Source of the DNA: Ostreococcus lucimarinus
Taxonomy: Eukaryota
Assembly: GCA_000092065.1 (NCBI GenBank)
Contig: CP000601.1
DNA: 64,000 bases
Reading direction: 5' to 3' (one strand)
Notes under the pieces: model-generated
The model's input: the letters and a program-made list of their open reading frames with translations, nothing else
What the model was told of the DNA's origin: nothing
The model's database searches: none
Made by a program: the position numbers and the translations under genes
Shown here: in pieces, positions 1 through 64,000 of the stretch
Position numbering within the stretch: position 1 is the stretch's first letter
Layout: each line of letters begins with the position of its first letter

Positions 1-11
1 CGGGGAGTTAC

Positions 12-698
12 TTGTACGACACGTCGATTCCGCTCAAGCTGCCGTCGTTGTCGGAGAGCGTGCGCGTACCGGCGTACGTGGCACACGATTACATGCAGCG
101 CACGATGCGATTGACGGCATTTTCACGGTCGTGGCCGAGCTTGTTTGTCGCCGCGAAGAACACGCGATCGTCCCTGCACGTCGATCAGTGGCAGGGGCAC
201 TTTTTCATGGCCGTGGTGCGCGGCACGAAGCGATGGACCGTCTTCTCGCGCGAATCGCTCGCGTTTTTACGGCCGAGCTGGTCGCGCGGCACGCTCGATC
301 CCGCGATGCCACCGTTGGAGGAACAAGAAGAGATGGGAATGTTACCGCTCCCGCGTGAATTCGGCGCGCGCCGATGGGACGTCGATCTTGGCCCGGGCGA
401 GGTGCTTTTCGTGCCGGGCGGCTCGCCGCACGCCGTTCGAAACCTCGATTGCACGGTGGCGTTCGCGGGAAACTTCGTCGACGACGTCAATCTGGACCGC
501 GTGTTGGAAGATTTAAAGCTCATGGCCGCCAAAGATCCCGCGTTGATGGAGAGCTACCGAGCGCTCGACGAGGTGGATTTCGACGACGAAGGCGCCGCGC
601 TCGCGGCGGGCGACGACGACGTCCACGCGGGCGCGTTCGACGCGAACGCGCGCGTCGTGCGAGTCGCCGATTATCTCGCGGGGGGGCGACTCGTGTGA
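12..698 (+). CDS. JmjC-domain (cupin) hydroxylase/demethylase, C-terminal part; the gene begins upstream of the window
   Basis: Translation contains the JmjC Fe(II) motifs HVD (SSLHVDQWQGHFF) and a second His (VPGGSPHAVRNL) in a cupin-like context; acidic C-terminal tail; GC3-rich codon usage. The ORF runs from the window edge. Confidence 0.6.
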   Translation: MYDTSIPLKLPSLSESVRVPAYVAHDYMQRTMRLTAFSRSWPSLFVAAKNTRSSLHVDQWQGHFFMAVVRGTKRWTVFSRESLAFLRPSWSRGTLDPAMPPLEEQEEMGMLPLPREFGARRWDVDLGPGEVLFVPGGSPHAVRNLDCTVAFAGNFVDDVNLDRVLEDLKLMAAKDPALMESYRALDEVDFDDEGAALAAGDDDVHAGAFDANARVVRVADYLAGGRLV

Positions 699-810
699 TG
701 GGATGGATGTCTCGCGTCGCGTCTCGGAGTTCGGGACGAGGGGTTCGCGGCGTCGTGAAAAAGTGACAAAAAAATCAGGGAAGCCGAGCTCCCCCCATGG
801 GGGTGAATCT

Positions 811-1036
811 CACAGCGATAAATTTTTTAAAGTACTATCCGTCACCCCGAAACGACGAAAGTCACAGTGTTGTCGTGTCGCTTTTCCATCACGGACAATC
901 GGGTGTGGGAAAAAGTAAGGTGTGATGTCGACACATCTCTTCCTGCGGGTTTCGATCCCGCGGCTTCCAGATCTCTATCGGAGCAGCCGTCATATTCGAC
1001 GGAGACTTTTTCCTAACAGTCTGACACTCTACCAGC
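811..1036. repeat. 226-bp dispersed repeat, copy 1 (direct repeat partner of 6746..6971)
   Basis: Aligned by eye to 6746..6971 with 3 mismatches in 226 bp. Contains the palindrome-like core TGTCGACACATCTC (926..939) and a tRNA T-arm-like hairpin GCGGGTTTCGATCCCGC. Confidence 0.9.
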
Positions 1037-1666
1037 AAAATTGTTTACAGAGATACCGCGACGAGATTGAAGCAATACAAGGAACTCGATGGGCACCTGA
1101 TGAACGCCTCCGTGTGGGACGAGTATTTGACCCCAGAGATGCTCAGTCTGTATAATCCCGAAACAGACCAATTCGAGGAGCCCAAGCACTGGCTAAATGG
1201 GAAGCGTGTAGGAATTGCAATACTGGCGGATGATGTAAAATCGAGTCCGTTGCTGTCTAACAAAGCCTGGCGCAACCTGTGTATCAAATGCCGCCACCTT
1301 GGATCCTTCCCTGACAGTTCTCCACCAATAGGGTGCTCGATTTTCTGCGCGAGGTCAAGGACGCCGACGCGACGCTCCCAGACAAGTTGAAAGCCGAGGT
1401 ACCGACCATGCTTCAGAAAGGCGTGCGCGCGTATCTGGATTAAGCTTCACAAGTACCGTGGTGTGGGTAACATCTGGGACATCTTATCGAAATAATTCAT
1501 CGATGTTCGCCAGGAGATCGAGGAACAGGTGCCGTAAATTACGAAGAGCGTTTCGATTTACAATTTATATGATCCTCTAGCTTGAAAAATAGATCTCCGT
1601 CAGTGGCCGTGGGTGTGTTTGCCACAACTTGATTTGATAGTAATTGACATTTTTTTACCGCTCTCA

Positions 1667-3100
1667 TTAGTGCGCGTGTGCGTGTGAGTCTCCGCCACCG
1701 CCACCGCCTGTGCAATGCTTGTGGTTGAGGAGCACGAGACTGATGGCAACAACGCCGACGATGAAGGTGAGAATGCTCGTCGCGCGAAGACGAGGTGAAG
1801 TGGCGCTCACTGATACTCGGGGCATGCACTCTGCGGCGGCGATTTGCAGATAGACTCCAGCACCGAAGGCGAGCAGCAGTCCATGCCAGAAGTCGTTGTT
1901 ATTTCCCGATCCAACACTAATGAGGACGCCAAGAATGACACTCAAGCCGGAAACGAAGTTTAAAGTCAGCGTCGGCAACGGCGCGAGATCGCCCTGGAAG
2001 GGGTCTACGAGCACCAAGTAGTCAGCAAGCTCTTGAGCGATTTCGTGATAGACGGTCGCGGCGGTGATCGACCATCCCATGGTACTGTCGCAGTTCAGAA
2101 AGCCGAAGCCAATGAAAATACCATCCACTAGGTTGTGCATGAAATCTCCAAGAATGATACCACTTCGAACGCGATACTTGTGTGAGTTACAAGTACAAGT
2201 ATCACAGTCATCTTGAGCGCCTTTGACTGCAAGTTCCGCATCGGTTGTCTTCGCTGTATTTCCAAGAGTTGGGAACACGACAGAGATACCAAAGTCGATG
2301 AAGTAGGCCATGAGAAAGCCGAAGATAGAAGCGGAAGCCCACCATGCGGTCTGCTCTGCCTCATCCGAGCCAGCAGGTTTGATTAAATGCGTGGCTTCGT
2401 AGAACATCAGATAAAACGCAGCCGAAAGAAGTGCGCCGGCGGCAAACGAGTTAATTGTGCAACTCACAGTTTCAGGGTACGCTTTCTGCTTCTTAGCGAT
2501 ACTCGGGATGAGAAAGACCACACCAGAAAGTGTGACGATATTGACGATAATTGCCGCCCCAATGGCGTTGGCCCACGGTTTTGATTTCGATTCGCTCACG
2601 GTGGATGCTTCGGGAAGTGAAGCTTTTGGCACCACGTCATCTCCGTGGAGGTCCTTGAGATAGTGCGCGTCGCGCTCGAACTCGGTGGGAACGTGCTCAG
2701 CGAAGATTGAGATCGCGTCGATGCCAGTCGTATTAATCTTAAACGGCGTCGTGTGCCAGGTGTTGTCAAATTCAAGGTTGACACACCCACTATCAGGTGT
2801 CAAAACACTATCTCGTATCTTAGCCGTCGTACAAGCTCCCCCGATTGCGGTATCACCGCTATCCTCGCGGGCTTCGAGCTCGTCGTGTCCGGCGGCGATT
2901 TCGTCGTAGATGACCATTTTCATGGTATCGGCGGCGTACTTATCGGCCACCTTTTGCGCCTGCCACACGTATTCATTCTCTGGCGTCTCAAAGATTCCAG
3001 CCCATTCGAATGCGTGCGCGCCGGACGCGTGCGCGCCGCGCTGCGCGAGCGCGCTCGCGACGATCGCGATGCCACCACCGAGCGCGCTCGCGCAGCGCAT
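1667..3100 (-). CDS. ZIP-family (SLC39/ZRT-IRT-like) zinc/metal transporter
   Basis: ZIP signature in a TM helix (VYHEIAQELADYLVL, matching HExPHExGD), HNLVDG motif, multiple TM helices, N-terminal signal peptide (MRCASALGGGIAIVASALA). ORF 1667..3196 on the minus strand, with the likely start at the internal Met at 3100. Confidence 0.8.
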   Translation of the reverse strand: MRCASALGGGIAIVASALAQRGAHASGAHAFEWAGIFETPENEYVWQAQKVADKYAADTMKMVIYDEIAAGHDELEAREDSGDTAIGGACTTAKIRDSVLTPDSGCVNLEFDNTWHTTPFKINTTGIDAISIFAEHVPTEFERDAHYLKDLHGDDVVPKASLPEASTVSESKSKPWANAIGAAIIVNIVTLSGVVFLIPSIAKKQKAYPETVSCTINSFAAGALLSAAFYLMFYEATHLIKPAGSDEAEQTAWWASASIFGFLMAYFIDFGISVVFPTLGNTAKTTDAELAVKGAQDDCDTCTCNSHKYRVRSGIILGDFMHNLVDGIFIGFGFLNCDSTMGWSITAATVYHEIAQELADYLVLVDPFQGDLAPLPTLTLNFVSGLSVILGVLISVGSGNNNDFWHGLLLAFGAGVYLQIAAAECMPRVSVSATSPRLRATSILTFIVGVVAISLVLLNHKHCTGGGGGGDSHAHAH

Positions 3101-3196
3101 CGTTCGCCCTCGTCGTCGCTCGACCGTCCTCGCACCGCGTGCGCGTTCGCGCGGCGGCATCGTCGTCTTCGTGTTCTTCGTGTTTTCGTTCGTCAT

Positions 3197-3658
3197 CGTT
3201 TCCGTCGTCGTCGTCGTCTTCGCCGGCGTCGGTAAGTGCGGCTGCGCACAAACTAAAGCGGCATACGAACCGAACCGGCGCGATGGAGGGCGGTCGTTTA
3301 TAAGTCACGACTCGCGAACGACAAAATGTCGACATCCGCCGCAGTGTCGACACATCTCGGTGGTACTTGGATATGTCGAAATATGTCGACATGTGCGTCG
3401 AGACGTTTTTCGTATATAGATGCATCACGGGGTTCAATGCGTACACGCGCGTGGGTAAATATGTCGACATGCGTGTCGACATGTTTACGACGCGCGTCGC
3501 GACGCGATCCGTGATGGGCTTCGCGGGGCGTCGCGTACGACGATCCTCGACACGTGCACGACGCGAATCGTCGACACGTGCACGACGCGCGCGCATCGCC
3601 GCACTTCGCGACGCCTCTTCGGCTCGTTCGCGCGCGGAGACGTCGATCGCCGTACATC
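3197..3658. promoter_or_regulatory. Bidirectional promoter between ZIP(-) and COG0523(+) with a repeated palindromic element and two tandem G-box (CACGTG) 21-mers
   Basis: Copies of ATGTCGACAT (or its TGTCGACA core) at 3326-3335, 3344-3355, 3383-3392, 3461-3470 and 3474-3483, plus a half-site at 3371-3380. Tandem repeats TCGACACGTGCACGACGCG at 3547-3565 and 3568-3586. Confidence 0.6.
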
Positions 3659-5299
3659 ATGTCCACACCCGCCGCAATCGCCAATCATAATCGATTGCCG
3701 GTGACAACGCTGTGCGGGTTCCTCGGCGCTGGGAAGACGACAACTCTGAAACGCGTGCTCGAAGCTAAGCGAGACGCGAACGGAAAGTTTCGGTGTGCCG
3801 TCGTCGTGAACGACGTCGCGGAGTTGAACATCGACAAAAAATTAATCGATGATTCCGCTTTGCTGCAGAGCGACGAGGTGGTTGCCATGCAGAACGGATG
3901 CGTGTGCTGTTCGTTGAGCGGAGACTTTGTAAAACAAATCGGGGACATGGCCAAGAGTGGCAATTTTGACTACATGATCGTAGAGGCATCAGGAGTGTCG
4001 GAACCGGCGGAAATTGCGAAACTCTTCGCAAATTGTGAGGACGATCACGATCATGAAGCTGCGCACGTTGATGAGCATGAACATTTGAGCACACTGGCGC
4101 GGCTGGATACGTGCGTGACGGTCATCGCTGCAGGTGACTTTCTCGACATGATTGATTCTTTCAGGGCGTCAGCTGTGAACAGGCAGTCTTACTCTCAATT
4201 GTTGGCTGAACAGATAGAGTACGCGAATGTCGTCGTATTGAACAAGGTCGACACTGTCGATGACGAACAACTCGCCGAGATTAAAGCGCAGATACAACTT
4301 CTCAATTCACGTGCTGATATTCTTGAAGCTGTGAACGGCGCGATCGACGTTACGCGAATCGTCAATACAAAACTTTACAAAGAGAATGACTTTGCTGGTT
4401 TCATAACATGGGAACAAGAGATAGAAGCAACATCTGTGAAGTCATGCTGCGCCGGCGCTAGGGACAAAGGTGAGTCTCCATGCTGTAAGCGAGCTCGCAT
4501 GAGAGAAACAGCCTTAAGCGAGGTCACGCTTGCACCAAGTTCTTCCCAAACACGTCACGATAGTCGGTTCGGTATTACGTCTTTCATTTACCGAGCCAGA
4601 AGACCTTTTCATCCCAAACGGTTTTTAGGCTCATTTGTCGAGCGCTTCTTCAGCTCCCTCGAGGCCGATGACCGTGATGAAGAAAAAGATGAAGAGACAC
4701 CAAGTGTAGACTGGAGTGCAGTGAAAGATATTCGAGCGCGACAAGAAGCGATGAAACTCAAGCGCCGTAAAAGGGAAGGTGAAATTGGTGTGCTGCTACG
4801 TTCGAAGGGTGTAACGTGGCTCAGTGATGCCCACGACTTGATAATTGTTTTCAGTCAGGCTGGTAATATTTACTCTCTCGAAGGATCAAGCCGATGGACC
4901 GCGCTGAATAAAAATGCTTGGGTCGGCTCACAGGGGATAAAGCAAGAACTTCGTAAAGACTGGGAGGGGCCTTATGGTGATCGCCGACAAGAACTGGTGT
5001 TCATTGGCAAGGATCTTAAATACGATGAAATTCAATCAACGTTGGACTCTTGCCTCTTGACCGACGAAGAATTCGAAATGGGTTCTGATGGCTGGAGAGC
5101 AGTCATGGGTGATGTCTTTCTAGACGAAGACGACGAAGACGAAGACGACGAAGTCGATGACGAAGACGACGAAGAAATCGACGAAGATTTGGTCGACGAC
5201 GAGGAGATCGAAGAGGAGATCAGGCCGCAACCCACTTCAAAGTCGAAGGCAAAACCAAAGGCAAAGTCGGCGCCCTCTCAAAACGACGGCTTAGTCTGA
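3659..5299 (+). CDS. COG0523/CobW-family GTPase, ZNG1-like zinc metallochaperone
   Basis: P-loop GFLGAGKTT, the CxCC metal-binding motif (GCVCCS) and a His-rich stretch (EDDHDHEAAHVDEHEH) typical of Zn-linked COG0523; CobW_C-like C-terminus and a poly-acidic tail. The ORF opens at 3554, but the likely ATG is at 3659 (MSTPAAIANHNRLPVTT...). Confidence 0.85.
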   Translation: MSTPAAIANHNRLPVTTLCGFLGAGKTTTLKRVLEAKRDANGKFRCAVVVNDVAELNIDKKLIDDSALLQSDEVVAMQNGCVCCSLSGDFVKQIGDMAKSGNFDYMIVEASGVSEPAEIAKLFANCEDDHDHEAAHVDEHEHLSTLARLDTCVTVIAAGDFLDMIDSFRASAVNRQSYSQLLAEQIEYANVVVLNKVDTVDDEQLAEIKAQIQLLNSRADILEAVNGAIDVTRIVNTKLYKENDFAGFITWEQEIEATSVKSCCAGARDKGESPCCKRARMRETALSEVTLAPSSSQTRHDSRFGITSFIYRARRPFHPKRFLGSFVERFFSSLEADDRDEEKDEETPSVDWSAVKDIRARQEAMKLKRRKREGEIGVLLRSKGVTWLSDAHDLIIVFSQAGNIYSLEGSSRWTALNKNAWVGSQGIKQELRKDWEGPYGDRRQELVFIGKDLKYDEIQSTLDSCLLTDEEFEMGSDGWRAVMGDVFLDEDDEDEDDEVDDEDDEEIDEDLVDDEEIEEEIRPQPTSKSKAKPKAKSAPSQNDGLV

Positions 5300-5399
5300 T
5301 GTCTTTCTAGGTGACACTGAAGCGGAACAGGGTGGAGATGTGGACTCGGGCAACTCTTCCGACATGTAAGCTTGTCCTTTATAGTGAGCCCACACCGAT

Positions 5400-5696
5400 G
5401 TGAGCGCAAGTCATTTTTATGCACACAGTGACATCTTCATCGAATACCAGACGTGGTTGCCAGCGGCTGCGCGCGGTCAAGATAGCGCGACGAAGGTCGG
5501 CAATAAGCTCAAGGACTTCTTCAAGAAGGAAAAGGGCCACAGGGTCCCAATGGAAGAGGACCACCTGAGGCAAGGTAGAGACGAGAAGGGCGTCTATTGG
5601 GAAATTCACCGCGACGGGTGCTTCGAGTGGCTGAAGGACAATGGGTACACAGGGGAGACGGAGCTCGCGCCGGCGGTCGTCTGGTGCTCATACTAA
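5400..5696 (+). CDS. Hypothetical small protein (98 aa) in the lower-GC island
   Basis: Intact ORF with lower GC than its flanks. No recognisable domain. Confidence 0.3.
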   Translation: MSASHFYAHSDIFIEYQTWLPAAARGQDSATKVGNKLKDFFKKEKGHRVPMEEDHLRQGRDEKGVYWEIHRDGCFEWLKDNGYTGETELAPAVVWCSY

Positions 5697-5761
5697 TTTT
5701 GTAATTCGTACATTTGCAATATGAAGACTCAACGAGACACCAAAAAGACCATGGTTTGGAT

Positions 5762-5951
5762 CCTGACGAAATGACGAATGACGAACTGTTTTCATAAAGG
5801 TCCACACTGTTGCTTGTCATAGATCTAAAATAAAAATAAACATTAAAATATTTTAACATTTCGTCATTTTCATCATTGGTACACACAAAGTGTCACCGAA
5901 CGACGGGTTGACGAATTTGTGGACGACAAAACAAGTTCGTCATTTCGTCAG
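5762..5951. repeat. AT-rich segment flanked by 17-bp inverted repeats (CTGACGAAATGACGAAC at 5762-5785, GTTCGTCATTTCGTCAG at 5935-5951)
   Basis: The reverse complement of 5935-5951 equals 5762-5778. The roughly 150 bp between them is strongly AT-rich, in contrast to the roughly 68% GC of the surrounding sequence. Confidence 0.7.
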
Positions 5952-6130
5952 GTCTCGACGGATCACGAACGTCCAGGTGTGAAATCAGGCGGTTCGGTAT
6001 CTACATTCCGGACCTTGCAGCCCACGCAGCGATACGCGTACCTATGGTCTCTCGGATGTGACTGCAAACCGCAGGAGGAGGCACTTTTGGCAACAATATT
6101 TTCTTAGGGATAGATAGGTAACCAGGACAA

Positions 6131-6628
6131 ATGCCGTCGGGATGCGTGTACGAAATGTTTAGCGATAATGCGAAATGTAACAAAACGTACATCGGATCGA
6201 CGACGGGTTCGCTCAGAGCGCGCCTTGCCTCGCATAAATACGCACGACATCCAATCTTCACGTTTGGCGACGCGGACGTGAGAGTTCTCGAAAAGGACAT
6301 TCCAGCTGGAGAGCTCCATCAACGTAAAGGTGCCTACATGAGAGAGAAGCGTGACGGCTTATTCAACTCCCGAGCTGCTGGACGCAGCCAGAAACACGCG
6401 TGCCGCGAGAACGTGGACGAGAGTCCAGCCTACAGCAGAGCTCAATATACGCCGAAGCGGGACGGCGGCGATGGTAACTACAGACAACTCAATTATTACA
6501 AGCAGCACGCAAAAGGAATACTGCGCAAGACGTGCCTCAAGAATGCCCGAGCGCGCGGCACGCTGCCTTCGAAGCGCAGTCTCGACAAGTATCAATTTAC
6601 GGTAGATGAGTTACGCGGCTTGGCTTGA
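6131..6628 (+). CDS. GIY-YIG-like nuclease-domain protein (small, 165 aa)
   Basis: N-terminal GCVYEMF (GIY-like) followed by YIGSTTGSLRARLASH (YIG, conserved Arg, His) and a downstream Glu. GC is about 52%, well below the window average. Sits immediately upstream of repeat copy 2. Confidence 0.55.
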   Translation: MPSGCVYEMFSDNAKCNKTYIGSTTGSLRARLASHKYARHPIFTFGDADVRVLEKDIPAGELHQRKGAYMREKRDGLFNSRAAGRSQKHACRENVDESPAYSRAQYTPKRDGGDGNYRQLNYYKQHAKGILRKTCLKNARARGTLPSKRSLDKYQFTVDELRGLA

Positions 6629-6745
6629 CCACTTCACTCACACGATTGGTTCTGGAGAAATCTTACATGCGGTACATCAACGTCGATGTGCGGTTTTATC
6701 ATGTTGGGGTGCCCCAACTCAAAAAAAAAGTTTATTTTTATTACT

Positions 6746-6971
6746 CATAGCGATAAATTTTTTAAAGTACTATCCGTCACCCCGAAACGACGAAAGTCAC
6801 AGTGTTGTCGTGTCGCTTTTCCATCACGGACAATCGGGTATGGGAAAAAGTAAGGTTTGATGTCGACACATCTCTTCCTGCGGGTTTCGATCCCGCGGCT
6901 TCCAGATCTCTATCGGAGCAGCCGTCATATTCGACGGAGACTTTTTCCTAACAGTCTGACACTCTACCAGC
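6746..6971. repeat. 226-bp dispersed repeat, copy 2
   Basis: 98.7% identical to 811..1036 in the same orientation. Preceded by an A9 run (6721-6729). Confidence 0.9.
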
Positions 6972-7232
6972 TGAGTTAAGGAAGACTGTTTATGCATACG
7001 CACAACATCGCGGACATTCGACTGCCCATGCTCTTTATTTCGAGGCTTAACTCGGCGAGGTGGACGAATAATTGGTATTATACGTCGCTCGATGGTGGGT
7101 TTGCGACAGATCTTCGCGGCTTGACGCCGTCGATCCGCGATCGCGAATGTTACAGGTTGAGGGCTCGGGCGAGGACGTCGGTGGTTTTCGCGCGTTCGTT
7201 CGTTCGTCGTCACTCCGCGGTCGAATCCATCG

Positions 7233-10200
7233 GTGGATACGATGGATTCGACGCGGTGCGCGACGTGCCGGGCCGTCGTGCGCGGCGGCGCGGCGACGTG
7301 CGCGGAATGCGGGGCGCCGCAGGGCTACGATTCGGATTCGGACGCAACGATTCGCGTCGACGATGACGATGATGACGATGATTCTTCGCACTACGCCCGG
7401 GACGCCCGGGACTCGAGCGCTTCAGACGCCGACTCGAGCACTTCCGCCTCGTCCACGACTCGGCGTCGGCGGGAAGTCGAGTCGCGCGAGCGGGAGATGG
7501 AGGAATCGCCCGAGGCGTTGAAATTGTTGTACATGCTGAGTTTGTACACCGACGCGTCTCAGAAACAGTCGAAGTCGAAGTCTGCGGTTTCCAACAACAA
7601 CAACAACAAACGTTCTCCCTGGATTCGCGAGCTGCCGCTCCTGGTGCTCGTGTACGAGGGCATCGTGCGAAACGCGGTGTTCGATTACGATTACGCGCCA
7701 AAATCAGAAAAGATATTTGGAGCGTGTCCGAGGTATTTGAACGTCTCGGAAGAGGGACGAGACGATTTAGACGATTTGCGTGAGCTTGGTTTCATCACGG
7801 CGCTCAAGGTGACGAGCGAGACGTACGATCACTCGACGTTGTTGAAGATTTCCAAGAAGGGGAGCGAATTCTTGCAGAGGATGACGGCCTCGGGACGGTT
7901 CACGAGCGCGATGCGCCAGTCGGTAGATTCGTTGGTGCACGAAGCTGGTCACCTCCTCGAGGTGCGGTACGACCGCGAGTCCTCGGATTTTTTCCTCACC
8001 GTCCCCTCGATCGGGGTCCGCATCCGCTCCACCATCACGGACGTCGAAGACGTGCCGTACGTCTCGTCTCCGTACATCCCTCCGCACATGCTGAGCTCCG
8101 ATGCGTTCACACCGAACGCGTTGAACGGGCACAAAAAGGCAAAACGCGTGCTCGGCGGCGCCGTTCAAAGTAGTCGCGATATTCGCGACCCGCGCCTGAG
8201 TGAAAGTATCTTGCTCGACTCGGTGAAAATCATCGTCACCGAATACGTGCCGATGGGATCGAACGAAATGGTTTCTTTCTGTAGAAAACTCGGCACGGGA
8301 GACCGCGTCGCGGGCGGTATGTTCACCGCGGAAGCGAGCGCGACGCAGGACGAATTCAACATGGTGGTCGGGATCAACGCCGACAATAAAACCGAGCTAA
8401 AAGTCCTCGACGTCGACGAAACGCGATTCGTAAACGTCGAGGCAGACTTGCTCGCCACCGGGGCGCCCAAGAGTAACTTGGTGCAGCAGCAAATCGAGGT
8501 TTTCGGCATCAACTTTCGGGAAAACGGCGCCATCACTTACGGCATCGTCGTCAACGGCATCGCCGATCGAATTCGAAACGATATCAGCGTCGATTTACTC
8601 GCGCGCTTACTTTCCGACGTCCACGAAGACACGAGCTCGCTGGTGGGAAATTTATTTTCCGAGCGTCAGCGCTCCATGTTGAACATCACATACAAGGGCG
8701 AGCCGGACAATCGCGACAAGTTTACGTGCATCATCGCCGAGCGCGCGACGCCAAAACTGAAAGCCGCGGCGTACATGGATGGTGAAGATAACGAAAACGA
8801 GCTCAAGCAAGTCATCGGCGCGACGTTTTACGCGTACGACCTGAACGAACAAGAAGTCATCGTCTTTGGTTCACGCGGTGTCGTCGTCTTTGGTCCGCGC
8901 ACCGAACGTCATCACAAGCTTCTCGCGACATATTCAGCGTTCCAAGCTCGCTCGTTGTTCATCAAAAGTGTCTTCAGCAGTTGTTTCGCGCTGAACGACG
9001 AGTTGAAGAAGACGCGAGCGTTGATTGAAACCTATCAGATCGATCCGACGAACGTAACGCGCATTCGTTCGCGCCTCGCCGATCACACGACGACGGTGAC
9101 GATCTTGAGCGCCACTCAGCAGTTCGTGCTCGAGTCGCTCGAAAACGTCGACACGTCTCGTGAAAAGTTGAGCGCGGATATGAGCGACGGCGCGTCGCAA
9201 GTGTTGTACGACTTGTTTCAGTTGGAACCGTCGTGGAAACGCTTGCAAAGACGCGCCGTTGACTTGGAAAAAGTCATCGCGGCGTGCGTCAACGATCTCG
9301 AGTCTCTGCGAGAAATGAACGCCGTCATCGGCTCACGAAGAAAGCTCCGCATCAACGAGGCGATAGAAGGGACGACGAAAAACTTAGAGGATGCTTTCCG
9401 AGCGCAGGCGCGCAACAGCACCACGCTCGAGGTGACGCAAGTGATTTTGTCGGGGACGCTCGCGTTTGACATTCTCGATCGATTCACGGGGCAATACCTT
9501 TCGTTCACCGAGATTCGATGGGCCGTCGAAGCGGTGCAGCCGTACATAGTGAATGTTCCCGCGGTTTGGTTCATCTTGAACATGCTCGCGTGGTCGGCGT
9601 TGGGCGGTGGAATTGTTTATTTGATGCGCTACTTGGCCTACATGCATTGCAGCGTGGAGACGAAAAAGCTCACACTCAATAAACCCATTCATTTGTCGCG
9701 ATGGCGGCGATTCATCGCGACGCGCAACGTGGAGTCGACGGCTTTTAAGGAGGAGAACAACCGTCGCGTGGTGAAATACGGCTGGACCGAGCCCATCGAC
9801 GTCAAAAAGTGGAAAGGAACGCCCCCGAAGATTAACGTCACCATCGACGAGCGATACGGTTTCATCTTGCAAGCGATGATCATCATCAATAAGCGCACGT
9901 GTACGCTCTCCGGCGATGCGGTGTGGCGTCAATTTTGGAGCGATGTTTTCGTCGCTCGCAACGTCCACGATCAAAGTCGAGAGCTGTTTGACACCGACAC
10001 CGGCGACCGTTTGCAAACGGCCGAATATTCGTCAGAAGAAGAAGACGAGACTCGCCGCGACGTCACGGCCAAGATCATCGGCATCGACAACCGAAAGTCC
10101 ACGTTAAAGTGGCGCGATGGCAGGCAAATCCTCGCGCAAGACGACACCGACGACGACATCGATTCGGACGAGGAGGCGATCGCGAAGACGGGCGATTTGA

Positions 10201-10292
10201 CGTTTGAAGGCTTCGTCGCGTCCAGGTCGTTGAAACTCGCTCGAGAGGAAGAGAAGGCTAAAAAGAAACGAGCGGCAAGGATGGAAAAGTGA
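7233..10292 (+). CDS. Large hypothetical protein (1019 aa) with N-terminal CxxC...CxxC zinc ribbon, acidic and low-complexity tracts, and one predicted TM helix near residue 760
   Basis: Long uninterrupted GC3-rich ORF. No domain recognised by eye. Confidence 0.6.
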   Translation: MDTMDSTRCATCRAVVRGGAATCAECGAPQGYDSDSDATIRVDDDDDDDDSSHYARDARDSSASDADSSTSASSTTRRRREVESREREMEESPEALKLLYMLSLYTDASQKQSKSKSAVSNNNNNKRSPWIRELPLLVLVYEGIVRNAVFDYDYAPKSEKIFGACPRYLNVSEEGRDDLDDLRELGFITALKVTSETYDHSTLLKISKKGSEFLQRMTASGRFTSAMRQSVDSLVHEAGHLLEVRYDRESSDFFLTVPSIGVRIRSTITDVEDVPYVSSPYIPPHMLSSDAFTPNALNGHKKAKRVLGGAVQSSRDIRDPRLSESILLDSVKIIVTEYVPMGSNEMVSFCRKLGTGDRVAGGMFTAEASATQDEFNMVVGINADNKTELKVLDVDETRFVNVEADLLATGAPKSNLVQQQIEVFGINFRENGAITYGIVVNGIADRIRNDISVDLLARLLSDVHEDTSSLVGNLFSERQRSMLNITYKGEPDNRDKFTCIIAERATPKLKAAAYMDGEDNENELKQVIGATFYAYDLNEQEVIVFGSRGVVVFGPRTERHHKLLATYSAFQARSLFIKSVFSSCFALNDELKKTRALIETYQIDPTNVTRIRSRLADHTTTVTILSATQQFVLESLENVDTSREKLSADMSDGASQVLYDLFQLEPSWKRLQRRAVDLEKVIAACVNDLESLREMNAVIGSRRKLRINEAIEGTTKNLEDAFRAQARNSTTLEVTQVILSGTLAFDILDRFTGQYLSFTEIRWAVEAVQPYIVNVPAVWFILNMLAWSALGGGIVYLMRYLAYMHCSVETKKLTLNKPIHLSRWRRFIATRNVESTAFKEENNRRVVKYGWTEPIDVKKWKGTPPKINVTIDERYGFILQAMIIINKRTCTLSGDAVWRQFWSDVFVARNVHDQSRELFDTDTGDRLQTAEYSSEEEDETRRDVTAKIIGIDNRKSTLKWRDGRQILAQDDTDDDIDSDEEAIAKTGDLTFEGFVASRSLKLAREEEKAKKKRAARMEK

Positions 10293-10457
10293 AAGCCGCG
10301 CGATCGCGGCCGCGGTGAAGCGAGGTAGGCCGCCCGCGTCGTCGTCGTCGTCCCTCCCGTCGGGTAGAATAGACAAATTGCTACGTCACACACAGAGAAC
10401 CGACCCAAACTTCACGTCGCGACGCGCGCGAGGCGCCCGACGTCGGCGTCGATCGCC

Positions 10458-11867
10458 ATGCGCGCCGCGTGCGTGCGCGTCGTCGTCCCGGACGTCCCGT
10501 CGTCGTCGTCGTCGTCGTCGGGCGCCGCCGTCCCGACCTGGCTCCCTCCCGGCACGGGATTCGTCTCAAAAAGCCTCAAACTCGACGTCTCTCGACCCTC
10601 CCGCGCGACGCAGTGCGAATTCTACGTCGTCGGTACCTCCCACGCGAGCGCGGCGGCGGCGGCAGACGTTCGACGGGTCATACGACGCGCGAAACCGCAG
10701 GCTGTGGTGCTCGAGCTCGACCAAGAGCGCGCCGACGCCCTCGTCGCGAGCTTCGTCGAACGCGCGCGCGTGATCGACGATTCCGAATACGGGAGCGATT
10801 TGTTGACCGGTATCATCGAATCAGAGCGCGAGGACGCGCTGACGGTGTACGGGGACGTGCGGGCGAGAGGTATAGGCGAGGCGTTGGCGGCTCGCGCGTT
10901 CGGGACGAACCCTTTCGCGATCGAACGGTGGAAAACGGTGTTGGCGTACGTGAAAAACGCGTGGGATGGTGGATCCGTGGGTGTTTCGAGCGATGGCGCG
11001 CTCGCCGCGGCGGACGTGGCGAGAGCTCTCATGGACGAGCCGAGAAATCTGACGCCGCTCGCGGGACCGGCGGCGGCGTTCGTCGCGGCGACGTTGGCGA
11101 GCTTGGCGATGCCGAACGGAGCGGAGAACGGTCTCGTGGACGCAGTCGGCGTGTTCCTTGCGCTTTTATTATTTTGCCCGCTCGTGGAGACGCTGTGGAT
11201 GGAAAGAGACGAGGTGTTGTGCGCCAACGCGTTGAACGCCGTCGACGTGTGCTCGGGCATCGCTCGAGGGCGGGTACGCCGCGTGCGATTTGGGTTTTCC
11301 ACCGATCCGTCGGCGACGAAGAAGAGCATGCAAACATTCACCCCGAGTGATGCTGGCGCGGTGCCGTGCTTCACGCTGAAACGTCCGCTGAAACGGGGCG
11401 AAACGAGAAGGCTGAACTTGTGGGAGCCGCGTTGGCTAGCGCTCATGGACTCGCTCGCGGAAGCGAATGGCGGATCCCTCGTGGGCGCCGAGCTCGGGTG
11501 TTTACTCGGGCGCGCGAGACATTACGTGAGTAGTTCTTGCTTTGAGATTCTAGGCGATGCGGCTCGACGTACTGGAACCGTGGCCGTTGAGGATTCCATG
11601 CGCCGCGCACGAGTGACGCGCGTGGTGGAGGGCGAGCGCCCGACGACAAAGGCTCGGAAATTGGAGGTTTGGATCGAAGGAATGGACGAGTGCGACGTGC
11701 ACGCGTTAGAGACACATCCGGCTGGGTATTTACTCGCGAGCGCGAGCGTCGAGGCGTCGCAAGCGCCGCGGATTGATGAAGACGACGACGAAGTCGTCAC
11801 GTGCGTCATCGTCACCGGCTTGGCGCACGCGAACGGCATCGTTCGCGGCATAGCCGAGGCGCAGTAG
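10458..11867 (+). CDS. TraB/GumN-family protein with a LON-N/PUA-like C-terminal region
   Basis: EFYVVGTSHASAAAAADVRRVIRRAKPQAVVLELD matches the start of the TraB family. The C-terminal part resembles a LON substrate-binding domain. Confidence 0.55.
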   Translation: MRAACVRVVVPDVPSSSSSSSGAAVPTWLPPGTGFVSKSLKLDVSRPSRATQCEFYVVGTSHASAAAAADVRRVIRRAKPQAVVLELDQERADALVASFVERARVIDDSEYGSDLLTGIIESEREDALTVYGDVRARGIGEALAARAFGTNPFAIERWKTVLAYVKNAWDGGSVGVSSDGALAAADVARALMDEPRNLTPLAGPAAAFVAATLASLAMPNGAENGLVDAVGVFLALLLFCPLVETLWMERDEVLCANALNAVDVCSGIARGRVRRVRFGFSTDPSATKKSMQTFTPSDAGAVPCFTLKRPLKRGETRRLNLWEPRWLALMDSLAEANGGSLVGAELGCLLGRARHYVSSSCFEILGDAARRTGTVAVEDSMRRARVTRVVEGERPTTKARKLEVWIEGMDECDVHALETHPAGYLLASASVEASQAPRIDEDDDEVVTCVIVTGLAHANGIVRGIAEAQ

Positions 11868-11923
11868 AATATTGTAGTAGTATATCACACTTAGTTTATA
11901 TGTACATTCTCTGGTGTCGTGCC

Positions 11924-14188
11924 CTACGCCGCGGCGTTCTTCATGCCTAACTTCTCAACCTTCGCCGCGACGATTTCGGCGTCGAGCGGAGACGATAAAT
12001 TACGCACGACGCTCTCGCGATCATCCGGACCTTCATCACCGCTCGAGCTCGCGGGGCTGTCTAATTCAGGAGTGTGGCACGTCCCGGGATGACCTTCTTT
12101 GGGTGTCAACGCTGTGACGGAGTGTCGAACCTTGACCAAGCGCGAGTCACACAAAAAGTGCGTCCGACACAGCTTCAACGCCTTACCCACAGAGCTCAGT
12201 TCAGCGAACTCGATGAAGGCGATGGCTTGCTTCTCGCCCTTTTCGAACGCCTTGTACCAGAATAACGCCACCTCACCGCATTCCTCCTCAAACTTGTCGC
12301 GCACGAGCGTCGGTTCGATCTCAGGGTCGATATCCGTCACGTAAACCGTGCGATCCGCCTTTTCTTGCGCTACTGGATCCAATGGCCGTGTCAGGGCGCG
12401 CTTTTTGCTGTGCGAGATCTCAACTTTGAGCTGGCAATCATCCACTTCTTTGCCGTCTAAATCCAACGCGCGCTTTACCGCTTCGTTGTCCTCAAAGTCT
12501 ATGAAAGCGTACGGAAACTTACTCTTTGGGTTGGTGAGCAACTCGACGTGTCTCACTTGTCCACATTCGGAAAACATCGCCCTGAGACTCCCTGGAGATA
12601 AAGTTTTCGGAATGTTCCTCACGTAAACTTTGCACGGCGGCGACTCCGGCGTCGTCGGTTCATCACCGATGGTCCGGGTGGACGTCGAGTACGGGTAAGG
12701 GAACGGTGGCATGGTTGCGCGCTGCGATTCGGCAGACGAGTCGCCCGAAGTCGAAGCCGCGGATCCGTGATTCGTTCGTCGATGCAAACGGAGCGGCGTC
12801 TTTGACGCACTCACGCGAATCATGCGGTTTCCAAGCTGTTCACCCGTCAAATGCAGCGCGGTTCCCACGCTTTCGAGGTCGACGAACTCTACGAAGGCTA
12901 CATTCGCCACGGCGTTGTTCTTCACTTGCAAATGCAAGCGGTTGACGGGGCCGGCGCGGTCCTCGAAAAGTAACTTCAACGCGTGCGAGTCCACGGTCTT
13001 GTCGACGTTTGCGACGTAAATTGTCCTCGCGCACGATTCAACCTCTCGTTCATTCTGCGGTAGCAGTAACGGGTTCACTGGGATCACCGCGGTGTCGCTC
13101 TTCTTCACCATGATGTTTTTCCCGTGGAGCGGCGTCTTGTCCAACAATAACGCCCGATCCACCGCCTCGGCGCACTCAAACGCCACAAAGGCGTAGCTAA
13201 ACTTGTGTGTGTTCGCATCACCGCACATGCGACAGTCTATGATGCGGCCGCACGAGGCGAAAACATCCGCTAATTCGCGTTCGCTCACGCTCGCCGGCAC
13301 ATCCTTGACGAAGACGGTGTACGGCACCGCCTTTTCGTTCGCACGTCCATCGCCGAAATATCGTCCACTGGCGCCGTAGAAGCGGCCACCGACGATACCA
13401 CCGTTCACGTGCACACCATTACGCCACTGCTCGCCGCGACCTCGGCCGCCACGACCTCCCACTCGACCGCCGCGACCTCCCGGCGATCGCCTGCCGTATC
13501 CGCGACCGCCAGGGACAAAGCCCGCGCCCATGTAAGGCGGCATCACGTACCCGTAGTGGTCGTAATGATGCGCGTTATGCATGGCTGCGTAATACTCGTG
13601 CTGCGCCGCCGTCATCGCCGCGTATGCGTACTCACCGTACGCCCCCGGCGGCGCCGGCGCGCCCATCATCATCATCGGCGGCGGCACCCCGTACGCGCCC
13701 GCCGGCGCGTACGAACCGGCCGCCATCGCGTGCGGATCGTACCCCCCGTACCCCATATCCGCCACCCCAGGCGGTGACATACCCTCCCCACCCGGCATTA
13801 AGTTCACCGGCACCACCACCGGCACCGCGAACTCGTGCTGAGACACCACCTGCAACGGCGTCCCCGCCGCCGGCACCACGCCGCCGTTCGCCATCGCCGC
13901 TCGATACCACTCCATGTACGACGGCGTCATCATCGGTCGTTCGCTCGACTCGTACGACGCGCTCTGCGACGTTAAAAATCCACGTTTCGCGCCTTCGTCA
14001 GTCTCTCGCGCGCCTTCACCGCGCCCCGATCGCCCTCGCGTCTTCGCGTCCTCGCGTTTAAAAAATCTTTCAAAATCACCAGCCGTTTGAAAGATCGCCC
14101 ATCTCCCGAATGTTTCCCTCCCGTCGCCATCGCATCGCCCGTTCGCGCGTCGCGCGCACCCTCGTCGGCTCTCGAGCGGTTTTCCCAT
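11924..14188 (-). CDS. Multi-RRM RNA-binding protein with RGG and Gly/Pro/Met-rich low-complexity region
   Basis: At least four RRM-like RNP motifs (for example TVFVKDVP...CGRIIDCR, TIYVANVDK, KVYVRNIPK, TVYVTDIDP) and a GGRGGRVGGRGGRGRG tract. The ORF extends to 14476, but the Arg-rich N-terminal extension is probably not translated. Confidence 0.8.
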   Translation of the reverse strand: MGKPLESRRGCARRANGRCDGDGRETFGRWAIFQTAGDFERFFKREDAKTRGRSGRGEGARETDEGAKRGFLTSQSASYESSERPMMTPSYMEWYRAAMANGGVVPAAGTPLQVVSQHEFAVPVVVPVNLMPGGEGMSPPGVADMGYGGYDPHAMAAGSYAPAGAYGVPPPMMMMGAPAPPGAYGEYAYAAMTAAQHEYYAAMHNAHHYDHYGYVMPPYMGAGFVPGGRGYGRRSPGGRGGRVGGRGGRGRGEQWRNGVHVNGGIVGGRFYGASGRYFGDGRANEKAVPYTVFVKDVPASVSERELADVFASCGRIIDCRMCGDANTHKFSYAFVAFECAEAVDRALLLDKTPLHGKNIMVKKSDTAVIPVNPLLLPQNEREVESCARTIYVANVDKTVDSHALKLLFEDRAGPVNRLHLQVKNNAVANVAFVEFVDLESVGTALHLTGEQLGNRMIRVSASKTPLRLHRRTNHGSAASTSGDSSAESQRATMPPFPYPYSTSTRTIGDEPTTPESPPCKVYVRNIPKTLSPGSLRAMFSECGQVRHVELLTNPKSKFPYAFIDFEDNEAVKRALDLDGKEVDDCQLKVEISHSKKRALTRPLDPVAQEKADRTVYVTDIDPEIEPTLVRDKFEEECGEVALFWYKAFEKGEKQAIAFIEFAELSSVGKALKLCRTHFLCDSRLVKVRHSVTALTPKEGHPGTCHTPELDSPASSSGDEGPDDRESVVRNLSSPLDAEIVAAKVEKLGMKNAAA

Positions 14189-14493
14189 CGTTCCCGTTCG
14201 CCTCGCGCGCGTCCTCGCGCGTCGTCGACGCGCGCGCCGTTCGATTCGCATTCGCTTCATTTTCATTTTTCGCATTCGCGCGCGTGACGGCGACGCCGTC
14301 GTCTCCCGCGTCGTCGTCGCCTCGCGTCGCGCGTCTCGGCGCGGGCGCGCGCGGGGACGGGCGATCGACGTCGCGCGGCGTCGGCGGCGACATCGCGCGT
14401 CTCCCGCGTCCTCGAGCGTCGCGTCGTGCCGACGCGCGCGCGCCGTCTCCGGGCGCGCGTGGCGCCCAAAGGTCACGTCGCGCGTCGAAAGTT

Positions 14494-14611
14494 CATGGCG
14501 GTTTCGCCCCGGTGAATACGACTTTGCGCGCGTCGTTCGCGTTTATGTATACATTCGGCACGCGTCGCGATCGCGGTTTCGCCCCGGTGAATACGACTTT
14601 GCGCGCGTCGT
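14494..14611. repeat. Tandem duplicated 38-bp element (GGTTTCGCCCCGGTGAATACGACTTTGCGCGCGTCGT x2, period about 79 bp) in the RRM-gene/CDC20 intergenic region
   Basis: Exact 37-38 bp match at 14497 and 14576. Confidence 0.8.
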
Positions 14612-14897
14612 CTGCGTGTCGTGACTTAGTATCACTGTCGTCGGAAGGCGTCACACACGGATTACGACGACCGCGCGACGCGACCGCGCGACGACCGACG
14701 CACCGCGACGCGCGTCGCGCGCGACGACGACCGCTCGACCGCGCCGATCGCGAGCGGACGCGCGCTTTAACGCCGAGACGCCGAGACGCGAACCGAAAAC
14801 GCGCGCGCCGACGTCCCACGCGCGAGAAAACGGACGGGAATTGCGTCTCGGGAGCGCCGGGACGACGACGCTGATTCGCGGCGACGGCGCGCGCGGG

Positions 14898-16631
14898 ATG
14901 GCGAACGGGGGGCATCGCGGCGTGGACGTGGCGCGGCGATTGATTTTCGAGGACTCGACGCGACGCGGGACGGGCGCGCGCGATGGGAGCGCGCCGGGGA
15001 CGCCGGAGAGGGAGGGGCGGGCGAGCGCGGGACGCGGCGCGAGCGCGGGACGGGCGAACGCGGGATACAGCGATCGGTACGTGCCGTCGAGGAGCGCGAG
15101 CGCGGGATTTCGGGGTGATTTTAGTATGCTGGAGGCGTGCGCGAGCGTCGGGGTCGGGGCGACGGGAGGGGGTAGGGGTGAAGAGATCGGCGGCGCGAGC
15201 GGCGGCGGCGGCGGACGAATCGGTCGGGACGGACGCGGCGACGCCGATCGGGGACGGGAGGGGGACGCGAATCGCGATGCTGATAGCGCGGGCGCGCACA
15301 GGGGTGATGGTGGTTCGGCGCGAGCGCACGAGCGCGAGGATACGAGCGCGGCGTACGGGGCGTTGTTGCGAAGCGAGTTGCTCGGAGACGTGTGTCCGCC
15401 CGAGGCGTACGGCGTGACGCCGCCGGCGACGCCGAGCGCGGCGAGGTACCGACCGCGGACGCCGGCGACGCCGATCGATGGATCGTCGTACTCGTACTCC
15501 ACTCCCGGAAGGAACTTGTTCAAATTTCGCGACGATGGCTCGTTCGGGACGATCGCTCGAGGCGAATCGCCGTACGCGTTGAATCCAGTCGGCGACGGCG
15601 ACGGACCGCTCGGCATGACGCTTTTATCGCCGCGCCGCCGCGCGCCGCGAAAGATCGCGCGTAGTCCGTTCAAAGTACTCGACGCGCCGGCGTTGCAGGA
15701 CGATTTCTACCTCAACCTCGTCGATTGGAGTTCGAGCAACGTGTTAGCCGTCGGTTTGGGAACGTGCGTCTACCTGTGGAGCGCGTGCACTAGCAAGGTG
15801 ACCAAGCTGTGTGAGCTCGCTCCTAACGATTCCGTCGCCTCTGTGGCGTGGACGCAGCGTGGGACGTATTTGGGCGTCGGCACGAACAGCGGCGAGGTGC
15901 AGATATGGGACGTGGCCAAGTGCAAAAAGACGCGAGCGATGCTCGGGCACCGCAGTCGCGCCGGGACGTTGGCGTGGAACTCGCACACGCTCTCGAGCGG
16001 GAGTCGCGATCGCGCCATCTTGAATCGCGACATTCGATCACCGAGCGATTACTCTAGCAAGCTTCTCGGGCATAAGAGCGAGGTGTGCGGATTGAAGTGG
16101 TCTTACGACGACCAACAGCTCGCGAGCGGCGGCAACGACAATCAACTCTTCGTGTGGAATTCGCACTCGACGTCACCAATCTTGCGATGCAGCGAGCACA
16201 CCGCCGCGGTCAAGGCCATCGCGTGGTCTCCACATCAACACGGCTTACTCGCCAGCGGCGGCGGTACCGCCGACCGATGCATTCGGTTTTGGAACACCGT
16301 CACCAACACGCCGTTGCAGTGCGTCGACACCGGTTCGCAGGTGTGCAACTTGGTTTGGAGCAAGAACGTGAACGAGATCGTCAGCACGCACGGCTACAGC
16401 CAAAATCAAATCGTCGTCTGGCGTTATCCGAGTATGTCCAAGCTCACCACGCTCACGGGCCACACCCTCCGCGTGCTCTTTCTCGCCATTTCTCCCGACG
16501 GCCAAACCATCGTCACCGGCGCCGGCGACGAGACGTTGCGCTTTTGGAACGTCTTCCCCGGCATGAAGTCCCCCGTCTCGGGCGCCGGCGACAACACCGT
16601 CAGCACGCTCGCGCGCACGAGCATTCGGTGA
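14898..16631 (+). CDS. APC/C co-activator of the CDC20/CDH1 (Fizzy) family
   Basis: C-box DRYVPSRS, seven WD40 repeats with the typical Fizzy core (DAPALQDDFYLNLVDWSS..., GHKSEVCGLKWSYDDQQLASGGNDN) and a C-terminal IR tail (…TSIR*). Confidence 0.9.
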   Translation: MANGGHRGVDVARRLIFEDSTRRGTGARDGSAPGTPEREGRASAGRGASAGRANAGYSDRYVPSRSASAGFRGDFSMLEACASVGVGATGGGRGEEIGGASGGGGGRIGRDGRGDADRGREGDANRDADSAGAHRGDGGSARAHEREDTSAAYGALLRSELLGDVCPPEAYGVTPPATPSAARYRPRTPATPIDGSSYSYSTPGRNLFKFRDDGSFGTIARGESPYALNPVGDGDGPLGMTLLSPRRRAPRKIARSPFKVLDAPALQDDFYLNLVDWSSSNVLAVGLGTCVYLWSACTSKVTKLCELAPNDSVASVAWTQRGTYLGVGTNSGEVQIWDVAKCKKTRAMLGHRSRAGTLAWNSHTLSSGSRDRAILNRDIRSPSDYSSKLLGHKSEVCGLKWSYDDQQLASGGNDNQLFVWNSHSTSPILRCSEHTAAVKAIAWSPHQHGLLASGGGTADRCIRFWNTVTNTPLQCVDTGSQVCNLVWSKNVNEIVSTHGYSQNQIVVWRYPSMSKLTTLTGHTLRVLFLAISPDGQTIVTGAGDETLRFWNVFPGMKSPVSGAGDNTVSTLARTSIR

Positions 16632-16920
16632 TTCACCGCATTCTTTCTTTCGATACGAATCCGTCTGTACCGCAAACTTTTTTCATTCATTCGTCGCCGT
16701 TGTAACTCGTACCACTCGACGCGTTCGTCCCGTCGCCCGCACACCGCGCCGCCCTTCCGCGCCGCGTCGACCGTCCACCAGCGCGCGCGTCGGCGCACCG
16801 TTCGCCGCCCATCCCGCGCGCGTCGCCCTCGCCTCGCCGTCCGCGCGCGCGTCCGCGCGTCCCGAAGCCGCCGCGCGGCGTCCCGAAGCCGCCGCGCGCG
16901 CGCGCCTCGCCTCGCCTCCG

Positions 16921-17778
16921 ATGTCCGCGCCGTCGTCCGGCGACGCCGCGCCCTCGACGAGCGGACGCGCGGTCTACGACGACGTCCTGCCCACGGCCTC
17001 GCCCTGGGGCGTCGTCGGGCGTCAGGCGGTGCTCGCCGCGGTGGCGGCGTTCAGCAAGTGCGTCCTGGACGTCGCCAACGTCACGACGACGACGAATCTC
17101 GCGACGTTCGAGCGCGCCATCGCGAATCGCGATCGAGCGAACGCGCAGGGATTACTCACGGTGTGCAATCACGTGAGCACGTTCGACGACCCGGGAATGC
17201 TGAGCGCGCTGATCCCGTGGTCGGTCTTCGTCGGCGAGCCGCGGCGCGGGGGCGTGCGGTGGACGCTGTGCACGGATGAGATTTGCGCGAAAACCAAGCT
17301 GCGAGAGAGCTTTTTCTTGTGCGGTAAGGCGCTGGCGATCAAGCGAGGCGGTGGGGTGGAGCAGCCGGCGATGCGAACGGCGGCGAATCTGTTACTGAGA
17401 GGGGATTGGGTGCACTTGTTTCCCGAGGGTCGCGTCAGTCGCGACGGAGAGTTGGGAACGATGCGAAGAGGCGTGGCGAAATTGCTGTGCGACGTCGAGA
17501 TCGCGGGCGGAACGCCGCCGATGGTGCTACCGTTTTGGCACTCCGGCATGTCCGACGTAAAACCGTACGGGCGATGGGAGATTGGCGTGGGTAAGCGCGT
17601 GCACGTTACCGTCGGCGAACCGCTCGATTTGACCGACTTGACGGCCAAGTGCGCGCGCTGCGAGAAGAACGCCAAGGCGCGCGACCATCTGCACGCGCAG
17701 ATCATGCGTCGCGTGGAGACCGCGTTGAAAGATTTAGAAGCCCAAAATAGGCGCGAGCGCGGCGACGCGTCCGCTTGA
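16921..17778 (+). CDS. Tafazzin-like phospholipid/lysophospholipid acyltransferase
   Basis: HxxxxD motif in a tafazzin context (CNHVSTFDDP; compare tafazzin NHQSCMDDP) and an FPEGRVS motif. Confidence 0.75.
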   Translation: MSAPSSGDAAPSTSGRAVYDDVLPTASPWGVVGRQAVLAAVAAFSKCVLDVANVTTTTNLATFERAIANRDRANAQGLLTVCNHVSTFDDPGMLSALIPWSVFVGEPRRGGVRWTLCTDEICAKTKLRESFFLCGKALAIKRGGGVEQPAMRTAANLLLRGDWVHLFPEGRVSRDGELGTMRRGVAKLLCDVEIAGGTPPMVLPFWHSGMSDVKPYGRWEIGVGKRVHVTVGEPLDLTDLTAKCARCEKNAKARDHLHAQIMRRVETALKDLEAQNRRERGDASA

Positions 17779-17837
17779 CCTCGTATTGTAACCGTCCGCG
17801 CGCGTCCCGGGTCAGCCGCAGAGCGCGCCTCGCCGCC

Positions 17838-18455
17838 ATGTCCCACTCCCCGTGGCACCGCCTCAACGCCACGCTCACGCTCGCCGTCGCCATTTTCGCC
17901 GTCCTCGTCGCGTGCGCGTCCGTCACCGATGTCTTTCACGCCTGCGCGCCGACGTCTTCGATGCCGTTCATGTCCCGAAGCCCGATCGTTCGAGTCGTCG
18001 ACTACGAACGCTTCGCGCGCGTCGCCGACAGCCGAGACGAGGCAGTGGTGAGGCTGGAAGTAGACTACGATCTGTCGTCGTGCGCGAGCTGGAACACGAA
18101 GATGGTGTTCGCGCACGTGACGGTGTCGTGGGAGACGGAGACGCGCGGCGTCAACGAGGCGACGATTTGGGACGACGCGGTAAAGTTTGATAGATGGGAA
18201 AGCGCGGAGAGTAAGGCGAAGAAATTGAGGAAACAGGGCGTGATACGGGCGAAGTATAAGCTACGGAGCGTGGACGAGCGGTTGTCCGGACGAGGGATGG
18301 AGGTGAAATTACGGTGGGCGGTGACGCCGCGCGCGGGACGGATTTGGCGAGGCGAAACGTCGACGTCGAATGCGACGTTTCCGGTCGAATATTTGAATGT
18401 AGGTGGAGACGGACAACGCGCGAGGGCGGCGCCGCGGACGCCGGGGATGCCTTGA
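17838..18455 (+). CDS. SPCS3: Signal peptidase complex subunit 3 (SPC22/23)
   Basis: N-terminal TM anchor followed by SWNTKMVFAHVTVSWETE, matching the SPCS3 core (NWNTKQLFVYL...). ATG at 17838. Confidence 0.65.
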   Translation: MSHSPWHRLNATLTLAVAIFAVLVACASVTDVFHACAPTSSMPFMSRSPIVRVVDYERFARVADSRDEAVVRLEVDYDLSSCASWNTKMVFAHVTVSWETETRGVNEATIWDDAVKFDRWESAESKAKKLRKQGVIRAKYKLRSVDERLSGRGMEVKLRWAVTPRAGRIWRGETSTSNATFPVEYLNVGGDGQRARAAPRTPGMP

Positions 18456-18558
18456 TTCGATCAAGAGTTTAGAGATTTGATAATCGTACAGTAGTCGTCG
18501 CGTTTCGTCGAGCGTCTAAGCTGAAGCTATTTACAGTGCGCGCGCTATTCCTACGTTT

Positions 18559-20517
18559 CTACATGTCGATTAAGTTTGGGAGCTCGTCAACGTCTGCCAT
18601 CGTCGCGCCCGTGCGCTTAGACGGCGTCACGGGGGCGAGCGTGTCTCCGGCGTCGTCGAAAGACATCAAGTTCGCCATCATGTTTGCCGCGCCCGAGACT
18701 GATTCGACGCGTGGCGGCGGTGCCGACGCGAGCGTCGGAGCCGGCGTCGGTGCCGATGCGAGCGAGTCGACGATGGGCTCGCTCATCGCCACTGGTTCGT
18801 TCACTTCGACGGCTTCGCGCTCGACCACCGGTGATTGCGTCTGCGGCGGCGCGGGAACCGGCGCCTCTGCGGTCGACGCCTCGGCGAAACTCAAATTCTT
18901 CGCCGTTCCCTCGTCCGTCCACTCCGCCCATTTCGCCTGCAAATCCTCCGAACTCTTTTCTCTGAGTTTTCCTATTGAGTGTGCGAGCTGCGAACGTTTC
19001 GATGCGAACGCCTCGCGCATGCCCTGAATCGTCTTTGACGTCGAGTACGCCTTCTTCGCCTTTCGCATCGTCTCGCGAAGCGCGGAGCTTCCCACGGAGA
19101 ACGCGTGCGACGAAGCGGAGGCGAACTGCTCGGACAACGCTTGACCTCGCATCATTAAATCAGAAAGCGTCAACTCGCCCTCTTCGAGATCGAAATCGAC
19201 GATTTCGTCCCCCATGGGCACGAAGCCGGTTTTCCTCGCCACCTGGGCGCACATGCGCAATCGCTGTCGCACGAAGACTTCGTACATTTGCGTCCCTCGC
19301 ATCGCGGCGAGAATGCCGGCGTGCTTCAAGTTTCCGAGCTCGAGTCCTCGTTGGTCGAGCCATAAACTATCGGCGATGATGGCGTCTCGAGGCGGCGGAT
19401 GCGCGACGACGCCCTTGATGTGCTGCTTGTACGGCCCGAGCACGCTCGAGAAAAACGTTCGAAACACGCGCGCCACCGCTTGCGAGTCTTCACCTCGCGT
19501 GCGCTCGATCTCCCTGAGCAACCCGACGCGAAGGAGCGTGAACGGACCGGACGGAATCGCCTCGAAATCTTCCTCAAAGTACGTGAACGATCCGTCGTCG
19601 AGATTCAACGTAAAGACGTCGTCGCACGGAAGTCGCTTCGCGTCCTCCGACAGACTCGAATGCAAACCGACCAAAAACGGCATCGGCGCCGTCAAATAAT
19701 CCAAAAACGCCTCCGGAACGACGGGTAAAAATATGTGCTGCCAACTCAGCGGATACAGCGCCGCGTTCGCCGCGTGCACCGCCGCGCTCACCGCCTCCAA
19801 CCGCCCGCTCGTCAGCACCACCCGTCGCTCCGTCACCAACGCCGCGAACAGCGCCAGCACCGCCTCCACGTGCCCGCAGTCCAACAGCGCCGTAAATTTT
19901 ATCCCCCCGTTAAACTCCTTCCTCAGATCCGGCGCTCGCAGCCGCACGCTCTGCGTCGCGACGCCCGCGAACTCGGTCCACGGCAGCCCGACGTCCGCCG
20001 TCGTCCCCGCCGTCGGCGCCCGCGTCCCGATCGTTCGATCCAGGTACTCCCACAGCGCGTCCCCCCGCGCGAGTTCCCGCGTCGTCCCGCGCGCCGTCGC
20101 GTCCAGCGCCTCCATCGCGCGCGTCATCGCGTGTCGCAGGACGTCGTCGTGGTACTCGAACCGCGCCGTCCGCGTCAGCGCCGCCGCCGCCCGCCTCGCG
20201 CCGACGCGTCGCACCGCCCCGATCGTCCGCGCGCCGTCCGCGCGCGTCAGGCAAAACGTGAATCGCGTCGTCGTCGTCGCGCCGTCCGTCGTCCGCGCGC
20301 GCGCCGCGGCGCGACGCTCGGGAAACGCGAATCTCCCGTCGACGACGTTCGCGCACATCGCGCGCAGCTCCGCGGCGAGCGCGCCGTCGTCGCCCGCGAG
20401 CGTCGCGAACACCACCGTCGGAGTCCCGTCGTCGTCGTCGATCGCGACGAACGCGGCGCCGGTCGCCGCGTCGGTCGCGCGCGACATTCGCGAAGCGCCG
20501 ACGCGATGCCGCGTCAC
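18559..20517 (-). CDS. DENN-domain protein (uDENN-DENN-dDENN)
   Basis: uDENN-like FAFPERR...FTFCLTRADG, and a core DENN segment LTSGRLEAVSAAVHAANAALYPLSWQHIFLPVVPEAFLDYLTAPMPFLVGL. Confidence 0.7.
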   Translation of the reverse strand: MTRHRVGASRMSRATDAATGAAFVAIDDDDGTPTVVFATLAGDDGALAAELRAMCANVVDGRFAFPERRAAARARTTDGATTTTRFTFCLTRADGARTIGAVRRVGARRAAAALTRTARFEYHDDVLRHAMTRAMEALDATARGTTRELARGDALWEYLDRTIGTRAPTAGTTADVGLPWTEFAGVATQSVRLRAPDLRKEFNGGIKFTALLDCGHVEAVLALFAALVTERRVVLTSGRLEAVSAAVHAANAALYPLSWQHIFLPVVPEAFLDYLTAPMPFLVGLHSSLSEDAKRLPCDDVFTLNLDDGSFTYFEEDFEAIPSGPFTLLRVGLLREIERTRGEDSQAVARVFRTFFSSVLGPYKQHIKGVVAHPPPRDAIIADSLWLDQRGLELGNLKHAGILAAMRGTQMYEVFVRQRLRMCAQVARKTGFVPMGDEIVDFDLEEGELTLSDLMMRGQALSEQFASASSHAFSVGSSALRETMRKAKKAYSTSKTIQGMREAFASKRSQLAHSIGKLREKSSEDLQAKWAEWTDEGTAKNLSFAEASTAEAPVPAPPQTQSPVVEREAVEVNEPVAMSEPIVDSLASAPTPAPTLASAPPPRVESVSGAANMMANLMSFDDAGDTLAPVTPSKRTGATMADVDELPNLIDM

Positions 20518-20645
20518 AATCTGACGCCGCGCGTCGTCGCGCGGCCCCGCGAGCGCGCGCGCGCGCGCGGGATGCTCGAGCGCGACGCGCGTCGCGCGCG
20601 ACGCGCGTCGGCGACGGCGTAGGCGCGAGCGACGCGACGCGCGCG

Positions 20646-20773
20646 ATGGAGAGCGATTTCGGCTGGGACGGCGCGGTCGACGACCGAGACGACGCGCGCG
20701 CGATCGACGACGGCGACGACGACGAAGAAGAAGAAGAAGAATCGTCCGCGCTCGCGAGGTCGCGCGACGCGTT

Positions 20774-20804
<31 letters not shown>

Positions 20805-23024
20805 CGGCGACGGCGACGACGCGCGACGGGACGACGGGCGACGACGGCGGCGACGGCGTTCGAGCGAACCGTCGCGGCGTGGACGGCGAAAGACCTGACG
20901 GCGAACGCGCGGGAGGGCGAGGGCGGGCGGATGGTGGCGGCGCGCGCGACGTACGCGAGCGCGGACGCGTGGTACGCGACGTGCGAGGCGTTGGCGTACG
21001 AGGAGGCGCGGGCGACGACGGCGGCGGCGACGTCGCGAGGACGAGGCGAAGCGTTCGACGCGGAGGTGGTGGAGACGCGCGCGAGCGATGGATTCGTGGA
21101 GCTGAGCGCGCGACGCGTCGGTGGCGAGAAGACGGCGAGGCGCGGAGGCGACGACGCGGATTGGCGTCGACCGGCGACGGTGGTGCTGTTGCGTCGCGCC
21201 GACGACGAGACGCGCTCGGCGCTCGCGCTCGTGCGGGGACGCGGCGACGCGCGGGGCGCGGACGTCGTGCCGCTGTTGGCGAAACGTTCGCGCATTTTCG
21301 ACGACGTCGAGGGCGTCGAGTTTAAAGCCGTCGCGCTGGCGTCGCTCGTCTCGTATCAGCGCATGGCGCACGCGTGCTTCGTGCGACCGCGCGTGGCGTT
21401 TGCGCACCAAATCGTCGGCGCCAAACGCGCGACGCACATAAAATTTAGCGATTCCGACGAAGACGACGACGAGCGAGTCGACGGGAAAAGTGGTGTCGAG
21501 GGTGATGATGAATCCTCGTGCGACGAGCGCGAGGGCGAGTACGTTTTACCGCTGAATGCGTCGCAGCGACGGGCGTTGCGTCGATTCTTCGCGCGCGACG
21601 GGCATTTCGATCAGTTACAAATGGTTCAAGGACCGCCGGGATGTGGGAAGACGCACTTCATCGTATCGCTCCTCGCGGTGCTCGCGGCGAAGAAACAGCG
21701 CGTACTCGTGTGCGCGCCGAGCAACAAGGCTGTGTGCGTCGTGATGGAACTTTACCTGCGAACGTGCGGCGAAGACGCCGCGCCGTGCGTGCTCACGGGC
21801 GCCGAGGATACGTTGCGAGAGGCGTCGTCGGTCGACGGCGGGGCGATGGATTATTTCATTTTCGAACGTTGCAACGTCATCGCGTCGTCTTTTCGACGAT
21901 CTTTCGTTTCGGGAGGCGACGGCATTCGCGAGAGCGCGAAAGCCGCGCGGCGAGCTCTGGAATCCATAGCGCCTTCGTTTTGCAAGGGCGTCGTCGCCGA
22001 AGGTCTCTCCGCCGTCGCCGCGATGGACGACGAAGCGTCCATGCGCGCTCGAGGTGAGGAGATCGCGCGAGAAATCGAAAAGGGCTCGGGGCGCGGTGAG
22101 CGTTCGGATGAATTCGCGCGCGAAGCTTTGAATCGCGCGAGCTTGGTGTTCTGCACGCTCGCGAGCGCAGGCCAGTCGATCATGTCTTCGCTCGAGCAGC
22201 CCGACGCCCTCGTCGTGGACGAAGCCGCGCAGGCGCTCGAGCCGGAGATTGCGATTCCATTTTTGCGGTATCCAAGAAAAGCACTGCTCGTGGGCGATCC
22301 TGCGCAGTTGCCAGCCACGTTGATCTCGGAAATCGCTCGACGTCACGGCCACGCGACTTCGCTCATGGAACGATTGATGTCCGCGAACGCCGAGCGCGCG
22401 AGTTTGCTCGACACGCAATACCGAATGCATCCGTCGATCGCGAGTTGGCCTGCAGCGCAATTTTACGGTGGACGCCTCGCGAACGCCGATCACGTGTTGA
22501 CGCGAAATCTCCCGCAAGGTCTTTCATCCAGCGTGCCGTCGTACGCCTTCGTGGACGTGGCGAGCGTCGAGAGTGGCGGAGTGGGAAAATCGAAGTGGAA
22601 CCAGCGCGAGGCCGACGTCGCGTGTGCGCTGATTCGAGCGTTGAAAACCAAGTCTCCGACGCTTTTCGTCGTGTGCATTACGTTTTACAGCGCGCAAGTT
22701 CGTGCCATCGCTCGAGCTTTGCAACGAGCAGGCGTTCGCGATGTGGCGGTGCACAGCGTCGATTCGTTTCAAGGAAGCGAGGCGGACGTCGTCGTGTGTT
22801 CCGCCGTGCGAAGCAACGCAAAGGCGAACGTGGGATTTTTATCCGATAAACGTCGTCTCAACGTCGCGCTGACGCGCGCAAAATATTCCTCAATTGTCCT
22901 CGGGTCGCGCGATACGTTGTCTCGATGCGGCGTCGACGCGTTGCGTTCGCTCGTCGAAGACGCCGCGGCGCGCGACGTCATCGTCTCCGAGCATGACATC
23001 GTGCGTAGAATTATTAGAAATTAG
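20646..23024 (+). CDS. Superfamily-1B helicase (UPF1/SEN1/AAA_11-AAA_12 type)
   Basis: Walker A GPPGCGKTH, motif II VVDEAAQ, LLVGDPAQLPAT, DTQYRMHPSIASWPAAQFYGGRL, VDSFQGSEADVVV and FLSDKRRLNVALTRAK. The N-terminal poly-Asp/Glu region is low complexity. Confidence 0.85.
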
Positions 23025-23088
23025 CTACAGTAGTCGATGTAGTCGATGTAGAAGTACTAGGCTATCGCAGCGCCGACGTGTCGAAATC

Positions 23089-24039
23089 TCACGCCAACCC
23101 TTGGCTCTTCAAACGCTGGATGAACAAATTAATCGGCGACAGGAGCTGCTGCGGATCCTCCATCGTCGCCACGGTGCCGCAGCCCTCGATCTCGATCCAG
23201 CTCGTCTTGCTCGCCTTCATCAACGAATTCATCACGATCGTGTCCTTGTACCAAGGGCTGCTCGTTCCCGCCAAAATCATCGCGTCTATGTCTAACGACG
23301 CGTACACGTGCTCGTTATCCAATCGATGCAACGCCGCGTCGTAATACGCCAACGTCGCCTCCGGGTTCATCTCTCGCATCTCCCTTCGCGCCGTCTGCGC
23401 CAGATCGCTCTCGTACATCCCATTCGACCCACCAAGTCCGCGATAACTAAACATTCGCTTCAGCAAGTGTTTCAACGTCCACGGCGTCCATCCGTGACGC
23501 TTCAAATTAAACTTGCAAACCGCCCCCAACGCGTGCTCCATCGTCCTCGCTCGTCCGCAACTCGGCGACACGAATATTCCCGCCCGACACGCGCTCGAGT
23601 GTCGTCCCGCGTACAGCGCCATCACCGTCGCTCCCGCGCCGACCCCCAAGCACGTCACATCGCGCAATCCAAAGTGTTTCACGACGTCCTCGACGATCTC
23701 CGCGTGCGCGTCCAGCGTCGTCGCCGTCGTCGCCGCGTCCCCGTCCCCGCCTCGATCTCGCCCCCGCGCGCCGTCCTGGCACCCCGGGGCGTCGATGTGA
23801 TACGCGCAGAACCTGCTGACGAGGTCGCTCCGCGGTCCCGCGCACACGAACAGCGGCTGGAAGCACGTGCGGTGGTTTAAACCGACGTCGTGGTAGGTGA
23901 CGAGCGCGGGTCTCGAGCGATCGGCGCCCTGCGCGGTGACGGTGACGGGGCCGTGGCGCGTCGGCACGACGTGCGCGACGCCCGAGACGTCGAAGGACGC
24001 CGCGGGTAACAGATCGAGCCCGTCCTCGGGGAGCGACAT
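23089..24039 (-). CDS. NDRG: NDRG-family alpha/beta-hydrolase-fold protein
   Basis: TYHDVGLNHRTCFQPLF...FCAYHIDAPGCQDGA matches the Ndr family signature (HDxGLNHKxCF...HVDAPGQ). Confidence 0.8.
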   Translation of the reverse strand: MSLPEDGLDLLPAASFDVSGVAHVVPTRHGPVTVTAQGADRSRPALVTYHDVGLNHRTCFQPLFVCAGPRSDLVSRFCAYHIDAPGCQDGARGRDRGGDGDAATTATTLDAHAEIVEDVVKHFGLRDVTCLGVGAGATVMALYAGRHSSACRAGIFVSPSCGRARTMEHALGAVCKFNLKRHGWTPWTLKHLLKRMFSYRGLGGSNGMYESDLAQTARREMREMNPEATLAYYDAALHRLDNEHVYASLDIDAMILAGTSSPWYKDTIVMNSLMKASKTSWIEIEGCGTVATMEDPQQLLSPINLFIQRLKSQGLA

Positions 24040-24139
24040 GACGGGACGGCGCGCGACACGCGCGACGACGAGTGCGGCGCCGGCGGCGCGGCGAACGCGA
24101 AGGCGACGCGCGAAGCGCGCGGAATTCTCACGCGAGTTC

Positions 24140-24772
24140 TCACGCGAAGCGCGCGTTGGCGTTCAACGCCAACCCGAGCTTAAAATCTAAATCGTCTCCC
24201 GGATCGACGAGCGCGCCGCGGACGAGCGCGGCGTGGCGTTGACGCATCTCGCCCAGGAGCGCTCGACTCTCGAGCGAGAAATCGTCCGCGGAATCGAAGG
24301 GTTCGTCTGCGAACACCATGTCCTTCAAAACCTCCCGCGGCGACTTGGCGCACCCGAGGCGAGCGTCCGCGAACACGCATCCCCACGGATCGCCGTCGCG
24401 GTCGGCGTCCTTCGCGAGGACGATTTCGAGCGCGTCCGACGCGACGCTCCACGCCGTCTCGTCCGCCTTGACTCGCCGCGCGAGCGCGCCGGATAATCCC
24501 TCGACGACGCCGTGCCACGACGTCCACACCGTCAGCGCGCCGTCGTCGACCGTCACGCGCACGTCCCGCCCGCGCGTGTTCGCGGGCAGTTCGACGGTGA
24601 TCTCCACCGTCGACGTCGTTTGATTCCACAACGCAATCTCCGTCCAGCACCTCGAAGAACCGCGACACGCGGACGACCACGCGCGACGCGCGCGCGCCGA
24701 GTCGGCGTCGCCGTCGGCGCGCGCGACGCATCCGTCGCTGTCGTACCCATCGTCGGCGTCGCCGGCGCCCAT
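24140..24772 (-). CDS. CS-domain (p23/NudC-like) protein, tentative
   Basis: WNQTTSTVEITVELPANTRGRDVRVTVDDGALTVW resembles a CS/p23 beta-sandwich. The ORF extends to 25057 with an Arg-rich, unlikely leader. Confidence 0.4.
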   Translation of the reverse strand: MGAGDADDGYDSDGCVARADGDADSARARRAWSSACRGSSRCWTEIALWNQTTSTVEITVELPANTRGRDVRVTVDDGALTVWTSWHGVVEGLSGALARRVKADETAWSVASDALEIVLAKDADRDGDPWGCVFADARLGCAKSPREVLKDMVFADEPFDSADDFSLESRALLGEMRQRHAALVRGALVDPGDDLDFKLGLALNANARFA

Positions 24773-25149
24773 CGTCGCGCGCGTCGCCGTGTGACGCGTT
24801 TTCCGTCGACGTGCGTTTCGCGCTCGAGTAAAATAAAAACGGTCCGTCGCGCGCGCCGCCGTCGGCCTTCGACGCGCGTCGCGTCGCGCGCGCGTCGCGT
24901 CGCGCGCGCGGGGGCGTCGAAAACGAAGCGATCCATCGTTTTCGGCGCGTCGCGTCGCCCGTCGTCGCGCGCGTCGCGTCGCGACGCGCGCGTGCCGGCG
25001 CCGAATCGGCAAAAAAAAACGGTTTAGGTCGCGCGACGGACGGCGCGCGGCGCGCACACCGCGTCGCTTCGCGCGGCGTCGCGCGACGCTCGACGCCTCG
25101 GCGCGCGCGCGAGCGAAGGAACCGGACGACGACGCGCGCGGTCGACGCG

Positions 25150-26958
25150 ATGACGGCGTCCGGCGCGTCGGCCGCGGCGCGCGCGACGCGCGCGGACGTC
25201 GAAACGATCGGCGCCGAGGTCTTTCGAGACGCCGTCGACGACGGTTTGCACGACGCGGTGTGCGCGTGGGTCGCGGAAGAGCTCGAGCGAGGACGGCGAG
25301 GGGAGCTTGAGGGTAAGACGCACGCGCCGGTGCCGCCGAAGTGGGCGCGAAGGGATCAGTCGAGGGAGATGCTGCAGTACGGGACGTACACGCACAGTAA
25401 CCGAGTGGACGCGGAGACGCGCGTAGCGGCGATGCCGGCGATGTTTGAAGACGTGCTGGACGCGCTGGTGGCGAGAGGGGTGATCGGGAAGGATGAAAAG
25501 ATGGATTCGTGCACGGTGAACGTGTACGGGAAGGGACAGTGGATACCGCCGCACATCGATAATCCGACGTTCGCGCGGCCGTTTGTGACGGTTTCGTTGG
25601 CGAGCGCGCAGACGATGACGATGGGGCGAGGGATGCTGTGGCCGAGTGGGGACGAAAAACCGGATCCGGGGGTCGTTTATGAGGGGGAGGAGTTCAGGGT
25701 GGTGCTTCCGGCGAAATCGGCGGTGCGCATGGAGGGAAGGGCGGCGGACGAGTACGAGCACGCGATTCCGCCCGTGAGCGAGGATAGGATTTCGCTCACG
25801 TTTAGACGACGAATGGCGGCGAATACCGAAGGCGACGCGATCGCGGCGCAGATGGCGATGACGGAGCAGTTTCGAGCGATGTATAGGGAAAAGCGCGCGG
25901 TCGGTCGAGACGATTCGTTGAAGGAACCCAAGGAAGTTTCCGAGGAGCAGAGACGACGCGAGAGCATCGCCGCCGAGAGGGCGGCGATCAAGGCGGCGCG
26001 AGAGGAGCGTAAGAAGGCGAAACAGTTGCGCAAGGAAGGTAAGCGGTCGGATGCGCTCGAAATGGAAGAGGCGACGAGGAAGAATCCGTCGCCGTCCGTA
26101 AAAACGAGCGTGTCGAACGCAGGGACGACGGCGACAGAGTTGGTGAAGAAGCCGCCCAAGCGAGCGTGCGCCGTGGTGCCAGAAAATTTCATAGACGCCG
26201 CGGAAAAGGTGACAGCGATGCCCGAAGTCGAGCGCGAGCACGTGCAGAAGGTGTACGATATCGTCGCGCAGCAATGGCACGGCACGAGGTATCGCGCGTG
26301 GACCGGGGTGGAGGCTTTCGTTAGGAAACAGCCGCCCGGTTTGCTCGCCGCGGACGTCGGATGCGGCAACGGTAAGAACATTCCCGAAATCGTCAAGGGC
26401 GGTGGTTTCGCGCTCGGAAGCGACTTTAGCAGAGGCTTGATTGAAATCTGTCGCGATAGCGGATACGAGGTAATGGTGGCCGACGCCGTTATTTTGCCGT
26501 ATCGATCCGACGTGTTCGACTACGCGCTCAACATCGCCGTGTTGCATCACATATCGTCTCCCGAACGTCGCGTGGAGCTCGTAAAGGAAACGATGCGCAT
26601 CGTCAAGGTTGGTGGTGTCGCATTATTCTACGCCTGGGCGCTCGAGCAAGAGCAAGGGGGGGTTTCTGGTCACCAATTTGAAGGCCAAGACGTCTTGGTG
26701 CCGTTTCATAACAAGATCAAAGTCAAGGGCGTCGCGCCCGAGGACGAGCGAGAGCGCCAATCGCGCGTGAGCGGCGCGCCCACGCACGGTGAGGCCGATC
26801 GCGAGAAACGATCGGTTGTGTATCAGCGATATTGTCACGTGTACACCGAGGGTGAGCTTCCAAAGCTGTTTGAAAACCTTCCTTGGTGCGAGGTCACGGC
26901 GGCGTATTACGATCACGGCAACTGGTGCGTCGAGGTTTTGAAGACGTCTCGTCCTTAG
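25150..26958 (+). CDS. ALKBH8: ALKBH8-like protein: N-terminal AlkB 2OG-Fe(II) dioxygenase domain plus C-terminal Trm9-type SAM methyltransferase (tRNA wobble-uridine modification)
   Basis: AlkB-like HxD...H context (WIPPHIDNP..., RISLTFRRR) and the class I MTase motif LLAADVGCGNGKN with a Trm9-like tail (VLHHISSPERR). Confidence 0.75.
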   Translation: MTASGASAAARATRADVETIGAEVFRDAVDDGLHDAVCAWVAEELERGRRGELEGKTHAPVPPKWARRDQSREMLQYGTYTHSNRVDAETRVAAMPAMFEDVLDALVARGVIGKDEKMDSCTVNVYGKGQWIPPHIDNPTFARPFVTVSLASAQTMTMGRGMLWPSGDEKPDPGVVYEGEEFRVVLPAKSAVRMEGRAADEYEHAIPPVSEDRISLTFRRRMAANTEGDAIAAQMAMTEQFRAMYREKRAVGRDDSLKEPKEVSEEQRRRESIAAERAAIKAAREERKKAKQLRKEGKRSDALEMEEATRKNPSPSVKTSVSNAGTTATELVKKPPKRACAVVPENFIDAAEKVTAMPEVEREHVQKVYDIVAQQWHGTRYRAWTGVEAFVRKQPPGLLAADVGCGNGKNIPEIVKGGGFALGSDFSRGLIEICRDSGYEVMVADAVILPYRSDVFDYALNIAVLHHISSPERRVELVKETMRIVKVGGVALFYAWALEQEQGGVSGHQFEGQDVLVPFHNKIKVKGVAPEDERERQSRVSGAPTHGEADREKRSVVYQRYCHVYTEGELPKLFENLPWCEVTAAYYDHGNWCVEVLKTSRP

Positions 26959-27014
26959 ATGTCGTACGCGTCACCTTACAAAACTACTACTCGTACCGCG
27001 GATTGTCATCGTCA

Positions 27015-27992
27015 TCATCTGTACTCTATTCTCACCGCCTTGCGCGTTTTGTGCACCTCGTGCCTGGCCTGCTTAATTCTCCTTCGCGCGTCCTTGTAAA
27101 TTTCGTTCGCCTCCTTCCACGCCTTTTTCGCCTCGTCGAGCTCGGCTTTGGCGTTCGCGTACCGCGCGTTATTCTCCACCTGCGACAGCCTTCTCGGTCG
27201 CACGACGGAATCATCCATCATCGCCTTCATCGCGTTCCAATTCCCATCGTCGCGCACGTACCGCGCGCTCGCGTCGTCCCCGTCCACCTCCGTCACGACG
27301 GCGTCGAACGCCTCGCGCACCCGCGCCCACTCCTCAAACGTCAACGTCGCCCCCGCGTACTCCAAGTATCCGTTCACGTTCCCGCACGCCATGCGCCACT
27401 TCTCCGGTATCCCATTCACGCCGTCACCGTCACCGTCACCGTCACCGTCACCGCGCGCCTCGGACGTCGTCGCGTCGTCCGCCGCCTCGCGCGTCTCGAA
27501 CGCCTCCGTCGCCTCGATCGCCTCGTGCGCGAATCGCCGCGCGAGCGCCGTCGCCTCCGCCTCGCACTTTCCCACCTCCCTCGCCACCGCTCGCGCCGCC
27601 GCCGACCCATCCTCCGCCTCCAGCGACGCTCGCACGCGTCCCAGTCGCCCGCCGACGCGCGCGCTCCACCGTTCACAAATCTTCGCGACGCACGCCGTCT
27701 CGCCGCGCGTCGCGCGCCGACGCCGAATCGCGCCGACGTAGCACATCGCCGTCATCGCCTCCGCGTCGATCGCGCGTCGGCTTTCGCGCAGGAGCTCGAA
27801 CGCGCGCGTCGCGCGCGGCGTCGCGCGCGCGAACGCGTCGAGCGCGTCGCGGTCGTCGGCGCTCGAGCGCGTCGCGGTCGCGTCGGCGCGCGCGGCGCGG
27901 CGGCGGCGAATCGGCGCCGGTCGACGGCGCGCGACGGCGCGCGCGGGCGCGCTCGAGCGCGCGGGCGAGCGCGCGCGGGCGGCGGCGCGCAT
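27015..27992 (-). CDS. Hypothetical protein with (GD)n tract and basic/KW-rich C-terminus
   Basis: 325-aa ORF. It contains the (GTCACC)5.5 microsatellite at 27421-27453, which encodes GDGDGDGDGDG. Confidence 0.35.
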   Translation of the reverse strand: MRAAARARSPARSSAPARAVARRRPAPIRRRRAARADATATRSSADDRDALDAFARATPRATRAFELLRESRRAIDAEAMTAMCYVGAIRRRRATRGETACVAKICERWSARVGGRLGRVRASLEAEDGSAAARAVAREVGKCEAEATALARRFAHEAIEATEAFETREAADDATTSEARGDGDGDGDGDGVNGIPEKWRMACGNVNGYLEYAGATLTFEEWARVREAFDAVVTEVDGDDASARYVRDDGNWNAMKAMMDDSVVRPRRLSQVENNARYANAKAELDEAKKAWKEANEIYKDARRRIKQARHEVHKTRKAVRIEYR

Positions 27993-28066
27993 GCGTCGAC
28001 GCGCGGGCGCGCCCGACGGCGCGCGCGCGGCAGAGCGCGACGCGGTGTGCGGCGAAAGGATTCGTC

Positions 28067-30365
28067 ATGACGCGCGGTGACGGCGCGCGCGACGGCGCGT
28101 CGACGCCGCGCGCCATCGGGCGCCTGCCGAGCGACGTCGTCAATCGCGTCGCCGCGGGAGAGGTGCGTCGAGGGCCGGCGCGCGACGGCGCGCGCGATGA
28201 GAGATTGAATGTTTGAACGTCAGCTCGACGACGGACGACGCGAACGCGCGACTGACGACGCGAGACGACGCGACGACCGAACGCGCGCGCAGGTGATCCA
28301 TCGACCGTCGAACGCGCTGAAAGAGCTGGTGGAGAACTCGTTGGACGCGGGCGCGAAGTCGATCGCGGTGACGACGAGGGAGGGCGGGAATAAACTGTTG
28401 CGAGTGCAAGACGACGGACACGGAGTGCGAATAGAGGACTTGCCGCTGCTGTGCGAGCGACACGCGACGAGTAAGATTGAAAAGTTTGAGGATTTAGCGC
28501 GATGCGAGAGCTTTGGGTTTCGAGGAGAGGCGCTGGCGAGCATGAGCTACGTGGCGCACGTGTCGGCGACGACGATGGCGGCGGGGGCGACGCACGCGAC
28601 TCGAGCGACGTATACGGATGGGAAGATGGATGCGGAGGGGGCGAAACCGATCGCGGGGGTGTTAGGAACTACGATTAGCGTGGAGAACTTGTTTTATAAC
28701 GTCGTGACTCGAAGGAAGGCGTTGAAGAGCGCGTCAGAGGAGTACTCGAAAGTGCTCGAGGTGTTGCAGAGGTACGCGGCGTTGCGAACGGATGTGGCGT
28801 TCACGTGTCGGAAGCACGGTGAGTCGCGAGCGACGTTGCACACTCCCGTGGCGCAATCGCGCGTCGAGCGGTTGCAGGCGATTTACGGTCCCACGGTGGC
28901 GAGAGATTTGAAGAAGCTCGACTTCGACAGCGAGCTGTCCAAGAAAAAGTTTGATTTCAAGCTGCAAGTGGACGGTTTAGTGAGCGGTGGGAATTATCAT
29001 TCAAAGAAGACGACGTTCATTTTGTTCATCAATTCGCGTTTAGTGGAGTGCGCGCCGCTCAAGCGCGCGTGTGAGTCGGTGTACGCGGCGATACTCCCCA
29101 AGGCTGAGAAGCCGTTTGTATTCATGCACCTCCGCCTGCCGTTTGAAGACGTCGACGTCAACGTGCATCCCACGAAACAGGAGGTGCACTTTCTGCACCA
29201 AGAAGCCATTGTGGAGTTGATTCAGTCCAAACTAGAGAAGATTCTTCTCGCGACGAATTCGTCGCGAACATTCACCGTGCAAACACTGCTTCCTGGCGCG
29301 GAGAAACTGGCAAAGAAGGATGACGAAAACGACGCCGAGCGAAGCGGCGACAAGGAAAATAGCGAAAAAGCGGACGAACCGCCGGCGTCGCAGGCGAAGA
29401 CGATGCGGACACAGCGCGAACGCGCGGGTGGTGATCACAAGCTCGTTCGCACGGATGCGAATTTAGCAGCGGGGAGTTTGGACGCGTACTTGCAGCGAGC
29501 GATGAATTCCGAGGGACGCGAACACGAGAAAATAGAAGAGGTTCGACGCGCGGTGAGAGAGCGTCGAGGACAGCGCACGGAACCCGAAGACACGTACGTG
29601 TGCGAGTTGACGTCTATTCGCCAGCTTAACACCGAAATCGCCAATCGCGCGCACAAGGAGCTCGGCGACGTGATTAAAAATCACACACTCGTCGGCGCCG
29701 TGGACGCGCGCAAAGGCGTGTGGTTACTTCAGCACCAAACCAAGCTCTTCATGGTGGACGCCGTAAAGCTCACCGAGGAAATGTTCCATCAAATGGCTTT
29801 GAAGAACTTCGCCAACTTTGGGTACCAATCGCTGCAAGATCCCGCGTCTTTGGCCGAACTCGCGCTGTGCGCGCTGGAGGATAAATTCGTCGACGACGAA
29901 GAGTGGGACGCGAGCGATGGCTCCAAGGAGGAAGTCGCAGAGAAAATCGCAGAGATGCTCGTCGAAAAGGCGGACATGCTCAAGGAGTATCTCGGCGTCG
30001 TCATCGACAAGGAACGGCGTCAGATCACCGGAGTGCCGTCGATGCTTCCCGGGTACGCGCCGGAAATCGGCAAACTTCCCGAGTTCGTCCTCGCCCTCGC
30101 CGAAGACGTCGATTGGACGAGTGAAAAAGAGTGCTTCGAAACCTGCGCTCGAGTCATCGGCGCATTTTTCGCCATGGACTGCTCTTTCCACGATCCGAAA
30201 GCCGAAGAAGGCGACGCCGAGTCCGACGCTCGTCGCGTCGCTCGCCTCTGCGTCTTTCCCGCGATGAAGCGCCGTCTCGCCCCGCCTCGTCGTTTCGCCG
30301 ACGACGGCACCGTCATTCAGATCGCGTGCCTCGAGCAGTTGTACAAAATTTTCGAGCGCTGTTAG
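28067..30365 (+). CDS. MLH1: DNA mismatch repair protein MLH1 (2 exons: 28067..28162 and 28293..30365)
   Basis: Exon 1 encodes MTRGDGARDGASTPRAIGRLPSDVVNRVAAGE and exon 2 VIHRPSNALKELVENSLDAGAKSI..., matching the MLH1 N-terminus (I.RL...VVNRIAAGEVIQRP.NA.KE..EN.LDA). GHKL ATPase motifs and an MLH1 C-terminal domain follow. Confidence 0.9.
28163..28292 (+). other. MLH1: Spliceosomal intron of MLH1 (130 nt, GTGCGT...CAG)
   Basis: Removing it joins ...AAGE to VIHRP..., restoring the conserved MLH1 N-terminal motif in frame. Confidence 0.85.
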
Positions 30366-30717
30366 TCGGTCCGCGTCGTCGTCGTCGCCCTCGAACGGCG
30401 TCGGCGTTCCGAATCGTCTCGCGGCGCGTCGCCCGGTCGTAAAGCTTGAAATCGTGAACCAACCAGCCGTTCGATTCAACCGACGCGCGTCGACCGCGCG
30501 CGCCTCGGTCGTCACTCCCGCGCGCGCCACCGGCTCGACGGACGGACCGACGCGACCGACGCGACCGACGCGCGCGTTCGAATCGTGCATGCGCGCCGCG
30601 CGTCTCGTCGCCGCGCGCGTCGCCGCGAGAACGCCGACGTCATCGCGTCGCCTCGCCGCTCGAAAACTCAAAACGACGACCCGCGCGCGCGACGCCGCGA
30701 TCGCCGAGCGAGCGAGC

Positions 30718-32702
30718 ATGACGACGGGCGAACGCTCGAACGCGTCGAAGCTCGCGGCGGTGCGAGAGGCGATGGCGAAGCGAGGGGTGCGAGCGGTCGT
30801 CGTGCCGTCGCAGGATCCGCACTTTAGGCGCGTCGGCGAAGCGAAGGCGAACGAACGAAACGAGGAACGACGACGCGCGCGACGGGAAAGACTGACGAAC
30901 GGGCGAGGGCGTGTTTTTGTGGGGAACGCAGTGAGTACGTGGCGGCGTGCTTCGAGCGACGACGATGGTTGAGCGATTTTACGGGGTCGGCGGGGACGGT
31001 GGTGGTGACGGACGCGGCGGCGTTGTTGTGGACGGATGGACGGTATTTCGTGCAGGCTGAAGACGAGCTGAGCGAGGACTGGACTCTGATGCGAAGTGGG
31101 GTGAAGGATGTGCCGGACGTGAAGAAGTGGTTGTGCGCGGAGGAGGCGGGACTGGCGTTTACCGGAGCCAAGGTGGGCATCGATCCAAACGTGCACTCGG
31201 TGAGCGAGGCGCGAGGTTTGAGAGAAGCGTTGAGCGCGTGCGGGATCGAGTTGATGAGCGTCGAAGAGAACTTGGTAGATTTGGTTTGGAGCGATCGTCC
31301 ACCGTTCCCGAAGACGCCGCTCAGAGTGCACCCGATGGAGTACGCGGGGAAGAGCGTGGCGGAAAAATTGGAAAACCTTCGAGAAAAAATGAAGGAAAAC
31401 GACGCGCAGAAGCTCGTCGTGAGCTCGTTGGATGACGTCATGTGGCTATGCAATGTTCGAGGCGGTGATGCACCGTGTAATCCGGTGACGTTGTCTTACG
31501 TCTTGGTGGGTGAAAACGACGCTTCGTTTTACGTCGACACGGACAAGGCGACGCCTGAAGTCGTGGCGCATCTCGCCGAGGCAAACGTGACGATCAAGCC
31601 GTACGAAGACATGGCCAAAGACGTGTATGCCGCGGCACAGCGCGGTGAGCGACTCTGGATGGACGTCGATAAGGTCTCCATCGCCATGCTCGAACAGGCT
31701 GAAGCCGGAGCCGCCGAAGCGCCCAAGGATGCGAAAAAGGTGAAGACGGAGAGCGCGCCGTCCGCCATCAAGGAGGGCACGTGTCCGGTCCCGATCGCAA
31801 AGGCGGTGAAGAATGAGGCCGAGATGGCCGGTATGGTCGAAGCCCACCTCATGGATGGCGCTGCGATGGCTGAATTCTGGTGCGCGATCGAGCGAGACGT
31901 CGCCGAGGGGCGCGCCATTGACGAGTACGAAGCTGGCGAGAGGGTCTTGGCGTGCCGAGCCAAGCAAAACGGTTTCTTCGAAGAATCGTTCCCGACGATC
32001 GCGGGTGAAGGTCCTCATGGCGCCGTGGTGCACTACCGTGCTTCGAAAAAGAGCGCGAGGGCTATCGGTAAGGACAGCTTATTACTCTGCGACAGCGGCG
32101 GCCAGTACGCGTGTGGCACGACGGATGTCACTCGAACGGTGCACTTCGGAACGCCCACCGCTCATCAAAAGGAGTGCTACACGCGCGTGCTCCAAGGTCA
32201 CATCGCACTCGACCAAATGGTTTTCCCTGTCGGCACGAAAGGTTTCGTTCTCGACGCCTTTGCGCGATCGCACCTGTGGGCCAACGGCTTGGATTACCGT
32301 CACGGCACCGGCCACGGCGTCGGCGCGGCGCTCAACGTGCACGAAGGTCCGCAAGGAATCTCTCCGCGTTTTGGAAACATGACGCCCCTTATGCCAGGAA
32401 TGATCTTGAGCAACGAGCCGGGGTATTACGAAGACGGTGCGTTCGGTATCCGCATCGAGACGCTTCTGCAAGTGAAGGAGGCGAAGACTGCGCACAACTT
32501 CGGAGACACTGGATTTTTATGCTTTGACGTCTTGACGTTGATCCCGATTCAAACGAAACTCATGGACTTGAGCATTATGAGTGAAAAAGAAATCGCGTGG
32601 GTGAACGCGTATCACGAAAAAGTTTGGCAACAAATTTCCCCGCGAGTGTCGGGGGAGACTAAAACGTGGCTCGAACGCGCGTGTGCAAAGATTTCCAAGT
32701 AG
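30718..32702 (+). CDS. Xaa-Pro aminopeptidase P (M24B; 2 exons: 30718..30827 and 30932..32702)
   Basis: Exon 1 ...VVPSQDPHF joined to SEYVAACFERRRWLSDFTGSAGTVVV matches the APP N-terminus (PSGDAHQSEYIA..DCRR.F.SGF.GSAGT). Creatinase_N/M24 core with metal ligands (HGTGHGVG, NEPGYYEDG). Confidence 0.85.
30828..30931 (+). other. Candidate GC-AG intron of the aminopeptidase P gene (104 nt, GCGCGT...CGCAG)
   Basis: This is the only splice that restores the conserved PH-x-SEY junction in frame. The donor is GC rather than GT, and the remaining donor positions match the GYGCGT pattern of the other introns. Confidence 0.55.
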
Positions 32703-32883
32703 GCGGCGTAGATTTACGTGTTTTAATTTGATGTTGAATTCGAGGTTGTTTTCGGCGAAAATTTGAATGCGTCTCTCGTTACAACTTTATTTTAGGATCA
32801 CATTCGTTCGTTGAACACAAAAGTATGGTACGACGTATTTTCTCACTGGGACTCTATACCGCTAAGATCAAGAAGCAAAGGCT

Positions 32884-34287
32884 TTAGATGGCCTTGTACT
32901 CAACCTTGGTGATCTTACCCAACATGACGGCGGTGTTACCGTCCAAGAAAGCGATGCGGGAAAGACCTTCGCACTTCTTGAAGGAGTCGACGACGAGCGG
33001 GTGGACCGGCTCGAAGACGCACTCGGCGACTTCGTTGGACTTCAACGACATCGGGGACTCGAGCTTCTTACCGCCGGTTTCCTTGCCAACCTTGAAGTTG
33101 AGCGCGGTCAACTTGCACGCGGAGCGGCCGCATCGGACGAAACCGATGGGGCTGTAGCCCGCCTTGAGTTCACCCGGAATGTCCAAGGTTTGGATTTGCG
33201 CGGTGAACTCCTTGCACGGGGCGAGGGAGGTGTCCTTCTTGTAGATCATCACGTCACCGGTGCGCGGCATGTTGAGCTTGTCGAGACCCTTGATGTTCAT
33301 ACCGACGTTGTCACCCGGCGCGGCGGCTTCGACGCGCTTGTGGTGCATTTCGACGGTGAACACCTTACCACCGCACGGGTTGGAGGAGGTGTGGGTCGGG
33401 AGGAAGACGACGTCTTCACCCGGCTTGACGAGACCTTGCTCGACGCGACCGGCGAGGACATCACCGACACCCTTGATCTTGTAGACACCGGAAATCGGAA
33501 GGCGCATGGCGGCTTCCGTGTTGCGGTCCGGCTTGTCGACCATGTCGTTGAGGACGTTGAGGAGGCAGTCGATGTGGAACTTCTTGCCGCCGCCCATGTA
33601 GTCTTCGACGTCGACGCCGTTCCACCACGGCATCTTCGCGGACTTGGACAACAAGTTGTCGCCGTTCCAGCCAGAGATCGGGAGGACCGGGACGCTCTTC
33701 TCGACGTAATCCTTCTTCCAGCCGACCTTGATCAACATGTTCTTCATTTCGTTGCGAATTTCTTCGTAACGCTCTTGCTTGTAGCCAGCCATGTCGCAAT
33801 CCATCTTGTTGATGCCGCAAATGAGCTGCTTGACGCCGAGCAAGTTGAGAAGACGCGCGTGCTGGCGCGTTTGGCCTTGGACTTCACCAGCCTTGTGGTT
33901 ACCCTTTTGGATGGCGACCGTGAAGTTACCGTCCGCCGGCACCATGAGAAGCGCCACATCGGCTTGCGCCGCGCCGGAAATCATGTTCTTGATGAAATCG
34001 CGGTGACCCGGGGCGTCGATGATGGTGTAGTGCCACTTGTCCGTGAAGAATTCCTTGGTCGTGCAAGAAATCGTCACACCACGCTCACGCTCTTCCTTTT
34101 GGCGATCCATGTAGAACGCGAACGCGAAAGAAGACTTACCGAGCGCATCGGCTTCGGCGCGAAGCTTTTCGAGTTCGCGCTCCGGGATACCCCCGAGCTC
34201 GAATAACAAGCGACCGGTCGTCGTCGACTTACCGGAATCGACGTGACCGCAGATCACGATGGAAAGATGTTCCTTGCCTTCAGACAT
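32884..34287 (-). CDS. EFL: Elongation factor-like GTPase EFL (an EF-1alpha paralogue that replaces EF-1alpha in some lineages)
   Basis: GHVDSGKSTT, DAPGHRDF and NKMD GTPase motifs, plus EFL-specific blocks (MVPADGNFTVAIQKGNHKAGEVQGQTRQHARLLNLLGVKQLICGINKMDCDMAGY). Very strong codon bias, consistent with a highly expressed gene. Confidence 0.93.
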   Translation of the reverse strand: MSEGKEHLSIVICGHVDSGKSTTTGRLLFELGGIPERELEKLRAEADALGKSSFAFAFYMDRQKEERERGVTISCTTKEFFTDKWHYTIIDAPGHRDFIKNMISGAAQADVALLMVPADGNFTVAIQKGNHKAGEVQGQTRQHARLLNLLGVKQLICGINKMDCDMAGYKQERYEEIRNEMKNMLIKVGWKKDYVEKSVPVLPISGWNGDNLLSKSAKMPWWNGVDVEDYMGGGKKFHIDCLLNVLNDMVDKPDRNTEAAMRLPISGVYKIKGVGDVLAGRVEQGLVKPGEDVVFLPTHTSSNPCGGKVFTVEMHHKRVEAAAPGDNVGMNIKGLDKLNMPRTGDVMIYKKDTSLAPCKEFTAQIQTLDIPGELKAGYSPIGFVRCGRSACKLTALNFKVGKETGGKKLESPMSLKSNEVAECVFEPVHPLVVDSFKKCEGLSRIAFLDGNTAVMLGKITKVEYKAI

Positions 34288-34901
34288 TGTGCGTTTATTT
34301 CAACTGTTTCGAGCCACGCGCGCATCGTCAGTCCCCCTTCCTCTCGTCTCGCCTCGTCCCGCGTCCAAACCTCCCGCCATCGCGCCGCCATCGGATCGCG
34401 ATCGTCAACCTCGCCCCCCCCCCTCGCTCGCGACCCTCGCGCGCGTCCCGCGCCGCCCGATCCATCGCGCGCGTATTCCTCCCGATCGTTTCCATCCGCG
34501 ACCGACGCCTCGCGCGTCGCATCGCGGCGTCACCGCGTCCGATCGTCGTCCGCGCGCCGTCCGCGATCGATCGTCGTCCGCGATCGATCGCGCGGCGCCC
34601 GCATCGCCTCGCCCTCGCGTCGTCGCGCGCCCTCGCGCGCGCGCCGCGACGCGCGCGAATATTTCCCACCGCCGCGTCCGTCGATCGCCGTCGCGCGCGC
34701 GTCGTTCGCCGCGCGCGGGCGCACCTTTGACCGTCGAAGAATGGCGCCGCCGCCGTCCTGGGGTCTTCGCGAGGATGCGTCGACGCGTGCGTTTCGTCGA
34801 CGGTTCATGACTCAAGAGTATGTGTCTTCGTATGGGTAAACAGTGTGAGTATCAGCAGAACGCCGCCCAGCCTCGACGGCCCGCGCGGCGGACGCCGCAG
34901 C

Positions 34902-35894
34902 ATGGCGCGCGCGCGCGCCGACGCGCGCGACGCGCGCGCGAGCGATTGGCGCGCGTTCGTCGCCGGCGTCGCGGGCGGCGCGTCGAGCACGCTCGCGCTG
35001 CACCCGCTCGACGTCGTGAAGACGCGGCTGCAGGTGCAGGACGACCCGGACGCGCGACGCGCGCGGTACGCGGGCGCGTGGCGAGGCGCGCGACGGATCG
35101 TCGCCGAGGAAGGCGCGCGCGGGATCTACGCGGGCGCCGCGCCGGCGATCGTCGGGAGCGCGGTGAGCTGGGGGGCGTATTTCGCGTGGTACGACGGCGC
35201 GCGGGCGCGGTACGCGGACGCGCTCGGACGAGAGCGAAACGGGGCGCTGCCGGCGGGCGCGAACATGATGGCGGCCACGGAGGCGGGGGTGGTGACGACG
35301 GTGCTGACGAACCCGATTTGGGTGGTGAAGACGCGGTTGCAGTTGCAGAGAGGAGGAGGATTAGGGGACGCGGCGAGCGAAGCGGCGAAGAGCGGCGAAA
35401 AGCGATACGCGGGATTCGTCGACGCGTTGGCGACGATCGCGCGAAAGGAAGGGTTGAGAGGGTTATACAAGGGACTCGTGCCGTCGATATGGCTCGTCTC
35501 GCACGGTTCGATACAGTTGACGGCGTACGAGTGGTTGAAGGAAATCGCGGCGAGCGGCAGAGCGAGACGCGCGCGAGGGGGCGCGGCGGACGTCGCCCCG
35601 GTCGAGGCTGGCGCCCTGGGCTTGGCGTCGAAATTCATCGCCGTGACCGCGACTTATCCAATTCAAGTCGTGCGCGCGCGCATTCAACAGCGCTCGGACG
35701 TCGGTAGACCCGCGGACGCCCCGACGTACGCGCGCTTCGGCGAAGCCGTCTCGCGCACCTTCGCTCGCGAGGGCGTTCGCGGCTTCTACAAGGGCTTCGC
35801 CCCCAACGTCGTTCGCGTGTTACCGAGTTCGGCCATCACGTTCGCCGCGTACGAGGGCGTTTTAGGCGTATTAAACGACGATCCCGTCGCGTAG
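34902..35894 (+). CDS. Mitochondrial carrier family protein (folate/FAD/NAD-transporter-like)
   Basis: Three Mito_carr repeats with signatures PLDVVKTRLQ, NPIWVVKTRLQ and YPIQVVRARIQ. Confidence 0.85.
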   Translation: MARARADARDARASDWRAFVAGVAGGASSTLALHPLDVVKTRLQVQDDPDARRARYAGAWRGARRIVAEEGARGIYAGAAPAIVGSAVSWGAYFAWYDGARARYADALGRERNGALPAGANMMAATEAGVVTTVLTNPIWVVKTRLQLQRGGGLGDAASEAAKSGEKRYAGFVDALATIARKEGLRGLYKGLVPSIWLVSHGSIQLTAYEWLKEIAASGRARRARGGAADVAPVEAGALGLASKFIAVTATYPIQVVRARIQQRSDVGRPADAPTYARFGEAVSRTFAREGVRGFYKGFAPNVVRVLPSSAITFAAYEGVLGVLNDDPVA

Positions 35895-35920
35895 CGTAGC
35901 GTAGCGTAGCGTAGCGTAGC
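35891..35920. repeat. (GTAGC)5 pentanucleotide microsatellite at or after the carrier stop codon
   Basis: cgtagcgtagcgtagcgtagcgtagc. The first TAG unit is the stop codon of the carrier gene. Confidence 0.9.
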
Positions 35921-36003
35921 CGTTTGCAACGCGTCCTCGCGCGAGGGCGCCTCGAAACGACGATTGGCTTCGCCGACCGACGCCTCGCGCACTTCGCGAC
36001 GCG

Positions 36004-37260
36004 ATGTCGCGCGCGCCCGACGTCGCGAGCGAGCGACGCGACGCGTCGCGCGTGTCCATGCCGTTCGCGCCCGGCGCGATCCCGCGAAGCGAGAGCTACG
36101 ACGCGTTCGTCGCGTCGGTGCCCGACTCGCGCGCGTCGCCGGTGAAATCGCTCGCGCGCGCGCGCGATGCCTCCGCGAGCGCGACGACGGGCGACGACGA
36201 GCGACCGCGCGTGATGCTGCTCCACTGCGGCGGCACGCTCGGGATGGGGGTGGAGTCGTTCGAGCTGCGAGAGGCGGACGTCGTCCCGCGCGCGGGTGGC
36301 AAGTACAGACCGCTGGGGGCGTCGAAATATCTGTTGGACGTGCAGGAGGTGATACCCGAGCTGCGAGATTTCGCGCGGCTGGACGTGGAGGTGTTGATGA
36401 ATAAAGACTCGAGCGAGATGGACGGAAAGGATTGGGTGACGCTCGCGCGGGCGCTGCACGAGAGGAGGGAGGAGTACTCGGCGTTCGTCGTGGCGCACGG
36501 AACGGATACGATGGCGTACGCGGCGAGCGCGCTGTCGTTGATGCTGGTTGGGTTCGGAAAGCCGATCGTGTTGACGGGCTCGCAGTTGCCTCTGTCGTTC
36601 GCGCGATCGGACGCGCGCCAAAATTTGATTGACGCCCTGACGTGCTGTTGCGCGAGTCGAAGCTGCGGAGGTACCGTGGATTTCGCGGAGGTGGCGATTT
36701 GTTTCGGCGGTAAGCTTTTACGCGGGAATCGCGCGTCAAAGACGAGCGCGACGGTGTACGCGGCGTTTAGTTCACCTTCGTATCCAGCGCTCGCGAGATT
36801 AGGAGTGGGGGTCGATTGGAACCACGCGCGTTTGTTACGGCCGGCGCCAGAGTACGCGCCGCAATTTGAGTTGAATTCGAACGTCATACGCGTCCCGGTG
36901 ATTCCTGGCTTAGACATCGAAAAGGCGTACGGCGATTTGTACGGTCGAGGCGTGCGAGGCATCATCTTGGAAGCGTTCGGCGTGGGAAACTTCCCGCAGA
37001 GCCTCGTCCCTTGGCTCACCAGCCAAGCGTCGCGCGGATTGCAAATCTACCTATCGACGCAGTGTCAAAGCGGCGAATTACGACCGGAGCTCTACGCCGC
37101 CGGTCTCGGCGCGTTAGCCGTAGGGGCCAAATCTGGCCCGGTCATGACCAGCGAGTGCGCCGTGGTCAAAATGATGCTCCACATCGCGAATCCCGAGCTC
37201 GAGCTCCACGTATCGTACTCTGGCGAAGCCGGCGACGTCGATTTTTGCGACATCAAGTGA
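36004..37260 (+). CDS. L-asparaginase (type I/cytosolic; N-terminal domain of 60-kDa lysophospholipase type)
   Basis: VMLLHCGGTLGM (Thr catalytic motif), VVAHGTDTMAYAAS and KPIVLTGSQLP. Confidence 0.8.
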   Translation: MSRAPDVASERRDASRVSMPFAPGAIPRSESYDAFVASVPDSRASPVKSLARARDASASATTGDDERPRVMLLHCGGTLGMGVESFELREADVVPRAGGKYRPLGASKYLLDVQEVIPELRDFARLDVEVLMNKDSSEMDGKDWVTLARALHERREEYSAFVVAHGTDTMAYAASALSLMLVGFGKPIVLTGSQLPLSFARSDARQNLIDALTCCCASRSCGGTVDFAEVAICFGGKLLRGNRASKTSATVYAAFSSPSYPALARLGVGVDWNHARLLRPAPEYAPQFELNSNVIRVPVIPGLDIEKAYGDLYGRGVRGIILEAFGVGNFPQSLVPWLTSQASRGLQIYLSTQCQSGELRPELYAAGLGALAVGAKSGPVMTSECAVVKMMLHIANPELELHVSYSGEAGDVDFCDIK

Positions 37261-37518
37261 CCGCTCGCGCCTCGTTCCACGCACTATCCAAACCTAAAAG
37301 TAGCCCTTTTAATTTTAGCCACCGCGCGCCGAATCGACCGACCGCGCCGGCGTCGGGGCCACGGTCAAAATCGCGAACCGCCGCTGGACTCGCGAATGGC
37401 GACTTTGGATGGATGACTTTGGTCGGCATCAGATCGCGACGCGTCCACGACGCACGCGCGCATCGATCTCCCTTTGGACGCGCACACGCGCGCGTGAACG
37501 TGATCCCACGCCGTCGCG

Positions 37519-39286
37519 ATGTCGCTCAAGTCCATCAACCCCAACGCCGAGCTCATGAACGCCGATGCCGCGCTGTTCATGAACATCAACGCCGCCAAGG
37601 GTCTCCAAGACGTGATGAAGACGAATTTAGGCCCGAAAGGGACGATCAAGATGCTCGTCGACGGTGCTGGAGGTGCGTGTACGATCGTTTCGTCGATACA
37701 TCGCGGTTTCGCGCGTCACGGCGGCGCGTGAGAGATGCGCGGTGACGGTGATCTGTTGGATTTCGCGCGAACGCGGCGCGGCGTTGACTCTGTTGACCGA
37801 ACGACTGACGGCGATGTTGAAATCGATGTGCGTAGGTTTGAAGCTCACGAAGGATGGGAACGTGCTGCTGAGAGAGATGCAGATTCAAAACCCGACGGCG
37901 ATCATGATCGCGAGGACGGCGGTGGCGCAGGATGATATCACCGGGGACGGGACGACGACGACGGTGCTCGTCATCGGAGAGTTGTTGAAGCAAGCGGAGC
38001 GGTATTTGAATGAGGGTTTGCATCCGAGAGTGATCGTGGAGGGATTCGATGTGGCGAAACGCGAGTCGCTGAAGTTTTTGGAAACGTTCAAGCGCGCGGC
38101 GCCGGGTGTGGAAGCGCCGGATCGAGAAATGTTGTTGTGCGTGGCGCGCACGGCGTTGCGAACAAAGTTGCGGGAAGAGTTGGCTGATAAGTTGACGACG
38201 ATCGTCGTCGACGCTGTGTTGTGCATCGCCAAACCGGAAGAGTCGATCGATTTGCACATGGTGGAGATCATGACCATGAAGCATCAGACGGATGACGAAA
38301 CCAAATTGATTCAGGGTTTGGTCCTCGACCACGGGGCGAGACATCCGGATATGAAGAGATACGTGGAGGACGCGTTCGTGTTGACGTGTAACATCAGCCT
38401 GGAATACGAACGATCGGAGGTGAACTCGACGTTCATGTACACCGATGCGGAACAGCGCGAGAAGATGGTCGCCGCCGAGCGCGCGTACACCGATGAAACC
38501 GTGCGCAAGGTGATCGCGCTCAAGAAGCAGGTGTGCGACGGCAACGACAAGGGTTTCGTCGTCATCACACAAAAGGGGATCGACCCAATCTCTCTGGACA
38601 TGCTCTGTAAGGAAGGCATTATGGGACTTCGTCGCGCCAAGCGCCGAAACATGGAGCGTCTCGTCCTCGCATGTGGTGGTCAATGCATCAACTCTGTTGA
38701 GGAACTCTCGCCGGAAATTTTGGGCCACGCCGGCGAAGTGTACGAGTACGTCTTGGGCGAGGAAAAGTACACTTTTGTGGAAAAAGTCGTCAACCCGACG
38801 TCGTGCACGGTACTTTTAAAAGGCTCGAACGATCACACCATCGCACAGCTCAAGGATGCGGTGCGAGATGGCTTGCGGGCGGTGAAGAATGTGTTGACCG
38901 ACAAGGCCGTGGTTCCGGGCGCGGGTGCGTTTGAGATGGCCTTGAACAAGCACTTGAAGGAGAACGTCACCAAGATGGTCGAAGGTCGCGCGAAACGCGG
39001 CGTCGAGGCGTTTGCGGAAGCCATGCTCGTGGTCCCGAAGACACTCGCGGAGAACAGCGGTTACGATCCGCAAGACGCCATCATCGACATGCAAGAGGAG
39101 CACGACAGAGGCAACGTCGTCGGTTTCGATATCAGCATCGGCGAGCCCTTCGACCCCACCATGAGTGGTATCTACGACAACTTTCTCGTCAAACAGCAAA
39201 TTCTGCACTCTGCGCCCATCATCGCCACGCAGTTACTCTGCACGGATGAGGTTCTCAGAGCGGGCGTGAACATGCGCAAGCGATGA
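37519..39286 (+). CDS. CCT6: T-complex chaperonin subunit zeta (CCT6; 2 exons: 37519..37672 and 37836..39286)
   Basis: Exon 1 [51 protein letters not shown], joined after a G codon to [40 protein letters not shown]..., aligns colinearly with CCT6. Confidence 0.9.
37673..37835 (+). other. CCT6: Spliceosomal intron of CCT6 (163 nt, GTGCGT...GTAG)
   Basis: The splice restores ...[15 protein letters not shown], which is conserved in CCT zeta. Confidence 0.85.
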
Positions 39287-39324
39287 TCGACGCGAGTCAG
39301 AAACTTATAGAATTTAGTGGTGGT

Positions 39325-39336
39325 GCGTACGCACGT
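39325..39336. repeat. 12-bp perfect palindrome GTGCGTACGCAC between the convergent CCT6 and fibrillin 3' ends
   Basis: Self-complementary 12-mer in the 95-bp space between the two stop codons. Confidence 0.5.
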
Positions 39337-39380
39337 ACGTAGTAGCAGCGTGTGTGAATCTACAAGGAAAGAATTGCTAA

Positions 39381-40340
39381 TTAAGCGCGCGTGAAAATGT
39401 ATATTCCGCCCGCGGCGGCGCGTCCGATCAACATGTCCTCGTCGCAAAACGTGAGATGATACGTGCCCACGGCGGCGCCAGCTTCTCCGCCGCCCATGGA
39501 CGTCAGAGCGCCCCGAAGCGGAAACTTCAGCTCGAGCTCTTTGATAAACATCAGCACTTGATGATTCAGCGACGACCGAGGCAAAATCGCCGGCGCCAAC
39601 AACGTCTCGGCGAGCGGCGAAATACTAATCTCGCTCACCTGCGCCTCTTGAAACGTCAACGCGATGCGCCGCCGCCCGACATCCTTAAAACTCGCCTGCA
39701 CGCGCAATCCGACGCCTCCCGGCGCGCCAACCTTCGCCTCGCTCAACAAAAACGGCACGCTCAGGCGTATCTCGTTCGTGATCCCCGTATTCGTCCCGTT
39801 CGCGCACCCGAAGCTCTGAAAAATATCCCCCACCTCGGGCACCCCCAACCTCTGCGACGCCATCAACAGCCCCAGCACGTCCGCCGCGTTCGTGTACGCC
39901 AACCGCCACTTCCCATCCAGCGCATCCCACTCGATCGTCTCGCTCGTCGTCAGCCGCTCGAGCGCGCCCGCCGCCGCCATGATCTCCGCCGCGTCGTCGC
40001 GCGTCGCCAGCGCCCCGCGATACGTCCCCGCGCACGCCTCCCGCAGCCGCGCCCTCGCGCGCGCGCGCGCCTCGTCCGCGCGCGCCTCCGCGTCGACGTC
40101 ACCACCCTTTCCTCGCGCGCGCGCGTCGTCGATCGCGCGCGTCGTCGTCGCGCGCGCCCGCTCGAACCTCGAACCGACCCCCGTCGACGTCGTCCTTCGC
40201 GGCGACGCCGCCGCGCGCGCGCGCGCGCGCGTCGCGTCCGCGCGCGCGACGGCGACGCGCATCGTCGCGATCGCGTCCCGTTCGCCCGAGCGCCGCGAAC
40301 TCGCGTCGCGCGCGCGTCGCGCGATTGTGACGCGCCACAT
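39381..40340 (-). CDS. Plastid lipid-associated protein / fibrillin (PAP) family
   Basis: LDGKWRLAYTNAADV... and C-terminal YHLTFCDEDMLIGRAAAGGIYIFTRA match the PAP_fibrillin core. The N-terminus is Ala/Arg-rich and transit-peptide-like. Confidence 0.65.
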   Translation of the reverse strand: MWRVTIARRARDASSRRSGERDAIATMRVAVARADATRARARAAASPRRTTSTGVGSRFERARATTTRAIDDARARGKGGDVDAEARADEARARARARLREACAGTYRGALATRDDAAEIMAAAGALERLTTSETIEWDALDGKWRLAYTNAADVLGLLMASQRLGVPEVGDIFQSFGCANGTNTGITNEIRLSVPFLLSEAKVGAPGGVGLRVQASFKDVGRRRIALTFQEAQVSEISISPLAETLLAPAILPRSSLNHQVLMFIKELELKFPLRGALTSMGGGEAGAAVGTYHLTFCDEDMLIGRAAAGGIYIFTRA

Positions 40341-40366
40341 CGCGCGCGATCGTATTCTCGACGCGA

Positions 40367-41302
40367 ATGCCGCCGCGCCCTCGCGCGGACGCGTCGGTGG
40401 ACCTCGCGCGCGCGCGCGCGAGCGCGGACGACGTCTCGCATCGCCTGTCGGACACGCGCGCGCGCACGGTGCAGGCGGTGGAGCTCACGGAGCGCGCGCT
40501 GAGGGAATTCAGAGACGCGGACGCGCGCGACGCATCGAAACCGCGATCGACGCTCGTCTCGCCGTACGACGGCGAGGAGGACGAGGAGGGCGGAGATAAC
40601 GAACTCACGGCGCTGGTGCGGCAGCTGGAGTCGTTCGCGGAGAAACGAACGGGGACGGGACAGGCGCCGCGAGGGGCGAACGGGACGAGCGGGACGACGC
40701 GCGGCGAACGGGAACGAGAACGGGAACGAGGAGGGGATAAATGGAGCGTGAAGAGCGGAGATAGCGGCGATGGACGATCGATGAACGATGAAAATTCGTT
40801 GGTCGGGTACTCGATGATGTACGGGAGCACGGTGGACGACGATGGGAGCGCGGCGGACGCGGATGAGCTCGCGAGCGAGTTTTCGGTTGATTTTTCGCTG
40901 CCGAGCGAACGCGTGGCTGGGGGTGCGACGGCGAGGAACGATAAAAAGAGCGAGCTCGGGAGCGTGAGTGGGCGGATAAACGCGGTGAGCGATAGTTTAA
41001 CGACGAGCAAGTCGCGATTGCACGAGAGCATCGCGAGCTTGGAGCTCGAAGCCGGGTTGACTGAAAACGGCGCCGAGATGGATTTCGAGCAGTACAAGGA
41101 CGACATGCCCGTGGTCGGGAACACGAAGACCGGTCAGGTCGTCATCGATTTAGCCGCGAGAGGCGTGAACTCGCTCAGTCGATCGAGTTCGCAGTTCATG
41201 GGCGAAGGCAAAGGCGGTCGGGGCGGCGACGGCGCCGAGCTCAGTCCGCTTGTGCGAATGTTCAATAGCGTGTGCGGCGGTTGTTGCGCCCTGCGCAAGT
41301 GA
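40367..41302 (+). CDS. Hypothetical acidic protein ending in a Cys cluster (…CGGCCALRK)
   Basis: Intact GC3-rich ORF. No domain recognised. Confidence 0.4.
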   Translation: MPPRPRADASVDLARARASADDVSHRLSDTRARTVQAVELTERALREFRDADARDASKPRSTLVSPYDGEEDEEGGDNELTALVRQLESFAEKRTGTGQAPRGANGTSGTTRGERERERERGGDKWSVKSGDSGDGRSMNDENSLVGYSMMYGSTVDDDGSAADADELASEFSVDFSLPSERVAGGATARNDKKSELGSVSGRINAVSDSLTTSKSRLHESIASLELEAGLTENGAEMDFEQYKDDMPVVGNTKTGQVVIDLAARGVNSLSRSSSQFMGEGKGGRGGDGAELSPLVRMFNSVCGGCCALRK

Positions 41303-41460
41303 CGCCGCGCGCGAGATGACAACCACCACTAGCTACGGTGGGTGCGTGTAAAACTAAACAGCGCAGCGCGACGCGATTCGACGCGACGCGCGCGCTCGAA
41401 TCGAGACGAGCGTCTCTCGGCGCCGCCGCCGCCCTCGCGCGTCACTTCGAGCCCGCCCGC

Positions 41461-42610
41461 CATGCCGCGACTCCTCTCTCCACGCGCCCTCGCGTCGTCG
41501 CGACTCTCCCTCGAAGCGACGGTGCTTCCGGGTCGTCGCGCGCGCGCCTCGCCGCGCGCGCGCGTCGCCGTCGCGCGGGCGTCCTCGCTGACCATCGCTC
41601 GACCGGACGACTGGCACCTGCACGTCCGCGACGCCTCAAAGCTCGCCGACGTCGTCCCGTTCACGTCGAAGACGTTCAAGCGCGCGCTGGTGATGCCGAA
41701 CCTGACGCCGCCCGTGCGCACGGCGAGCGAGGCTGAAAAGTACCGGGAACTCATCGCGAAGGCGGCGCCGGCGAGCGACGGATTCGAACCGCACATGACG
41801 CTGTATCTCACGGATAACACCACGGTAGAGCAAGTCGAGGAAGCGCACGCGTGTGGATTCGTGCGAGGGTATAAGCTGTACCCGGCAGGGGCGACGACGA
41901 ACAGTGAATTTGGGGTGACGGATGTGGCGAACGTGGCGAAGGCGACGAAACGCATGGCGGAACTGGGGCTGACGTTGCAAGTGCACGGAGAAGTGACGCA
42001 CGCGAGCGTGGACGTGTTCGATCGAGAGGCGAGATTCATTCAGGACGTTTTGATGCCGCTGTTGGATAGATCTCCGGATTTGAGGGTGGTGATGGAACAC
42101 ATCACGACGCGCGACGCCGCCGAGTTTGTCGCCGCGGCGGGGCCGAACGTCGCAGCGTCAGTGACGCCGCAACACGTGCTGTTCAATCGTAACGCCCTTT
42201 TCAAGGGTGGTTTAAGACCACATTTCTATTGCTTGCCCATCTTAAAGCGTGAGGAGCATCGCGAAGCCGTGCTCGCGGCGGCGACGAGCGGGAGCGGCAA
42301 GTTTTTCCTCGGCACCGACAGCGCGCCGCACCCCAAAGGCGCAAAGGAGGCCGCGTGCGGGTGCGCGGGTATCTTCTCTGCGCATGCCGCGTTGCCACTC
42401 TACGCCATGGCTTTCGAATCCGTCGACGCGCTCGACAAGCTCGAGGCGTTTGCGTCGCACAACGGAGCCGACTTTTACCGCGTCCCGCGTAACACCGAGA
42501 CGGTGACGTTGGAGAAGAAGGCTTGGAAAGTGCCGGATGAGTACAAGTTTGGTGACACTACGGTGGTGCCATTTTACGCGGGTGAGGAAATTCCGTGGAG
42601 CGTGGTGTAA
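41461..42610 (+). CDS. Dihydroorotase, type II (PyrC; plant/bacterial class), probably organelle-targeted
   Basis: DDWHLHVRD metal-binding motif and colinear similarity to type II DHOase. Arg/Ser-rich N-terminal presequence (MPRLLSPRALASSRLSL...). Confidence 0.88.
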
Positions 42611-42658
42611 TTAAAATCGACAACAAATTGTAGGAGACGCGGCGAAGATAATCAGCCA

Positions 42659-43651
42659 TTACAAATTGTACGCCTCGCAGCTCTTGACGCCGTTCTCCTT
42701 GCAAAACTCGATGCTCAAATCCCAAAGCTTCGCGTTAGACTCGGCGTTTTTCGCGCGCGGCGCCATGGCATCGGCGCCGAAACCGGCGAACGCTTTGGAT
42801 AAGAGAGGCATGCCGAACATGTACGTCGCGCTCTTGTGCATCTTGAACAGCTTGGACATTTTAATCTTGAACGGCATGTAAAGCGTCGCCTTTGTTATGG
42901 ACGGCAGCGACGCCGCGTTCACGCTCGTCATCGCTCCTTGCGCGGGCGTCAAGGCCAAGATGCTCATGATCTTTCGCAAAACCGGGTTGTAATCTCTCCA
43001 AATGTTGCTCGCCACGAAGCCCGGATCTGCGGCGGCGCAGACGATCTTGTTATCCGGATACGCCGCATCCAATCGTCGCTGCAGCTCCACCGTCATCGCC
43101 AAACACGCCAACTTGCTCGACCCGTAGTTCCCCTTCGTCTTACTCGCACCCTTGTAGTAGTACTGATACTTGTTTGACCCGAACCACGTCGTCACCGAAC
43201 TCAACGCCACCACCCTCGCGCCGTCGCTCTTCATCAACTGCGGCAACAACAACGACGTGAGCATGAAGTGTCCGAGATAATTCACCCCCATGCATATGTC
43301 GTACCCTTGTTTCGTCGTCTTCGGTCCACTGTATCCGCTCGCCCCGTTCAATCCCGCGTTATTCACCAAGACGTCCAATTTTTCATACTCCTTCCCAAAC
43401 TTTTCCGCGAACGCCCTGACGCTCGCGGCGTCGCTCAGATCGAGCGCCATCACCGCCACGTCGTTCGCGCCCCCGTTTGACGCGTACTCGAGCGCCGCCC
43501 TCGCTCTGTCGATCGAGCGACACGCCATGACGACGCGCGCGCCGGCGTCCGCGAGCAACCTGGCCGTCTGCAACCCGATCCCGGTGTTCGCGCCGGTGAC
43601 CACGGCGATCTTACCGCGCATGTCCACCGCGCACGCGGCGCGAATGCCCAT
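42659..43651 (-). CDS. Short-chain dehydrogenase/reductase (RDH/WWOX/POR-like SDR)
   Basis: TGANTGIG cofactor motif (KIAVVTGANTGIGLQTARLLADAGARVVMACR) and YxxxK context (YGSSKLAC). Confidence 0.85.
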   Translation of the reverse strand: MGIRAACAVDMRGKIAVVTGANTGIGLQTARLLADAGARVVMACRSIDRARAALEYASNGGANDVAVMALDLSDAASVRAFAEKFGKEYEKLDVLVNNAGLNGASGYSGPKTTKQGYDICMGVNYLGHFMLTSLLLPQLMKSDGARVVALSSVTTWFGSNKYQYYYKGASKTKGNYGSSKLACLAMTVELQRRLDAAYPDNKIVCAAADPGFVASNIWRDYNPVLRKIMSILALTPAQGAMTSVNAASLPSITKATLYMPFKIKMSKLFKMHKSATYMFGMPLLSKAFAGFGADAMAPRAKNAESNAKLWDLSIEFCKENGVKSCEAYNL

Positions 43652-43860
43652 GGCGCTTCGTTGGACGACGTCGACGACGGTCGGGCGCGATCGCGCGCGC
43701 GACGCGACGTCGCGGCGGAGTGACGACTTTATCCACTTCGCTCGGGACACTTTTCGGCGCGACTCCGAGGCGCGACGCGCACGTCGCGACGCGCCGACGC
43801 GCTTCGACCGGTCGCGCGCGCGCGGACGAGCGACGATAGACGCGGGCGATCGTCGAGACG

Positions 43861-44505
43861 ATGCCGGCGCCGACGCGACCGCCGACGCGACACCACCACT
43901 TCGAGACTGGGACGTACAAACCGAGCGGGCTGTTCCTGCCGGACGACGAGTACGGACGCGCTTTGGACGCGCTGGTGAAGGGCTGCGTCGATTGCTTGCT
44001 GACGAACGAAAAGGGAGAGGTTTTGCTCGGGCTGCGCAAGCACGAACCGGCGAAAGGGACGTGGTGGTACATCGGTGGACGGATGCGCACGGGGGAGACG
44101 GTGGAGGAGACGGCGAGACGGCACGCGAAGCGAGACATCGGGATCGAGATCGACACGGAGCGGTTTCGATTCGTGACCACGAGCACGATGAATTGGGAAT
44201 TTCGAGTGCAGGAGCCGGCGGGGAACGGGACGTGCGATATTAACGTGGTCCTCGCGGCGACGCTGACGGAGGAGGAAATCGCGCGCAAGACGATGTGCGC
44301 CGACGAATATTTAGATCAAAAATTTTGGTCCGTGGAGGACATCTTAGCCGTGACGGACGAAAAAGTGATTTTACCGCCGATTCACATCTCTGCAAAGAAA
44401 ATGGTGTGGTCTGAACGCGAGGATGCGATGTACGCGGCGGTGGCTCGCGGCGCGGACGACGCGGAAATCGCCCGACTCGCGCGCCGCGCGTACGAGTTCG
44501 CGTGA
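43861..44505 (+). CDS. Nudix hydrolase
   Basis: Nudix box GGRMRTGETVEETARRHAKRDIGI (Gx5Ex7REUxEExGU). Confidence 0.75.
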   Translation: MPAPTRPPTRHHHFETGTYKPSGLFLPDDEYGRALDALVKGCVDCLLTNEKGEVLLGLRKHEPAKGTWWYIGGRMRTGETVEETARRHAKRDIGIEIDTERFRFVTTSTMNWEFRVQEPAGNGTCDINVVLAATLTEEEIARKTMCADEYLDQKFWSVEDILAVTDEKVILPPIHISAKKMVWSEREDAMYAAVARGADDAEIARLARRAYEFA

Positions 44506-44726
44506 AGCGTTCGACGTGGCGGACGCGGGCTTTCGCGAAGCCATAGTTAGACGCAATTGTTTTAATGATTGATGCGCAAATGTTTTCGTGTTGTTACACT
44601 AACTGACTAAGTAAGAAGTCTTCGATCATCGTCGTGAAAATTGGCGCGGCGGAGCGCACATCGTTAGCGCTGCCCATCCTTGCTTGAAAAAATGTTGTTT
44701 GTTTATCTTTGTCCGATATCGTTCGA

Positions 44727-45383
44727 TTAGAACAGCGCGGAGCCGCCCATGATCTTTTCGACGATCGGCAACGCGACGAGACCGATCATCGCACCGCGAC
44801 CGTTCGTCATCTCCGCCTCCGCGCGGAACGGCCCGAACGCCTCGGGCGCCTCGTCCAAGCCGTTCGGCGACGACTTCTTGAGCGCCGGCGCCAAAGAGGA
44901 CGCCAAGGTCAAGATCACGCAGGCCGGCACGAGGAAGAACCCGGCCGCCGGGTACGTGGACGTGCGCGTGATGCCGTCCGCGAGCGTGAACGTGCGTTCG
45001 TTGAACAATTGGTGCATGAAGCTCGTGTTCGACGTCAGCTCCACGTAGAGCGCCGCCGTCCACCCAATCATCGCCGCGCGACCGTTGATCGTCTCCACCG
45101 CGCGCGAGTCCTTGAACGCGAGCATGACGGAGTCGAGCATGGAGTTATCGTTCCCGAGCGGCGCCGCTTCGGCGATGGAGCCGTCGGCCGGGTCGATCGC
45201 GTCGACGCGCATCGTCGGCTGCTTGGACGCCGCGTCGGCATCCTTCCACTCGGAGTTCGCCTCTTCGACCGCCTTGGAGACGTCGTTTTCGGCGCGGACC
45301 GCGACGGAGGCGCGGCGGTGCGCGCGCTGCGTCTTGACGACGGCGCGGGCGGCGAGTTGGGGGCGAGTCGTGACGGCGAACAT
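44727..45383 (-). CDS. Light-harvesting-like (ELIP/SEP-type) two-helix chlorophyll-binding-motif protein, plastid-targeted
   Basis: Two copies of the LHC motif ExxNGRxAMxG (ETINGRAAMIGW and EMTNGRGAMIGL). Basic N-terminal presequence. Confidence 0.6.
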   Translation of the reverse strand: MFAVTTRPQLAARAVVKTQRAHRRASVAVRAENDVSKAVEEANSEWKDADAASKQPTMRVDAIDPADGSIAEAAPLGNDNSMLDSVMLAFKDSRAVETINGRAAMIGWTAALYVELTSNTSFMHQLFNERTFTLADGITRTSTYPAAGFFLVPACVILTLASSLAPALKKSSPNGLDEAPEAFGPFRAEAEMTNGRGAMIGLVALPIVEKIMGGSALF

Positions 45384-45766
45384 GTCGTGCGTGCGTGTGC
45401 GAGAGTGACGCGATGCGGCGCGCCGTCGACGGTGACGTCGAATTTTGTCATTTTCGCGCGTCACTGTTTACGCATACGAGCGGTCGGTCGCGCGACACGA
45501 ATCGTCGACGTCGACGGTTCGCGCGTGACGTCACGCGACCGCGCGACGAAACGCGCGGTCGCCGCGGTCGACGCGGTCGACGCGCGCGCGGTCGGAGGCG
45601 AGGCGTCGGCGTCGGCGTCGCGCGCGACGCGCGAAGCCCGCGGGGCGCGCGGCGAAGGGCGCGGCGAGACGCGACGGTGCGCGCGACGACGCGATGGACG
45701 CTTTATGACTTTATGGGTCCTCGGGACGAGGGGGCGAATGTTACAAGTTTGAGCGATGCGCGCGAT

Positions 45767-47947
45767 TCATCGCCCGTCGCAGACGTCCGCGACGTCGTCC
45801 GGTCGTCCGACGATGACGTCTTCGCGGTCGATGGTGACCATGCCGAGCCTGGCGCCCTTGGGCTTTTTCACGTACTTAGGAGACGTGTACGAAACGTTGA
45901 CTTTGCCGCCCGTTCTCACTTTCGAATGAAAGCTCGCGACGTTGGCGGCGAATTGGATGTCGTCGTCTGAGGCGGTTTCGCCTGGTTGTTGGCGAAGGAT
46001 GACGTGCGCGCCCGGGGCGCCGCGAACGTGAAACCACACGTCTTGGTCTTGTCCGAAGAAAAGCGAAACCGCTTCGTTTCCGCGGCTATTTCTTCCGCAG
46101 TACACCTCCTTTCCACTCGGCGCGGTATAGATGCGAATGGCGTTCATCATCTCTTGCTTACGCGCTTGCTTACCGGTTTTCGGCTTCGCGCCGCCGCCCT
46201 TCTTCGCCGCCGCCATCGCGCGCGTCTTCGCGTCGGCGCCCTTGCCCGTGGGCTTTAAGAATCCACCGTCCACGAGTTCGGCGCCAATTTCCTCGATGAA
46301 CAATAAATCGTCGCGCGATTTGAACTCGCTGACTTCGAGAATACTAAATTCGACGCCCTCTAAATACTCAATCTCGCTCGCATTTTGTTCGATGAGCGGC
46401 TCGACGGCGTCGGCGGTGCGACGCAGCTTTCTCGTCTTTTTGTACAGCGCCTCGGCGGTGCCCACAGGACCTTTCTCGGGATCTACTTTAAACATCACTG
46501 TCTCGCCCGTGGTGAAGTCTTGACCCTCAAGCTCGCTCGAACCAGGCTTATAGTTGTAACTGTACGCCATCAACGCGTCGGCGAGCAGTTGAATTTCTTC
46601 GTGCCCGCTCGCCGCCTCTAATTGCTTGCGGAACCCAACGTCTTTGCTCGCCAACTTTTTCAGACGCGCGCGCACGGCTTGTAAAATGCGCGAGCGTTCG
46701 CGCTCGAACACGTCGGTTTCGCCCGCTTCGCCGTACACAGCGCCGAAAAGAGCGCCGATCGGCCCGCCGGCAACGCTCAAATCGTCGGCGGCGGGCGGCA
46801 AGACGACGCCCGCGGACGACGGGTGCAATAACAACTGCCCGAACTCTTCGCACCACGTGGCGTTTGCGAGCGTACCCGCACTGTCGGCATCACTTGAAAC
46901 GCTCGCAATCCATCGCATGAACTCATCGTACACGGCGACCCAATCGCTCGCACTCGCGGTTTCGACGCGCTCGCCATCGGCGACGCCCGCGCCGCGAATC
47001 AACGCCTTGGCCAAAGCCGGTGACACCCCTCGAAACGCGCGCACCATGCACTCATCCAAACGCGCTTCGCCCATATCACCACTGCGACCGCGTGCGACGT
47101 CGCGCAACACCGCGGTCCATCCGTCCACGCCCCCTTCAACCCCGGTCGTGGGATCGATCCCGGGCGCCGAGGGCGGCGGCTCGTACGCGTACCCGATCGC
47201 CAATCGCCGCACACTCGTCTGTTTCTCCCCAACCTGATACCCACACGCTAAAACTTCATCATTATTTTTACTATCAAGCAAGAACGCGTTGCTGTACCGC
47301 CCCATGACCTCACACAACAGCTCGTACTCTGCCTCACCTCCCGGCCTATCGCCGAATCGCAACCGACACGCGCGTTCCCACGCCGTCCCCACGCGCGCAT
47401 CCAGCAGCACCTTCCCCTTGAGCAGCGCGTTCGCGCTCTCGCCAAAACTAAGATTCATCCCCTTCTCCACCTTGGCCCCGCGCGCGCTCATCGCGACGTG
47501 CGCGGTCACCGGGTGCCAACTCACTCGCACGCTCCGCCGTCCATCCGCCGCGCGCGCGTCCAGCGTCATCGAGTGCGCGTCCACCTGCGCGCACGCGTCG
47601 ATCTTCACCGGCGTCGACAGCGCGTTTATCTCCCGCACGCTCGCGACGAGGGCGGTGTAATCGAACGTCGCGGGCGTCGCGCGCGCGGCGCGAACGACGA
47701 CGAGCGAGCGGCGGTGACGCGGCGACGGCGCGCGCCGCGGCGACGCGAGCGACGCGATGCGCCAACGCGCGCGCGCGGGGATGCGTGACGCGCGGTACAT
47801 GACGCCGAGCGCGGGCGCGGGCGGGCCGCGGGCGCGCCGCGGGCGGACGCGCGCGAGGGAAAGTGAGGACGCGGCGCGAGCGGGACGCGAAGCGTCTCGG
47901 CGAAAGGTTCGGCGCGCGAATGAATATCTGGCGATGAGCGTTGACAC
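45767..47947 (-). CDS. NFACT-family protein (RqcH/NEMF/Tae2/FbpA-like)
   Basis: NFACT-N/FbpA region plus an NFACT-R (DUF814) block DVWFHVRGAPGAHVILRQQPGE...NVASFHSKVRTGGKVNVSYTSPKYVKK. Confidence 0.8.
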   Translation of the reverse strand: MSTLIARYSFARRTFRRDASRPARAASSLSLARVRPRRARGPPAPALGVMYRASRIPARARWRIASLASPRRAPSPRHRRSLVVVRAARATPATFDYTALVASVREINALSTPVKIDACAQVDAHSMTLDARAADGRRSVRVSWHPVTAHVAMSARGAKVEKGMNLSFGESANALLKGKVLLDARVGTAWERACRLRFGDRPGGEAEYELLCEVMGRYSNAFLLDSKNNDEVLACGYQVGEKQTSVRRLAIGYAYEPPPSAPGIDPTTGVEGGVDGWTAVLRDVARGRSGDMGEARLDECMVRAFRGVSPALAKALIRGAGVADGERVETASASDWVAVYDEFMRWIASVSSDADSAGTLANATWCEEFGQLLLHPSSAGVVLPPAADDLSVAGGPIGALFGAVYGEAGETDVFERERSRILQAVRARLKKLASKDVGFRKQLEAASGHEEIQLLADALMAYSYNYKPGSSELEGQDFTTGETVMFKVDPEKGPVGTAEALYKKTRKLRRTADAVEPLIEQNASEIEYLEGVEFSILEVSEFKSRDDLLFIEEIGAELVDGGFLKPTGKGADAKTRAMAAAKKGGGAKPKTGKQARKQEMMNAIRIYTAPSGKEVYCGRNSRGNEAVSLFFGQDQDVWFHVRGAPGAHVILRQQPGETASDDDIQFAANVASFHSKVRTGGKVNVSYTSPKYVKKPKGARLGMVTIDREDVIVGRPDDVADVCDGR

Positions 47948-47977
47948 GCGCGCGCGTTCGTTCGGTCGGTCGTTTGT

Positions 47978-49108
47978 CTAGGATGTCTTGGCCGATTTCG
48001 GGGTGACTTCCTCGGCGCGCGTCTCGCGAAGGAAGACGCGGTCTTCGGGCTTGTTGTTCTCTCGCTCTTCGTGCGCGTACGAAGACGCGATGGCGAGCAA
48101 GGACCCACAAGGACTGAAAGCGAGCGCTGAGATGGAGGTGGGGTAGCGGGGCGACTGAAAAAGTCGCTTTTTAGCGTCGCCATCCCAAAAATTGACGTAA
48201 CCGTCGCCGCCGCCCGTGGCGAATGTGCCGTGGACGGGATGAAACGCCACCGCGTGGACGGGATAAACAATCTCACCCACGCTCGCGTCATCGGTTTTGC
48301 GATGACACTTGAACGCATATTTTCGCTTGTCGTTCTCTTCATCGCGTATGAACTCCACCGCTACGCGTCCCTCGACGCTCGCGGCCACGAATCCATCGCC
48401 TCGGATATTTGCTGCGATGGCGCGCGTTTGAAACCGCATGCTCGAACGTCTATTTATCAACGGACGCGGCGGCGCTTCCGACGCGCGTCGTCCGTCATCA
48501 CCATCCACACCGCGCACTAAATCTCGCGTCTCGTACGCCAAAACTTGCCCATCGCTCGTCGCCACGAAAATCTTACCGTCTCTCAAATCCGCCGCGTAGC
48601 ACTTCCCAGCCGTCTTCGTCGTCGACACCGCGCGCCCTCGCTCGTCCTTCGTCAAATCCCACGCCCTAATCGTTCGATCCCAGCCAAACGTAAACAATTT
48701 CTTCGTCGCATCATCGTACTCCACCGCCGACACCGCGCCGTCGTCGTGCGCGCCGACGACGCGAAACGCGCCAGTTTTAAAATCGACGAGGCGCACCGAC
48801 CCGTCGAGGCATCCCACGCACGCCGCGTCCTCATCCGTCCCGACGAACGTCCCGCACAGCGCGGGCGCGCCCAAATCGATCGAGTTCAACGATTTCACGT
48901 CCCCGATCTCGCGCGCGCGGCACGCGTACCGCCGCGCGGTCCCGTCCCAGGACGTCACCAGGAGCGTCAACCGTCGCGCCATCCCATCGTCGTCGTCGTC
49001 GCGACCCTCTCCCGCGCTGACCGCGCAGAACCGCACCGCGCTGACGCCGTCGCCGAACGCCGCGCCTCCGGCCCCTCGCACGTCGCGACCGAGGTCTCGA
49101 TGCGCCAT
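47978..49108 (-). CDS. BUB3: Mitotic checkpoint protein BUB3 (WD40)
   Basis: YAFKCHRK...VYPVHAVAFHPVHGTFATGGGDGYVNFWDGDAKKRLFQSPRYPTSISALAFSPCGSLLAIASSY...EDRVFLR matches the BUB3 C-terminal blades almost motif for motif. Confidence 0.85.
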   Translation of the reverse strand: MAHRDLGRDVRGAGGAAFGDGVSAVRFCAVSAGEGRDDDDDGMARRLTLLVTSWDGTARRYACRAREIGDVKSLNSIDLGAPALCGTFVGTDEDAACVGCLDGSVRLVDFKTGAFRVVGAHDDGAVSAVEYDDATKKLFTFGWDRTIRAWDLTKDERGRAVSTTKTAGKCYAADLRDGKIFVATSDGQVLAYETRDLVRGVDGDDGRRASEAPPRPLINRRSSMRFQTRAIAANIRGDGFVAASVEGRVAVEFIRDEENDKRKYAFKCHRKTDDASVGEIVYPVHAVAFHPVHGTFATGGGDGYVNFWDGDAKKRLFQSPRYPTSISALAFSPCGSLLAIASSYAHEERENNKPEDRVFLRETRAEEVTPKSAKTS

Positions 49109-49324
49109 CGCGCGCGCGCGTCTCGCGCGCGCACCGCGCGCGCGTCCCGACCGTCACCGCGACGACGTCGTCGTCGCCCGCGCGCGCATCGGTTTATCGC
49201 CGATCGACGACGGTCAAACGCGCGTTCGGGCGCCGTCTCGATCCATGTGCGATCGCGATGACGCGCGCATAAATAATCATCGCCGCGACCGAACGCGCAT
49301 TGCGACGCGCGCGAACGCCGTGTC

Positions 49325-52300
49325 GTGCGAGCGCGTCTCGCGCGGGCGTCGCGCGCGCACCGCATTTCGCGACGGCGGTCGATGCGGGCCCCGTCGCGCG
49401 CGCCGTGCGCGTCCGCGCGCCCGGAGGCCGGCGTCGTCGACGCCCTCGATGATCTCGCCGCCGTCGACGCCCGCGCGTGCGGCATCGGCAAGCTCACGAT
49501 CGCGCACGACGACGACGACGACGACGCGCGAGGTCTCCGCCATCGCGACCGCGGCGCGTTCGCCCTCGATTTGCGCGCGTGGTCGTTCACCGCGCGCACG
49601 CAGCCGGTCCGCGCGCTCGGGGCGTGCGCGCGAGACGCGTCCGTCGACATGCGCGTGCCGTTCAGGGACGAATACGAGCGACACAGGGCGTCGCGACCGG
49701 ACGAACGCGCGCCGCGAGGGGCGAGTTGGCGCATCCATCGAGTGCGAGGATGGCGCTTCGACCTGCGCGCGCTGTACGAGGAGGTGAAAAGACGCGGTGG
49801 CGCGGACGCGATCGATGGAAATCAAGGCTGGCGCGAGGTCGCGGAGGCGATCGGGGCGCACGGACGCGGATGCGCGGCGGGACACGCGGCGAGAGCGCTG
49901 CACGGGGCGTGGCTGGAGGCGTTCGCGCGCGACGCCAAGCGAAGAGAAGACGCGGTGAAGAGCGCGCAGTTCGACGCGGTGAAGGGAGAGATCGAACAAG
50001 ATGACGCGCTGGCGATCGATGCGCTGTGTGGGCTCGAATTTGGGGCGTCGGGCGCGCCCGAACGGCGAGTCAAGGTGGAAAATGTGCGTAATTCGTGCCA
50101 TATCTTCTTCGCGCGGGACCGGGATGACGGCGAATCGCACGCGTTCGCGGCGCGTGCGACGCGCGCGCGCGATGATGGGCGTCGCGATGACGTGCGACTG
50201 ACTTTTACGGCGCGTGTTTTCGCGACGCAGGGCCTCGATCTCGTCGCCTCGCAGCTCGCGGACGCGCCCGAGGGCGACGCCGACTGCGACGTGTGCGGCG
50301 CGAGCGGGAACGAAGACGCGATGATCCTGTGCGATGGGTGCGATCGAGGGTGCGTATACGACAATGCCACGCGAGAACGCGCGCGTGAAAATTATCTCGA
50401 TCGTTCGGACGCGCGTTCGGGGAGAGAGAGCGCTCGCGCGGCGCGCGAGGGCGCGGCGAACGCGCGCGTGGGCGACGGTTAGACGTGGGGTTTAGAGGCG
50501 CGCGGGGGAGAAGGAGCCGCGAAGGAGCGACGAGACTGACGAATGATGCGCGCGTAGGTCACATATGTACTGCTTAACGCCGAAGATGACTGAAGTGCCG
50601 AGTGGAGAGTGGTTTTGTGGACGATGCGAAGAGATTGACGCGGAGGTGGAGCGATTGAGCGCGGATGAAGGGACGCAGTTTACGCTCGGCGATTTCAACG
50701 AGGCGTGCATAGAATTTGATACGGCGTTCTTTGGCGAGGACGCCAAGCGAACTGGGATCGATATGCAGGTGATTGAGGAGTGTTTCTGGCGAATGGTTGA
50801 AGATGCGAGCTCGGTGGATGATGTTTGCGAGGTCAAATGCGGCACGGCGATTGACACGACAAAGTACGGAAGCGGGTTCCCGAGACACGGCGAAGCGCTT
50901 CAGGTAAAGATTGACGGCGTGAGCCCGGAATCTATCAAGCGCTGGTCAGAGTCGAAATGGAATCTCAACAACGTCGCGCGCGCGAGTGGGGAAAAGTCGT
51001 CGCTACTGGGCGCGTTGAAGGATGACGTGGCGGGCGTGACGACGCCATTCTTAGAAGTCGGAAGCACGTTTAGTTCCACGACTTGGCGTCGAGAAGAGCA
51101 TAACATGTACAGTATCACTTACAATCACTGGGGTGCCGCGAAACTGTGGTACTGCGTGCCGGCGAGTGCAGCGGACAAGTTGGAAGAATGCTTCCAGAAG
51201 GTGATGCCCGACGTCTACGAGGCGCACGTCAACGATTTGGGAAGCGTCTTTACGATGCTCTCGCCGAGCTTCTTGATGAGCGCGGGAGTGCCCGTGCACA
51301 CGTTGGAGCAATTCCCAGGAGAATACGTGGTGACGTATCCCGGGGCGTACTACGCGTCGTTCAACTGTGGATTGAACTGCACGGAGAGCGTCAACTTTGT
51401 GCCCGCTGACTGGCTCCCAGAGGGCTCGGCGAGCGTGGAGAGAAACCGATCGTACGCCAAGCGTTCATTGTTTAGTCACGACGAGTTGGTTTGCAGAGTA
51501 GCAAACAATCCTAGTTCGAGCATAGCGCCGCACTTGTGGCCCGAGATTGCGCGCTTGTACGCTGAAGAGGCAAACGGTCGCGCCGAGCTTTTCGCGTCTG
51601 GCGTGACGCGCAGCGCGCAAATGACGTCAGCAGACGACGACGACGACGACGATGGCTGCGAAAAGCCTCGTAAAGTACGATCTAGGTTTGACGATGCATC
51701 GAACTCTGGATCCGATGAGTGCGTTGTTTGTCGACACATTTTGTACTCGTCTGGCGTCGGGTGCTCGTGCGACGAGACGCGCAAGGCGTGCTTGCGACAC
51801 GTCAACGACTTGTGCAAATGTGCGATGTCGAAGAAGACGATGTTTTACAGAGAAACAGTGGCTGATTTAGAAAGTCTGGTGAAGAAGACGGAGAAGGCGC
51901 TTTCTCAGAAGGAACTAGCCAGCTTAAAATCCAAGCACAGCGACTTGGACTCAGTCACAGTGAACAAGAATCTCGTCAAGAAGGCTCAGGCTTGGGTGAA
52001 ACGAGTGGGCGAAGAGCTCGTCAAACCACCTTTGCCGCCGCTGGACAAGATGAGAAATTTACTCGCTGCGGGTGAAGAGTTTATTTGGGGTGGTGCTGAT
52101 ATGAAGGCGGCTCGAGAAGCGTACACTCGCGTGACGAACGCCGTCGCGTGGCAGACGAGTCTTGTGGCGCTGAAGCAAAGGCTTGGATCCAGTGCTGGTG
52201 CCGAGGCCGCGCACGATGACGCTGGTGAAGCGCGATTGAGATTGAACAGACTAAAAGAGCTCCTTGACAACCCACCGGTACCGATGCCTAAGGCTGATAC

Positions 52301-55300
52301 TCAACCTTTCCGCGATTTGCTCGCGGCGGGCTTGAAATTGGAGGAACGCATCAAGGCGGCTCTCGCCGAGGTACCGAATCCATCTCCTCGCGCTTGTACG
52401 ACGCTTCAAACTGAAGCGAATAAGTTTGGTGTGGAAGTCCCTTCATATAAAAAGCTGAAGGACGTCATCGTTAGAGCAGGCGCGTGGTCCACGAAGGTGC
52501 GCGGCGCGCTTCCAGGACGACGACAACTCCCGCCGCGCGAGGAACTAGCGAATGCTCGAGAGATCGAGGCGTTATACGAAGAGGCGCATGGATTACCCGT
52601 TCAGCAGAGCGAACTCTTGACTTTGCGCAAATCTTTAGAAGAGTTGAATTTTTGGCGCGCAAAGTCTGAGTCGCTGTTCGTCGCCAAGGTTGACGTGGAA
52701 GAAGCCGAGGCGCTTCTCAAGGAGGGCATGGCGTTGTCAACAAAACTCGACGAGGTCGACAGACTAGCCGATCAAATCAAAGCTGTCAAAGTGTGGGCCG
52801 ATCATGCTCGAGCGAGTGATTATCCGGGAGCAAGAGTGACGGATTTGCACATGCTTCTCGTCGAGGGTGAAAAGTTTAGCGTGCGAGTGGACGAAGTCGA
52901 GTGGTTGCGAAACCGTATCGTCGTCCGGGAGCTGGCAGAGAAATTGAAGGACATGGTTTCATCGAAGAAATATCCGCTCGCCGAAGTCGAAGCGGCCGTG
53001 CGGGCGGGTAACGAGTTCCTCGACTCCGAAGATAAAGAGGTTGCCCCAGATGAAGAAGCGCTGCTGGCGCAGTGCGAGAGCCACATCAACGCGGCGAAGA
53101 AGTGGAACGAGCGCGCGGCGGTGATGCTCAAATCTCTCGATAGTAAGGACCGACCGTCACTCGAAGACGCCGCGTCGCTCATCCGCGAAGGAAGCTCGAT
53201 TCCAATCTTTCTGAATGGATTCGACGTGCTTTCAGAAGCGGTCAATGTAGCCAAGTCTTGGTTGGATCGTGCACAACCTTGTTTGAAGGGAAAGCAGCTC
53301 ACTCGTCGCGGTGTGTCAAATCCGATTCCGCCGCTTTCCGAGGCGCAAGAGCTCATGAAAGAGTCTTCGAACTTGAAATTGTTTGTCAAGGAAGTTGAAG
53401 CTTTGGAAGAACGCGTCGAAGCCGCAGAAGAGTGGGACGTGGACGCGAAGGACGCCATCGAGCGCTGGCGAGAAGACGGCGCCGAGGTGACGTTGACCGA
53501 GCTTGAACTTTCGCACGAAGACTTTGGATTAGAATTACCAGCCATGGAGACAGTTCGCATTCGTTTAAAGTCGCTCAAGTGGGAAGAACGCGTCGCTAAG
53601 ATCATTGCACCCAAGGCGAAGCTCGTCGAGGACACCGTTTTGGACGAGCTCAGGGAAGAAATCGACGTGCTTCAAGACTTGAAAGAGGATCTTGTCGCTG
53701 AAATCATGAAACGGTACACGATTGTGGACGAATGGCGCAAGAAAGCGGATCGTTTGCTCGATCCTCCTCTCCTTGAAGACGGTCGATTGGCTCCGAGTGC
53801 ATCACCGGAGGAAATAGACGCCCTCATCGCCGAAGGCAAGGCACTTCCCGCTGACGTCTCGAAGGTAGAAGACCTCGAGGCGTCGTTGGCGGATCACGCA
53901 CAGTGGGTCGACACCGTTCGTAAGTGCTTGAACAGTGTCGCTGAAGGTCGATCTCGCCCTTCGATTGACGAATTATACGATCTTCTAGCGGAGGTGGAAG
54001 ATTTGACCTTCAAGTGCTCAGAGAGACAAGCGCTCACAAATGCGTGCAACGCCGCCACGGCGTGGACGGAGAGGCTCAACGCGTTGCTCTGGGCAAACGA
54101 TCAGGGTGAAGTCAAACAAGAAAAAACGCTTATCGAAATGTTGAGCAATGTTCTTGATTCCATCAAAGCTGGTGTGGAAGACATCACCGGGACTGGCGAA
54201 CCGCCGGAGACGGAGGAGGGTTAGTTCTGCCTTTGTCGACAAGCTGGAGGAATTCAAATGGTTGGATGTGATGATTGCGGTGACTGGTATCACTTAAAAT
54301 GTATCAATGTGACGCCTACTATGGCAAAGACGATGCACAATTACATCTGTCCGCCATGCATCGCGAAGAGTGGCAAGGCGAGCGCACTCTCGTTGGATAC
54401 GTATCGCTCGGTGCATCGCACCAATCGCCCAAACGTCATGCTTTTGCGAGAACTCCTCGGTGAAGCGCAGCGATTTCCTGGAGAAGTGCCAGAAGAAGCC
54501 GTGTTGAATCAAGTCATCAATACTCACGACGCGTGGCGATTGGAAGTACGAAAGACTTTGCATAGAAAGAGTATGAAGGAAGCACACGACAACGCCATCA
54601 GTCAAGCTTCGAAGATTGCCCAAGAAGCAGCGATGAGAGAATCTGAGGAACGCACACGACGAATCGCCGAAGCGTCGCTCGCGGCGACTGCAGAGAACCC
54701 CAATCCTCCAGCTTCTCTCACGCCATTACAGCAAGTCATGCTGATGGGTCAAGCTGTCACGTTCGCCGCAACGCAGCGCACGCACGCGTTGAACATTTCG
54801 CCGTGTTCGCAGGAGATTTCAGATGTCGTCACAAAGCAGCTCGGGCAACTTCAACAGCTCGCCATGCAACTCGCGATGTGCCAAGCTCAAATTCACATGG
54901 CTCCAGTTCGGTCTAGGCCCCACATCCTCCACGTCTTGATGATGCAGCAACAGCATCTAAAGATGACAAACGAGCACGAGGAAGAGCTGGCAAATGTTGG
55001 CGCTAGCAACTGGCTCATGGAAGCGACTCTGCAACTATCTGGAATGTCTGGCATGATGCCGCCGCCGACGGCGCAAGACACCGGCAAAGAACCTTCAACA
55101 TCCACGGGTCATGGTAGTCCAAGCGATATGTCTGCTCAGTTGAAGACGAACGAACCGATGATGGTTCCGCAGCAGTTCATGTTGCAACCGGCCATGCCAT
55201 CGCTTGTCGGCGACGCGTCTGGAATGCCCAAGCAAGAGATGGATTACACGTATGACATTCCTCGAAAAGATAATGTCGATCCAGCGCTGCAAGTGTACGC

Positions 55301-56087
55301 GGGCATGAAGGGTGCTCTGGCGATGGAGCTGGAACCTGTTGAGGAGACGCTCGCGTTGATGCGCGAAGTGTGCGGTCCGGCGTGGAGAGAACAAGCCACG
55401 CGGCTCATGACTGGTGCGCCGTTCCCGAGGTTGATCAAGCTTCACGAGCTCAAGGAATCTGCCATGGCTGCTGGTCTTTGCCCTGGTGCCGGCATTGATC
55501 CTTTGGCCGATCGCGCGCACGCGTTGGAGGTTGCTGGACAAATCTGGCTCGAACGCGCCGCCGCCGTCGTGCAAGACAAAACGATTCCTATCGAGGCGGC
55601 GCAGTTGCTGCTTCAAGAGGGTCGATCTTTGCCTTTATACTTGAAGGAGGAGCTCGAGGAGTTGGGAGAGCGATGCGAACTGTATTGCGTTTGCCGAAGC
55701 GCGTACGACGCTCTCAGGCCGATGATTTGCTGCGATCGATGCGATGGTTGGTTTCATTACGAGTGCATCGGCATGCAGTCGCCGGCGCCGGGCGAGGAAG
55801 ACGAAAACGCCGAAAACGTCAAGTTTGCCTGCCCAGAGTGCTGCGCGGCGCAAGGTATTCCGTACGTTCCGTTCCGTCCAGCGCCGAAGGACACGGACAA
55901 AGCGCCGGAGCGAGCCGCGCCTCCGCCGGCTGAAGAAGCTCCGGAGCCGCCAAAGACGGAAGAAGAAGCGAAGCCGCCCGCTAAACCAGAACCGGAAGTC
56001 GCGGACAACAAGAAGAAACGAAAAACGGTGGAGCCGACTCCGCCTGCTAATAAAAGTACCTCTAGTCGCAGCAGAAGACGAAAGTAG
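49325..56087 (+). CDS. KDM5: KDM5/JARID1-type JmjC histone demethylase (ARID-PHD1-JmjC-C5HC2 ZnF-PLU1-PHD2-PHD3), interrupted by one clear intron (50350..50556) and an in-frame TAG at 54222..54224
   Basis: ARID block FDLRALYEEVKRRGGADAIDGNQGWREVAEAIG. PHD1 is split by the intron (CDVCGASGNEDAMILCDGCDRG | SHMYCLTPKMTEVPSGEWFCGRCEE). JmjC core HNMYSITYNHWGAAKLWYCVP...FNCGLNCTESVNF, then a C5HC2 zinc finger. Downstream PHD fingers FCLCRQAGGIQMVGCDDCGDWYHLKC...CPPC and CVCRSAYDALRPMICCDRCDGWFHYEC...CPEC. Confidence 0.8.
50350..50556 (+). other. KDM5: Spliceosomal intron of the KDM5 gene (207 nt, GTGCGT...GTAG), splitting PHD1
   Basis: Splicing gives CDGCDRG-SHMYCL, a canonical C-x4-H-x2-C PHD spacing, in frame. 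Confidence 0.8.
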
Positions 56088-56135
56088 TTCTCTAGATTTA
56101 CAACATTTGACACAATAAACAACAACTTCAATAAT

Positions 56136-57362
56136 TCAACCGTCCAGGTGCTCGTCCCATCCCAGGTCTCGTTTCGGCTTGCGCCTACCGACCAACTTGG
56201 CCGCGTCCAGTTCGGTCAACAATTCAATTTCGTCGAGTGTTTCCTCGCTCACATCGATGTCGTCCGTCACCGCGAGCTTTTGACCCTTTCTATGACGCTC
56301 GACGAGTTCTTCGAGATATCCTTGCTTTGCGTAGTTCGGTATCAACCTAGACATGTACACGCCGCGCAAAATACGTTTTTCTTCCTCAGTCAAATCGCCG
56401 TGAAACCCTCGGCGGTTGATCCGGTCCGTCACGGCGTGCGACATCACGAGCGCGGCGGCGACGGAAATGTTCAAAGACTCGGTGAAGCCAAACATCGGAA
56501 TGTACACGGCGCCATCCCGCAGCGCTCGCGCCTCGTCCGAAACCCCCTCGCGCTCGTTCCCAAACACCACCGCCGTGGGCACGGTCCAATCGTAATGCGA
56601 CAGCGGCTGCGCGCCGTCAAACTCAGTCGTAAGAACGCGGTATCCTTTCGCCTTCGCGACTCTGAGCGCGCGTTCCGACGTCTCAAACTGCTCCACGTGT
56701 TGCCACTTCAGCGCCCCTCCCGACGTCCTCCCGCTCGCCTTGAACGACAGCCCCTTCGAGCTCACGATCGACGCGCACCCGATCCCCAGCGCCTCCGTCG
56801 TCCGACACACCGCCAAGATATTGCCGACGTCGTAGACGCCCTCTAGAATCGGCAGCAACGAAAAACTTCTATGCTCCAAAACGTTTTCCAGCCGCATGCG
56901 TCGCTCTTCCCCGACCATCGCCGTCGCGAGCGCCACCATCGTCTCCGTCTCGCACGTCGCCCTCGCGAACGCGAATCCATCGCCGTACGGGAATCTTTCC
57001 CTCTCGTCCTCGTTCGCGCGCGTCCCCAAATCTTCCCGCCGCGCCCGCACCAGCCCGTGAAACTCCAGCGCGTCCGGCGCCCACGCGCGCTGCCTTCGGT
57101 GCGCCTTCGCGCTCTTCGTCGCCACCGCGCCCGTGCGCGCCACCGCGCGCGTCGGTCGCGGCGTCGTGCGCTTCACGACGACGTCGTGCGGGCCGGCGTG
57201 CGCGCGCGACCCCGGTTCCGACACCGATTCCGATTCCGCCGCGTCGTCGTCGCGCGCGCGTCGCGTCGCCGGTCGAGCGACGCGCGCGGCGCGCTCGCGA
57301 GCGTCGCGTCGATTCGCGTCGATTCGCGATCCCGCGCCCGCGATCGCGCGCGTCGACGCCAT
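56136..57362 (-). CDS. SpoU/TrmH-family RNA 2'-O-ribose methyltransferase
   Basis: SPOUT motifs VVFGNEREGVSDEARAL...YIPMFGFTESLNISVAAALV. N-terminal presequence-like region. Confidence 0.78.
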   Translation of the reverse strand: MASTRAIAGAGSRIDANRRDARERAARVARPATRRARDDDAAESESVSEPGSRAHAGPHDVVVKRTTPRPTRAVARTGAVATKSAKAHRRQRAWAPDALEFHGLVRARREDLGTRANEDERERFPYGDGFAFARATCETETMVALATAMVGEERRMRLENVLEHRSFSLLPILEGVYDVGNILAVCRTTEALGIGCASIVSSKGLSFKASGRTSGGALKWQHVEQFETSERALRVAKAKGYRVLTTEFDGAQPLSHYDWTVPTAVVFGNEREGVSDEARALRDGAVYIPMFGFTESLNISVAAALVMSHAVTDRINRRGFHGDLTEEEKRILRGVYMSRLIPNYAKQGYLEELVERHRKGQKLAVTDDIDVSEETLDEIELLTELDAAKLVGRRKPKRDLGWDEHLDG

Positions 57363-57520
57363 TCGAATCGCCGCGCGACGCGAAGTGTCGACATCGCGTC
57401 GCGCGGCGATTCGAATCGCGTCGCGCTCGAACGGCGTCGCGTCCTCGCGACGCGCGCGCGATGACGCGCGAACGTCGCGCGCGCGCCGCGCGGTCGCGGG
57501 GCGCGCGCGCGCGCGAGACG

Positions 57521-59032
57521 ATGGCGGCGGTGACGCTCGGGACGTTTTTGGTGTTGGGACGCGCGGGCGCGTTTCGCGGCGCGAGCGCGCGGCGCGCGCC
57601 GCTACAGGCGATGGACGCGGGCGCGGGAAGCGCGGGAGGGACGGCGTCGCGGCCGGCGCGGCGATGGATGACGCACCTGCTGCGCGATCACCCGGAGATG
57701 CGATGCACGCAGATTCCGAGCAAGCCGGTGATCGTCGGCGGCGACGGCGGCGGCGCGGGAAAGCCGCTGATGGAATTCCTGAGGGATTCGAACGCGGTGA
57801 CGTTCGGACCGACGGATAAGGATGGGAACAGCGACGCGGAGCGGTTGAGCGGGTTGGATGACATGGTGGTGGACGTCATGGCGTTTTCGAAGCGGTTGCT
57901 GTACGAACCGGATGATTTGCCGATGGATTTGCAAGCGGATTTAGCGAAACATTTGTGCGATATGTTTGCGAGACAGGAGAAGTGGTTGCACCCGGGATTG
58001 ACGATGAATGGGATACAACACGATCAAGAGGTCGGGCGGTGGGGATGGAAGGATCCGTTGGCGATGTATTTGGTGCCGATTTGGAGAGACGTGTACGGGC
58101 CGTCGGTGACGTACGTGCACTTGGTGCGGGATCCGCGGACGCTGCCGCTCGGGAATTTGCACGACAAGGAGCGGGATTTACAAAAGGCGTACTTTGGTCA
58201 AGAGCGATGGGAGCAGTTGACGGCAAAATTTGAATCCGAGTGGGCGCATCTCTCCCAGCACCAGTCGATGACGAGCGTGAAGAAGGACGACGTGATTGAT
58301 TTATTGCGCACGACGGCGTACTGGACGTCCATCAACTTTGAGCTCGGGGCGCTCATCAAGGGCCCGCTCAAGAACTACGCCACGGTGCTCCGGGCGGAGG
58401 ATTTGGTGCAACCGGACATGGATCACTTCCGACGCGACGCCACCGGGAAAAAACCGGAAAAGTACCAAGCCGCGCAAAAAGTCATGCAAGAGCTCACGAC
58501 GCTCCTCAAGCTCCCGGCGAAACTTTCCAACACGCTGGGAAGCCACGAACACATGAAGCAAAACCTCCGACGGTTCACGATCCACCGCGAAAAGTTCGTC
58601 TACCGCACCGACTCCCCCATCATCGAAGTCCAAACCCGCATCGCCGAGAAGACGTTGGAACTCTTCGGCTACTCCGCCGACGCCGCGCTCTTCGTCTCGC
58701 GGCACCCGTCGTCGAGCGAGCCCCACGGCCATCGTCTCACCCCCGAGGGCGAGTACATGCACGAGGAGCACAGGTATACTCCCGACGATTTCGAGCCCAC
58801 GATCGAACCCGCGTCGGAGGGCGATCTTCCCGGCATCACCAACCACGTCCTCGGCGCTCAGCTCAAGTACACCGACCGCGTCGAGCTCGAGCGCGCCAAG
58901 ACGCGCGCGCCCGACACGGAGCAATCTCGCGCCGTCGAGGCCCAGCTCATGGAGGCTAAGAAGAAGACCTTTTTGCTCGAAACCACCAAAATCGACGGCA
59001 AGTCTCTCAAGGACGTCATCGACCATCTGTGA
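57521..59032 (+). CDS. Hypothetical secreted protein (signal peptide; weak sulfotransferase-like RDPR motif)
   Basis: MAAVTLGTFLVLGRAGA signal-like start. HLVRDPRTL resembles the sulfotransferase 3'-phosphate-binding motif, but no convincing 5'PSB motif is present. Confidence 0.45.
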   Translation: MAAVTLGTFLVLGRAGAFRGASARRAPLQAMDAGAGSAGGTASRPARRWMTHLLRDHPEMRCTQIPSKPVIVGGDGGGAGKPLMEFLRDSNAVTFGPTDKDGNSDAERLSGLDDMVVDVMAFSKRLLYEPDDLPMDLQADLAKHLCDMFARQEKWLHPGLTMNGIQHDQEVGRWGWKDPLAMYLVPIWRDVYGPSVTYVHLVRDPRTLPLGNLHDKERDLQKAYFGQERWEQLTAKFESEWAHLSQHQSMTSVKKDDVIDLLRTTAYWTSINFELGALIKGPLKNYATVLRAEDLVQPDMDHFRRDATGKKPEKYQAAQKVMQELTTLLKLPAKLSNTLGSHEHMKQNLRRFTIHREKFVYRTDSPIIEVQTRIAEKTLELFGYSADAALFVSRHPSSSEPHGHRLTPEGEYMHEEHRYTPDDFEPTIEPASEGDLPGITNHVLGAQLKYTDRVELERAKTRAPDTEQSRAVEAQLMEAKKKTFLLETTKIDGKSLKDVIDHL

Positions 59033-59135
59033 GGTGTAATTAAAACCAAACGCGCCTCGCGCGTCCCGCCGCGTCGCGAACGACCGTTCAAACCCGCGCG
59101 CTGGATGTGCGTCACATCGCGCCCGGTCGTCCGTC

Positions 59136-61355
59136 ATGGACGCCCCCGAGCTCGCGATCGCGCTGGACGAGCTCGCCATCTTACCTCCCGCGTCGCTCGC
59201 GCACGTTCCCACCCTGCGCGCCGCGCACGCCGCGCTCCGGTCGTCCCAGTGTCCCGGCGTCGCCGCCGCGCCCGCGCGCGACGTCGCCGACGCGCCCGAA
59301 CAGCTCGACGTCGACCGCCTCCACGACGTCTTCGACGCGTGCGCGCGCGCGGGGTGCGCGTCGGTGATCGCGCACTACGTCGACGAAGTGTGCCTGAGCG
59401 ACGATGGAAGGTTCTCGAGCGACGACGGCGCGGAGGCGTACGCGCGGGACGGGGCGTGCGCGAGCGCGTGGGCGCGAAGAGCGACGAGACGAGCGAGCGA
59501 AAGAGTGCACGCGAGCGCGGGAAGACCGCGAGAGGCGAGAGTGGCGGCGGTGGAGGACGCGATGCGAACGCTGGAGGCGGCGCGAAGGACGGTGGAGGCG
59601 CTGGGAGGATGGAGAGAGGACGGGGACGAGGCGAACGCGGAGCGAGAGGCGCTGCGAGCGACGGCGGATGAAGTGGTGACGAGACAGCTGCAGGCGGAGG
59701 CGCTGCTGTGGGCGGCGAGAGAGGGATTGAGTGATGCGGTGGGGGCGCGATACGGTGGACCGGCGGCGTGGGCGGGGGCGGTGCAACGGCGAAGGAGCGC
59801 GGCGGCGAACGGGGACGCGCGATTCGGAGGCGCAAACGCGACGACGTTTTTAGATGATTTACTCGCGGGGGTGGGCGAGCATCAGCCAGCGTATCCGTTC
59901 AAGACGGTGACGGATGCGGCGAAGTGCGTGTTCGTGGACGGGAGCGCGTCGCCGGCGGCGCTCGTGGCGAAGAAGTGTTTGTTTCTGTACTTTTTGCTCG
60001 ATTCCGGCTTGCCGCACGACGGGTCGCCGATGGAGTACGCGCGACAAGCGCGTATTCATCCGAGGTTGTTTCAAGAAACGCGCGCAGCGGTATTGCTCGA
60101 TGACTCAGAGAACGAGGCGTCGCTCGACGAGGCGTGCGCGCTCTTACCTCGCGTCGCGCATCCGTTGTTGCCGGTGAAGTTTATCGCGAGTTTAGCTCGA
60201 CGCGGTCGCGCGACGACGGCGTTAATGGTGGCGCGCGCGCGCGCGCCTTCGTCCTCGGACACCGAGGCCATAGGTTTAGATGTTTCAATCCGTCTCGCGT
60301 GCGGTCTCATCGCCGAGGCGTTTATCGCCGTCAGAGACGCGTTCAAGACGTTTCCCGAATTGCGCGGCGATTCAAAATCAGGCGCATACCTCGTGAGTCT
60401 GTTGTTAGATCACGGCGTCGAGAAGCTTTGCCTGGACAAGGTCCTCGAGCTTCCGTTTTACGGCGAGATGGAGAAGTTACTGCTCGACCTCTTGTGGGCG
60501 CGACGCTCGGAAGTTCCCGTGGAGACTGGAATTTTGTACTTGCTCAACCGAGGACGCGCGCTCGAGGCGTCCGAGTTGTTCTCCAAAGCCAGAAGTGAAG
60601 GGCGTTTAGAAGACGAGCACGCCGCGAAACTCGTGAAGCGAATGCAGGAGAGTTTGTCACGCTTGCCGGTGCCGCAAAAAGTACTCGTGGCGGAAGCCGC
60701 GAGGCAAAGAGGCGACGACGACGCCTTGTTGGCTCGCTCGCTCGTCGTGCGGGACGCATCGGAGGACGCTTTGGCCACCACCGCGAGCGCACTGTTGATC
60801 GATGAAGTCAAGGAATTCGAGGCCGTGTTGAAGAGCGAAGACGCCGCCGTCGGCATCTTGCCGTTTCTCAAACCACCCATCGAACTTGCGCGCGAGCGGC
60901 GAGAGCCGTCGATCGACAGCGCGACGGCGGCGTTGGCCACGACGATGTTGGTAAGCCCGGGCAAACCTTTGACGTTCGTTCGACCGCACGACGCGAAGGC
61001 CGATCGTCGCAGCGCGCTCGAACGCGGTCCGTCGTCCTCACCCGCTGGCATCAAATCTCTGATGACTCCGTCGGGCGCGCGAACTTCGAGCTACACGGTT
61101 CCCGAACCGACCATGTACGCCTCACCGTTCGGTGCGCGTCGTCGACCATCACTGGACGAGCCCACCGTCGCACCGCCGCCGAAGGATCACACCGCGTCTT
61201 TGCTGTTCGGCGCGCGTCCGACGCCGCTTCCCGGCGGAGACTTCCCATCCTTCCTCTCGCCCGCGCCCAAGCGCGCCGCGCGTGCATCGACGCGCGACGA
61301 ACGCGGCGATCCCTCCGACTCTCCTCGGCGTCGAAGCTCACGACTCGCGAAATAA
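59136..61355 (+). CDS. Hypothetical 739-aa protein, no recognisable domain
   Basis: Long intact GC3-rich ORF with an Ala/Arg/Leu-rich helical composition. Confidence 0.5.
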   Translation: MDAPELAIALDELAILPPASLAHVPTLRAAHAALRSSQCPGVAAAPARDVADAPEQLDVDRLHDVFDACARAGCASVIAHYVDEVCLSDDGRFSSDDGAEAYARDGACASAWARRATRRASERVHASAGRPREARVAAVEDAMRTLEAARRTVEALGGWREDGDEANAEREALRATADEVVTRQLQAEALLWAAREGLSDAVGARYGGPAAWAGAVQRRRSAAANGDARFGGANATTFLDDLLAGVGEHQPAYPFKTVTDAAKCVFVDGSASPAALVAKKCLFLYFLLDSGLPHDGSPMEYARQARIHPRLFQETRAAVLLDDSENEASLDEACALLPRVAHPLLPVKFIASLARRGRATTALMVARARAPSSSDTEAIGLDVSIRLACGLIAEAFIAVRDAFKTFPELRGDSKSGAYLVSLLLDHGVEKLCLDKVLELPFYGEMEKLLLDLLWARRSEVPVETGILYLLNRGRALEASELFSKARSEGRLEDEHAAKLVKRMQESLSRLPVPQKVLVAEAARQRGDDDALLARSLVVRDASEDALATTASALLIDEVKEFEAVLKSEDAAVGILPFLKPPIELARERREPSIDSATAALATTMLVSPGKPLTFVRPHDAKADRRSALERGPSSSPAGIKSLMTPSGARTSSYTVPEPTMYASPFGARRRPSLDEPTVAPPPKDHTASLLFGARPTPLPGGDFPSFLSPAPKRAARASTRDERGDPSDSPRRRSSRLAK

Positions 61356-61569
61356 CGATCGATCGACTGTATTTGAAACGTTTCCATTCGACGCGCGCGT
61401 TCCCGCCCGACCGCGCGAACCGCCCGACCGACGCGCGAACCGTCGCGGTTCCGTCTCGCGCTCTGGGCAACGGTCAGTGCGCGGGACATCGCCAGACGCC
61501 GACGCGCGCGCGGCGCGTCCGCGACGCGGCTCGCGTCGAACGAAAGAAAGCGCATCGTGGCGTCGTCAC

Positions 61570-64000
61570 ATGCCGTCGCGCGCGAGAGACGTCGCGCGAA
61601 CGACGCGCGACGTCGCCGCGAAAGAGATTGGATTGTTGAGCTCTGGAGCCACCACCGCGGAGCGAAGTTTTTGGGACGTCGTCGGCGCCGCCGTCGTTTC
61701 CGCGGACGATGACGACGCTTCGCGAGAGGACTCGAACGCGCCGCTGCGCGCGGGAAGCTGCGTGGCGATGTACGCGCTCGGGGCGAGGGAAGGACGAGGG
61801 ATGTACGCGGCGCGGGACGGCGGCGGTCGGTCGACGCGCGCGAACGACGCGCCGGCGGCGACGGAGGGGAAGCGCGCGCTGGAGTTTTCGTGCGCGACGC
61901 TTCGGCGAGACGGAGTTTCAACGTCGACGTCGGCGAGTGGGGGTGGCGCGGACATCGATTCGTTGATGCTCACGGCGAGAGACGCGTCGACGCAGTTGGT
62001 GGTGCTGAGATTTGGCGAATTCTACGGGTTTCGTTCGCACGCGGCGGGGGGGAAGCTTTTGCAAGCGAGACGCAAGGCTGCGAGCGAGCTGTGCTTTTAC
62101 AACTACAACTTTGGAGTGTGCGAACAATGGGAACTGGTGAGCGTCGATCACGAGCGTGCGACGTACGGACGGGCGATGCTGTTTAGGAATAGACGCTTCG
62201 AGCACGTGACGATCAACGCCGCGGTGGTGGAGGTGCCGAAGGAGTTTTTGCCAAAGTATGCGTTGGATGATATGAGTCTCTACGACGATGATTTGGCGTA
62301 CGTGGAATATGGGACGTCGTACTACGGCAGTGACACGGAATCCGAATCGTCGGTGCTCAATCTAAAACCTTTGGCGGCGCCACCGAGTCCGAGCGCCGCA
62401 GCAAACGCGTCGCCGTCGAAGCCAAAATCGAAACAGAAGCGAGTCGAACAGCAACCCGTGTTGATCGAGCCACCGAAACCGGCCGAGTCTGCACCAAGTT
62501 GGCTTTCCGCCGCCATAGTAGAAAAGTGGACGCGCATATTCAAAGACGAAATTGAAATCCGTCGCGGTGTGGAGCGGGAGCTGGAAGGTTTGCGAGAAGA
62601 GCTGAAAATAGTGGAGAAGAGCTGGATGAACTCGGTACAAACGGTACAGTTAGAGTTTGAGTCTATCAACAATGAAGCTTTGAAGACAATGCGCAAGACG
62701 ATGCAGCAAAAGATGCGAAAGCGCGTTCAAGCGGTTCAGGTGAAAGCGATAGAGCGCATGACGCGGACGTCTGCACGCGCGTTCAGGGATGAAACTTTTA
62801 AAAGGTGGAGAGCGTTTGCGGATAAGGAACGTCGAAAGCGCGTCGGCGTCGTTCGGTTCTTATTACGGGCTGATAGACGAGGTCTCGGCGCGGCGTTTGA
62901 TGCTTGGAAGAATTACGCGAACACTCGAAAGTTGAAGCGCGAGAGGGACGCGCTGTTGAGCGCGAGGCGACGCGAGAGTCTTGCTCGACAATTCTTTGAT
63001 AGATGGAAGTCGTGTGCTTCGGAATCAAATCAAACGCGTCGAATAGCCGCGAGGGCGCATAGACGTGCGTTGACTGATAAATCCAGAGAGCTGAAGCAAA
63101 AAGTGTTCGTATCGTGGTATTTGTACGCGAAACGAGGGAAGCATGTCGCAAAGATTCAGCGTCTCGCGGTGCACAAGATGCGTGAGCGTCTGATGTTTGA
63201 CGCGTTTGAGTGTTGGAAGAACCGAGCGGAAGAGAGAAAAAGTTTCACTCAACGTCTGATGCGGACGTTCGCGCGCTGGGATAACCGCACCGCATGCGCA
63301 GCGTTTTTGAAGTGGAAAGAAGTCGTGGACGATTCACGTCATGCAAAGAAGACGTACAACGGCGTGTTACTGTGCTGGAACAAGGACTCACGCAAGACGC
63401 TGACGAAGCTTCACTTTTTCGCATGGAGAACGACTGCTCGATTCGTACGGGTGCATCGCGAAAAGATGTATGCCGTCACGCGGGAACGCATGAAAAATAA
63501 CACAACGCGAATCGTCTTCCATAATTGGAAAATGCTGAGTGCGCGACGGCAGCGCGAGGAACAACATCAGAGAGGCGTCGTGCACGCGATGGCGTCGTTG
63601 CGGTTCAAATATATTCGAGCGAATTTCGACGCTTGGCGATCACAAACGATCAAGTCTGCGTTCCGTAAACACACTGTCTCAAAGTTTATGAACAAACTAC
63701 GTCGTTACGAACTGTTGAGAGCGTTCCAAGGCTGGAGATACCGCACGCATACGTTGAGAACGCAGAGACGAAGCGTAGCGGCGACGCTAACGAGATGGCG
63801 TCAACGTGTGTTGTTGAGTTCGTGGAACCAATGGAAGTTCGCCACTCAAGAGCACTCTAAGTTGATCGCTGTGAGCGCGTTAGCCATCTTTAACCGCCAA
63901 CGACAGTCTCGACTGCGCCGAAGTTTCGCGATTTGGCGCGGCATGTGGCGGGCGCAAATGGTCGCTCTCGTCAAGATGCGCGCGTCGCACCAGTTCGCCA
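61570..64000 (+). CDS. SFI1: Sfi1-like centrin-binding repeat protein (partial; continues beyond the window end)
   Basis: Open frame without stops from at least 61570 to 64000. It is absent from the ORF track because it has no stop within the window. At least 14 repeats of a roughly 23-33 aa unit with the conserved [F/L]xxW[K/R] core (AFDAWKNY, FFDRWKSC, AFECWKNR, AFLKWKEV, FFAWRTT, NFDAWRSQ, AFQGWRYR, LTRWRQR, FAIWRGMW). Confidence 0.6.
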   Translation, partial: MPSRARDVARTTRDVAAKEIGLLSSGATTAERSFWDVVGAAVVSADDDDASREDSNAPLRAGSCVAMYALGAREGRGMYAARDGGGRSTRANDAPAATEGKRALEFSCATLRRDGVSTSTSASGGGADIDSLMLTARDASTQLVVLRFGEFYGFRSHAAGGKLLQARRKAASELCFYNYNFGVCEQWELVSVDHERATYGRAMLFRNRRFEHVTINAAVVEVPKEFLPKYALDDMSLYDDDLAYVEYGTSYYGSDTESESSVLNLKPLAAPPSPSAAANASPSKPKSKQKRVEQQPVLIEPPKPAESAPSWLSAAIVEKWTRIFKDEIEIRRGVERELEGLREELKIVEKSWMNSVQTVQLEFESINNEALKTMRKTMQQKMRKRVQAVQVKAIERMTRTSARAFRDETFKRWRAFADKERRKRVGVVRFLLRADRRGLGAAFDAWKNYANTRKLKRERDALLSARRRESLARQFFDRWKSCASESNQTRRIAARAHRRALTDKSRELKQKVFVSWYLYAKRGKHVAKIQRLAVHKMRERLMFDAFECWKNRAEERKSFTQRLMRTFARWDNRTACAAFLKWKEVVDDSRHAKKTYNGVLLCWNKDSRKTLTKLHFFAWRTTARFVRVHREKMYAVTRERMKNNTTRIVFHNWKMLSARRQREEQHQRGVVHAMASLRFKYIRANFDAWRSQTIKSAFRKHTVSKFMNKLRRYELLRAFQGWRYRTHTLRTQRRSVAATLTRWRQRVLLSSWNQWKFATQEHSKLIAVSALAIFNRQRQSRLRRSFAIWRGMWRAQMVALVKMRASHQFA

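What the first reader, a model, noticed from the sequence alone, without database searches (positions are those of the whole stretch)
811..6971. Two 226-bp direct repeats (98.7% identical) bracket the zinc module and two low-GC segments
Copies at 811..1036 and 6746..6971 differ at only 3 positions and lie in the same orientation 5.9 kb apart. Between them are a lower-GC segment with broken ORFs, the ZIP/COG0523 pair, and a lower-GC segment with a small ORF, an AT-rich hairpin and a GIY-YIG-like ORF. The repeat is too short and too well conserved to be old segmental duplication of single-copy DNA. It looks like a dispersed element (solo-LTR, TRIM/LARD-type terminal repeats or SINE/MITE-like), or the bracketed segment is a composite mobile or acquired unit. 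Copy 2 is preceded by an A9 run.
Basis: seen in the sequence. Interest (0 to 1): 0.7.

Follow-up and report, generated by a model that had tools for sequence, protein, structure and literature searches.

The report
Split tRNA gene flanking inserted zinc cassette
The two repeats are not a transposon: they are the rear part of a host tRNA-Asn gene, present on both sides of a 5.7-kb insertion (virus relics plus two zinc-uptake genes) that some wild Ostreococcus lucimarinus genomes carry and others lack.

Summary
In detail: 809-1036 and 6744-6971 are 228-nt direct repeats with 3 mismatches, and they occur nowhere else in the window.

The repeat is host DNA. It consists of nt 15-114 of an intron-containing nuclear tRNA-Asn(GUU) gene (6985->6872, minus strand) plus 128 nt of its 3' flank. 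Copy 2 completes an intact gene. Copy 1 is a headless pseudo-copy.

The window is Ostreococcus lucimarinus CCE9901. Marine metagenome contigs at 96-100% identity show the same locus in several states:
- empty (JmjC gene, one repeat/tRNA, next gene);
- occupied;
- occupied with a 1,073-bp internal deletion;
- carrying a different 3.8-kb cargo at the same tRNA position;
- unit-repeat-unit junctions with hybrid repeats.

The cargo is a mosaic. It holds a frameshifted viral packaging-ATPase fragment, a ZIP transporter, a lineage-restricted low-GC COG0523 GTPase, the tail of a primase-helicase, and a GIY-YIG ORF. No integrase, TIRs, short TSDs or LTR/SINE hallmarks are present.

Best reading: an insertion polymorphism at a break-prone point of a tRNA gene, whose flanking repeats now act as recombination substrates. 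How the first insertion happened is unresolved. The dispersed-element reading is refuted; the "acquired composite unit" reading is supported.

The parts
6872..6985 (-). Intact nuclear tRNA-Asn(GUU) gene, 114 nt, with a 41-nt intron at the canonical 37/38 position (intron 6908-6948)
   Evidence: Rfam RF00005 scores 49 bits against a gathering score of 29, E=1.4e-9, over the full model 1-71. With the intron removed, the 73-nt RNA folds as a perfect cloverleaf at -22.7 kcal/mol. ARAGORN misses it.
6744..6971 (.). Repeat copy 2: tRNA nt 15-114 (6872-6971) plus 128 nt of the tRNA 3' flank (6744-6871). Contiguous with tRNA nt 1-14 at 6972-6985.
809..1036 (.). Repeat copy 1: the same 228 nt without tRNA nt 1-14, a headless pseudo-tRNA (937-1036) plus the native 3' flank (809-936). 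Contiguous with the JmjC gene side, as in empty alleles.
   Evidence: No Rfam hit even at E<=10.
1037..1660 (+). N-terminally truncated, frameshifted relic of an A32/FtsK-HerA-type viral DNA-packaging ATPase (the 'broken ORFs')
   Evidence: Homologues P0241-P0248 are 63-95% identical. An AF2 model of the family has pLDDT 95.5. Foldseek against BFVD gives R4TIK5 (E=1.7e-21, TMq 0.87), then A32-like packaging ATPases and the mavirus FtsK-HerA ATPase. The best PDB match is the STIV2 B204 packaging NTPase.
1667..3100 (-). ZIP zinc transporter, 477 aa (= ABP01263.1/ABO99284.1)
   Evidence: Pfam PF02535, E=1.2e-21. Exact accession match. Orthologues at 79-91% identity in other Ostreococcus lineages lie at a different locus.
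3197..3658 (.). Divergent ZIP/COG0523 promoter region with five RTGTCGACAY palindromes (3326, 3344, 3383, 3461, 3473) and a 78-nt tandem unit. 3375-3626 is replaced by another sequence in many wild alleles.
3659..5299 (+). COG0523 (CobW/G3E) GTPase, 546 aa, 49.7% GC, with a variable acidic tail (5124-5296 absent in 507-aa alleles)
   Evidence: Pfam cobW 5.2e-41 and CobW_C 1.2e-18. Relatives are at 97-100% identity, then none until 53%. It is only 29-35% identical to the cobW genes near ZIP in sister species.
5425..6739 (+). 3' fragment of a primase-helicase + GIY-YIG element ('E'). It comprises the last 90 codons of a 733-aa DUF5906 primase-helicase (the 98-aa ORF 5400-5696), the hairpin 5762-5953, and the GIY-YIG-like ORF 6131-6628.
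   Evidence: 94.1% DNA identity to L035-L040, whose ZIP is only 82% identical. tblastn gives 95.6% over 90 aa. Pfam DUF5906. PHROGs DNA primase 1.1e-30. The GIY-YIG Pfam hit is weak (E=0.0093), but the source names it a GIY-YIG domain protein.
5758..6830 (.). 1,073-bp segment deleted in many wild alleles and replaced by TGG. The deletion removes the hairpin, the GIY-YIG ORF and the first 87 nt of repeat copy 2.
   Evidence: L001, L002, L003, L005, L008, L044, L046, L047
925..934 (.). ATGTCGACAC palindrome (ZDRE-type), starting 3 nt beyond the 3' end of the tRNA sequence, in copy 1. The twin in copy 2 is at 6860-6869.
1..698 (+). 3' part of the JmjC/cupin gene, the left chromosomal flank of the insertion site
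   Evidence: Pfam Cupin_8/JmjC. It is directly followed by the single repeat in empty alleles.
7242..10292 (+). 1,016-aa gene, the right chromosomal flank, divergent from the tRNA gene

Best explanation
The 228-bp repeat is host sequence: nt 15-114 of a nuclear tRNA-Asn(GUU) gene plus 128 nt of its 3' flank. About 5.7 kb of DNA lies between nt 14 and nt 15 of that gene, with the 228-bp stretch on both sides. The right side therefore still reads as a complete tRNA gene, and the left side is a headless copy.

The inserted DNA is a mosaic. At its two ends are relics of a small virus-like element: a packaging-ATPase fragment on the left, and a primase-helicase tail plus a GIY-YIG ORF on the right. 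Between them are a ZIP transporter and a lineage-restricted COG0523 GTPase, which share a divergent promoter full of RTGTCGACAY palindromes.

Shown: the locus segregates in wild O. lucimarinus as empty, occupied, internally deleted and differently loaded forms. Repeats that are hybrids of the two copy types also exist. The two copies therefore recombine, giving loss, and probably tandem gain or circular excision, of the cassette.

Inferred: the founding event was a single join at a break in the tRNA D-loop. It connected the resident JmjC-repeat arm to a donor molecule in which the cassette already lay upstream of the same repeat and tRNA, so each partner contributed one repeat. My split of the ways this could have happened:
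- about 45%: a microhomology-mediated or break-induced join to a paralogous or allelic chromosome copy;
- about 35%: Campbell-type homologous integration of a circle carrying the repeat;
- about 20%: an enzyme-targeted event.

The confidence given applies to the shown part: a tRNA-derived flanking duplication of a polymorphic, virus-associated insertion whose repeats recombine.
For: Identity of the repeat: Rfam tRNA at 6872-6985(-), anticodon GUU, intron at 37/38. The mature RNA folds as a cloverleaf.

Empty alleles: L031, L025 and L030 carry one 228-nt segment continuous with the JmjC flank on the left and tRNA nt 1-14 on the right. The more divergent L028/L029 lineage is also empty.

Copy types: in wild contigs, the copy next to JmjC carries the same private variants as the empty alleles (863T, 869T, 929T, and the 87-nt T-arm insertion). 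The copy next to the tRNA head is a distinct type, the same as on the LHC-arm haplotype L043.

Foreign cargo:
- GC is 51.8% against 61.0% for the window.
- The left end is a viral packaging-ATPase relic.
- The primase-helicase/GIY-YIG fragment is 94% identical to another Ostreococcus species whose ZIP is only 82% identical.
- COG0523 has no relatives between 97% and 53% identity.
- ZIP orthologues in sister species sit at another locus.

Recombination between the copies: the L019 junction (GIY-YIG side, repeat, 1037) has a hybrid repeat. Its variant sites are less than 60 nt apart, too close for a k=127 assembly chimera. L006 shows the same kind of junction.

Break-prone point: a second cargo (3.8 kb, 63% GC) abuts the repeat at the same tRNA nt 14|15 in L022/L023. 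A 100-nt insertion sits at nt 16|17 in many alleles.

Microhomology: in L042 the cassette's left end (1037) follows a different, AT-rich sequence. That sequence contains CTCCACCAG, ending 8 nt before the junction, which is an 8/9 match to the tRNA end CTCTACCAG (P about 0.0016).
Against: - No donor molecule has been seen end to end. L042 is a 2.8-kb contig at 3x coverage.
- The microhomology was noticed post hoc.
- Empty alleles could be pop-out products rather than ancestral; the L031 repeat is hybrid-like.
- All environmental evidence comes from short-read metagenome contigs of mixed populations. The region is duplicated on two chromosomes of the reference, so 'alleles' and 'paralogous copies' cannot be told apart.
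- Reuse of exactly the same tRNA nucleotide by two cargos would also fit a site-specific enzyme.
- The whole CCE9901 genome could not be searched for further copies.
Confidence: 0.75

Rival explanations
1. Site-specific integration, as in bacterial and archaeal tRNA-linked genomic islands. A virus-like element carrying an attP that mimics tRNA-Asn nt 15-end was inserted by its own recombinase, or after cleavage by its GIY-YIG nuclease. This regenerated the tRNA and left the displaced 3' part at the far end. The element then decayed and lost its enzyme.
For: - The architecture is exactly that of a tRNA-linked island: an intact tRNA at one end and a direct repeat of its 3' part at the other.
- An empty site exists.
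- A second, unrelated cargo sits at the same nucleotide, and it brings its own variant tRNA 3' part and its own flank (L022).
- Viral relics lie at both cargo ends.
- The GIY-YIG ORF lies 116 nt from the repeat.
- The right end of the element (6743) coincides with the start of the repeat, and the homologous element ends at the same place in L036.
Against: - There is no integrase and no room for one. Every ORF of 150 aa or more in 1037-6743 is ZIP, COG0523, GIY-YIG or an overlap of these.
- The cargo B ORFs match no recombinase family.
- The homology is 228 nt and includes 128 nt of native host flank, far more than an att core.
- Copies of the primase-helicase/GIY-YIG element in another species are not next to a tRNA.
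- The ATPase relic is truncated exactly at the junction, which looks like a random break rather than an element terminus.
- The GIY-YIG assignment is weak (Pfam E=0.0093, below the cut-off).
Confidence: 0.2
2. The occupied arrangement is the ancestral state of the locus. The 228-bp copy next to JmjC arose by a local duplication, and every empty allele is a later deletion by recombination between the two copies.
For: Direct repeats 5.9 kb apart will delete the interval by homologous recombination. The repeat in empty allele L031 looks like a hybrid, with 863T and 869T but no 929T and no T-arm insertion. Both twin chromosomal copies of the reference carry ZIP.
Against: - The more divergent lineage L028/L029 is empty and has a different, shorter tRNA 3' flank.
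- The cargo is compositionally and phylogenetically foreign.
- ZIP sits at another locus, next to a bZIP gene, in three sister lineages.
- A local duplication does not explain why the copy ends exactly at tRNA nt 15, or why a second cargo uses the same point.
Confidence: 0.1
3. The repeat is a dispersed repetitive element: a solo LTR, TRIM/LARD terminal repeat, tRNA-derived SINE or MITE.
For: It is short, highly conserved, in direct orientation and tRNA-related. An A9 run lies next to copy 2.
Against: - The window holds only two copies.
- All environmental instances of an invariant 34-mer from it lie at this locus, and there are none in viral contigs.
- There are no TG..CA ends, TIRs, short TSDs, PBS or PPT.
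- Copy 2 is part of a cloverleaf-folding tRNA gene, and copy 1 lacks the 5' part that would hold the A-box promoter.
- In the empty allele the unit is ordinary single-copy host DNA.
Confidence: 0.02
4. An assembly artefact, i.e. a collapsed or mis-joined repeat in the reference.
For: The region belongs to a segment present twice in the reference annotation.
Against: At least ten independent metagenome contigs span both repeat copies and the cargo in the same order as the window: L003, L004, L014, L044, L046 and L049-L052 fully, and L026, L027 and L050 in part. They come from different projects and assemblers.
Confidence: 0.01

Closest known systems
tRNA-linked genomic islands and integrative elements of bacteria and archaea (P4-type prophages, SSV-type viruses, pathogenicity islands). 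From own knowledge.
   Same: The insertion lies inside a tRNA gene. The intact gene is kept at one end and a direct repeat of its 3' part sits at the other. The cargo has foreign composition and includes adaptive (metal-uptake) genes and virus genes. Empty sites exist in relatives. A different cargo occupies the same tRNA.
   Different: The host genome is a eukaryotic nuclear genome. No integrase is present. The repeat is 228 nt and includes 128 nt of host flank, rather than a short att core. The break lies in the D-loop (nt 14|15), not in the anticodon or T-arm region. The junction shows possible microhomology.
Copy-number and presence/absence variants generated by non-allelic homologous recombination between low-copy direct repeats. 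From own knowledge.
   Same: Direct repeats flank a segment that is deleted or duplicated in the population. The products carry hybrid repeats (L019, L031).
   Different: The repeats here are only 228 bp and were themselves created by the insertion. The segment is a virus/host mosaic.
Endogenous polinton-like virus and virophage elements of protists (Bellas et al. 2023, PMC10120064; cryptophyte PLVs, PMC12220804)
   Same: A packaging ATPase of the A32/FtsK-HerA fold and a primase-helicase are present, and GC differs from the host. Ostreococcus is reported there to hold 1-2 such capsid genes.
   Different: Only fragments remain here, with no capsid gene, TIRs or integrase. Host-type zinc genes lie between the relics. 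The cryptophyte study found no tRNA genes within 1 kb of its PLV insertions.
Free-standing GIY-YIG homing endonucleases, e.g. phage T4 SegB, which cuts in the tRNA gene region. From own knowledge; not tested here.
   Same: A small GIY-YIG-like ORF lies next to a tRNA gene. It is multi-copy in the genome (a 90%-or-more paralogue on another chromosome, and an 898-member cluster). Its presence or absence is polymorphic.
   Different: The nuclease domain match is below the Pfam threshold. No cleavage site is known. The cassette also exists without the ORF (deletion alleles).
tRNA-derived SINEs and solo LTRs
   Same: Short, conserved, tRNA-related direct repeats.
   Different: Single locus, no TSDs or terminal motifs. 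One copy is a working-looking tRNA gene, and the other lacks the promoter-bearing 5' end.

Membership tests
LTR retrotransposon / solo LTR / TRIM-LARD | Terminal TG..CA dinucleotides and a 4-6-bp target-site duplication flanking each LTR or the pair | tested here: not met
   The repeat starts CTCA and ends CAGC. The flanks are GGTGAAT / AAAATTG and TTTATTA / TGAGTTA.
LTR retrotransposon / solo LTR / TRIM-LARD | Multiple dispersed genomic copies | tested here: not met
   Two copies in 64 kb. All 44 instances, in the window and 42 environmental contigs, are at this locus. The full genome was not searchable.
tRNA-derived SINE | A 5' tRNA-related head with internal A and B boxes in every copy, a 3' tail, and TSDs | tested here: not met
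   Copy 1 lacks tRNA nt 1-14 and gives no tRNA hit at E<=10. Copy 2 is a full cloverleaf tRNA gene.
MITE / DNA transposon | Terminal inverted repeats and a short TSD | tested here: not met
   No inverted repeat links the ends of the repeat or the ends of the cargo.
tRNA-linked integrative element / genomic island | Insertion in a tRNA gene, bounded by a direct repeat of the tRNA 3' part, with an intact tRNA at one end | tested here: met
tRNA-linked integrative element / genomic island | Empty attB-like site in related genomes | tested here: met
   L031, L025, L030, L028/L029
tRNA-linked integrative element / genomic island | An element-encoded site-specific recombinase (integrase) | tested here: not met
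   Pfam finds none in the cargo ORFs, and there is no unassigned space for a gene of 250 aa or more. The cargo B ORFs also give nothing.
tRNA-linked integrative element / genomic island | A short identical att core at the crossover | tested here: not met
   The homology is 228 nt and includes 128 nt of native flank.
Polinton-like virus / virophage endogenous element | A32/FtsK-HerA packaging ATPase | tested here: met
   It is present only as a truncated, frameshifted relic. The fold of the family was assigned from a model with pLDDT 95.5. A family member lies on an IMG/VR contig and has a borderline Pox_A32 hit.
Polinton-like virus / virophage endogenous element | Double jelly-roll major capsid gene, integrase and TIRs in the same insertion | tested here: not met
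   None is present in 1037-6743.
Free-standing GIY-YIG homing endonuclease | GIY-YIG catalytic domain | tested here: inconclusive
   Pfam PF01541 gives E=0.0093 and 16.7 bits against a cut-off of 22.6, covering the N-terminal 34 residues only. UniProt's name for it is 'GIY-YIG domain-containing protein'.
Free-standing GIY-YIG homing endonuclease | Cleavage of the endonuclease-free allele near the insertion point | not testable with these tools
   This needs an in vitro cleavage assay on tRNA-Asn DNA.
NAHR-type structural variant | Deletion and duplication products with hybrid repeats in the population | tested here: met
   The L019 junction repeat is copy-2-type at 814/863 and copy-1-type at 869/929 plus the T-arm insertion. 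L031 is hybrid-like. The evidence comes from short-read contigs only.

The most novel reading that the evidence does not exclude
The tRNA-Asn D-loop is a nuclease-targeted landing site in a eukaryotic nucleus. The target would belong to the GIY-YIG ORF or to the virus family whose relics flank the cassette. The ZIP/COG0523 'zinc island' would then be a mobilisable adaptive cassette that moves between O. lucimarinus genomes or chromosomes by break repair or as a circle. That would make it a eukaryotic counterpart of bacterial tRNA-linked genomic islands, carrying metal-acquisition genes. The D-arm insertion in many GIY-YIG-bearing alleles would then act as target-site immunity.
Probability: 0.15. 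Interest if true: 0.85.

Novelty: new variant of a known kind. Interest (0 to 1): 0.6.

Why it matters
Picoeukaryote genomes such as Ostreococcus are usually described as compact and stable outside their two outlier chromosomes. Here a trace-metal uptake cassette (ZIP plus COG0523 under a zinc-deficiency-type promoter) is a presence/absence and probably copy-number polymorphism in natural populations. It is physically tied to virus relics and to a tRNA gene.

This gives a concrete, testable example of how marine algae may gain, lose or amplify nutrient-acquisition genes. It also suggests that tRNA genes can be insertion hot spots in a eukaryotic nucleus by a route that needs no retrotransposon.

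The side observation also matters. Exact copies of the land-plant zinc-deficiency element, with a bZIP gene next to ZIP in sister species, bear on the published view that this regulatory circuit arose only with land plants (PMC5476651).

Tried and rejected
- ARAGORN found no tRNA, probably because of the intron. Rfam was needed.
- The Rfam E-value scan of the copy 1 region found nothing.
- The tRNA-intron 34-mer and the GIY-YIG and primase-helicase proteins gave no relatives in IMG/VR. The ATPase family alignment was too diverse for the search for related loci.
This blocked a direct search from the JmjC gene for more empty sites.
- The GIY-YIG paralogue ABO99767.1 was not on record, so its context is unknown.
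- tblastx of 1037-1666 against all loci gave nothing beyond self matches.
- Pfam, PHROGs and PDB sequence searches did not name the ATPase family. The first AF2 model, from 8 sequences, was useless (pLDDT 41). Only the 66-sequence alignment gave a usable model.
- I first read the GT..AG insertions as Micromonas-type introner elements and the organism as Micromonas. I rejected both. The organism is O. lucimarinus, and the insertions have no other copy in the window or in any fetched locus.
- I first suspected that L006 was an assembly chimera. Its LHC junction is confirmed by L043, found in three samples. Its repeat-to-1037 join would need k<=91.
- The Palenik et al. 2007 genome paper is not in the held library, so the reference's segmental duplication could not be checked against the literature.

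Full report
OBSERVATION. The repeat finder and blastn of the unit against the window confirm one two-copy direct repeat at 809-1036 and 6744-6971. It is 228 nt long with 3 mismatches (813, 905, 922), and the copies start 5,935 nt apart. There is no third copy in the 64 kb. The bracketed 1037-6743 has 51.8% GC against 61.0% for the window. The listed content is all present: broken ORFs, ZIP, COG0523, a small ORF, an AT-rich hairpin, a GIY-YIG-like ORF and the A9 run.

WHAT THE REPEAT IS. Rfam finds one tRNA in the window, at 6985->6872 on the minus strand (49 bits against a gathering score of 29). Its anticodon is GUU (Asn), and a 41-nt intron sits at the canonical 37/38 position (6908-6948). 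With the intron removed, the 73-nt RNA folds as a perfect cloverleaf. ARAGORN misses it.
- Repeat copy 2 is nt 15-114 of this gene plus the 128 nt downstream of it. tRNA nt 1-14 (6972-6985) lie just outside the repeat.
- Copy 1 is the same 228 nt but abuts unrelated DNA where nt 1-14 should be. It gives no tRNA hit.
- The repeat is therefore a partial copy of a host tRNA gene with its own flank. It has no TG..CA ends, TIRs or short TSDs.

ORGANISM. Exact protein look-ups identify the window as Ostreococcus lucimarinus CCE9901. The GIY-YIG ORF is ABP01176.1, the ZIP is ABP01263.1 and the sulfotransferase is ABP01193.1. Most of the proteins checked carry a second identical accession (ABO99...), so the region lies in a segment present on two chromosomes of the reference.

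THE LOCUS IN NATURE. I fetched environmental contigs in two ways: contigs that encode the window's proteins exactly, and contigs from one metagenome scan with an invariant 34-mer of the tRNA intron. Together these gave about 40 contigs at 96-100% identity. Mapping them on the window and classifying every repeat copy by its flanks and variants shows seven states.
1. Empty sites. In L031, L025 and L030 the JmjC gene is followed by one 228-nt segment. It continues into tRNA nt 1-14 and the 1,016/1,028-aa gene, with no cassette. L031 has an intact tRNA by Rfam. A more divergent lineage (L028/L029, 85-96% identity) is also empty and has a shorter, different tRNA 3' flank.
2. Occupied sites like the window: L004, L014, L026, L027, L049-L052.
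3. Occupied sites lacking 5758-6830, with TGG in its place. This removes the hairpin, the GIY-YIG ORF and 87 nt of copy 2 (L001-3, L005, L008, L044, L046, L047).
4. A different cargo. In L022/L023 a repeat copy ends at the same tRNA nt 14|15. It abuts a 3.8-kb, 63%-GC segment absent from the window. After that comes a second tRNA-Asn 3' part with a variant intron and its own T-rich flank, and then the tRNA head.
5. Junction contigs in which the end of the cassette runs through a repeat into its beginning (L019, L006). The L019 repeat is a hybrid: copy-2-type at 814/863, and copy-1-type at 869/929 and in the T-arm insertion. The variant sites are less than 60 nt apart, so a k=127 assembler could not have built this from two separate copies.
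6. Another left arm. L043 (seen in three samples) and L006 join an LHC-gene region to the shared right arm at about 3400, inside the COG0523 promoter.
7. L042 (98.6% identity) has yet another, AT-rich sequence to the left of position 1037.

COPY TYPES. In all wild contigs the copy next to JmjC carries 863T, 869T, 929T and an 87-nt insertion. These are the same markers as in empty alleles L025/L030. The copy next to the tRNA head is a distinct type that is shared with the LHC-arm haplotype. The JmjC-side copy is therefore the resident one, and the other arrived with the cassette. In the reference strain, copy 1 looks converted to the copy-2 type, apart from the three sites (813, 905, 922) at which it still differs from copy 2.

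THE CARGO.
- 1037-1660 is a relic of a roughly 300-aa P-loop protein, with homologues 63-95% identical. A profile search found 295 relatives. A model built from 66 of them has pLDDT 95.5. It matches viral A32-like packaging ATPases, the mavirus FtsK-HerA ATPase and the STIV2 B204 packaging NTPase. One relative lies on an IMG/VR contig and has a borderline Pox_A32 hit. In L041 the intact gene follows a DUF5906 primase-helicase.
- The 98-aa ORF is the last 90 codons of a 733-aa DUF5906 primase-helicase.
- The stretch 5425-6739 (that tail, the hairpin and the GIY-YIG ORF) is 94% identical to an element in another Ostreococcus species whose ZIP is only 82% identical. That element ends at the same point where repeat copy 2 begins. 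It is not next to a tRNA there.
- ZIP has a graded series of relatives (91-79% identity) in other Ostreococcus lineages. In those lineages it sits at another locus, next to a bZIP gene.
- The COG0523 has relatives at 97-100% identity and then none until 53% (Cymbomonas, stramenopiles). It is only 29-35% identical to the cobW genes near ZIP in sister species.
- No integrase or transposase is present, and there is no unassigned space for one.

MECHANISM.
Shown:
- The cassette is an insertion relative to the empty and outgroup states.
- It lies at tRNA nt 14|15.
- The resident 228 nt lies on one side and a second, distinguishable 228-nt copy on the other.
- Recombinant repeats exist.

Inferred:
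- The two copies now mediate loss of the cassette, and also its duplication or circular excision.
- For the founding event I favour a single join at a break in the tRNA D-loop. It would connect the JmjC-repeat arm to a donor in which the cassette already lay upstream of the same repeat and tRNA, as on the LHC arm or the L042 arrangement. Each partner would then contribute one repeat.
- Supporting this, the sequence left of 1037 in L042 contains CTCCACCAG, ending 8 nt before the junction. This is an 8/9 match to the tRNA end CTCTACCAG (P about 0.0016 by simulation, noticed post hoc).
- Campbell-type integration of a circle carrying the repeat fits equally well with the marker pattern, provided the crossover fell in the invariant last 91 nt.
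- A site-specific enzyme is the third option. Three independent events lie within 3 nt of each other: cargo A, cargo B and a 100-nt insertion at nt 16|17. That makes the D-loop a hot spot, but no enzyme is identified.

COMPARISON WITH KNOWN SYSTEMS. The architecture is that of a bacterial tRNA-linked genomic island, but two defining features are not met: there is no integrase and no short att core. The behaviour is that of a variant driven by non-allelic homologous recombination. The relics belong to polinton-like virus or virophage-type elements. Ostreococcus is reported to hold 1-2 capsid copies of these (PMC10120064), but no capsid gene, TIR or integrase is present here. A study of cryptophyte PLVs found no tRNA genes at its integration sites (PMC12220804). 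The LTR, SINE and MITE readings each fail their defining tests.

VERDICT. The dispersed-element interpretation is refuted. The 'acquired composite unit' interpretation is supported and sharpened: the locus is a polymorphic, virus-associated zinc cassette inserted in a tRNA-Asn gene. I rate it as a new variant of a known kind, with interest 0.6.

The main uncertainties are:
- how the founding event happened;
- whether the different forms are alleles or paralogous chromosome copies;
- the reliance on short-read metagenome contigs.

Noticed in passing
window 3326-3482, 925-934, 6860-6869, 57385-57394; L033 9738/9756; L034 9538-9619; L036 1092/1110: The land-plant zinc-deficiency response element RTGTCGACAY occurs 8 times in the window against 0.54 expected. 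Five copies lie in the ZIP/COG0523 divergent promoter and one in each repeat copy. It also lies upstream of ZIP in three sister Ostreococcus lineages, where a bZIP_2 gene sits divergently next to ZIP. Castro et al. 2017 report no F-bZIP in O. lucimarinus and place the origin of the circuit in land plants. The algal bZIP lacks the N-terminal Cys/His motif but has a conserved C-terminal KHFLExYxTHGDACxC.
   Followed up: partly
L003 1241-1327, L011 1807-1906 and equivalents; insertion points correspond to window 946 / 6881 and 6969|6970: Many wild alleles, and the divergent lineage L028/L029, carry insertions on the tRNA's sense strand. One is 87 nt in the T-arm and one is 100 nt in the D-arm (nt 16|17). 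Both have spliceosomal-intron signals (GTAAGT ... ACTGAC ... CAG) and no TSD. Neither has any other copy in the window or in the fetched loci. They would break the Pol III gene unless they are removed. Whether they are introner-like transposons or introns of a minus-strand Pol II transcript is open. The reference strain lacks both.
   Followed up: partly
L035-L040, about 3050/3230-6605; window 5425-6739: A compact element of about 3.4 kb encodes a 733-aa prim-pol/DUF5906 helicase and the 165-aa GIY-YIG-like protein. It is 94% identical between two Ostreococcus species whose ZIP genes are 82% identical. In six long contigs of one species its left neighbour differs (ZIP/bZIP, LHC, ankyrin gene, other) while its right neighbour is constant, mostly near contig ends. 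The GIY-YIG cluster has 898 members and a paralogue on another CCE9901 chromosome.
   Followed up: partly
window 3659-5299: The cargo COG0523 appears restricted to the O. lucimarinus lineage. Its nearest other relatives are 53% identical (Cymbomonas, diatoms, other stramenopiles). Its GC is 49.7% in a 61% genome. It is a candidate horizontal acquisition.
   Followed up: partly
whole window: Several proteins checked between ZIP (1667-3100) and the gene at 56136-57362 carry two identical GenBank accessions (ABO99... and ABP01...). The sulfotransferase at 57461-59032 has one. The window therefore lies in a large segmental duplication of the reference, whose right edge may be near 57.4 kb. That position holds a long palindrome centred on GTGTCGACAT (57363-57415).
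   Followed up: no
L043 1-7294; L006 1-1798: There is an alternative left arm (TPT, choline transporter, exonuclease and LHC genes). It joins the shared COG0523-to-tRNA right arm at about window 3400, inside the ZDRE promoter. It was seen in independent assemblies.
   Followed up: partly
window 3375-3626 and 5124-5296: The promoter segment 3375-3626 is replaced by an unrelated sequence of about 313-325 nt in many wild alleles. Some haplotypes have an extra copy of the 78-nt promoter unit. The acidic tail of COG0523 varies between 546-aa and 507-aa forms.
   Followed up: no
window 6872-6985: The tRNA-Asn has the T-loop AUCGAAA (A54, A60). From my own knowledge this is typical of eukaryotic initiator tRNA. 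Its acceptor stem starts U1-A72, as in bacterial and plastid tRNA-Asn. Both features are unusual for a nuclear elongator tRNA.
   Followed up: no
L022 3560-3800: Cargo B contains a tandem array of six 30-nt units (GTGACAACGCTTAATTAAGCGTTCGAGCGC), followed by three GGGCAAAAATGCCCGCGGC units. It also has a 487-aa ORF with no family match, whose 3' end runs into the repeat.
   Followed up: no

What the first reader, a model, noticed from the sequence alone, without database searches (positions are those of the whole stretch)
1667..5299. Head-to-head zinc-homeostasis gene pair: ZIP transporter and COG0523 metallochaperone
A ZIP (SLC39) importer on the minus strand and a COG0523/CobW GTPase on the plus strand start about 460 bp apart and point away from each other. 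The GTPase carries the CxCC motif (GCVCCS) and a His-rich stretch typical of Zn-associated ZNG1/ZCP-like proteins. In algae and many other organisms both families are induced by zinc deficiency. Physical pairing under one shared control region would be a compact eukaryotic Zn-deficiency regulon, and the cis-element for such regulation in green algae is not established.
Basis: partly seen in the sequence, partly recalled or inferred. Interest (0 to 1): 0.72.

Follow-up and report, generated by a model that had tools for sequence, protein, structure and literature searches.

The report
Algal zinc gene pair, plant-type switch
In the tiny marine green alga Ostreococcus lucimarinus, a metal-importer gene and a zinc-chaperone gene sit back to back around a short control region that holds five exact copies of the DNA motif land plants use to switch on zinc-starvation genes, a switch that was thought to exist only in land plants.

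Summary
A ZIP transporter gene (1667-3100, minus strand) and a COG0523 GTPase gene (3659-5299, plus strand) diverge from a 462-558 bp spacer. The GTPase has the GCVCC motif and a His-rich stretch. Its closest curated family is the zinc chaperone ZigA, not cobalamin CobW.

The spacer holds five exact matches to RTGTCGACAY, the Arabidopsis zinc-deficiency response element (ZDRE). About 0.5 are expected in the whole 64 kb window.

Two of these sites, 18 bp apart, are conserved upstream of ZIP orthologues in other Ostreococcus lineages. There the divergent partner is a bZIP gene, once followed by a second COG0523 gene. That bZIP has the same basic-region pattern as plant F-bZIPs (N-x2-AV-x2-YR). 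It lacks their N-terminal Cys/His zinc-sensor motif and has a conserved C-terminal FTHGDACPC instead.

A distant bZIP homologue also lies next to a different ZIP gene, which carries the only two ZDREs in 16.6 kb.

The pair sits in a low-GC cassette flanked by tRNA-Asn-derived repeats and occurs in several genomic contexts.

Expression, DNA binding and metal specificity are untested. The bZIP gene is not in the window, and I could not check the rest of this genome.

The parts
1667..3100 (-). ZIP-family metal importer CDS (477 aa). An in-frame upstream ATG at 3196 would give 509 aa. It has a signal-peptide-like N-terminus, a ~190-aa N-terminal domain, then the ZIP core with HNLVDG and HEIAQELAD motifs.
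   Evidence: Pfam Zip 1.2e-21. Identical to XP_001420991.1 and XP_001422904.1 of O. lucimarinus CCE9901. Weak match to BbZIP structures over TM4-7. Orthologues at 79-91% identity in other Ostreococcus-like contigs.
3101..3658 (.). Divergent intergenic control region shared by the two genes.
   Evidence: It holds 5 of the 8 RTGTCGACAY sites in the 64 kb window.
3326..3335 (.). ZDRE 1 (ATGTCGACAT), ZIP-proximal. Conserved in all ZIP orthologue promoters.
3344..3353 (.). ZDRE 2 (GTGTCGACAC), 18 bp from ZDRE 1. Conserved in all ZIP orthologue promoters.
3297..3313 (-). Conserved GAGTCRTGAC palindrome-like block (3304-3313) next to a TATAAA-like box (3297-3302, read on the minus strand), between the ZDRE pair and the ZIP gene.
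   Evidence: Aligned across window, L012, L013, L014 and L017. Its role as core promoter is inferred.
3373..3392 (.). One-mismatch ZDRE (ATGTCGAAAT, 3373-3382) abutting ZDRE 3 (ATGTCGACAT, 3383-3392).
   Evidence: Present only in promoter haplotype A.
3461..3482 (.). ZDRE 4 (ATGTCGACAT, 3461-3470) and ZDRE 5 (GTGTCGACAT, 3473-3482), forming an inverted repeat.
   Evidence: (I20, D11). Haplotype A only.
3543..3589 (.). Tandem 23-mer ATC(C/G)TCGACACGTGCACGACGCG x2, each with a CACGTG core, about 70-115 bp upstream of the COG0523 ATG.
   Evidence: D16. Haplotype A only. Function unknown.
3375..3626 (.). Segment replaced by an unrelated, AT-richer ~325-bp sequence in a second natural haplotype (B), while the flanks stay ~100% identical.
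   Evidence: haplotype A: window, L001, L003. Haplotype B: L002, L004, L006, L009, L010.
3659..5299 (+). COG0523 (G3E) GTPase CDS, 546 aa, of a long ZigA-like subfamily. Walker A at 3716-3742, GCVCC at 3896-3910, His-rich CEDDHDH...HEH at 4034-4084, invariant CC-x10-CC insertion at 4445-4486, CobW_C domain, acidic tail.
   Evidence: Pfam cobW + CobW_C. NCBIfam best hit ZigA. Invariant residues in the alignment with Cymbomonas, stramenopile and bacterial homologues. PDB hit YjiA.
5400..5696 (+). Conserved 98-aa ORF of unknown function that follows the COG0523 gene in all window-type contigs.
   Evidence: cluster of 169 members. No Pfam hit.
5758..6830 (.). Insertion polymorphism carrying a multi-copy 165-aa GIY-YIG-like ORF (6131-6628). 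Absent from L001, L002, L003 and L005.
   Evidence: Weak GIY-YIG hit. Window 5425-6749, which spans most of the 98-aa ORF and the GIY-YIG ORF, matches L014 in another context at 95%.
809..1036 (.). Left copy of a 228-nt direct repeat: a truncated tRNA-Asn 3' part plus its downstream flank. It contains a ZDRE-type site at 925-934.
   Evidence: (D1, 99% identity).
6744..6971 (.). Right copy of the 228-nt direct repeat. It overlaps the intact tRNA-Asn gene and contains a ZDRE-type site at 6860-6869.
6872..6985 (-). tRNA-Asn(GTT) gene with a 41-nt intron. Its 3' 100 nt are duplicated at the other end of the ZIP-COG0523 segment.
   Evidence: Rfam tRNA 49 bits. ARAGORN with introns allowed.

Best explanation
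This is a compact zinc-acquisition module of Ostreococcus lucimarinus. A ZIP-family importer and a ZigA-like COG0523 GTPase metallochaperone are transcribed divergently from one short control region. That region is built around repeated copies of the palindrome RTGTCGACAY, the same 10-bp element (ZDRE) that plant F-group bZIPs bind to activate ZIP genes when zinc is scarce.

Proposed mechanism:
- When intracellular Zn is low, a dimeric bZIP activator occupies the ZDREs and turns on both genes.
- The importer brings metal in, and the GTPase hands Zn to client apo-enzymes.
- When Zn is sufficient, Zn binds a Cys/His motif of the bZIP and switches it off.

The candidate regulator is a bZIP family so far found only in Ostreococcus-like and related marine contigs. 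It is encoded head to head with the ZIP orthologue in sister lineages. It has the F-bZIP DNA-contact pattern but a different conserved Cys/His motif, C-terminal FTHGDACPC.

Shown: gene identities, motif identity and enrichment, motif conservation, and the repeated ZIP / bZIP / COG0523 linkage.
Inferred: Zn responsiveness, bZIP-ZDRE binding, the sensor motif, and co-regulation of both genes.
For: Gene families:
- Family assignments are correct.
- The GTPase's best curated model is ZigA (288 bits). CobW scores 97 bits.
- The invariant GCxCC, His-rich and CC...CC motifs are shared with homologues at about 50% identity, including a bacterial one next to Cation_efflux and ABC-3 genes.

ZDREs in the window:
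- Five exact RTGTCGACAY sites lie in 558 bp. The window has 8 in total against 0.54 expected, and 0 of 100 shuffles reach 8.
- The consensus is as published for the Arabidopsis ZDRE (PMC5476651, PMC9643250).

Conservation:
- The ZIP-proximal pair, 18 bp apart, is present upstream of every ZIP orthologue examined: L012, L013, L014, L015, L016, L017 and L018.
- Motif columns are 18/20 invariant, against 44/108 for the other promoter columns.

Linkage in other lineages:
- The gene diverging from ZIP is a bZIP in L013, L014, L017 and L018.
- In L012 it is a bZIP followed by a second, short COG0523 gene that has its own ZDRE.

The bZIP:
- Its basic region, NR[AV]AVRRYRER[RK]R, matches plant F-bZIP NREAVRKYREKKK at all DNA-contact positions (N-x2-AV-x2-YR). 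This was checked on real plant sequences.
- In an exhaustive profile search of 1.84 billion proteins, the best hit outside the family is an F-bZIP-like protein with ZSM-like Cys/His motifs.

Independent replication:
- A 33%-identical bZIP homologue lies next to a different ZIP gene. That gene's upstream region holds the only two ZDREs in 16.6 kb.
- A Cymbomonas homologue of the long COG0523 has a ZDRE 250 bp upstream.

Literature: COG0523 and ZIP genes are Zn-deficiency induced in Chlamydomonas and diatoms (PMC2770081, PMC9010474, PMC13368412).
Against: - There are no expression or binding data.
- The bZIP gene is not in the window. None of its family members carries a name from a reference Ostreococcus proteome, so its presence in strain CCE9901 is unverified.
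- The bZIP lacks the plant N-terminal zinc-sensor motif.
- A prasinophyte-only profile scores plant F-bZIPs at only 18-32 bits, below library-wide significance, and scores an ATF4-like protein slightly higher at 38 bits.
- Promoter haplotype B lacks the three COG0523-proximal ZDREs.
- ZIP transporters are promiscuous. A His-rich ZIP of O. tauri, similar in type to the one beside the distant bZIP homologue, is iron-regulated (PMC4855317).
- Two further ZDRE-type sites sit in the tRNA-derived repeats, and one sits elsewhere in the window with no obvious link to zinc.
Confidence: 0.6

Rival explanations
1. The module is a metal-homeostasis pair under ZDRE/bZIP control, but the signal or substrate is not zinc. 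It could be iron, cobalt, manganese or a general divalent-metal status.
For: In L014, L017 and L018 the ZIP/bZIP locus lies next to a ferric-reductase-family gene and an SBP_bac_5 gene. The ZIP beside the distant bZIP homologue has a long His-rich loop like O. tauri Ot-Irt1, which is induced by iron limitation. COG0523 metal specificity cannot be read from sequence (PMC13368412). Diatom ZCRP-A responds to both Zn and Co.
Against: The motif is identical to the Zn-specific plant ZDRE. The GTPase is closest to ZigA. Two independent COG0523 linkages point to Zn, the commonest COG0523 ligand. The SBP_bac_5 neighbour belongs to the same family (NikA-like) as the Zn/Co-responsive diatom ZCRP-B.
Confidence: 0.15
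2. Only the ZIP gene is controlled by the conserved ZDRE pair. The COG0523 gene landed next to it by recent rearrangement and runs from its own, unrelated promoter, so there is no shared regulon.
For: The long COG0523 has no orthologue between 53% and 97% identity in 5.8 billion proteins, whereas ZIP has 79-91% orthologues. Its GC3 of 0.525 is far below that of neighbouring genes. Haplotype B replaces the COG0523-proximal 250 bp with sequence that has no ZDREs. L016 combines a 90%-identical ZIP with a 99.9%-identical COG0523.
Against: Haplotype A has three extra exact ZDREs on the COG0523 side and is kept in a lineage that is 95% identical overall (L015, five sites). In haplotype B the conserved pair is still roughly 350 bp from the COG0523 ATG in a very compact genome. 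The ZIP+COG0523 block stays together in at least three flanking contexts. ZIP is also clustered with another COG0523 in L012-type genomes.
Confidence: 0.15
3. The palindromes are structural features of a mobile or recombining cassette, such as recombination or replication sites, rather than transcription-factor sites. The resemblance to the plant ZDRE would then be coincidental.
For: The cassette is flanked by 228-nt tRNA-derived direct repeats that each carry a ZDRE-type site sharing a 14-mer with the promoter (D12). It has low GC, is duplicated in the reference genome, and occurs in several contexts, including a permuted or tandem one. The haplotype breakpoint and several contig ends fall at the ZDRE repeats.
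Against: The same pair at the same spacing and position relative to the ZIP start is kept in lineages where ZIP is not in this cassette and the surrounding promoter has diverged. Two sites also lie upstream of an unrelated ZIP type in a distant lineage. No integrase or transposase is present. Neither gene has a relative in IMG/VR.
Confidence: 0.07

Closest known systems
Arabidopsis bZIP19/bZIP23 - ZDRE - ZIP4/ZIP9/IRT3 zinc-deficiency regulon (F-group bZIPs)
   Same: The cis-element consensus is identical (RTGTCGACAY), occurs in multiple copies and lies upstream of ZIP transporter genes. The candidate regulator is a bZIP with the same basic-region contact pattern, N-x2-AV-x2-YR-E-(K/R)3. A conserved Cys/His motif is available for metal sensing.
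   Different: The organism is a chlorophyte (Mamiellophyceae), where the literature reports no F-bZIP (PMC5476651). The bZIP lacks the N-terminal CxHxHxC...HxHxCxHxH sensor motif and has a C-terminal FTHGDACPC instead. The regulator gene is physically linked to its target in sister lineages. A COG0523 chaperone is among the apparent targets. Sequence similarity to F-bZIPs is not statistically significant outside the basic region.
Bacterial Zur regulons that link COG0523 genes (ZigA, YciC/ZagA) with zinc importers (znuABC, zupT)
   Same: A zinc importer and a COG0523 GTPase are physically linked and share a metal-responsive operator region. The GTPase is most similar to the ZigA model, with about 50% identity to bacterial homologues.
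   Different: This is a eukaryotic nuclear locus with divergent monocistronic genes. The control element is a bZIP-type palindrome, not a Zur box. The protein scores below the ZigA equivalog cut-off (288 vs 600 bits) and carries a CC-x10-CC insertion and an acidic tail.
Chlamydomonas ZCP1/ZCP2 (COG0523) and ZRT transporters; diatom ZCRP-A/ZCRP-B
   Same: These are algal COG0523 proteins and ZIP importers that rise under Zn (or Zn/Co) scarcity. An SBP_bac_5 protein, of the same family as ZCRP-B, lies near the ZIP/bZIP locus in some Ostreococcus lineages.
   Different: In those systems the genes are not reported as linked, and neither the cis-element nor the regulator is known. Here the linkage and a candidate element and regulator are visible in the sequence, but expression is untested.
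Eukaryotic ZNG1 (CBWD/YNR029c) zinc chaperone for METAP1
   Same: Both are eukaryotic COG0523 GTPases with a CxCC motif and a presumed role in Zn delivery under scarcity.
   Different: The window protein belongs to a different, longer subfamily. From my own knowledge of ZNG1 (not tested here), ZNG1 has an N-terminal client-binding motif that I do not see in this sequence. The short 435-aa COG0523 of L012 scores best against the NCBIfam GTPase model NF008578 (248 bits, below its cut-off of 361), so it belongs to a different subfamily from the window protein; its relation to ZNG1 was not tested.

Membership tests
ZIP (Zrt/Irt-like, PF02535) transporters | Match to the Zip profile above the curated cut-off, with conserved TM4/TM5 metal-site motifs | tested here: met
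   77.7 bits against a cut-off of 35.1. HNLVDG and HEIAQELAD motifs are read from the translation. Weak alignment to BbZIP TM4-7.
COG0523 (G3E GTPase) | cobW nucleotide-binding domain with Walker A, a CxCC motif between Switch I and Walker B, and a CobW_C domain | tested here: met
   cobW 140.6 bits, CobW_C 67.1 bits. GFLGAGKTT and GCVCC are invariant in alignment A6.
ZigA (NF038288 equivalog, zinc metallochaperone) | Score at or above the curated equivalog cut-off (600 bits) | tested here: not met
   It is the best-scoring model, but at 288 bits in two stretches. The gene is ZigA-like, not a ZigA orthologue.
CobW proper (TIGR02475, cobalamin biosynthesis) | Score at or above the cut-off (332 bits) | tested here: not met
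   97.5 bits. There is no cobalamin-pathway context in the window.
ZDRE cis-element | 10-bp imperfect palindrome RTGTCGACAY in the promoter of a ZIP gene | tested here: met
   Five exact sites at 3326, 3344, 3383, 3461 and 3473. Consensus as in PMC5476651 and PMC9643250. Conserved in orthologous promoters.
ZDRE cis-element | Mediates Zn-deficiency-dependent activation and is bound by the regulator | not testable with these tools
   Needs reporter assays, EMSA or DAP-seq.
F-group bZIP (bZIP19/23 type), applied to the ZIP-linked Ostreococcus bZIP in L012-L014 and L017 (not in the window) | bZIP domain with the group's basic-region signature NREAVRKYREKKK | tested here: met
   NR[AV]AVRRYRER[RK]R. 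All contact positions (N, A, V, Y, R) are identical to real plant F-bZIPs.
F-group bZIP (bZIP19/23 type) | Cys/His-rich zinc-sensor motif (two C/H clusters) N-terminal to the bZIP domain | tested here: not met
   The alignment shows a gap where plants have CTHTHTCNP...HTHTCFHVHT. A different conserved motif, FTHGDACPC, lies at the C-terminus; in P0547 it reads HDDGCPCPGHHSHHG.
F-group bZIP (bZIP19/23 type) | Significant overall sequence relationship or phylogenetic placement with F-bZIPs | tested here: inconclusive
   A prasinophyte-only HMM scores plant F-bZIPs at 18-32 bits (library-wide E of 0.007 or worse). The best outgroup hit, P0548 (44 bits), is F-bZIP-like, and the next, P0549 (38 bits), is ATF4-like.
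tRNA-targeted integrative island | Inserted segment bracketed by a direct repeat of the 3' part of a tRNA gene | tested here: met
   The 228-nt repeat is the 3' 100 nt of tRNA-Asn plus 128 nt of flank. The left copy lacks the first 14 nt of the tRNA.
tRNA-targeted integrative island | Element-encoded integrase or recombinase, and an empty site in relatives | tested here: not met
   No integrase-type domain in the ORFs scanned, only a weak GIY-YIG hit. I could not look for an empty site because the look-ups were exhausted.

The most novel reading that the evidence does not exclude
The zinc-deficiency circuit of land plants (a ZDRE palindrome plus a zinc-sensing bZIP driving ZIP genes) predates land plants and operates in marine prasinophytes. 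There it uses a bZIP that keeps the F-bZIP DNA-reading head but senses metal through a different, C-terminal H-x-D-x-C-x-C motif. It also controls COG0523 zinc chaperones. In O. lucimarinus the importer-chaperone pair with its ZDRE array has become a portable, low-GC cassette, bracketed by tRNA-Asn-derived repeats, that moves or duplicates as a unit among genomic sites and strains.
Probability: 0.4. Interest if true: 0.85.

Novelty: new variant of a known kind. Interest (0 to 1): 0.72.

Why it matters
- **Open question.** The zinc sensor and the cis-element behind zinc-deficiency responses in green algae and marine phytoplankton are unknown. This is stated for Chlamydomonas in PMC2770081 and still in 2026 in PMC13368412.
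- **Current view.** The plant field holds that the F-bZIP/ZDRE system arose with land plants, and no F-bZIP was found in O. lucimarinus or Chlamydomonas (PMC5476651).
- **What this locus offers.** It gives a concrete, cheaply testable candidate for both element and regulator in a transformable model genus. It suggests the circuit is far older than land plants. It also points to COG0523 chaperones as direct targets.
- **Practical uses.** It supplies a sequence signature (a ZDRE pair next to ZIP, bZIP or COG0523 genes) for reading zinc stress from ocean metagenomes and metatranscriptomes. It is also a possible example of a metal-acquisition cassette that relocates within picoeukaryote genomes.

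Tried and rejected
- **Virus-borne cassette.** I scanned IMG/VR with both proteins and found no relatives. Rejected on present evidence.
- **Structure of the long COG0523.** The aim was to see whether the CC-x10-CC insertion and the His-rich loop form a metal site. The AlphaFold2 model was poor (mean pLDDT 59, both insertions below 50), so I ran no fold search and draw no conclusion.
- **Unbiased F-bZIP test.** An exhaustive profile search with only prasinophyte bZIPs found 14 proteins. Plant F-bZIPs were not among them. Locally they score 18-32 bits. I therefore do not file the regulator as an F-bZIP.
- **Regulon discovery in metagenomes.** I scanned for the double ZDRE. Ten of the 120 sampled loci matched the ZIP, bZIP or COG0523 queries and are Ostreococcus ZIP loci. 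Ten flanking ORFs from seven of the other loci that I scanned are bacterial or unrelated, including planctomycete cytochrome, MraZ, RF-1 and amidase genes. This added no new targets.
- **Other TGTCGACA sites in the window.** Sites at 51729, 54234 and 57386 lie in or near KDM5-like, PHD and SpoU-methylase genes, with no link to zinc. I treat them as background.
- **Third ZDRE in L014, L017 and L018.** It lies 3' of the ferric-reductase gene, and no ORF explains it.
- **bZIP in the window.** tblastn found nothing.
- **Species identity of L012-L014 and L019.** Cluster look-ups returned no organism names.
- **tRNA detection.** Default ARAGORN missed the intron-containing tRNA. Rfam and ARAGORN with introns allowed found it.

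Full report
**1. Observation**

The window is from Ostreococcus lucimarinus. The 477-aa ZIP protein encoded at 1667-3100 (minus strand) is identical to 'ZIP family transporter: zinc ion' of strain CCE9901. It carries two accession pairs (XP_001420991.1 and XP_001422904.1), so the gene is present twice in that genome. The 165-aa ORF at 6131-6628 is identical to multi-copy O. lucimarinus predicted proteins.

The ZIP ORF matches Pfam Zip at 77.7 bits against a cut-off of 35.1. The plus-strand gene at 3659-5299 matches cobW (E 5e-41) and CobW_C (E 1e-18). GCVCC lies at aa 80-84, and the His-rich stretch CEDDHDHEAAHVDEHEH at aa 126-142.

The two genes diverge. The spacer is 462 bp from the longest ZIP ORF, or 558 bp from the annotated ZIP start.

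**2. What kind of COG0523 this is**

- The best NCBIfam model is the zinc chaperone ZigA (288 bits, below its equivalog cut-off of 600). True CobW scores 97 bits against a cut-off of 332.
- Homologues fall from 97-100% identity (O. lucimarinus-like metagenome variants) straight to 53%. At that level they include Cymbomonas, diatoms, other stramenopiles and bacteria.
- One bacterial homologue (49% identity) lies among Cation_efflux, MerC and ABC-3/ABC_tran genes.
- This 'long' subfamily shares invariant GCxCC, C126/H130/H132/H136, and a CC-x10-CC insertion at C263/264 and C275/276.
- An AlphaFold2 model was too poor (pLDDT 59) to say anything about these insertions.

**3. The shared region**

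The palindrome TGTCGACA occurs 10 times in the window against 1.4 expected, and five of those are in the spacer. All five fit RTGTCGACAY. That pattern has 8 matches in 64 kb against 0.54 expected, and none of 100 shuffles reaches 8.

RTGTCGACAY is the published consensus of the Arabidopsis Zinc Deficiency Response Element. It is bound by bZIP19 and bZIP23 and is found in most ZIP4/9/IRT3-type promoters of land plants (PMC5476651, PMC9643250). A sixth, one-mismatch site abuts the third.

The COG0523-proximal part also holds a tandem 23-mer with CACGTG cores.

**4. Conservation**

ZIP has orthologues at 79-91% identity. I fetched their contigs.

- In every one, a pair of exact ZDREs 18 bp apart lies upstream of ZIP (L012, L013, L014, L015, L016, L017, L018).
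- The pair is followed by a conserved GAGTCRTGAC block.
- Among the window, L014, L012 and L013, the motif columns are 18/20 invariant and the remaining promoter columns 44/108.
- In these loci almost all RTGTCGACAY sites cluster at the ZIP, bZIP or COG0523 genes.

**5. The partner gene varies, and that is informative**

- In L013, L014, L017 and L018 the gene diverging from ZIP is a 230-260-aa bZIP.
- In L012, and in seven of the ten Ostreococcus loci recovered by a metagenome scan for the double ZDRE, the order is short COG0523 (435 aa), then bZIP, then the ZDRE pair, then ZIP. A further ZDRE lies just upstream of the short COG0523 gene.
- In O. lucimarinus-like genomes (the window, L003, L004, L015, L016, L092) the partner is the long COG0523.

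So ZIP has become linked to a COG0523 gene twice, with different paralogues.

The bZIP basic region, NR[AV]AVRRYRER[RK]R, has the same contact residues as plant F-bZIPs (NREAVRKYREKKK). I checked this on real plant sequences retrieved. To seed that retrieval I added an Arabidopsis bZIP19 sequence written from memory to the query alignment. The database returned near-identical named plant proteins, and all comparisons use those.

The algal bZIPs lack the plant N-terminal Cys/His sensor motif. They share an invariant C-terminal FLExYFTHGDACPC. In a more distant member, P0547, it reads FLVHDDGCPCPGHHSHHG.

**6. How close the bZIP is to F-bZIPs**

- An exhaustive profile search with prasinophyte sequences alone found only 14 proteins at E of 0.001 or better among 1.84 billion.
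- The best hit outside the family, P0548, has two GNR[AE]AVRRYREKKKA domains. N-terminal to them it has Cys/His clusters (HTVTCGHLAHGHACHEV; CVHAHHTC...ECWHVHRI) that resemble the plant sensor motif.
- The next hit is ATF4-like.
- Plant F-bZIPs score 18-32 bits, which is not significant.

I therefore say the regulator works like an F-bZIP and shares its DNA-reading head. I do not file it as a member.

**7. Independent replication**

P0551, a 33%-identical member of the bZIP family, lies tail to tail with a different ZIP gene that has a His-rich loop. This is on 150-190 kb contigs of another compact-genome alga. The only two RTGTCGACAY sites in 16.6 kb lie just upstream of that ZIP, each inside a repeated 20-mer. 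A Cymbomonas homologue of the long COG0523 has one ZDRE 250 bp upstream.

**8. The cassette**

- *Composition.* GC3 is 0.525 for the COG0523 gene and 0.609 for ZIP, against 0.73-0.80 for flanking genes.
- *Flanking repeats.* The segment 1037-6743 is bracketed by a 228-nt direct repeat, 99% identical. The repeat is the 3' 100 nt of an intron-containing tRNA-Asn(GTT) gene at 6872-6985 plus 128 nt of its flank. The left copy lacks the first 14 nt of the tRNA.
- *Other contexts.* The ZIP+COG0523 block (1667-5290) recurs at 95% identity with different flanks on both sides in L015 (APC11 side). It also occurs in a permuted or tandem arrangement next to an LHC gene in L006.
- *Polymorphism.* The region 5758-6830, which carries the GIY-YIG ORF, is an insertion polymorphism.
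- *Promoter haplotypes.* The 250 bp proximal to COG0523 exist as two unrelated haplotypes with identical flanks. Only haplotype A has ZDREs 3-5.
- *Mosaic.* L016 combines a 90%-identical ZIP with a 99.9%-identical COG0523.
- *Mobility genes.* No integrase was found, and IMG/VR has no relative of either gene.

**9. Mechanism and rivals**

The best explanation (confidence about 0.6) is a Zn-deficiency module: importer plus chaperone, co-activated through ZDREs by a zinc-sensing bZIP.

Shown are the gene families, the motif identity and enrichment, the footprint, and the recurrent linkage. Inferred are zinc responsiveness, bZIP binding and the sensor motif.

The rivals are:
- another metal as the signal. 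A ferric-reductase neighbour and the iron-regulated Ot-Irt1-type ZIP of O. tauri (PMC4855317) keep this open;
- control of ZIP only, with COG0523 a recent neighbour;
- a structural or recombination role for the palindromes.

**10. Novelty**

Searches of the held literature found no report of a ZDRE or F-bZIP-type circuit in chlorophytes. Castro et al. explicitly report no F-bZIP in O. lucimarinus and place the origin of the family in land plants. Chlamydomonas work from 2009 to 2026 states that the zinc regulator is unknown.

The gene families are ordinary. What is new is the exact plant ZDRE, in array, in a prasinophyte ZIP/COG0523 bidirectional promoter, together with a linked divergent bZIP. 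I rate it a new variant of a known kind, with interest 0.72.

Noticed in passing
window 6872-6985 (-), with repeats 809-1036 and 6744-6971: An intron-containing tRNA-Asn(GTT) gene that default ARAGORN missed. Its 3' part plus 128 nt of flank is duplicated 5.9 kb away, so the ZIP-COG0523 segment looks like an insertion or duplication at a tRNA gene. Each repeat copy carries a ZDRE-type site and shares the 14-mer TGTCGACACATCTC with the ZIP promoter.
   Followed up: partly
window 5758-6830 (ORF 6131-6628); L014 18785-20109: A 165-aa GIY-YIG-like ORF is multi-copy in O. lucimarinus (cluster of 898 members). It sits in an insertion that is absent from several otherwise identical metagenome contigs. 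Window 5425-6749, which spans most of the 98-aa ORF and the GIY-YIG ORF, recurs at 95% identity in an unrelated context in L014. It looks like a mobile element.
   Followed up: partly
window 3375-3626 vs L002, L004, L006, L009, L010: There are two unrelated natural haplotypes of the COG0523-proximal promoter, with ~100% identical flanks. L016 is a mosaic, with ZIP at 90% and COG0523 at 99.9% identity to the window. This suggests recombination or introgression inside the spacer.
   Followed up: partly
L006 (6988 nt): This contig reads LHC gene, then COG0523 (haplotype A promoter), then the 98-aa ORF, then the tRNA-derived repeat, then ZIP (minus), then the haplotype B promoter and the start of COG0523. 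That is a permuted or tandem form with a 5757-to-896 junction. It could be the second genomic copy, a tandem or circular form, or a repeat-induced mis-assembly.
   Followed up: no
L019 7001-9289 (protein P0548): A 762-aa protein from a compact, intron-poor marine eukaryote contig has two bZIP domains with the F-bZIP signature GNR[AE]AVRRYREKKKA. N-terminal to them it has Cys/His clusters that resemble the plant zinc-sensor motif. Two AAGTGTCGGCA sites (one-mismatch ZDREs) lie upstream. It may be a non-land-plant F-bZIP. The organism is unidentified.
   Followed up: partly
L014 12899-17554; L017 5817-10471; L018 6009-10663: A ferric-reductase-family gene and a divergent SBP_bac_5 (NikA-like) gene lie a few kb from the ZIP/bZIP pair. 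SBP_bac_5 is the family of the diatom Zn/Co-responsive ZCRP-B. A third ZDRE lies 3' of the reductase gene with no ORF to explain it.
   Followed up: partly
window 3038-3057 / 3079-3098 (ZIP mRNA, starting at the annotated AUG): A perfect 20-bp GC-rich inverted repeat with a 21-nt loop lies in the signal-peptide coding region, directly after the start codon (-60 kcal/mol, z = -3.0). It is conserved in O. lucimarinus-like lineages (L015, L016, L092) but not in L012-L014 or L017. It may act as a translational brake or be a duplication scar.
   Followed up: partly
L014 523-1287: The first gene of this long-read contig is in the same 90%-identity cluster as a protein of the SAR11 bacterium HIMB5. 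The contig is therefore probably chimeric at its left end.
   Followed up: no
window 50565-54224 and 54258-56087 (+): A KDM5-like gene (JmjC, zf-C5HC2, PLU-1) is followed 33 nt later by an ORF with PHD fingers and a weak PLU-1 match. They are probably one gene split by a short intron or a stop codon.
   Followed up: no
window 3659-5299: The long COG0523 has no homologue between 53% and 97% identity among 5.8 billion proteins, although Mamiellales are abundant in those data. Its GC3 is the lowest of the local genes. This pattern fits recent acquisition, or loss in all sister lineages.
   Followed up: partly

What the first reader, a model, noticed from the sequence alone, without database searches (positions are those of the whole stretch)
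3320..3590. Dense array of the palindrome ATGTCGACAT plus two tandem CACGTG-containing 21-mers in the ZIP/COG0523 intergenic region
Within about 270 bp the 10-bp palindrome ATGTCGACAT (or its TGTCGACA core) occurs at least five times: 3326-3335, 3344-3355, 3383-3392, 3461-3470 and 3474-3483, plus a half-site at 3371-3380. A 19-bp unit TCGACACGTGCACGACGCG is then tandemly duplicated at 3547-3565 and 3568-3586. Each copy contains a G-box/E-box CACGTG. Clustering of this kind is the hallmark of homotypic transcription-factor binding-site arrays. The spurious 'MST...' and 'MSK...' ORFs in the track are artefacts of this motif, which contains ATG.
Basis: seen in the sequence. Interest (0 to 1): 0.68.

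Follow-up and report, generated by a model that had tools for sequence, protein, structure and literature searches.

The report
Plant zinc-deficiency DNA element in alga
The repeated palindrome between a zinc transporter gene and a zinc chaperone gene of the marine green alga Ostreococcus lucimarinus matches the "zinc deficiency response element" known only from land plants, and in related algae a bZIP regulator gene with a plant-like DNA-reading region sits right beside it, so this zinc-control circuit may predate land plants.

Summary
Five copies of RTGTCGACAY lie within 157 bp of the 463-bp divergent promoter between a ZIP transporter (1667-3196, -) and a COG0523 GTPase (3659-5299, +); 0.006 are expected by chance. 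The window is Ostreococcus lucimarinus CCE9901.

The motif is letter for letter the land-plant Zinc Deficiency Response Element (ZDRE), the binding site of F-group bZIPs. The literature says these factors are absent from green algae, naming this species.

In other Ostreococcus lineages (including O. tauri chromosome 6), a Micromonas-like alga and Cymbomonas, RTGTCGACAY occurs almost only in ZIP, bZIP and COG0523 promoters: 15 of 16 matches fall in 4.4% of 90 kb. Of 26 core instances, 24 keep the outer R/Y positions.

In those relatives a conserved bZIP gene lies next to ZIP. Its basic region, NRxAVRRYRERxR, shares the plant F-bZIP signature (NREAVRKYREKKK). It lacks the plant Cys/His zinc-sensor motif and has a conserved C-terminal HxDxCPC motif instead.

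Best reading: a zinc-responsive bZIP binding-site array that drives both genes.

The CACGTG 24-bp tandem repeat is real but lineage-specific and not enriched.

Not shown: binding, zinc response, or the bZIP gene in O. lucimarinus itself.

The parts
1667..3196 (-). ZIP-family zinc transporter gene, divergent from COG0523. The 477-aa form starting at 3100 is XP_001420991.1 of O. lucimarinus.
   Evidence: Pfam Zip E=1e-21. Exact match to 'ZIP family transporter: zinc ion [Ostreococcus lucimarinus CCE9901]'.
3197..3658 (.). Divergent ZIP/COG0523 promoter region holding the motif array.
   Evidence: The ZIP-proximal half is homologous to the ZIP/bZIP promoter of other Ostreococcus lineages.
3302..3314 (.). 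Second conserved palindrome-like element, AAGTCACGACTCG (GAGTCRTGACTCG in relatives), about 12-25 bp on the ZIP side of the first ZDRE.
   Evidence: Present at the same relative position in the window, L029, L037, L044, L048 and O. tauri L031. Function unknown.
3326..3335 (.). ZDRE 1, ATGTCGACAT. Forms the conserved pair with ZDRE 2 (18 bp start to start).
   Evidence: The pair is conserved in promoter types A and B and in L026, L028, L029 and L033-L048.
3344..3353 (.). ZDRE 2, GTGTCGACAC.
3373..3382 (.). Degenerate ZDRE, ATGTCGAAAT (9/10), abutting ZDRE 3. It is also a rearrangement breakpoint in L006.
3383..3392 (.). ZDRE 3, ATGTCGACAT. Specific to promoter type A.
3461..3470 (.). ZDRE 4, ATGTCGACAT. 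A duplicate of the ZDRE 3 unit.
   Evidence: (family D5: 3379-3408 and 3457-3486, 87% identical).
3473..3482 (.). ZDRE 5, GTGTCGACAT, 12 bp after ZDRE 4. O. tauri uses the same 12-bp period.
3543..3589 (+). Tandem duplication of a 23-nt unit (3543-3565 and 3567-3589, 24-bp period). Each unit holds CACGTG (3551, 3575) and a ZDRE-like right half, (G)TCGACAC.
   Evidence: Not conserved. CACGTG is not enriched.
3659..5299 (+). COG0523 (CobW/G3E GTPase) gene, 546 aa. Not the orthologue of the 431-aa COG0523 in the O. tauri cluster.
   Evidence: Pfam cobW 5e-41 and CobW_C 1e-18. Nothing between 97% and 53% identity. O. tauri-type COG0523 mapped.
815..1036 (.). Left copy of the roughly 220-bp direct repeat that brackets the ZIP-COG0523 cassette. 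Contains a truncated tRNA and ATGTCGACAC (925-934).
6750..6985 (.). Right copy of the direct repeat, with ATGTCGACAC (6860-6869) next to the 3' end of an intron-containing tRNA (6872-6985, minus strand).

Best explanation
The array is a cluster of zinc-deficiency response elements (ZDRE, RTGTCGACAY) in a bidirectional promoter.

Proposed mechanism:
1. A dimeric bZIP factor reads each palindrome, one basic region per ATGTC/GACAT half-site.
2. When cellular zinc is low, it activates transcription in both directions. One direction gives the ZIP importer (more zinc uptake). The other gives the COG0523 GTPase (zinc delivery to client enzymes).
3. When zinc is sufficient, zinc binding to a Cys/His motif of the factor switches it off.

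The factor is most likely the small bZIP (209-260 aa) encoded directly beside ZIP in other Ostreococcus lineages and in a Micromonas-like alga. There the ZDREs also lie in its own promoter, so it would autoregulate.

In O. lucimarinus the ZIP gene and its ZDRE pair have been joined to a different COG0523 gene, in a cassette flanked by direct repeats, and the array has grown from 2 to 5 sites by local duplication.

Shown here: motif identity, enrichment, position, conservation, gene linkage, and the bZIP's basic-region signature.
Inferred: binding, the zinc response, its direction (activation), the sensor role of the C-terminal HxDxCPC motif, and the presence of the bZIP in O. lucimarinus.
For: 1. 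The motif equals the plant ZDRE consensus RTGTCGACAY (PMC5476651, PMC9643250). All five sites fit it.
2. Enrichment: 5 cores in 463 bp against 0.006 expected. Window total 10 against 1.42.
3. The outer R/Y positions are constrained: 24 of 26 unique-context cores, P=7e-13. The two exceptions are the two non-promoter sites in the window.
4. Position is conserved while flanks diverge. O. tauri chromosome 6 has three tandem ZDREs at a 12-bp period between ZIP and bZIP, the only matches in 14.6 kb. The L026/L044/L048 lineages have a pair between ZIP and bZIP plus one about 95 bp upstream of COG0523. The type C promoter has one ZDRE in unrelated sequence. The Micromonas-like L049 has two, the only ones in 16.5 kb, 270 and 400 bp upstream of ZIP. 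Cymbomonas L024 has one, the only one in 11.6 kb, 260 bp upstream of COG0523. Tally excluding the window: 15 of 16 matches in 4.4% of 90.6 kb, binomial P=7e-20.
5. The flanking genes belong to the classic zinc-deficiency classes. ZIPs are ZDRE targets in plants. COG0523 genes are induced by zinc depletion in Chlamydomonas (PMC2770081).
6. Candidate factor: the bZIP_2 domain scores above Pfam's threshold (27-29 bits against 22.3). NRxAVRRYRERxR is invariant in at least 5 Ostreococcus lineages. The signature N-R-x-A-V-R-x-Y-R is shared, among the 42 proteins that passed the search of 1.84 billion representatives and the AtbZIP19 cluster scored locally, only with verified land-plant F-bZIPs (NREAVRKYREKKKA) and two small F-like groups. 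hhalign to AtbZIP19 gives probability 96%. BLASTP gives 35% identity over 79 aa, E=2e-11.
7. The C-terminal H-x-D-x-C-P-C motif is conserved from Ostreococcus to the Micromonas-like protein, where it continues as PGHHSHHG.
Against: - No binding or expression data exist for any of this.
- The bZIP gene is absent from the window and from all O. lucimarinus-type contigs examined. No O. lucimarinus entry appeared among its homologues. Castro et al. 2017 found no F-bZIP in this species.
- The algal bZIP lacks the plant zinc-sensor motif that defines F-bZIPs.
- Over the whole domain, animal ATF4-type bZIPs score slightly higher against the algal profile (35-48 bits) than plant F-bZIPs do (30-35 bits). 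Common ancestry with F-bZIPs is therefore not established.
- The second Cymbomonas COG0523 paralogue has no ZDRE.
- The lineages compared are related and part of the array is a recent duplication, so the P values overstate independence.
- ZDRE copies also occur where no zinc gene is evident (925, 6860, 57385).
Confidence: 0.68

Rival explanations
1. The palindromes are real binding sites, but for a different factor or a different signal. Examples are iron, manganese or another divalent metal, or diel control. The adjacent bZIP would then be linked only by chance or would serve another role.
For: ZIP transporters carry several divalent metals. In L029/L030 the ZIP/bZIP pair lies near a ferric reductase gene. 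An IRO3-like bHLH gene lies beside the type C COG0523 copy in L014. No expression data tie these genes to zinc in Ostreococcus.
Against: The motif is identical at all ten positions to the element that plant zinc sensors bind. [quoted passage not shown] The linked bZIP carries the F-type contact residues. bZIP-ZIP linkage recurs in two genera with different gene orientation.
Confidence: 0.17
2. The array is a by-product of DNA rearrangement: short palindromic repeats amplified by replication slippage or recombination in a mobile cassette, with no regulatory role in O. lucimarinus. On this view they are relics kept after the bZIP gene was lost from the locus.
For: ZDREs 3-5 arose by local duplication. 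The cassette is bracketed by 220-bp direct repeats that each carry the motif. A rearranged contig (L006) breaks exactly at the ATGTCGAAAT|ATGTCGACAT junction. Promoter types A, B and C are mosaics. The bZIP gene is missing here.
Against: All five copies keep a perfect 10-bp consensus, including the R/Y positions, although the sequence around them differs between copies. The motif is kept in the same promoters across genera with unrelated flanks. Copy number rose rather than decayed. The window's ZIP is 93% identical to a ZIP that sits beside the bZIP (L037), which suggests the factor persists in this clade.
Confidence: 0.08
3. The two CACGTG boxes in the 24-bp tandem repeat are the key regulatory sites (G-box/E-box for a bHLH or G-box bZIP), acting with or instead of the TGTCGACA sites.
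For: CACGTG is a classic bHLH/bZIP site. Two copies lie 84 and 108 bp upstream of the COG0523 start codon. An IRO3-like bHLH is encoded next to a paralogous COG0523 copy.
Against: CACGTG is not enriched in the window (21 against 23.7 expected). The two copies come from a single duplication event. They are absent from promoter types B and C, which drive a COG0523 protein identical to or 97% identical with the window's, and from every other lineage.
Confidence: 0.07

Closest known systems
Land-plant ZDRE / F-group bZIP (Arabidopsis bZIP19, bZIP23) zinc-deficiency module
   Same: The 10-bp consensus RTGTCGACAY is identical. The element sits in promoters of ZIP transporter genes, usually in two or more copies. 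The candidate factor is a bZIP with the same basic-region residues at the base-contacting positions (N, A-V, Y-R) and a run of K/R after it. The proposed logic, direct zinc sensing by a Cys/His motif on the factor, is the same.
   Different: The organism is a chlorophyte (prasinophyte) alga, where the family is reported absent. The factor lacks the N-terminal sensor motif C[ST]HTH[ST]CNP[PT]GPE...H[ST]HTC[FL]H[AV]HT and has a C-terminal HxDxCPC motif instead. Except in O. lucimarinus, the factor gene is physically clustered with its presumed targets and has ZDREs in its own promoter. COG0523 genes are among the presumed targets, whereas the plant review lists ZIP and NAS genes. Site spacing is tight (12-18 bp).
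Chlamydomonas zinc-deficiency regulon (ZRT transporters, COG0523 genes)
   Same: A green alga, with the same two gene classes responding to zinc depletion (PMC2770081).
   Different: No cis-element or regulator is known there ('zinc sensors and regulatory factors ... yet unknown'). Whether Chlamydomonas uses this motif was not testable here.
Yeast Zap1 / ZRE (ACCTTNAAGGT)
   Same: A palindromic element, often in multiple copies, in promoters of ZIP-family zinc importers. The activator is autoregulated and senses zinc directly.
   Different: Zap1 is a C2H2 zinc-finger protein, not a bZIP. The motif is unrelated, and no ZRE match occurs in the window.
Bacterial Zur regulon (Zur box upstream of znuABC and COG0523)
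   Same: It couples a zinc importer and a COG0523 GTPase under one zinc-responsive operator, often in divergent arrangement.
   Different: Zur is a Fur-family repressor that binds when zinc is replete. The motif and the protein are unrelated.
Animal ATF4-type bZIPs
   Same: They share the unusual Tyr-Arg in the basic region (NxxAAxRYRxKK) and give the best whole-domain scores to the algal profile outside the green lineage.
   Different: They have Ala-Ala rather than Ala-Val. They bind CARE/CRE-type sites, are not linked to zinc, and lack the C-terminal CPC motif.

Membership tests
ZDRE (zinc deficiency response element) | 10-bp imperfect palindrome RTGTCGACAY | tested here: met
   All five sites match. 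24 of 26 unique-context algal cores keep R and Y. The consensus is taken from PMC5476651 and PMC9643250.
ZDRE (zinc deficiency response element) | Located in promoters of zinc-homeostasis genes, typically ZIP transporters, often in two copies | tested here: met
   Window: ZIP/COG0523 divergent promoter. Relatives: ZIP, bZIP and COG0523 promoters only, 15 of 16 matches outside the window.
ZDRE (zinc deficiency response element) | Bound by F-bZIP proteins in vitro; the mutant RTGTAGACAY is not bound | not testable with these tools
   Needs EMSA or DAP-seq with the algal bZIP.
ZDRE (zinc deficiency response element) | Confers zinc-deficiency-inducible transcription | not testable with these tools
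   Needs expression or reporter data under zinc limitation.
F-group bZIP transcription factors (applied to the linked algal bZIP, e.g. O. tauri P0368) | bZIP domain N-x7-R/K-x9-L-x6-L-x6-L | tested here: inconclusive
   Pfam bZIP_2 scores above the gathering threshold, and AF2 predicts a continuous helix at 37-97 with pLDDT 85-98. The literal pattern is met by the Micromonas-like P0378. In the Ostreococcus proteins the first heptad Leu is replaced, so only N-x7-R-x16-L-x6-L is met.
F-group bZIP transcription factors (applied to the linked algal bZIP, e.g. O. tauri P0368) | N-terminal His/Cys-rich zinc-sensor motif C[ST]HTH[ST]CNP[PT]GPE-H[ST]HTC[FL]H[AV]HT | tested here: not met
   The regular expressions find it in all 15 Brassicaceae F-bZIPs and in none of the algal proteins. 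The algal N-termini hold 0-4 Cys+His residues.
F-group bZIP transcription factors (applied to the linked algal bZIP, e.g. O. tauri P0368) | Basic-region signature NREAVRKYREKKK (Ala-Val and Tyr-Arg at the base-contacting positions). That only group F among plant bZIPs has this signature is my own knowledge, not tested against a full plant bZIP set. | tested here: met
   The algal proteins read NR[AV]AVRRYRER[KR]R. AtbZIP19, verified as an exact match to BZP19_ARATH, reads NREAVRKYREKKKA.
F-group bZIP transcription factors (applied to the linked algal bZIP, e.g. O. tauri P0368) | Phylogenetic placement within or sister to the F clade | tested here: inconclusive
   hhalign to AtbZIP19 gives probability 96% and BLASTP E=2e-11. 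However, ATF4-type proteins score higher against the algal HMM. No tree was built with full bZIP repertoires.
G-box / E-box (CACGTG) regulatory element | CACGTG hexamer present | tested here: met
   3551-3556 and 3575-3580.
G-box / E-box (CACGTG) regulatory element | Over-representation or evolutionary conservation at this promoter | tested here: not met
   21 in the window against 23.7 expected. Absent from promoter types B and C and from the other lineages.
Zap1-type ZRE | ACCTTNAAGGT | tested here: not met
   No match anywhere in the window.

The most novel reading that the evidence does not exclude
The ZDRE/bZIP zinc-deficiency circuit is not a land-plant invention. It was already present in the common ancestor of green algae and plants. 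The small bZIP clustered with ZIP and COG0523 in Mamiellophyceae is then the missing chlorophyte zinc sensor and regulator, an F-bZIP relative that reads the same DNA word and senses zinc through a different, C-terminal HxDxCPC motif.
Probability: 0.45. Interest if true: 0.88.

Novelty: new variant of a known kind. Interest (0 to 1): 0.78.

Why it matters
How eukaryotic algae sense and regulate zinc is an open question. The Chlamydomonas literature states that the sensors and regulators are unknown (PMC2770081), and zinc co-limits marine primary production.

The plant field holds that F-bZIPs and their ZDRE arose with the move to land, and names O. lucimarinus as lacking them (PMC5476651, PMC9643250).

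This locus points to three things:
- a concrete cis-element;
- a concrete candidate regulator, already annotated in O. tauri as 'Basic-leucine zipper domain' (P0368, chromosome 6);
- a compact three-gene zinc cluster, in a model alga that is, to my knowledge, genetically tractable (not checked here).

Together these make the question directly testable.

If confirmed, the result would move the origin of the plant zinc-deficiency response back to the base of the green lineage. It would show that the DNA-reading part and the metal-sensing part of the factor evolved separately. It would also provide a sequence marker (ZDRE arrays) for finding zinc regulons in phytoplankton genomes and metagenomes.

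Tried and rejected
- The 525-aa COG0523 homologues on 2-Mb contigs were expected to be Micromonas. P0070 proved bacterial (PEP-CTERM and MerC neighbours), so it was useless for footprinting.
- tblastn of the bZIP against the window and L001-L022 found nothing. The bZIP of O. lucimarinus itself was not located.
- The homology search with the algal bZIP profile returned only Ostreococcus-type proteins. The exhaustive profile search returned 42 hits and did not place plant F-bZIPs above animal ATF4-type bZIPs, so orthology could not be claimed.
- P0380 has two F-type bZIP domains and Cys/His-rich stretches, but these do not align convincingly with the plant sensor motif. Its source organism is unknown.
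- CACGTG as a G-box array was rejected for lack of enrichment and conservation.
- The second Cymbomonas COG0523 paralogue (L025) has no ZDRE.
- ARAGORN found no tRNA, although Rfam finds an intron-containing one at 6872-6985.
- The AlphaFold model of the O. tauri bZIP confirms the bZIP helix but is low-confidence at the C-terminal motif, so it says nothing about metal binding.
- Yeast ZRE, CRE and AP-1 sites are absent from the intergenic region. MRE and GTAC matches are at background level.
- Literature searches found no report of this motif or of an F-type bZIP in algae. The held library is incomplete, so this is not proof of absence.
Full report
**1. The observation**

The region lies between two divergently transcribed genes. 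One is a ZIP-family transporter (1667-3196, minus strand; Pfam Zip E=1e-21). The other is a COG0523/CobW GTPase (ATG at 3659, plus strand; cobW 5e-41, CobW_C 1e-18).

Exact ATGTCGACAT occurs three times in the 64-kb window, all here (3326, 3383, 3461). Shuffles expect 0.08, and 0 of 100 reach three. The 8-bp core TGTCGACA occurs ten times against 1.42 expected, five of them between 3327 and 3481.

A third-order Markov model of the window expects 0.006 cores in the 463-bp intergenic region (Poisson P about 8e-14). Apart from CG-repeat sequence, no other 8-bp palindrome in the window is as clustered.

The 19-mer TCGACACGTGCACGACGCG is duplicated at 3547-3565 and 3571-3589. The unit is 23 nt with a 24-bp period.

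Sites 3 to 5 partly reflect a local duplication: 3379-3408 and 3457-3486 are 87% identical. The "MST..." ORFs are indeed artefacts of the ATG in the motif.

**2. Organism**

The 477-aa form of the ZIP protein is an exact match to XP_001420991.1/XP_001422904.1, [quoted passage not shown]. Two other window proteins match the same species exactly. The window is a compact picoeukaryote chromosome segment.

**3. What the motif is**

All five sites fit RTGTCGACAY. This is the consensus of the Zinc Deficiency Response Element of land plants, the binding site of the F-group bZIP factors bZIP19 and bZIP23. Those factors activate ZIP and NAS genes when zinc is low and are switched off when zinc binds their Cys/His-rich sensor motif (PMC5476651, PMC9643250).

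The same papers state that no F-bZIP was found in O. lucimarinus or Chlamydomonas, and that the family arose with land plants. I found no paper in the held library that reports the motif in algae.

**4. Conservation**

*Within O. lucimarinus-type contigs.* Metagenomic contigs encoding a COG0523 protein identical to or 97% identical with the window's show three promoter versions:
- Type A, as in the window: five ZDREs plus the CACGTG repeats.
- Type B: the ZIP-proximal half is identical, then the sequence is unrelated. It has two ZDREs and no CACGTG.
- Type C: a different upstream neighbour, with one ZDRE embedded in unrelated sequence.

*In diverged Ostreococcus lineages.* ZIP orthologues of 79-92% identity always have a ZDRE pair, usually 18 bp apart, in the promoter. 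In several lineages one more ZDRE lies about 95 bp upstream of a 431-435-aa COG0523 gene.

*In O. tauri* (CAID01000006.2, chromosome 6). The order is ZIP, then three tandem ZDREs at a 12-bp period, then bZIP, then COG0523. These three are the only matches in 14.6 kb.

*In a Micromonas-like alga* (GC 0.63). The only two matches in 16.5 kb lie 270 and 400 bp upstream of a ZIP gene that is the neighbour of the bZIP gene.

*In Cymbomonas tetramitiformis,* a different prasinophyte class. The only match in 11.6 kb lies 260 bp upstream of the closest named COG0523 homologue. A second paralogue has none.

*Tally.* Over nine non-redundant loci, 20 of 24 matches lie in the 2.9% of sequence that is ZIP, bZIP or COG0523 promoter. 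Excluding the window, 15 of 16 lie in 4.4% (binomial P=7e-20). The lineages are related, so these probabilities overstate independence, but the flanking sequence has diverged beyond alignment in several comparisons.

*Outer positions.* 24 of 26 unique-context cores have R and Y (P=7e-13). The two that do not are the window's two non-promoter occurrences. The algal element therefore has the plant 10-bp consensus, not just a shared core.

**5. A candidate factor**

In L029/L030, L026, O. tauri and sixteen further metagenomic loci, a small gene lies directly beside ZIP, with the ZDREs between them.

Its product passes Pfam's bZIP_2 threshold (27.1 and 29.3 bits against 22.3). Across at least five Ostreococcus lineages three blocks are invariant:
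- the basic region NRxAVRRYRERxR;
- the zipper (…AELxHxxWLLxxxAWKYD);
- a C-terminal block, ELxxKxFLExYFTHGxxCPC.

An exhaustive profile search of 1.84 billion representatives found only 42 proteins at E<=0.001.
- The best hit outside Ostreococcus (P0378, E=2e-13) comes from the Micromonas-like alga. It has the same architecture (NRAAVRRYRHRQR … FLVHDDGCPCPGHHSHHG) and again lies next to a His-rich ZIP gene.
- Next comes P0380, of unknown origin, with two bZIP domains reading NRAAVRRYREKKKA and NREAVRRYREKKKA.
- Then come animal ATF4-type bZIPs (NxxAAxRYRxKK).

It reads NREAVRKYREKKKA. It aligns to the algal profile with hhalign probability 96% (38% identity over 78 columns), and to the O. tauri protein with BLASTP E=2e-11 (35% over 79 residues).

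*Signature.* N-R-x-A-V-R-x-Y-R is shared only by the algal proteins, P0380, the small P0405 group and the land-plant F-bZIPs. These are the positions that contact bases in bZIP-DNA complexes. That statement is established knowledge from the GCN4 and C/EBP structures and was not tested here. It makes shared DNA specificity plausible.

*Evidence against simple family membership:*
- The plant sensor motif is absent from every algal protein.
- The Ostreococcus proteins lack the first heptad leucine of the literal bZIP consensus.
- ATF4-type proteins score slightly higher over the whole domain (35-48 against 30-35 bits).

The AlphaFold model shows a confident bZIP helix (37-97). A short helix ending in the THGDACPC motif has low confidence.

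**6. The situation in O. lucimarinus**

The bZIP gene is not in the window or in any O. lucimarinus-type contig.

The COG0523 here (546 aa) is not the orthologue of the clustered O. tauri gene. Nothing lies between 97% and 53% identity, and the O. tauri type is a separate protein.

The ZIP-COG0523 unit is bracketed by a roughly 220-bp direct repeat that contains part of a tRNA and one more ZDRE. It has lower GC than the rest of the window. In one contig it is rearranged, with a breakpoint exactly at ATGTCGAAAT|ATGTCGACAT.

The window's ZIP is 93% identical to the ZIP of L037, which sits beside the bZIP. Another ZIP|COG0523 cassette (L027) pairs in the same way with L044 (91%).

The simplest reading is that the window carries a derived, duplicated cassette, and that an ancestral ZIP|bZIP locus persists elsewhere in the genome. 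This is inference and was not shown.

**7. Mechanism proposed**

1. A bZIP dimer binds each palindrome.
2. Under low zinc it activates both divergent genes, and in most lineages its own gene as well.
3. Zinc binding to the C-terminal His/Asp/Cys motif inactivates it.

Shown: motif identity, enrichment, placement, conservation, gene linkage, and the basic-region signature. Inferred: binding, zinc specificity, the direction of regulation, and the sensor role.

That COG0523 genes respond specifically to zinc in a green alga is taken from PMC2770081.

**8. The CACGTG repeats**

CACGTG is at background frequency (21 against 23.7 expected). The two copies come from one duplication and are absent from promoter types B and C and from all other lineages. 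Each unit also holds a ZDRE-like right half, (G)TCGACAC, so the units may be weak extra sites. There is no evidence for a G-box function.

**9. Verdict**

The finding is real and more than chance.

The array is best classed as a new variant of a known kind: the plant ZDRE module in prasinophyte algae, with a non-canonical bZIP. Membership of the bZIP in group F fails on the sensor motif, although it seems to work like an F-bZIP.

The main gaps are the lack of any binding or expression data and the unlocated bZIP in O. lucimarinus.

Noticed in passing
window 815-1036 and 6750-6985: A roughly 220-bp direct repeat (99% identical) brackets the ZIP-COG0523 cassette. It consists of the 3' part of an intron-containing tRNA plus about 120 bp downstream, and includes ATGTCGACACATCTC, which shares the 14-mer TGTCGACACATCTC with ZDRE 2. 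The left copy lacks the tRNA 5' end. The cassette has lower GC (0.48-0.56) than the rest of the window.
   Followed up: partly
window 6131-6628: A 165-aa GIY-YIG-domain ORF from a multi-copy family in O. lucimarinus (898-member cluster) is present between COG0523 and the right repeat in some contigs and absent in others. It looks like a polymorphic insertion of a homing-endonuclease-like element.
   Followed up: partly
L006 (whole contig), relative to window 896-5757: The contig joins window 3379-5757 directly to window 896-3374, and has an unrelated LHC gene upstream. This is a rearranged or tandem copy of the cassette, with the breakpoint exactly at the ATGTCGAAAT|ATGTCGACAT junction, so the ZDRE copies may act as recombination points.
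   Followed up: partly
window 57354-57423: A full ZDRE (GTGTCGACAT, 57385-57394) sits at the centre of a roughly 70-bp inverted repeat (33-nt arms, 94% complementary). It lies in the 98-bp divergent gap between a SpoU/TrmL-type methylase gene and a 523-aa gene that UniRef calls a sulfotransferase. Its flank AAGTGTCGACATCGCG is identical to that of the type C COG0523 promoter ZDRE (L011 5747).
   Followed up: partly
window 3302-3314; also L029, L037, L044, L048, L031: A second conserved palindrome-like element, GAGTCRTGACTCG, lies about 12-25 bp on the ZIP side of the first ZDRE in every Ostreococcus lineage examined. It could be a site for another factor or a core-promoter element.
   Followed up: no
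L014 7870-8697: A 275-aa bHLH gene with a Pfam bHLH_IRO3 hit (the iron-deficiency bHLH type of plants) lies immediately downstream of the type C COG0523 copy.
   Followed up: no
L029 6009-8339 and 8669-9210: In the oceanic (Tara) lineage, a ferric reductase gene and an SBP_bac_5 gene lie next to the ZIP/bZIP pair. This suggests a wider metal-acquisition neighbourhood.
   Followed up: no
window 50565-54224 and 54258-56087: A KDM5-like histone demethylase (JmjC, zf-C5HC2, PLU-1) and a PHD/PLU-1 ORF are separated by only 33 bp containing TTGTCGACAA. They are probably one gene split by a short intron or a frameshift. This core copy lacks the R/Y flanks.
   Followed up: no
window 6872-6985 (minus strand): Rfam calls a 114-nt tRNA with an intron (49 bits), but ARAGORN reports no tRNA in the window.
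   Followed up: no
P0380 (762 aa, ENA contig of 14.6 kb, organism unknown): A protein with two F-type bZIP domains (NRAAVRRYREKKKA and NREAVRRYREKKKA) and Cys/His-rich stretches (AHTVTCGHLAHGHACHE, CVHAHHTCGE) in its N-terminal half. It may be an intermediate form between the algal and plant proteins.
   Followed up: partly
window 3659-5299; one search hit list: The COG0523 of this cassette has no close relative in other Ostreococcus species. The nearest named homologue is Cymbomonas (53%), and many bacterial proteins reach 47-49% identity. This hints at an unusual origin for the gene.
   Followed up: partly

Follow-up and report, generated by a model that had tools for sequence, protein, structure and literature searches.

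The window analysed here, a 64,000-nucleotide stretch of nuclear DNA from Ostreococcus lucimarinus CCE9901, comes from a contig of 528,469 bp, is 61% GC and contains about 34 genes and six to seven introns, which puts it outside the half of chromosome 2 that is low in GC and dense in introns. Genes were called from GC content by codon position together with Pfam matches; scoring of open reading frames by codon usage was too weak to define genes. ARAGORN found no tRNA, and Rfam reported one with an intron. The first-pass annotation had placed an intron starting with GTGCGT in each of the genes for MLH1, CCT6 and KDM5. This is borne out: the hexamer is present on the plus strand exactly at 28163, 37673 and 50350, at junctions that can be fixed as described below, and the three introns are real. 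The window has at least three more: a second one in KDM5 (intron A), one in the gene of an RRM protein and one in that of aminopeptidase P. In the following lines a slash separates exon from intron, and branch distances are to the 3′ splice site.

28067..28162, plus strand: MLH1 exon 1, 32 codons (MTRGDG...VAAGE), outside the main open reading frame 28209..30365
28163..28292, plus strand: MLH1 intron 1, 130 nt, phase 0; GAG/GTGCGTCG ... CGACTGACG ... GCGCAG/GTG; branch A at 37 nt
30718..30827, plus strand: aminopeptidase P exon 1
30828..30931, plus strand: aminopeptidase P intron 1, GC-AG, 104 nt, phase 2; TAG/GCGCGTCG ... AGACTGACG ... ACGCAG/TGA; donor GCGCGT, branch at 36 nt
37519..37672, plus strand: CCT6 exon 1, 51 codons plus 1 base
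37673..37835, plus strand: CCT6 intron 1, 163 nt, phase 1; GAG/GTGCGTGT ... CGACTGACG ... GCGTAG/GTT; branch at 27 nt
50084..50230, plus strand: KDM5 intron A, additional to the first-pass annotation, 147 nt, phase 0; AAT/GTGCGTAA ... CGACTGACT ... ACGCAG/GGC; donor GTGCGT, branch at 29 nt
50350..50557, plus strand: KDM5 intron B, within PHD1, 208 nt, phase 2; AGG/GTGCGTAT ... AGACTGACG ... GCGTAG/GTC; branch at 18 nt
13964..14159, minus strand: intron of the RRM-protein gene, 196 nt, phase 0; AGG/GTGCGCGC ... AGACTGACG ... GTCGCAG/AGC; donor GTGCGC, branch at 34 nt

The spliced products of MLH1, CCT6 and KDM5 all align without gaps to solved human homologues: MLH1 to human MLH1 (4p7a) across ..VVNRVAAGE/VIHRP.., CCT6 to human CCT6, and the KDM5 PHD1 domain to KDM5A (5ceh). 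The RefSeq proteins XP_001421130.1 and XP_001421126.1 match the spliced MLH1 and CCT6 products exactly, and XP_001421122.1 uses KDM5 intron B. Removal of the CCT6 intron from RNA is proven by a spliced transcript contig (Logan SRR847308_612, 1895 nt), which matches 37308..37672 joined to 37836..39365 at 100% identity. For MLH1, an exact look-up of the spliced protein in assemblies for a transcript contig returned nothing on record, and a scan of JGI metagenome contigs for the exon-exon junction gave no matches, in a collection that may hold no matching transcripts. The MLH1 and CCT6 boundaries stand as first proposed, the introns ending in CAG and TAG. KDM5 intron B had been given as 50350..50556 and 207 nt long, a stretch that ends in GTA and breaks the frame; only an end at 50557 keeps it, joining ...CDGCDRG/SHMYCLTPK..., and it yields the expected YAG end (TAG) and a length of 208 nt. 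MLH1 exon 1, CCT6 exon 1 and half of the KDM5 PHD1 domain do lie outside the long open reading frames starting at 28209, 37664 and 50565.

The shared donor could be a coincidence or the product of circular choice, boundaries having been picked to fit a hexamer frequent in a GC-rich genome. GTGCGT is indeed common in the window, which also offers many alternative GT and AG sites, but at 57 sites against 69.6 expected it is not enriched. GCGT follows only 0.73% of GT dinucleotides, so the chance of finding the hexamer at three out of three independent, homology-fixed donors is about 3.9 × 10−7. Moreover, the junctions are fixed to the base by reading frame, gapless homology and identity to RefSeq, in CCT6 also by the transcript, and the same consensus has been published for 319 EST-confirmed introns of this species (PMC2483917). 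We regard the coincidence reading as refuted.

KDM5 intron A is read through in RefSeq XP_001421122.1. Its length is a multiple of 3 and it contains no in-frame stop; read-through in frame is also possible in several relatives, so that 50084..50230 might be coding sequence. Against this, protein conservation among the relatives ends exactly at the GT (EN/VR) and restarts exactly past the CAG (Q/GLD). Between these points the only conserved "residues" are those encoded by the donor (VR, from GTRCGN) and by the branch site (LT, from CTGAC). The segment is of variable length; frameshifts set close relatives apart, and stops occur in some, such as a TAA in one of them (L007). We therefore consider it unlikely that this segment is coding. 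The orthologous donors of intron A are GTACGC, GTACGG, GTACGA and GTACGT, with the CTGAC branch conserved, and those of intron B in four relatives are GTGCGC, GTGCGC, GTGCGT and GTACGT.

Splicing of aminopeptidase P intron 1 would restore the contiguous motif VPSQDPHF/SEYV..RR..S.FTGSAGT of algal and bacterial homologues. Five related genomes, one of them 93% identical, have the same GC donor, and from these comparisons the element is predicted to be a conserved GC-AG intron. Homologue searches with the N-termini of aminopeptidase P and MLH1 returned no near-identical transcript-derived proteins and showed continuity of the motifs only. For the RRM gene, contigs of two independent runs, whose RNA origin is not on record, lack exactly the 196-nt intron and encode the spliced 757-residue product (P0049). 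These contigs are 99.97% identical to the window over about 3.5 kb downstream of the intron and 98–99% identical over a short upstream block. One more candidate lies in the 5′ untranslated region of an EF-1alpha-like gene:

34304..34724, minus strand: candidate 5′UTR intron of an EF-1alpha-like gene, unproven; AAG/GTGCGCCC ... GGACTGACG ... AAACAG/TTG; branch at 24 nt, intron end 16 nt before the ATG

Both EF-1alpha-like paralogous copies retain GACTGAC and a following YAG immediately ahead of the ATG, the remaining upstream sequence not being alignable, and the 93%-identical relative shows conservation of the putative first exon and its donor. The predicted junction had no matches among the JGI metagenome contigs, which may include no matching transcripts.

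In the six supported introns the donor is G[TC]GCG[TC] and GACTGAC is located 18–37 nt before the YAG; five have GACTGACG. Five are GT-AG and one is GC-AG. GTGCGT is exact in four, and the other two differ from it by a single base, at +6 in the RRM gene (GTGCGC) and at +2 in aminopeptidase P (GCGCGT); with these variants in the same window, the donor consensus is strong but not absolute. GACTGAC occurs at eight sites in 128 kb (both strands), seven of them at the intron positions described here. The first-pass annotation had offered the donor hexamer as a practical rule for annotation. In combination with ACTGAC and YAG it singles out four introns, all of them real, one of which the reference annotation misses; GTGCGT alone is not a rule, since only 4 of the 57 sites are donors, nor is the hexamer universal. 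At 10469, 34787, 12810 (minus strand) and 39334 (minus strand), GTGCGT, CTGAC and YAG occur together with GCTGAC, CCTGAC or TCTGAC in place of ACTGAC, and these were judged to be chance; the one at 39334 is, in addition, flanked by hardly any open reading frame. A GACTGACG at 17439 (minus strand) lies on the opposite strand of an acyltransferase gene and was discounted. A relaxed scan for G[TC][AG]CG, CTRAC and YAG was dominated by GCGCG runs and yielded no additional credible intron.

Intron ends could also be alike through shared ancestry, if the introns were copies of mobile introners, as in Micromonas pusilla CCMP1545. The identical ends and similar sizes (104–208 nt) would agree with this, and introner families are known from that related genus (PMC3879977). 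However, introners should be similar to many other introns along most of their length, and the seven introns of the window share nothing beyond the splice motifs and CG-rich runs of at most 21 nt. Both KDM5 introns are kept at the same positions in four relatives, where the flanking protein is 44–52% identical and the interiors cannot be aligned. In the 93%-identical relative, the introns of MLH1, aminopeptidase P and CCT6 are likewise kept in position; at its MLH1 locus the exons and the branch are conserved, indels mark a diverged intron interior, and the donor reads GTGCGC. From the positional conservation and the absence of mutual similarity we conclude that the introns are old and unique, and an introner origin is extremely improbable. 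U12-type introns have an RTATCCTT donor and a TCCTTAAC branch. The G[TC]GCG[TC] donors and GACTGAC branches found here are not of this type, nor do lengths of 104–208 nt with strong motifs resemble the small introns of chromosome 2. The MLH1, CCT6 and KDM5 introns are almost certainly ordinary U2-type spliceosomal introns of the non-chromosome-2 class of O. lucimarinus, with the unusually strict, lineage-specific splice signal of this intron-poor genome.

Orthologous donors were compared in five versions of each of the two KDM5 introns and two versions each of the MLH1, aminopeptidase P and CCT6 introns. No donor examined departs from C+4 and G+5, orthologues of at least five Ostreococcus-like lineages among them, while +3 drifts between A and G and +6 varies. 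The invariant core across the relatives is G-Y-R-C-G, always accompanied by GACTGAC 18–37 nt ahead of YAG. The signal consists of (A/G)G before a GTGCGT(G) donor, a GACTGAC(G) branch 18–37 nt upstream of the acceptor, and a YAG acceptor. In the mechanism we propose, the donor would be read by a canonical U1 5′ end (AUACUUACCUG, the O. tauri sequence), with G-C pairs at +1 and +5, U-A pairs at +2 and +6, G-U wobbles at +3 and +7 and a mismatch at C+4. The ACAGAGA of U6 would take over at +5/+6, and the branch would pair with the canonical GUAGUA of U2. As C+4 mismatches canonical U1, simple complementarity to U1 does not account for the consensus.

Irimia & Roy (PLoS Genet 4:e1000148, 2008; PMC2483917) raised the possibility of a co-evolved U1 snRNA, or a second spliceosome, with a 5′ end complementary to GUGCGU. 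G+3 and C+4 do differ from the universal GURAGU, and the same authors pointed out that the snRNAs might have escaped detection (PMC2483917). However, the expressed U1 of O. tauri starts with ATACTTACCTG, its U6 contains ACAGAGA and its U2 GTAGTA, all canonical (PMC7671301, Supplementary File 2), and at orthologous sites both GTACG and GTGCG are in use among relatives. These are sequences of a congener, for which they answer the 2008 suggestion; with U1, U2 and U6 canonical there, C+4 is not explained by a co-evolved snRNA, and we consider such an snRNA very unlikely. Because C+4 and G+5 are invariant while the congener's canonical U1 and U6 are unable to pair with C+4, we tentatively propose that the consensus could be set by a step other than U1 pairing. 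Such a step might involve contact with the protein U1C or Prp8, or a Mamiellophyceae-specific, non-canonical contact of U6, although we hold this to be a possibility rather than the probable answer.

Strict splice signals are a general pattern of intron-poor eukaryotes. The 319 EST-confirmed O. lucimarinus introns outside chromosome 2 have the 5′ splice-site consensus GTGCGTG (4.8 bits), 87% of them with ACTGAC and 66.5% with GACTGACG (PMC2483917). This supports the earlier claim of a constrained donor consensus in this genome; with that consensus in print since 2008, the GTGCGT finding is correct but ordinary and already known. It carries little weight as a discovery, and its practical value is in annotation. 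With the composite signature G[TC]GCG[TC] ... GACTGAC ... YAG, one can locate short first exons and in-frame introns that open reading frame tracks and the reference annotation miss. Here it exposes an intron translated in the RefSeq KDM5, a GC-AG intron 1 in aminopeptidase P, of which the protein collection lacks the spliced product, and a full-length RRM protein in place of a 183-residue RefSeq fragment.

Compared with the published non-chromosome-2 introns of the same species, nothing essential differs: GTGCGT(G), the GACTGACG branch near the 3′ end, YAG, low density and lengths of about 100–200 nt are shared. The window adds examples and the one-base variants GTGCGC and GC-AG GCGCGT, which fit a published consensus of 4.8 out of 8 bits. 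In contrast to Micromonas, where the branch is 43–52 nt from the acceptor, the distance here is 18–37 nt, and the window introns fall outside the introner families of that genus. Saccharomyces has the consensus GTATGT and TACTAAC. Both systems combine a near-invariant donor hexamer and branch motif with few introns and canonical snRNA recognition sequences; the hexamers differ, yeast keeping U at +4, whereas C+4 of Ostreococcus is not complementary to U1. In Micromonas RCC299 and CCMP1545, canonical introns use AG/GTGCGT and an NCTGAC branch (Verhelst et al. 2013, PMC3879977), and the donor and branch signal is thus shared across Mamiellophyceae. Within the Ostreococcus genome, the small introns in the low-GC region of chromosome 2 are dense and 40–65 nt long, their GTRNGT donor is weak (1.9 bits) and they show no distinct branch motif (PMC2483917), whereas the 61% GC window, presumably served by the same spliceosome, has sparse introns of 104–208 nt.

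The MLH1, CCT6 and KDM5 genes each contain an intron that begins with GTGCGT, present at 28163, 37673 and 50350 as the first-pass annotation had proposed. The start of the KDM5 intron stands, but its proposed end, 50556, is one base short; the frame is kept only with an end at 50557, giving CDGCDRG|SHMYCLTPKMTEVPSGEWFCGRC, and XP_001421122.1 uses this same intron. The three introns are:

28163..28292 (+), MLH1 intron: 130 nt, phase 0, last three bases CAG
37673..37835 (+), CCT6 intron: 163 nt, phase 1, last three bases TAG
50350..50557 (+), KDM5 intron B: 208 nt, phase 2, last three bases TAG

That these genes are spliced, also proposed earlier, is borne out by alignment to solved homologues, gapless over each junction: MLH1 residues 16-126 with human MLH1 (4p7a), CCT6 residues 2-123 with the human CCT6 structure and the PHD1-to-JmjC stretch of KDM5 with KDM5A (5ceh). 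For CCT6, RNA evidence proves the junction: a 1,895-nt contig from run SRR847308 joins 37308..37672 directly to 37836..39365 with 100% identity. All three introns carry GACTGACG close upstream of the acceptor, and anchoring on this branch motif located further introns:

50084..50230 (+), KDM5 intron A: AAT|GTGCGT, GACTGAC, CAG; 147 nt
14159..13964 (-), intron of an RRM-protein gene: AGG|GTGCGC, GACTGACG, CAG; 196 nt
30828..30931 (+), aminopeptidase P intron: TAG|GCGCGT, GACTGACG, CAG; 104 nt, GC-AG
34724..34304 (-), candidate 5'UTR intron of an EF-1alpha-like gene: AAG|GTGCGC

KDM5 intron A is translated in RefSeq XP_001421122.1 (49 residues), because its length is a multiple of three and it lacks a stop. 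In ten related proteins, conservation halts exactly at EN|VR and restarts at Q|GLD; the intervening segment differs in length among them, and in several it contains a frameshift or a stop. The DNA of four syntenic relatives has the same position, a conserved branch motif and the donors GTACGC, GTACGG, GTACGA and GTACGT. These comparative data show 50084..50230 to be a probable intron.

For the RRM gene (window 11924..14393 (-), N-terminal exon 14160..14393), contigs of two independent runs encode a spliced 757-aa protein and lack exactly the 196 nt, matching the window at 99.97% over about 3.5 kb downstream of the intron and at 98-99% over short upstream blocks; the RefSeq model is only a 183-aa partial protein (XP_001420989.1). 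The first exon and intron of aminopeptidase P span 30718..30931 (+), and splicing rebuilds VPSQDPHF|SEYV...FTGSAGT, contiguous in algal and bacterial homologues. The same GC donor is present in five related genomes, one of them only 93% identical, and is therefore no sequencing error. No entry of the protein collection equals the 626-aa spliced product, which means that the gene is modelled differently in the reference. The proposed 5'UTR intron of the EF-1alpha-like gene is plausible. In related assemblies, a single ~0.5-Mb chromosome carries two copies of this gene (window 32884..34724 (-); loci L021, L024 and L026), whose 467-aa proteins are identical and whose flanks are unrelated; GACTGAC followed by YAG directly before the ATG in both suggests a 5'UTR intron in each copy.

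GTGCGT is not enriched overall in the window (57 sites, 69.6 expected). As only 0.73% of GT dinucleotides there precede GCGT, the probability that all three homology-fixed donors are GTGCGT is about 4 × 10^-7. The hexamer is the donor in four of six supported introns, G[TC]GCG[TC] in all six, and GACTGAC is likewise present in all six, its branch A 18-37 nt from the YAG. Both strands of the window together hold eight GACTGAC sites (8.5 expected from shuffles), seven of which are intron branch-site positions. The near absence of the motif outside introns may reflect avoidance of cryptic branch sites or an effect of codon usage.

In the 93%-identical relative (L020), exon flanks are unchanged while intron interiors carry substitutions and indels; the MLH1 donor has become GTGCGC, CCT6 retains GTGCGTG and all branch motifs are kept. 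Among all orthologous donors seen, G+1, C+4 and G+5 are constant; either G or A stands at +3, and +6 is variable. L020 shares the positions of the MLH1, aminopeptidase P and CCT6 introns with the window, and distant relatives share those of both KDM5 introns. Comparing the window introns with one another revealed no similarity beyond the splice motifs, which, with the shared positions, rules out that they are copies of a mobile element.

The intron signals are those of U2-type splicing. In the congener O. tauri, the source of the snRNA sequences considered here, expressed U1 starts with ATACTTACCTG, U2 carries GTAGTA and U6 ACAGAGA, all canonical (PMC7671301 Supplementary File 2). By established pairing rules, GUGCGUG would pair with such a U1 at +1, +2, +5 and +6, wobble at +3 and +7, and be mismatched at C+4. 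A co-evolved U1 was left open as a possibility in 2008 (PMC2483917); given the canonical O. tauri U1 and the mismatch, it does not explain the atypical donor. U1 pairing does not account for the invariable C at +4.

The spliced MLH1 (722 aa) and CCT6 (534 aa) products equal XP_001421130.1 and XP_001421126.1 of Ostreococcus lucimarinus CCE9901 residue for residue, both on a 528,469-bp record, which places the window in the nuclear DNA of this picoeukaryotic green alga. The window has 61% GC and is gene-dense, with about 34 genes, single-exon almost throughout. MLH1, CCT6, KDM5 and a PHD protein have two GenBank/RefSeq accessions apiece (e.g., ABO99419.1 and ABP01187.1), so the region is present twice in the reference genome, consistent with the reported chromosome that arose from duplicated stretches of chromosomes 9 and 13. 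Rfam matches a tRNA gene at 6872..6985 (-) (49 bits; anticodon loop CUGUUA), apparently tRNA-Asn(GUU), interrupted by a ~42-nt insertion after the anticodon; ARAGORN, as run on the window, reported zero tRNAs despite this match.

The KDM5/JARID1 gene is also split by an in-frame TAG at 54222..54224 (+). ORFs 50547..54224 and 54225..56087 share one frame, an intact PHD finger (FCLCRQ...CDDCGDWYHLKC...CPPC) begins immediately past the TAG, and RefSeq models the locus as two genes, XP_001421122.1 and XP_001421121.1. In environmental relatives that are nearly identical, the codon is CAG (Gln) and there is a single 1841-aa ORF (P0065). The assembly of an independent run (Logan SRR1179203, L028) contains the TAG too, with 100% identity; the codon therefore seems to be a genuine nonsense codon specific to the strain, or a site of read-through, and not an artefact of assembly.

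As an annotation rule, the donor core combined with GACTGAC and YAG is better than the bare hexamer; the gain here is a RefSeq-translated KDM5 intron, a GC-AG first intron and a full-length RRM protein in place of a 183-aa fragment. The constrained 5' splice-site consensus put forward for this genome agrees with published work. Irimia and Roy (2008; PMC2483917) analysed 319 O. lucimarinus introns that are confirmed by ESTs and lie outside chromosome 2. They described the 5' splice site of these introns as very strong, at 4.8 bits, and gave it the 'atypical consensus GTGCGTG'; 87% contain ACTGAC and 66.5% contain GACTGACG. For chromosome 2 introns they described weak GTRNGT donors. Canonical Micromonas introns have AG|GTGCGT and NCTGAC (Verhelst et al. 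2013, PMC3879977). The GTGCGT donor consensus is thus an already known, published property, correctly rediscovered here.
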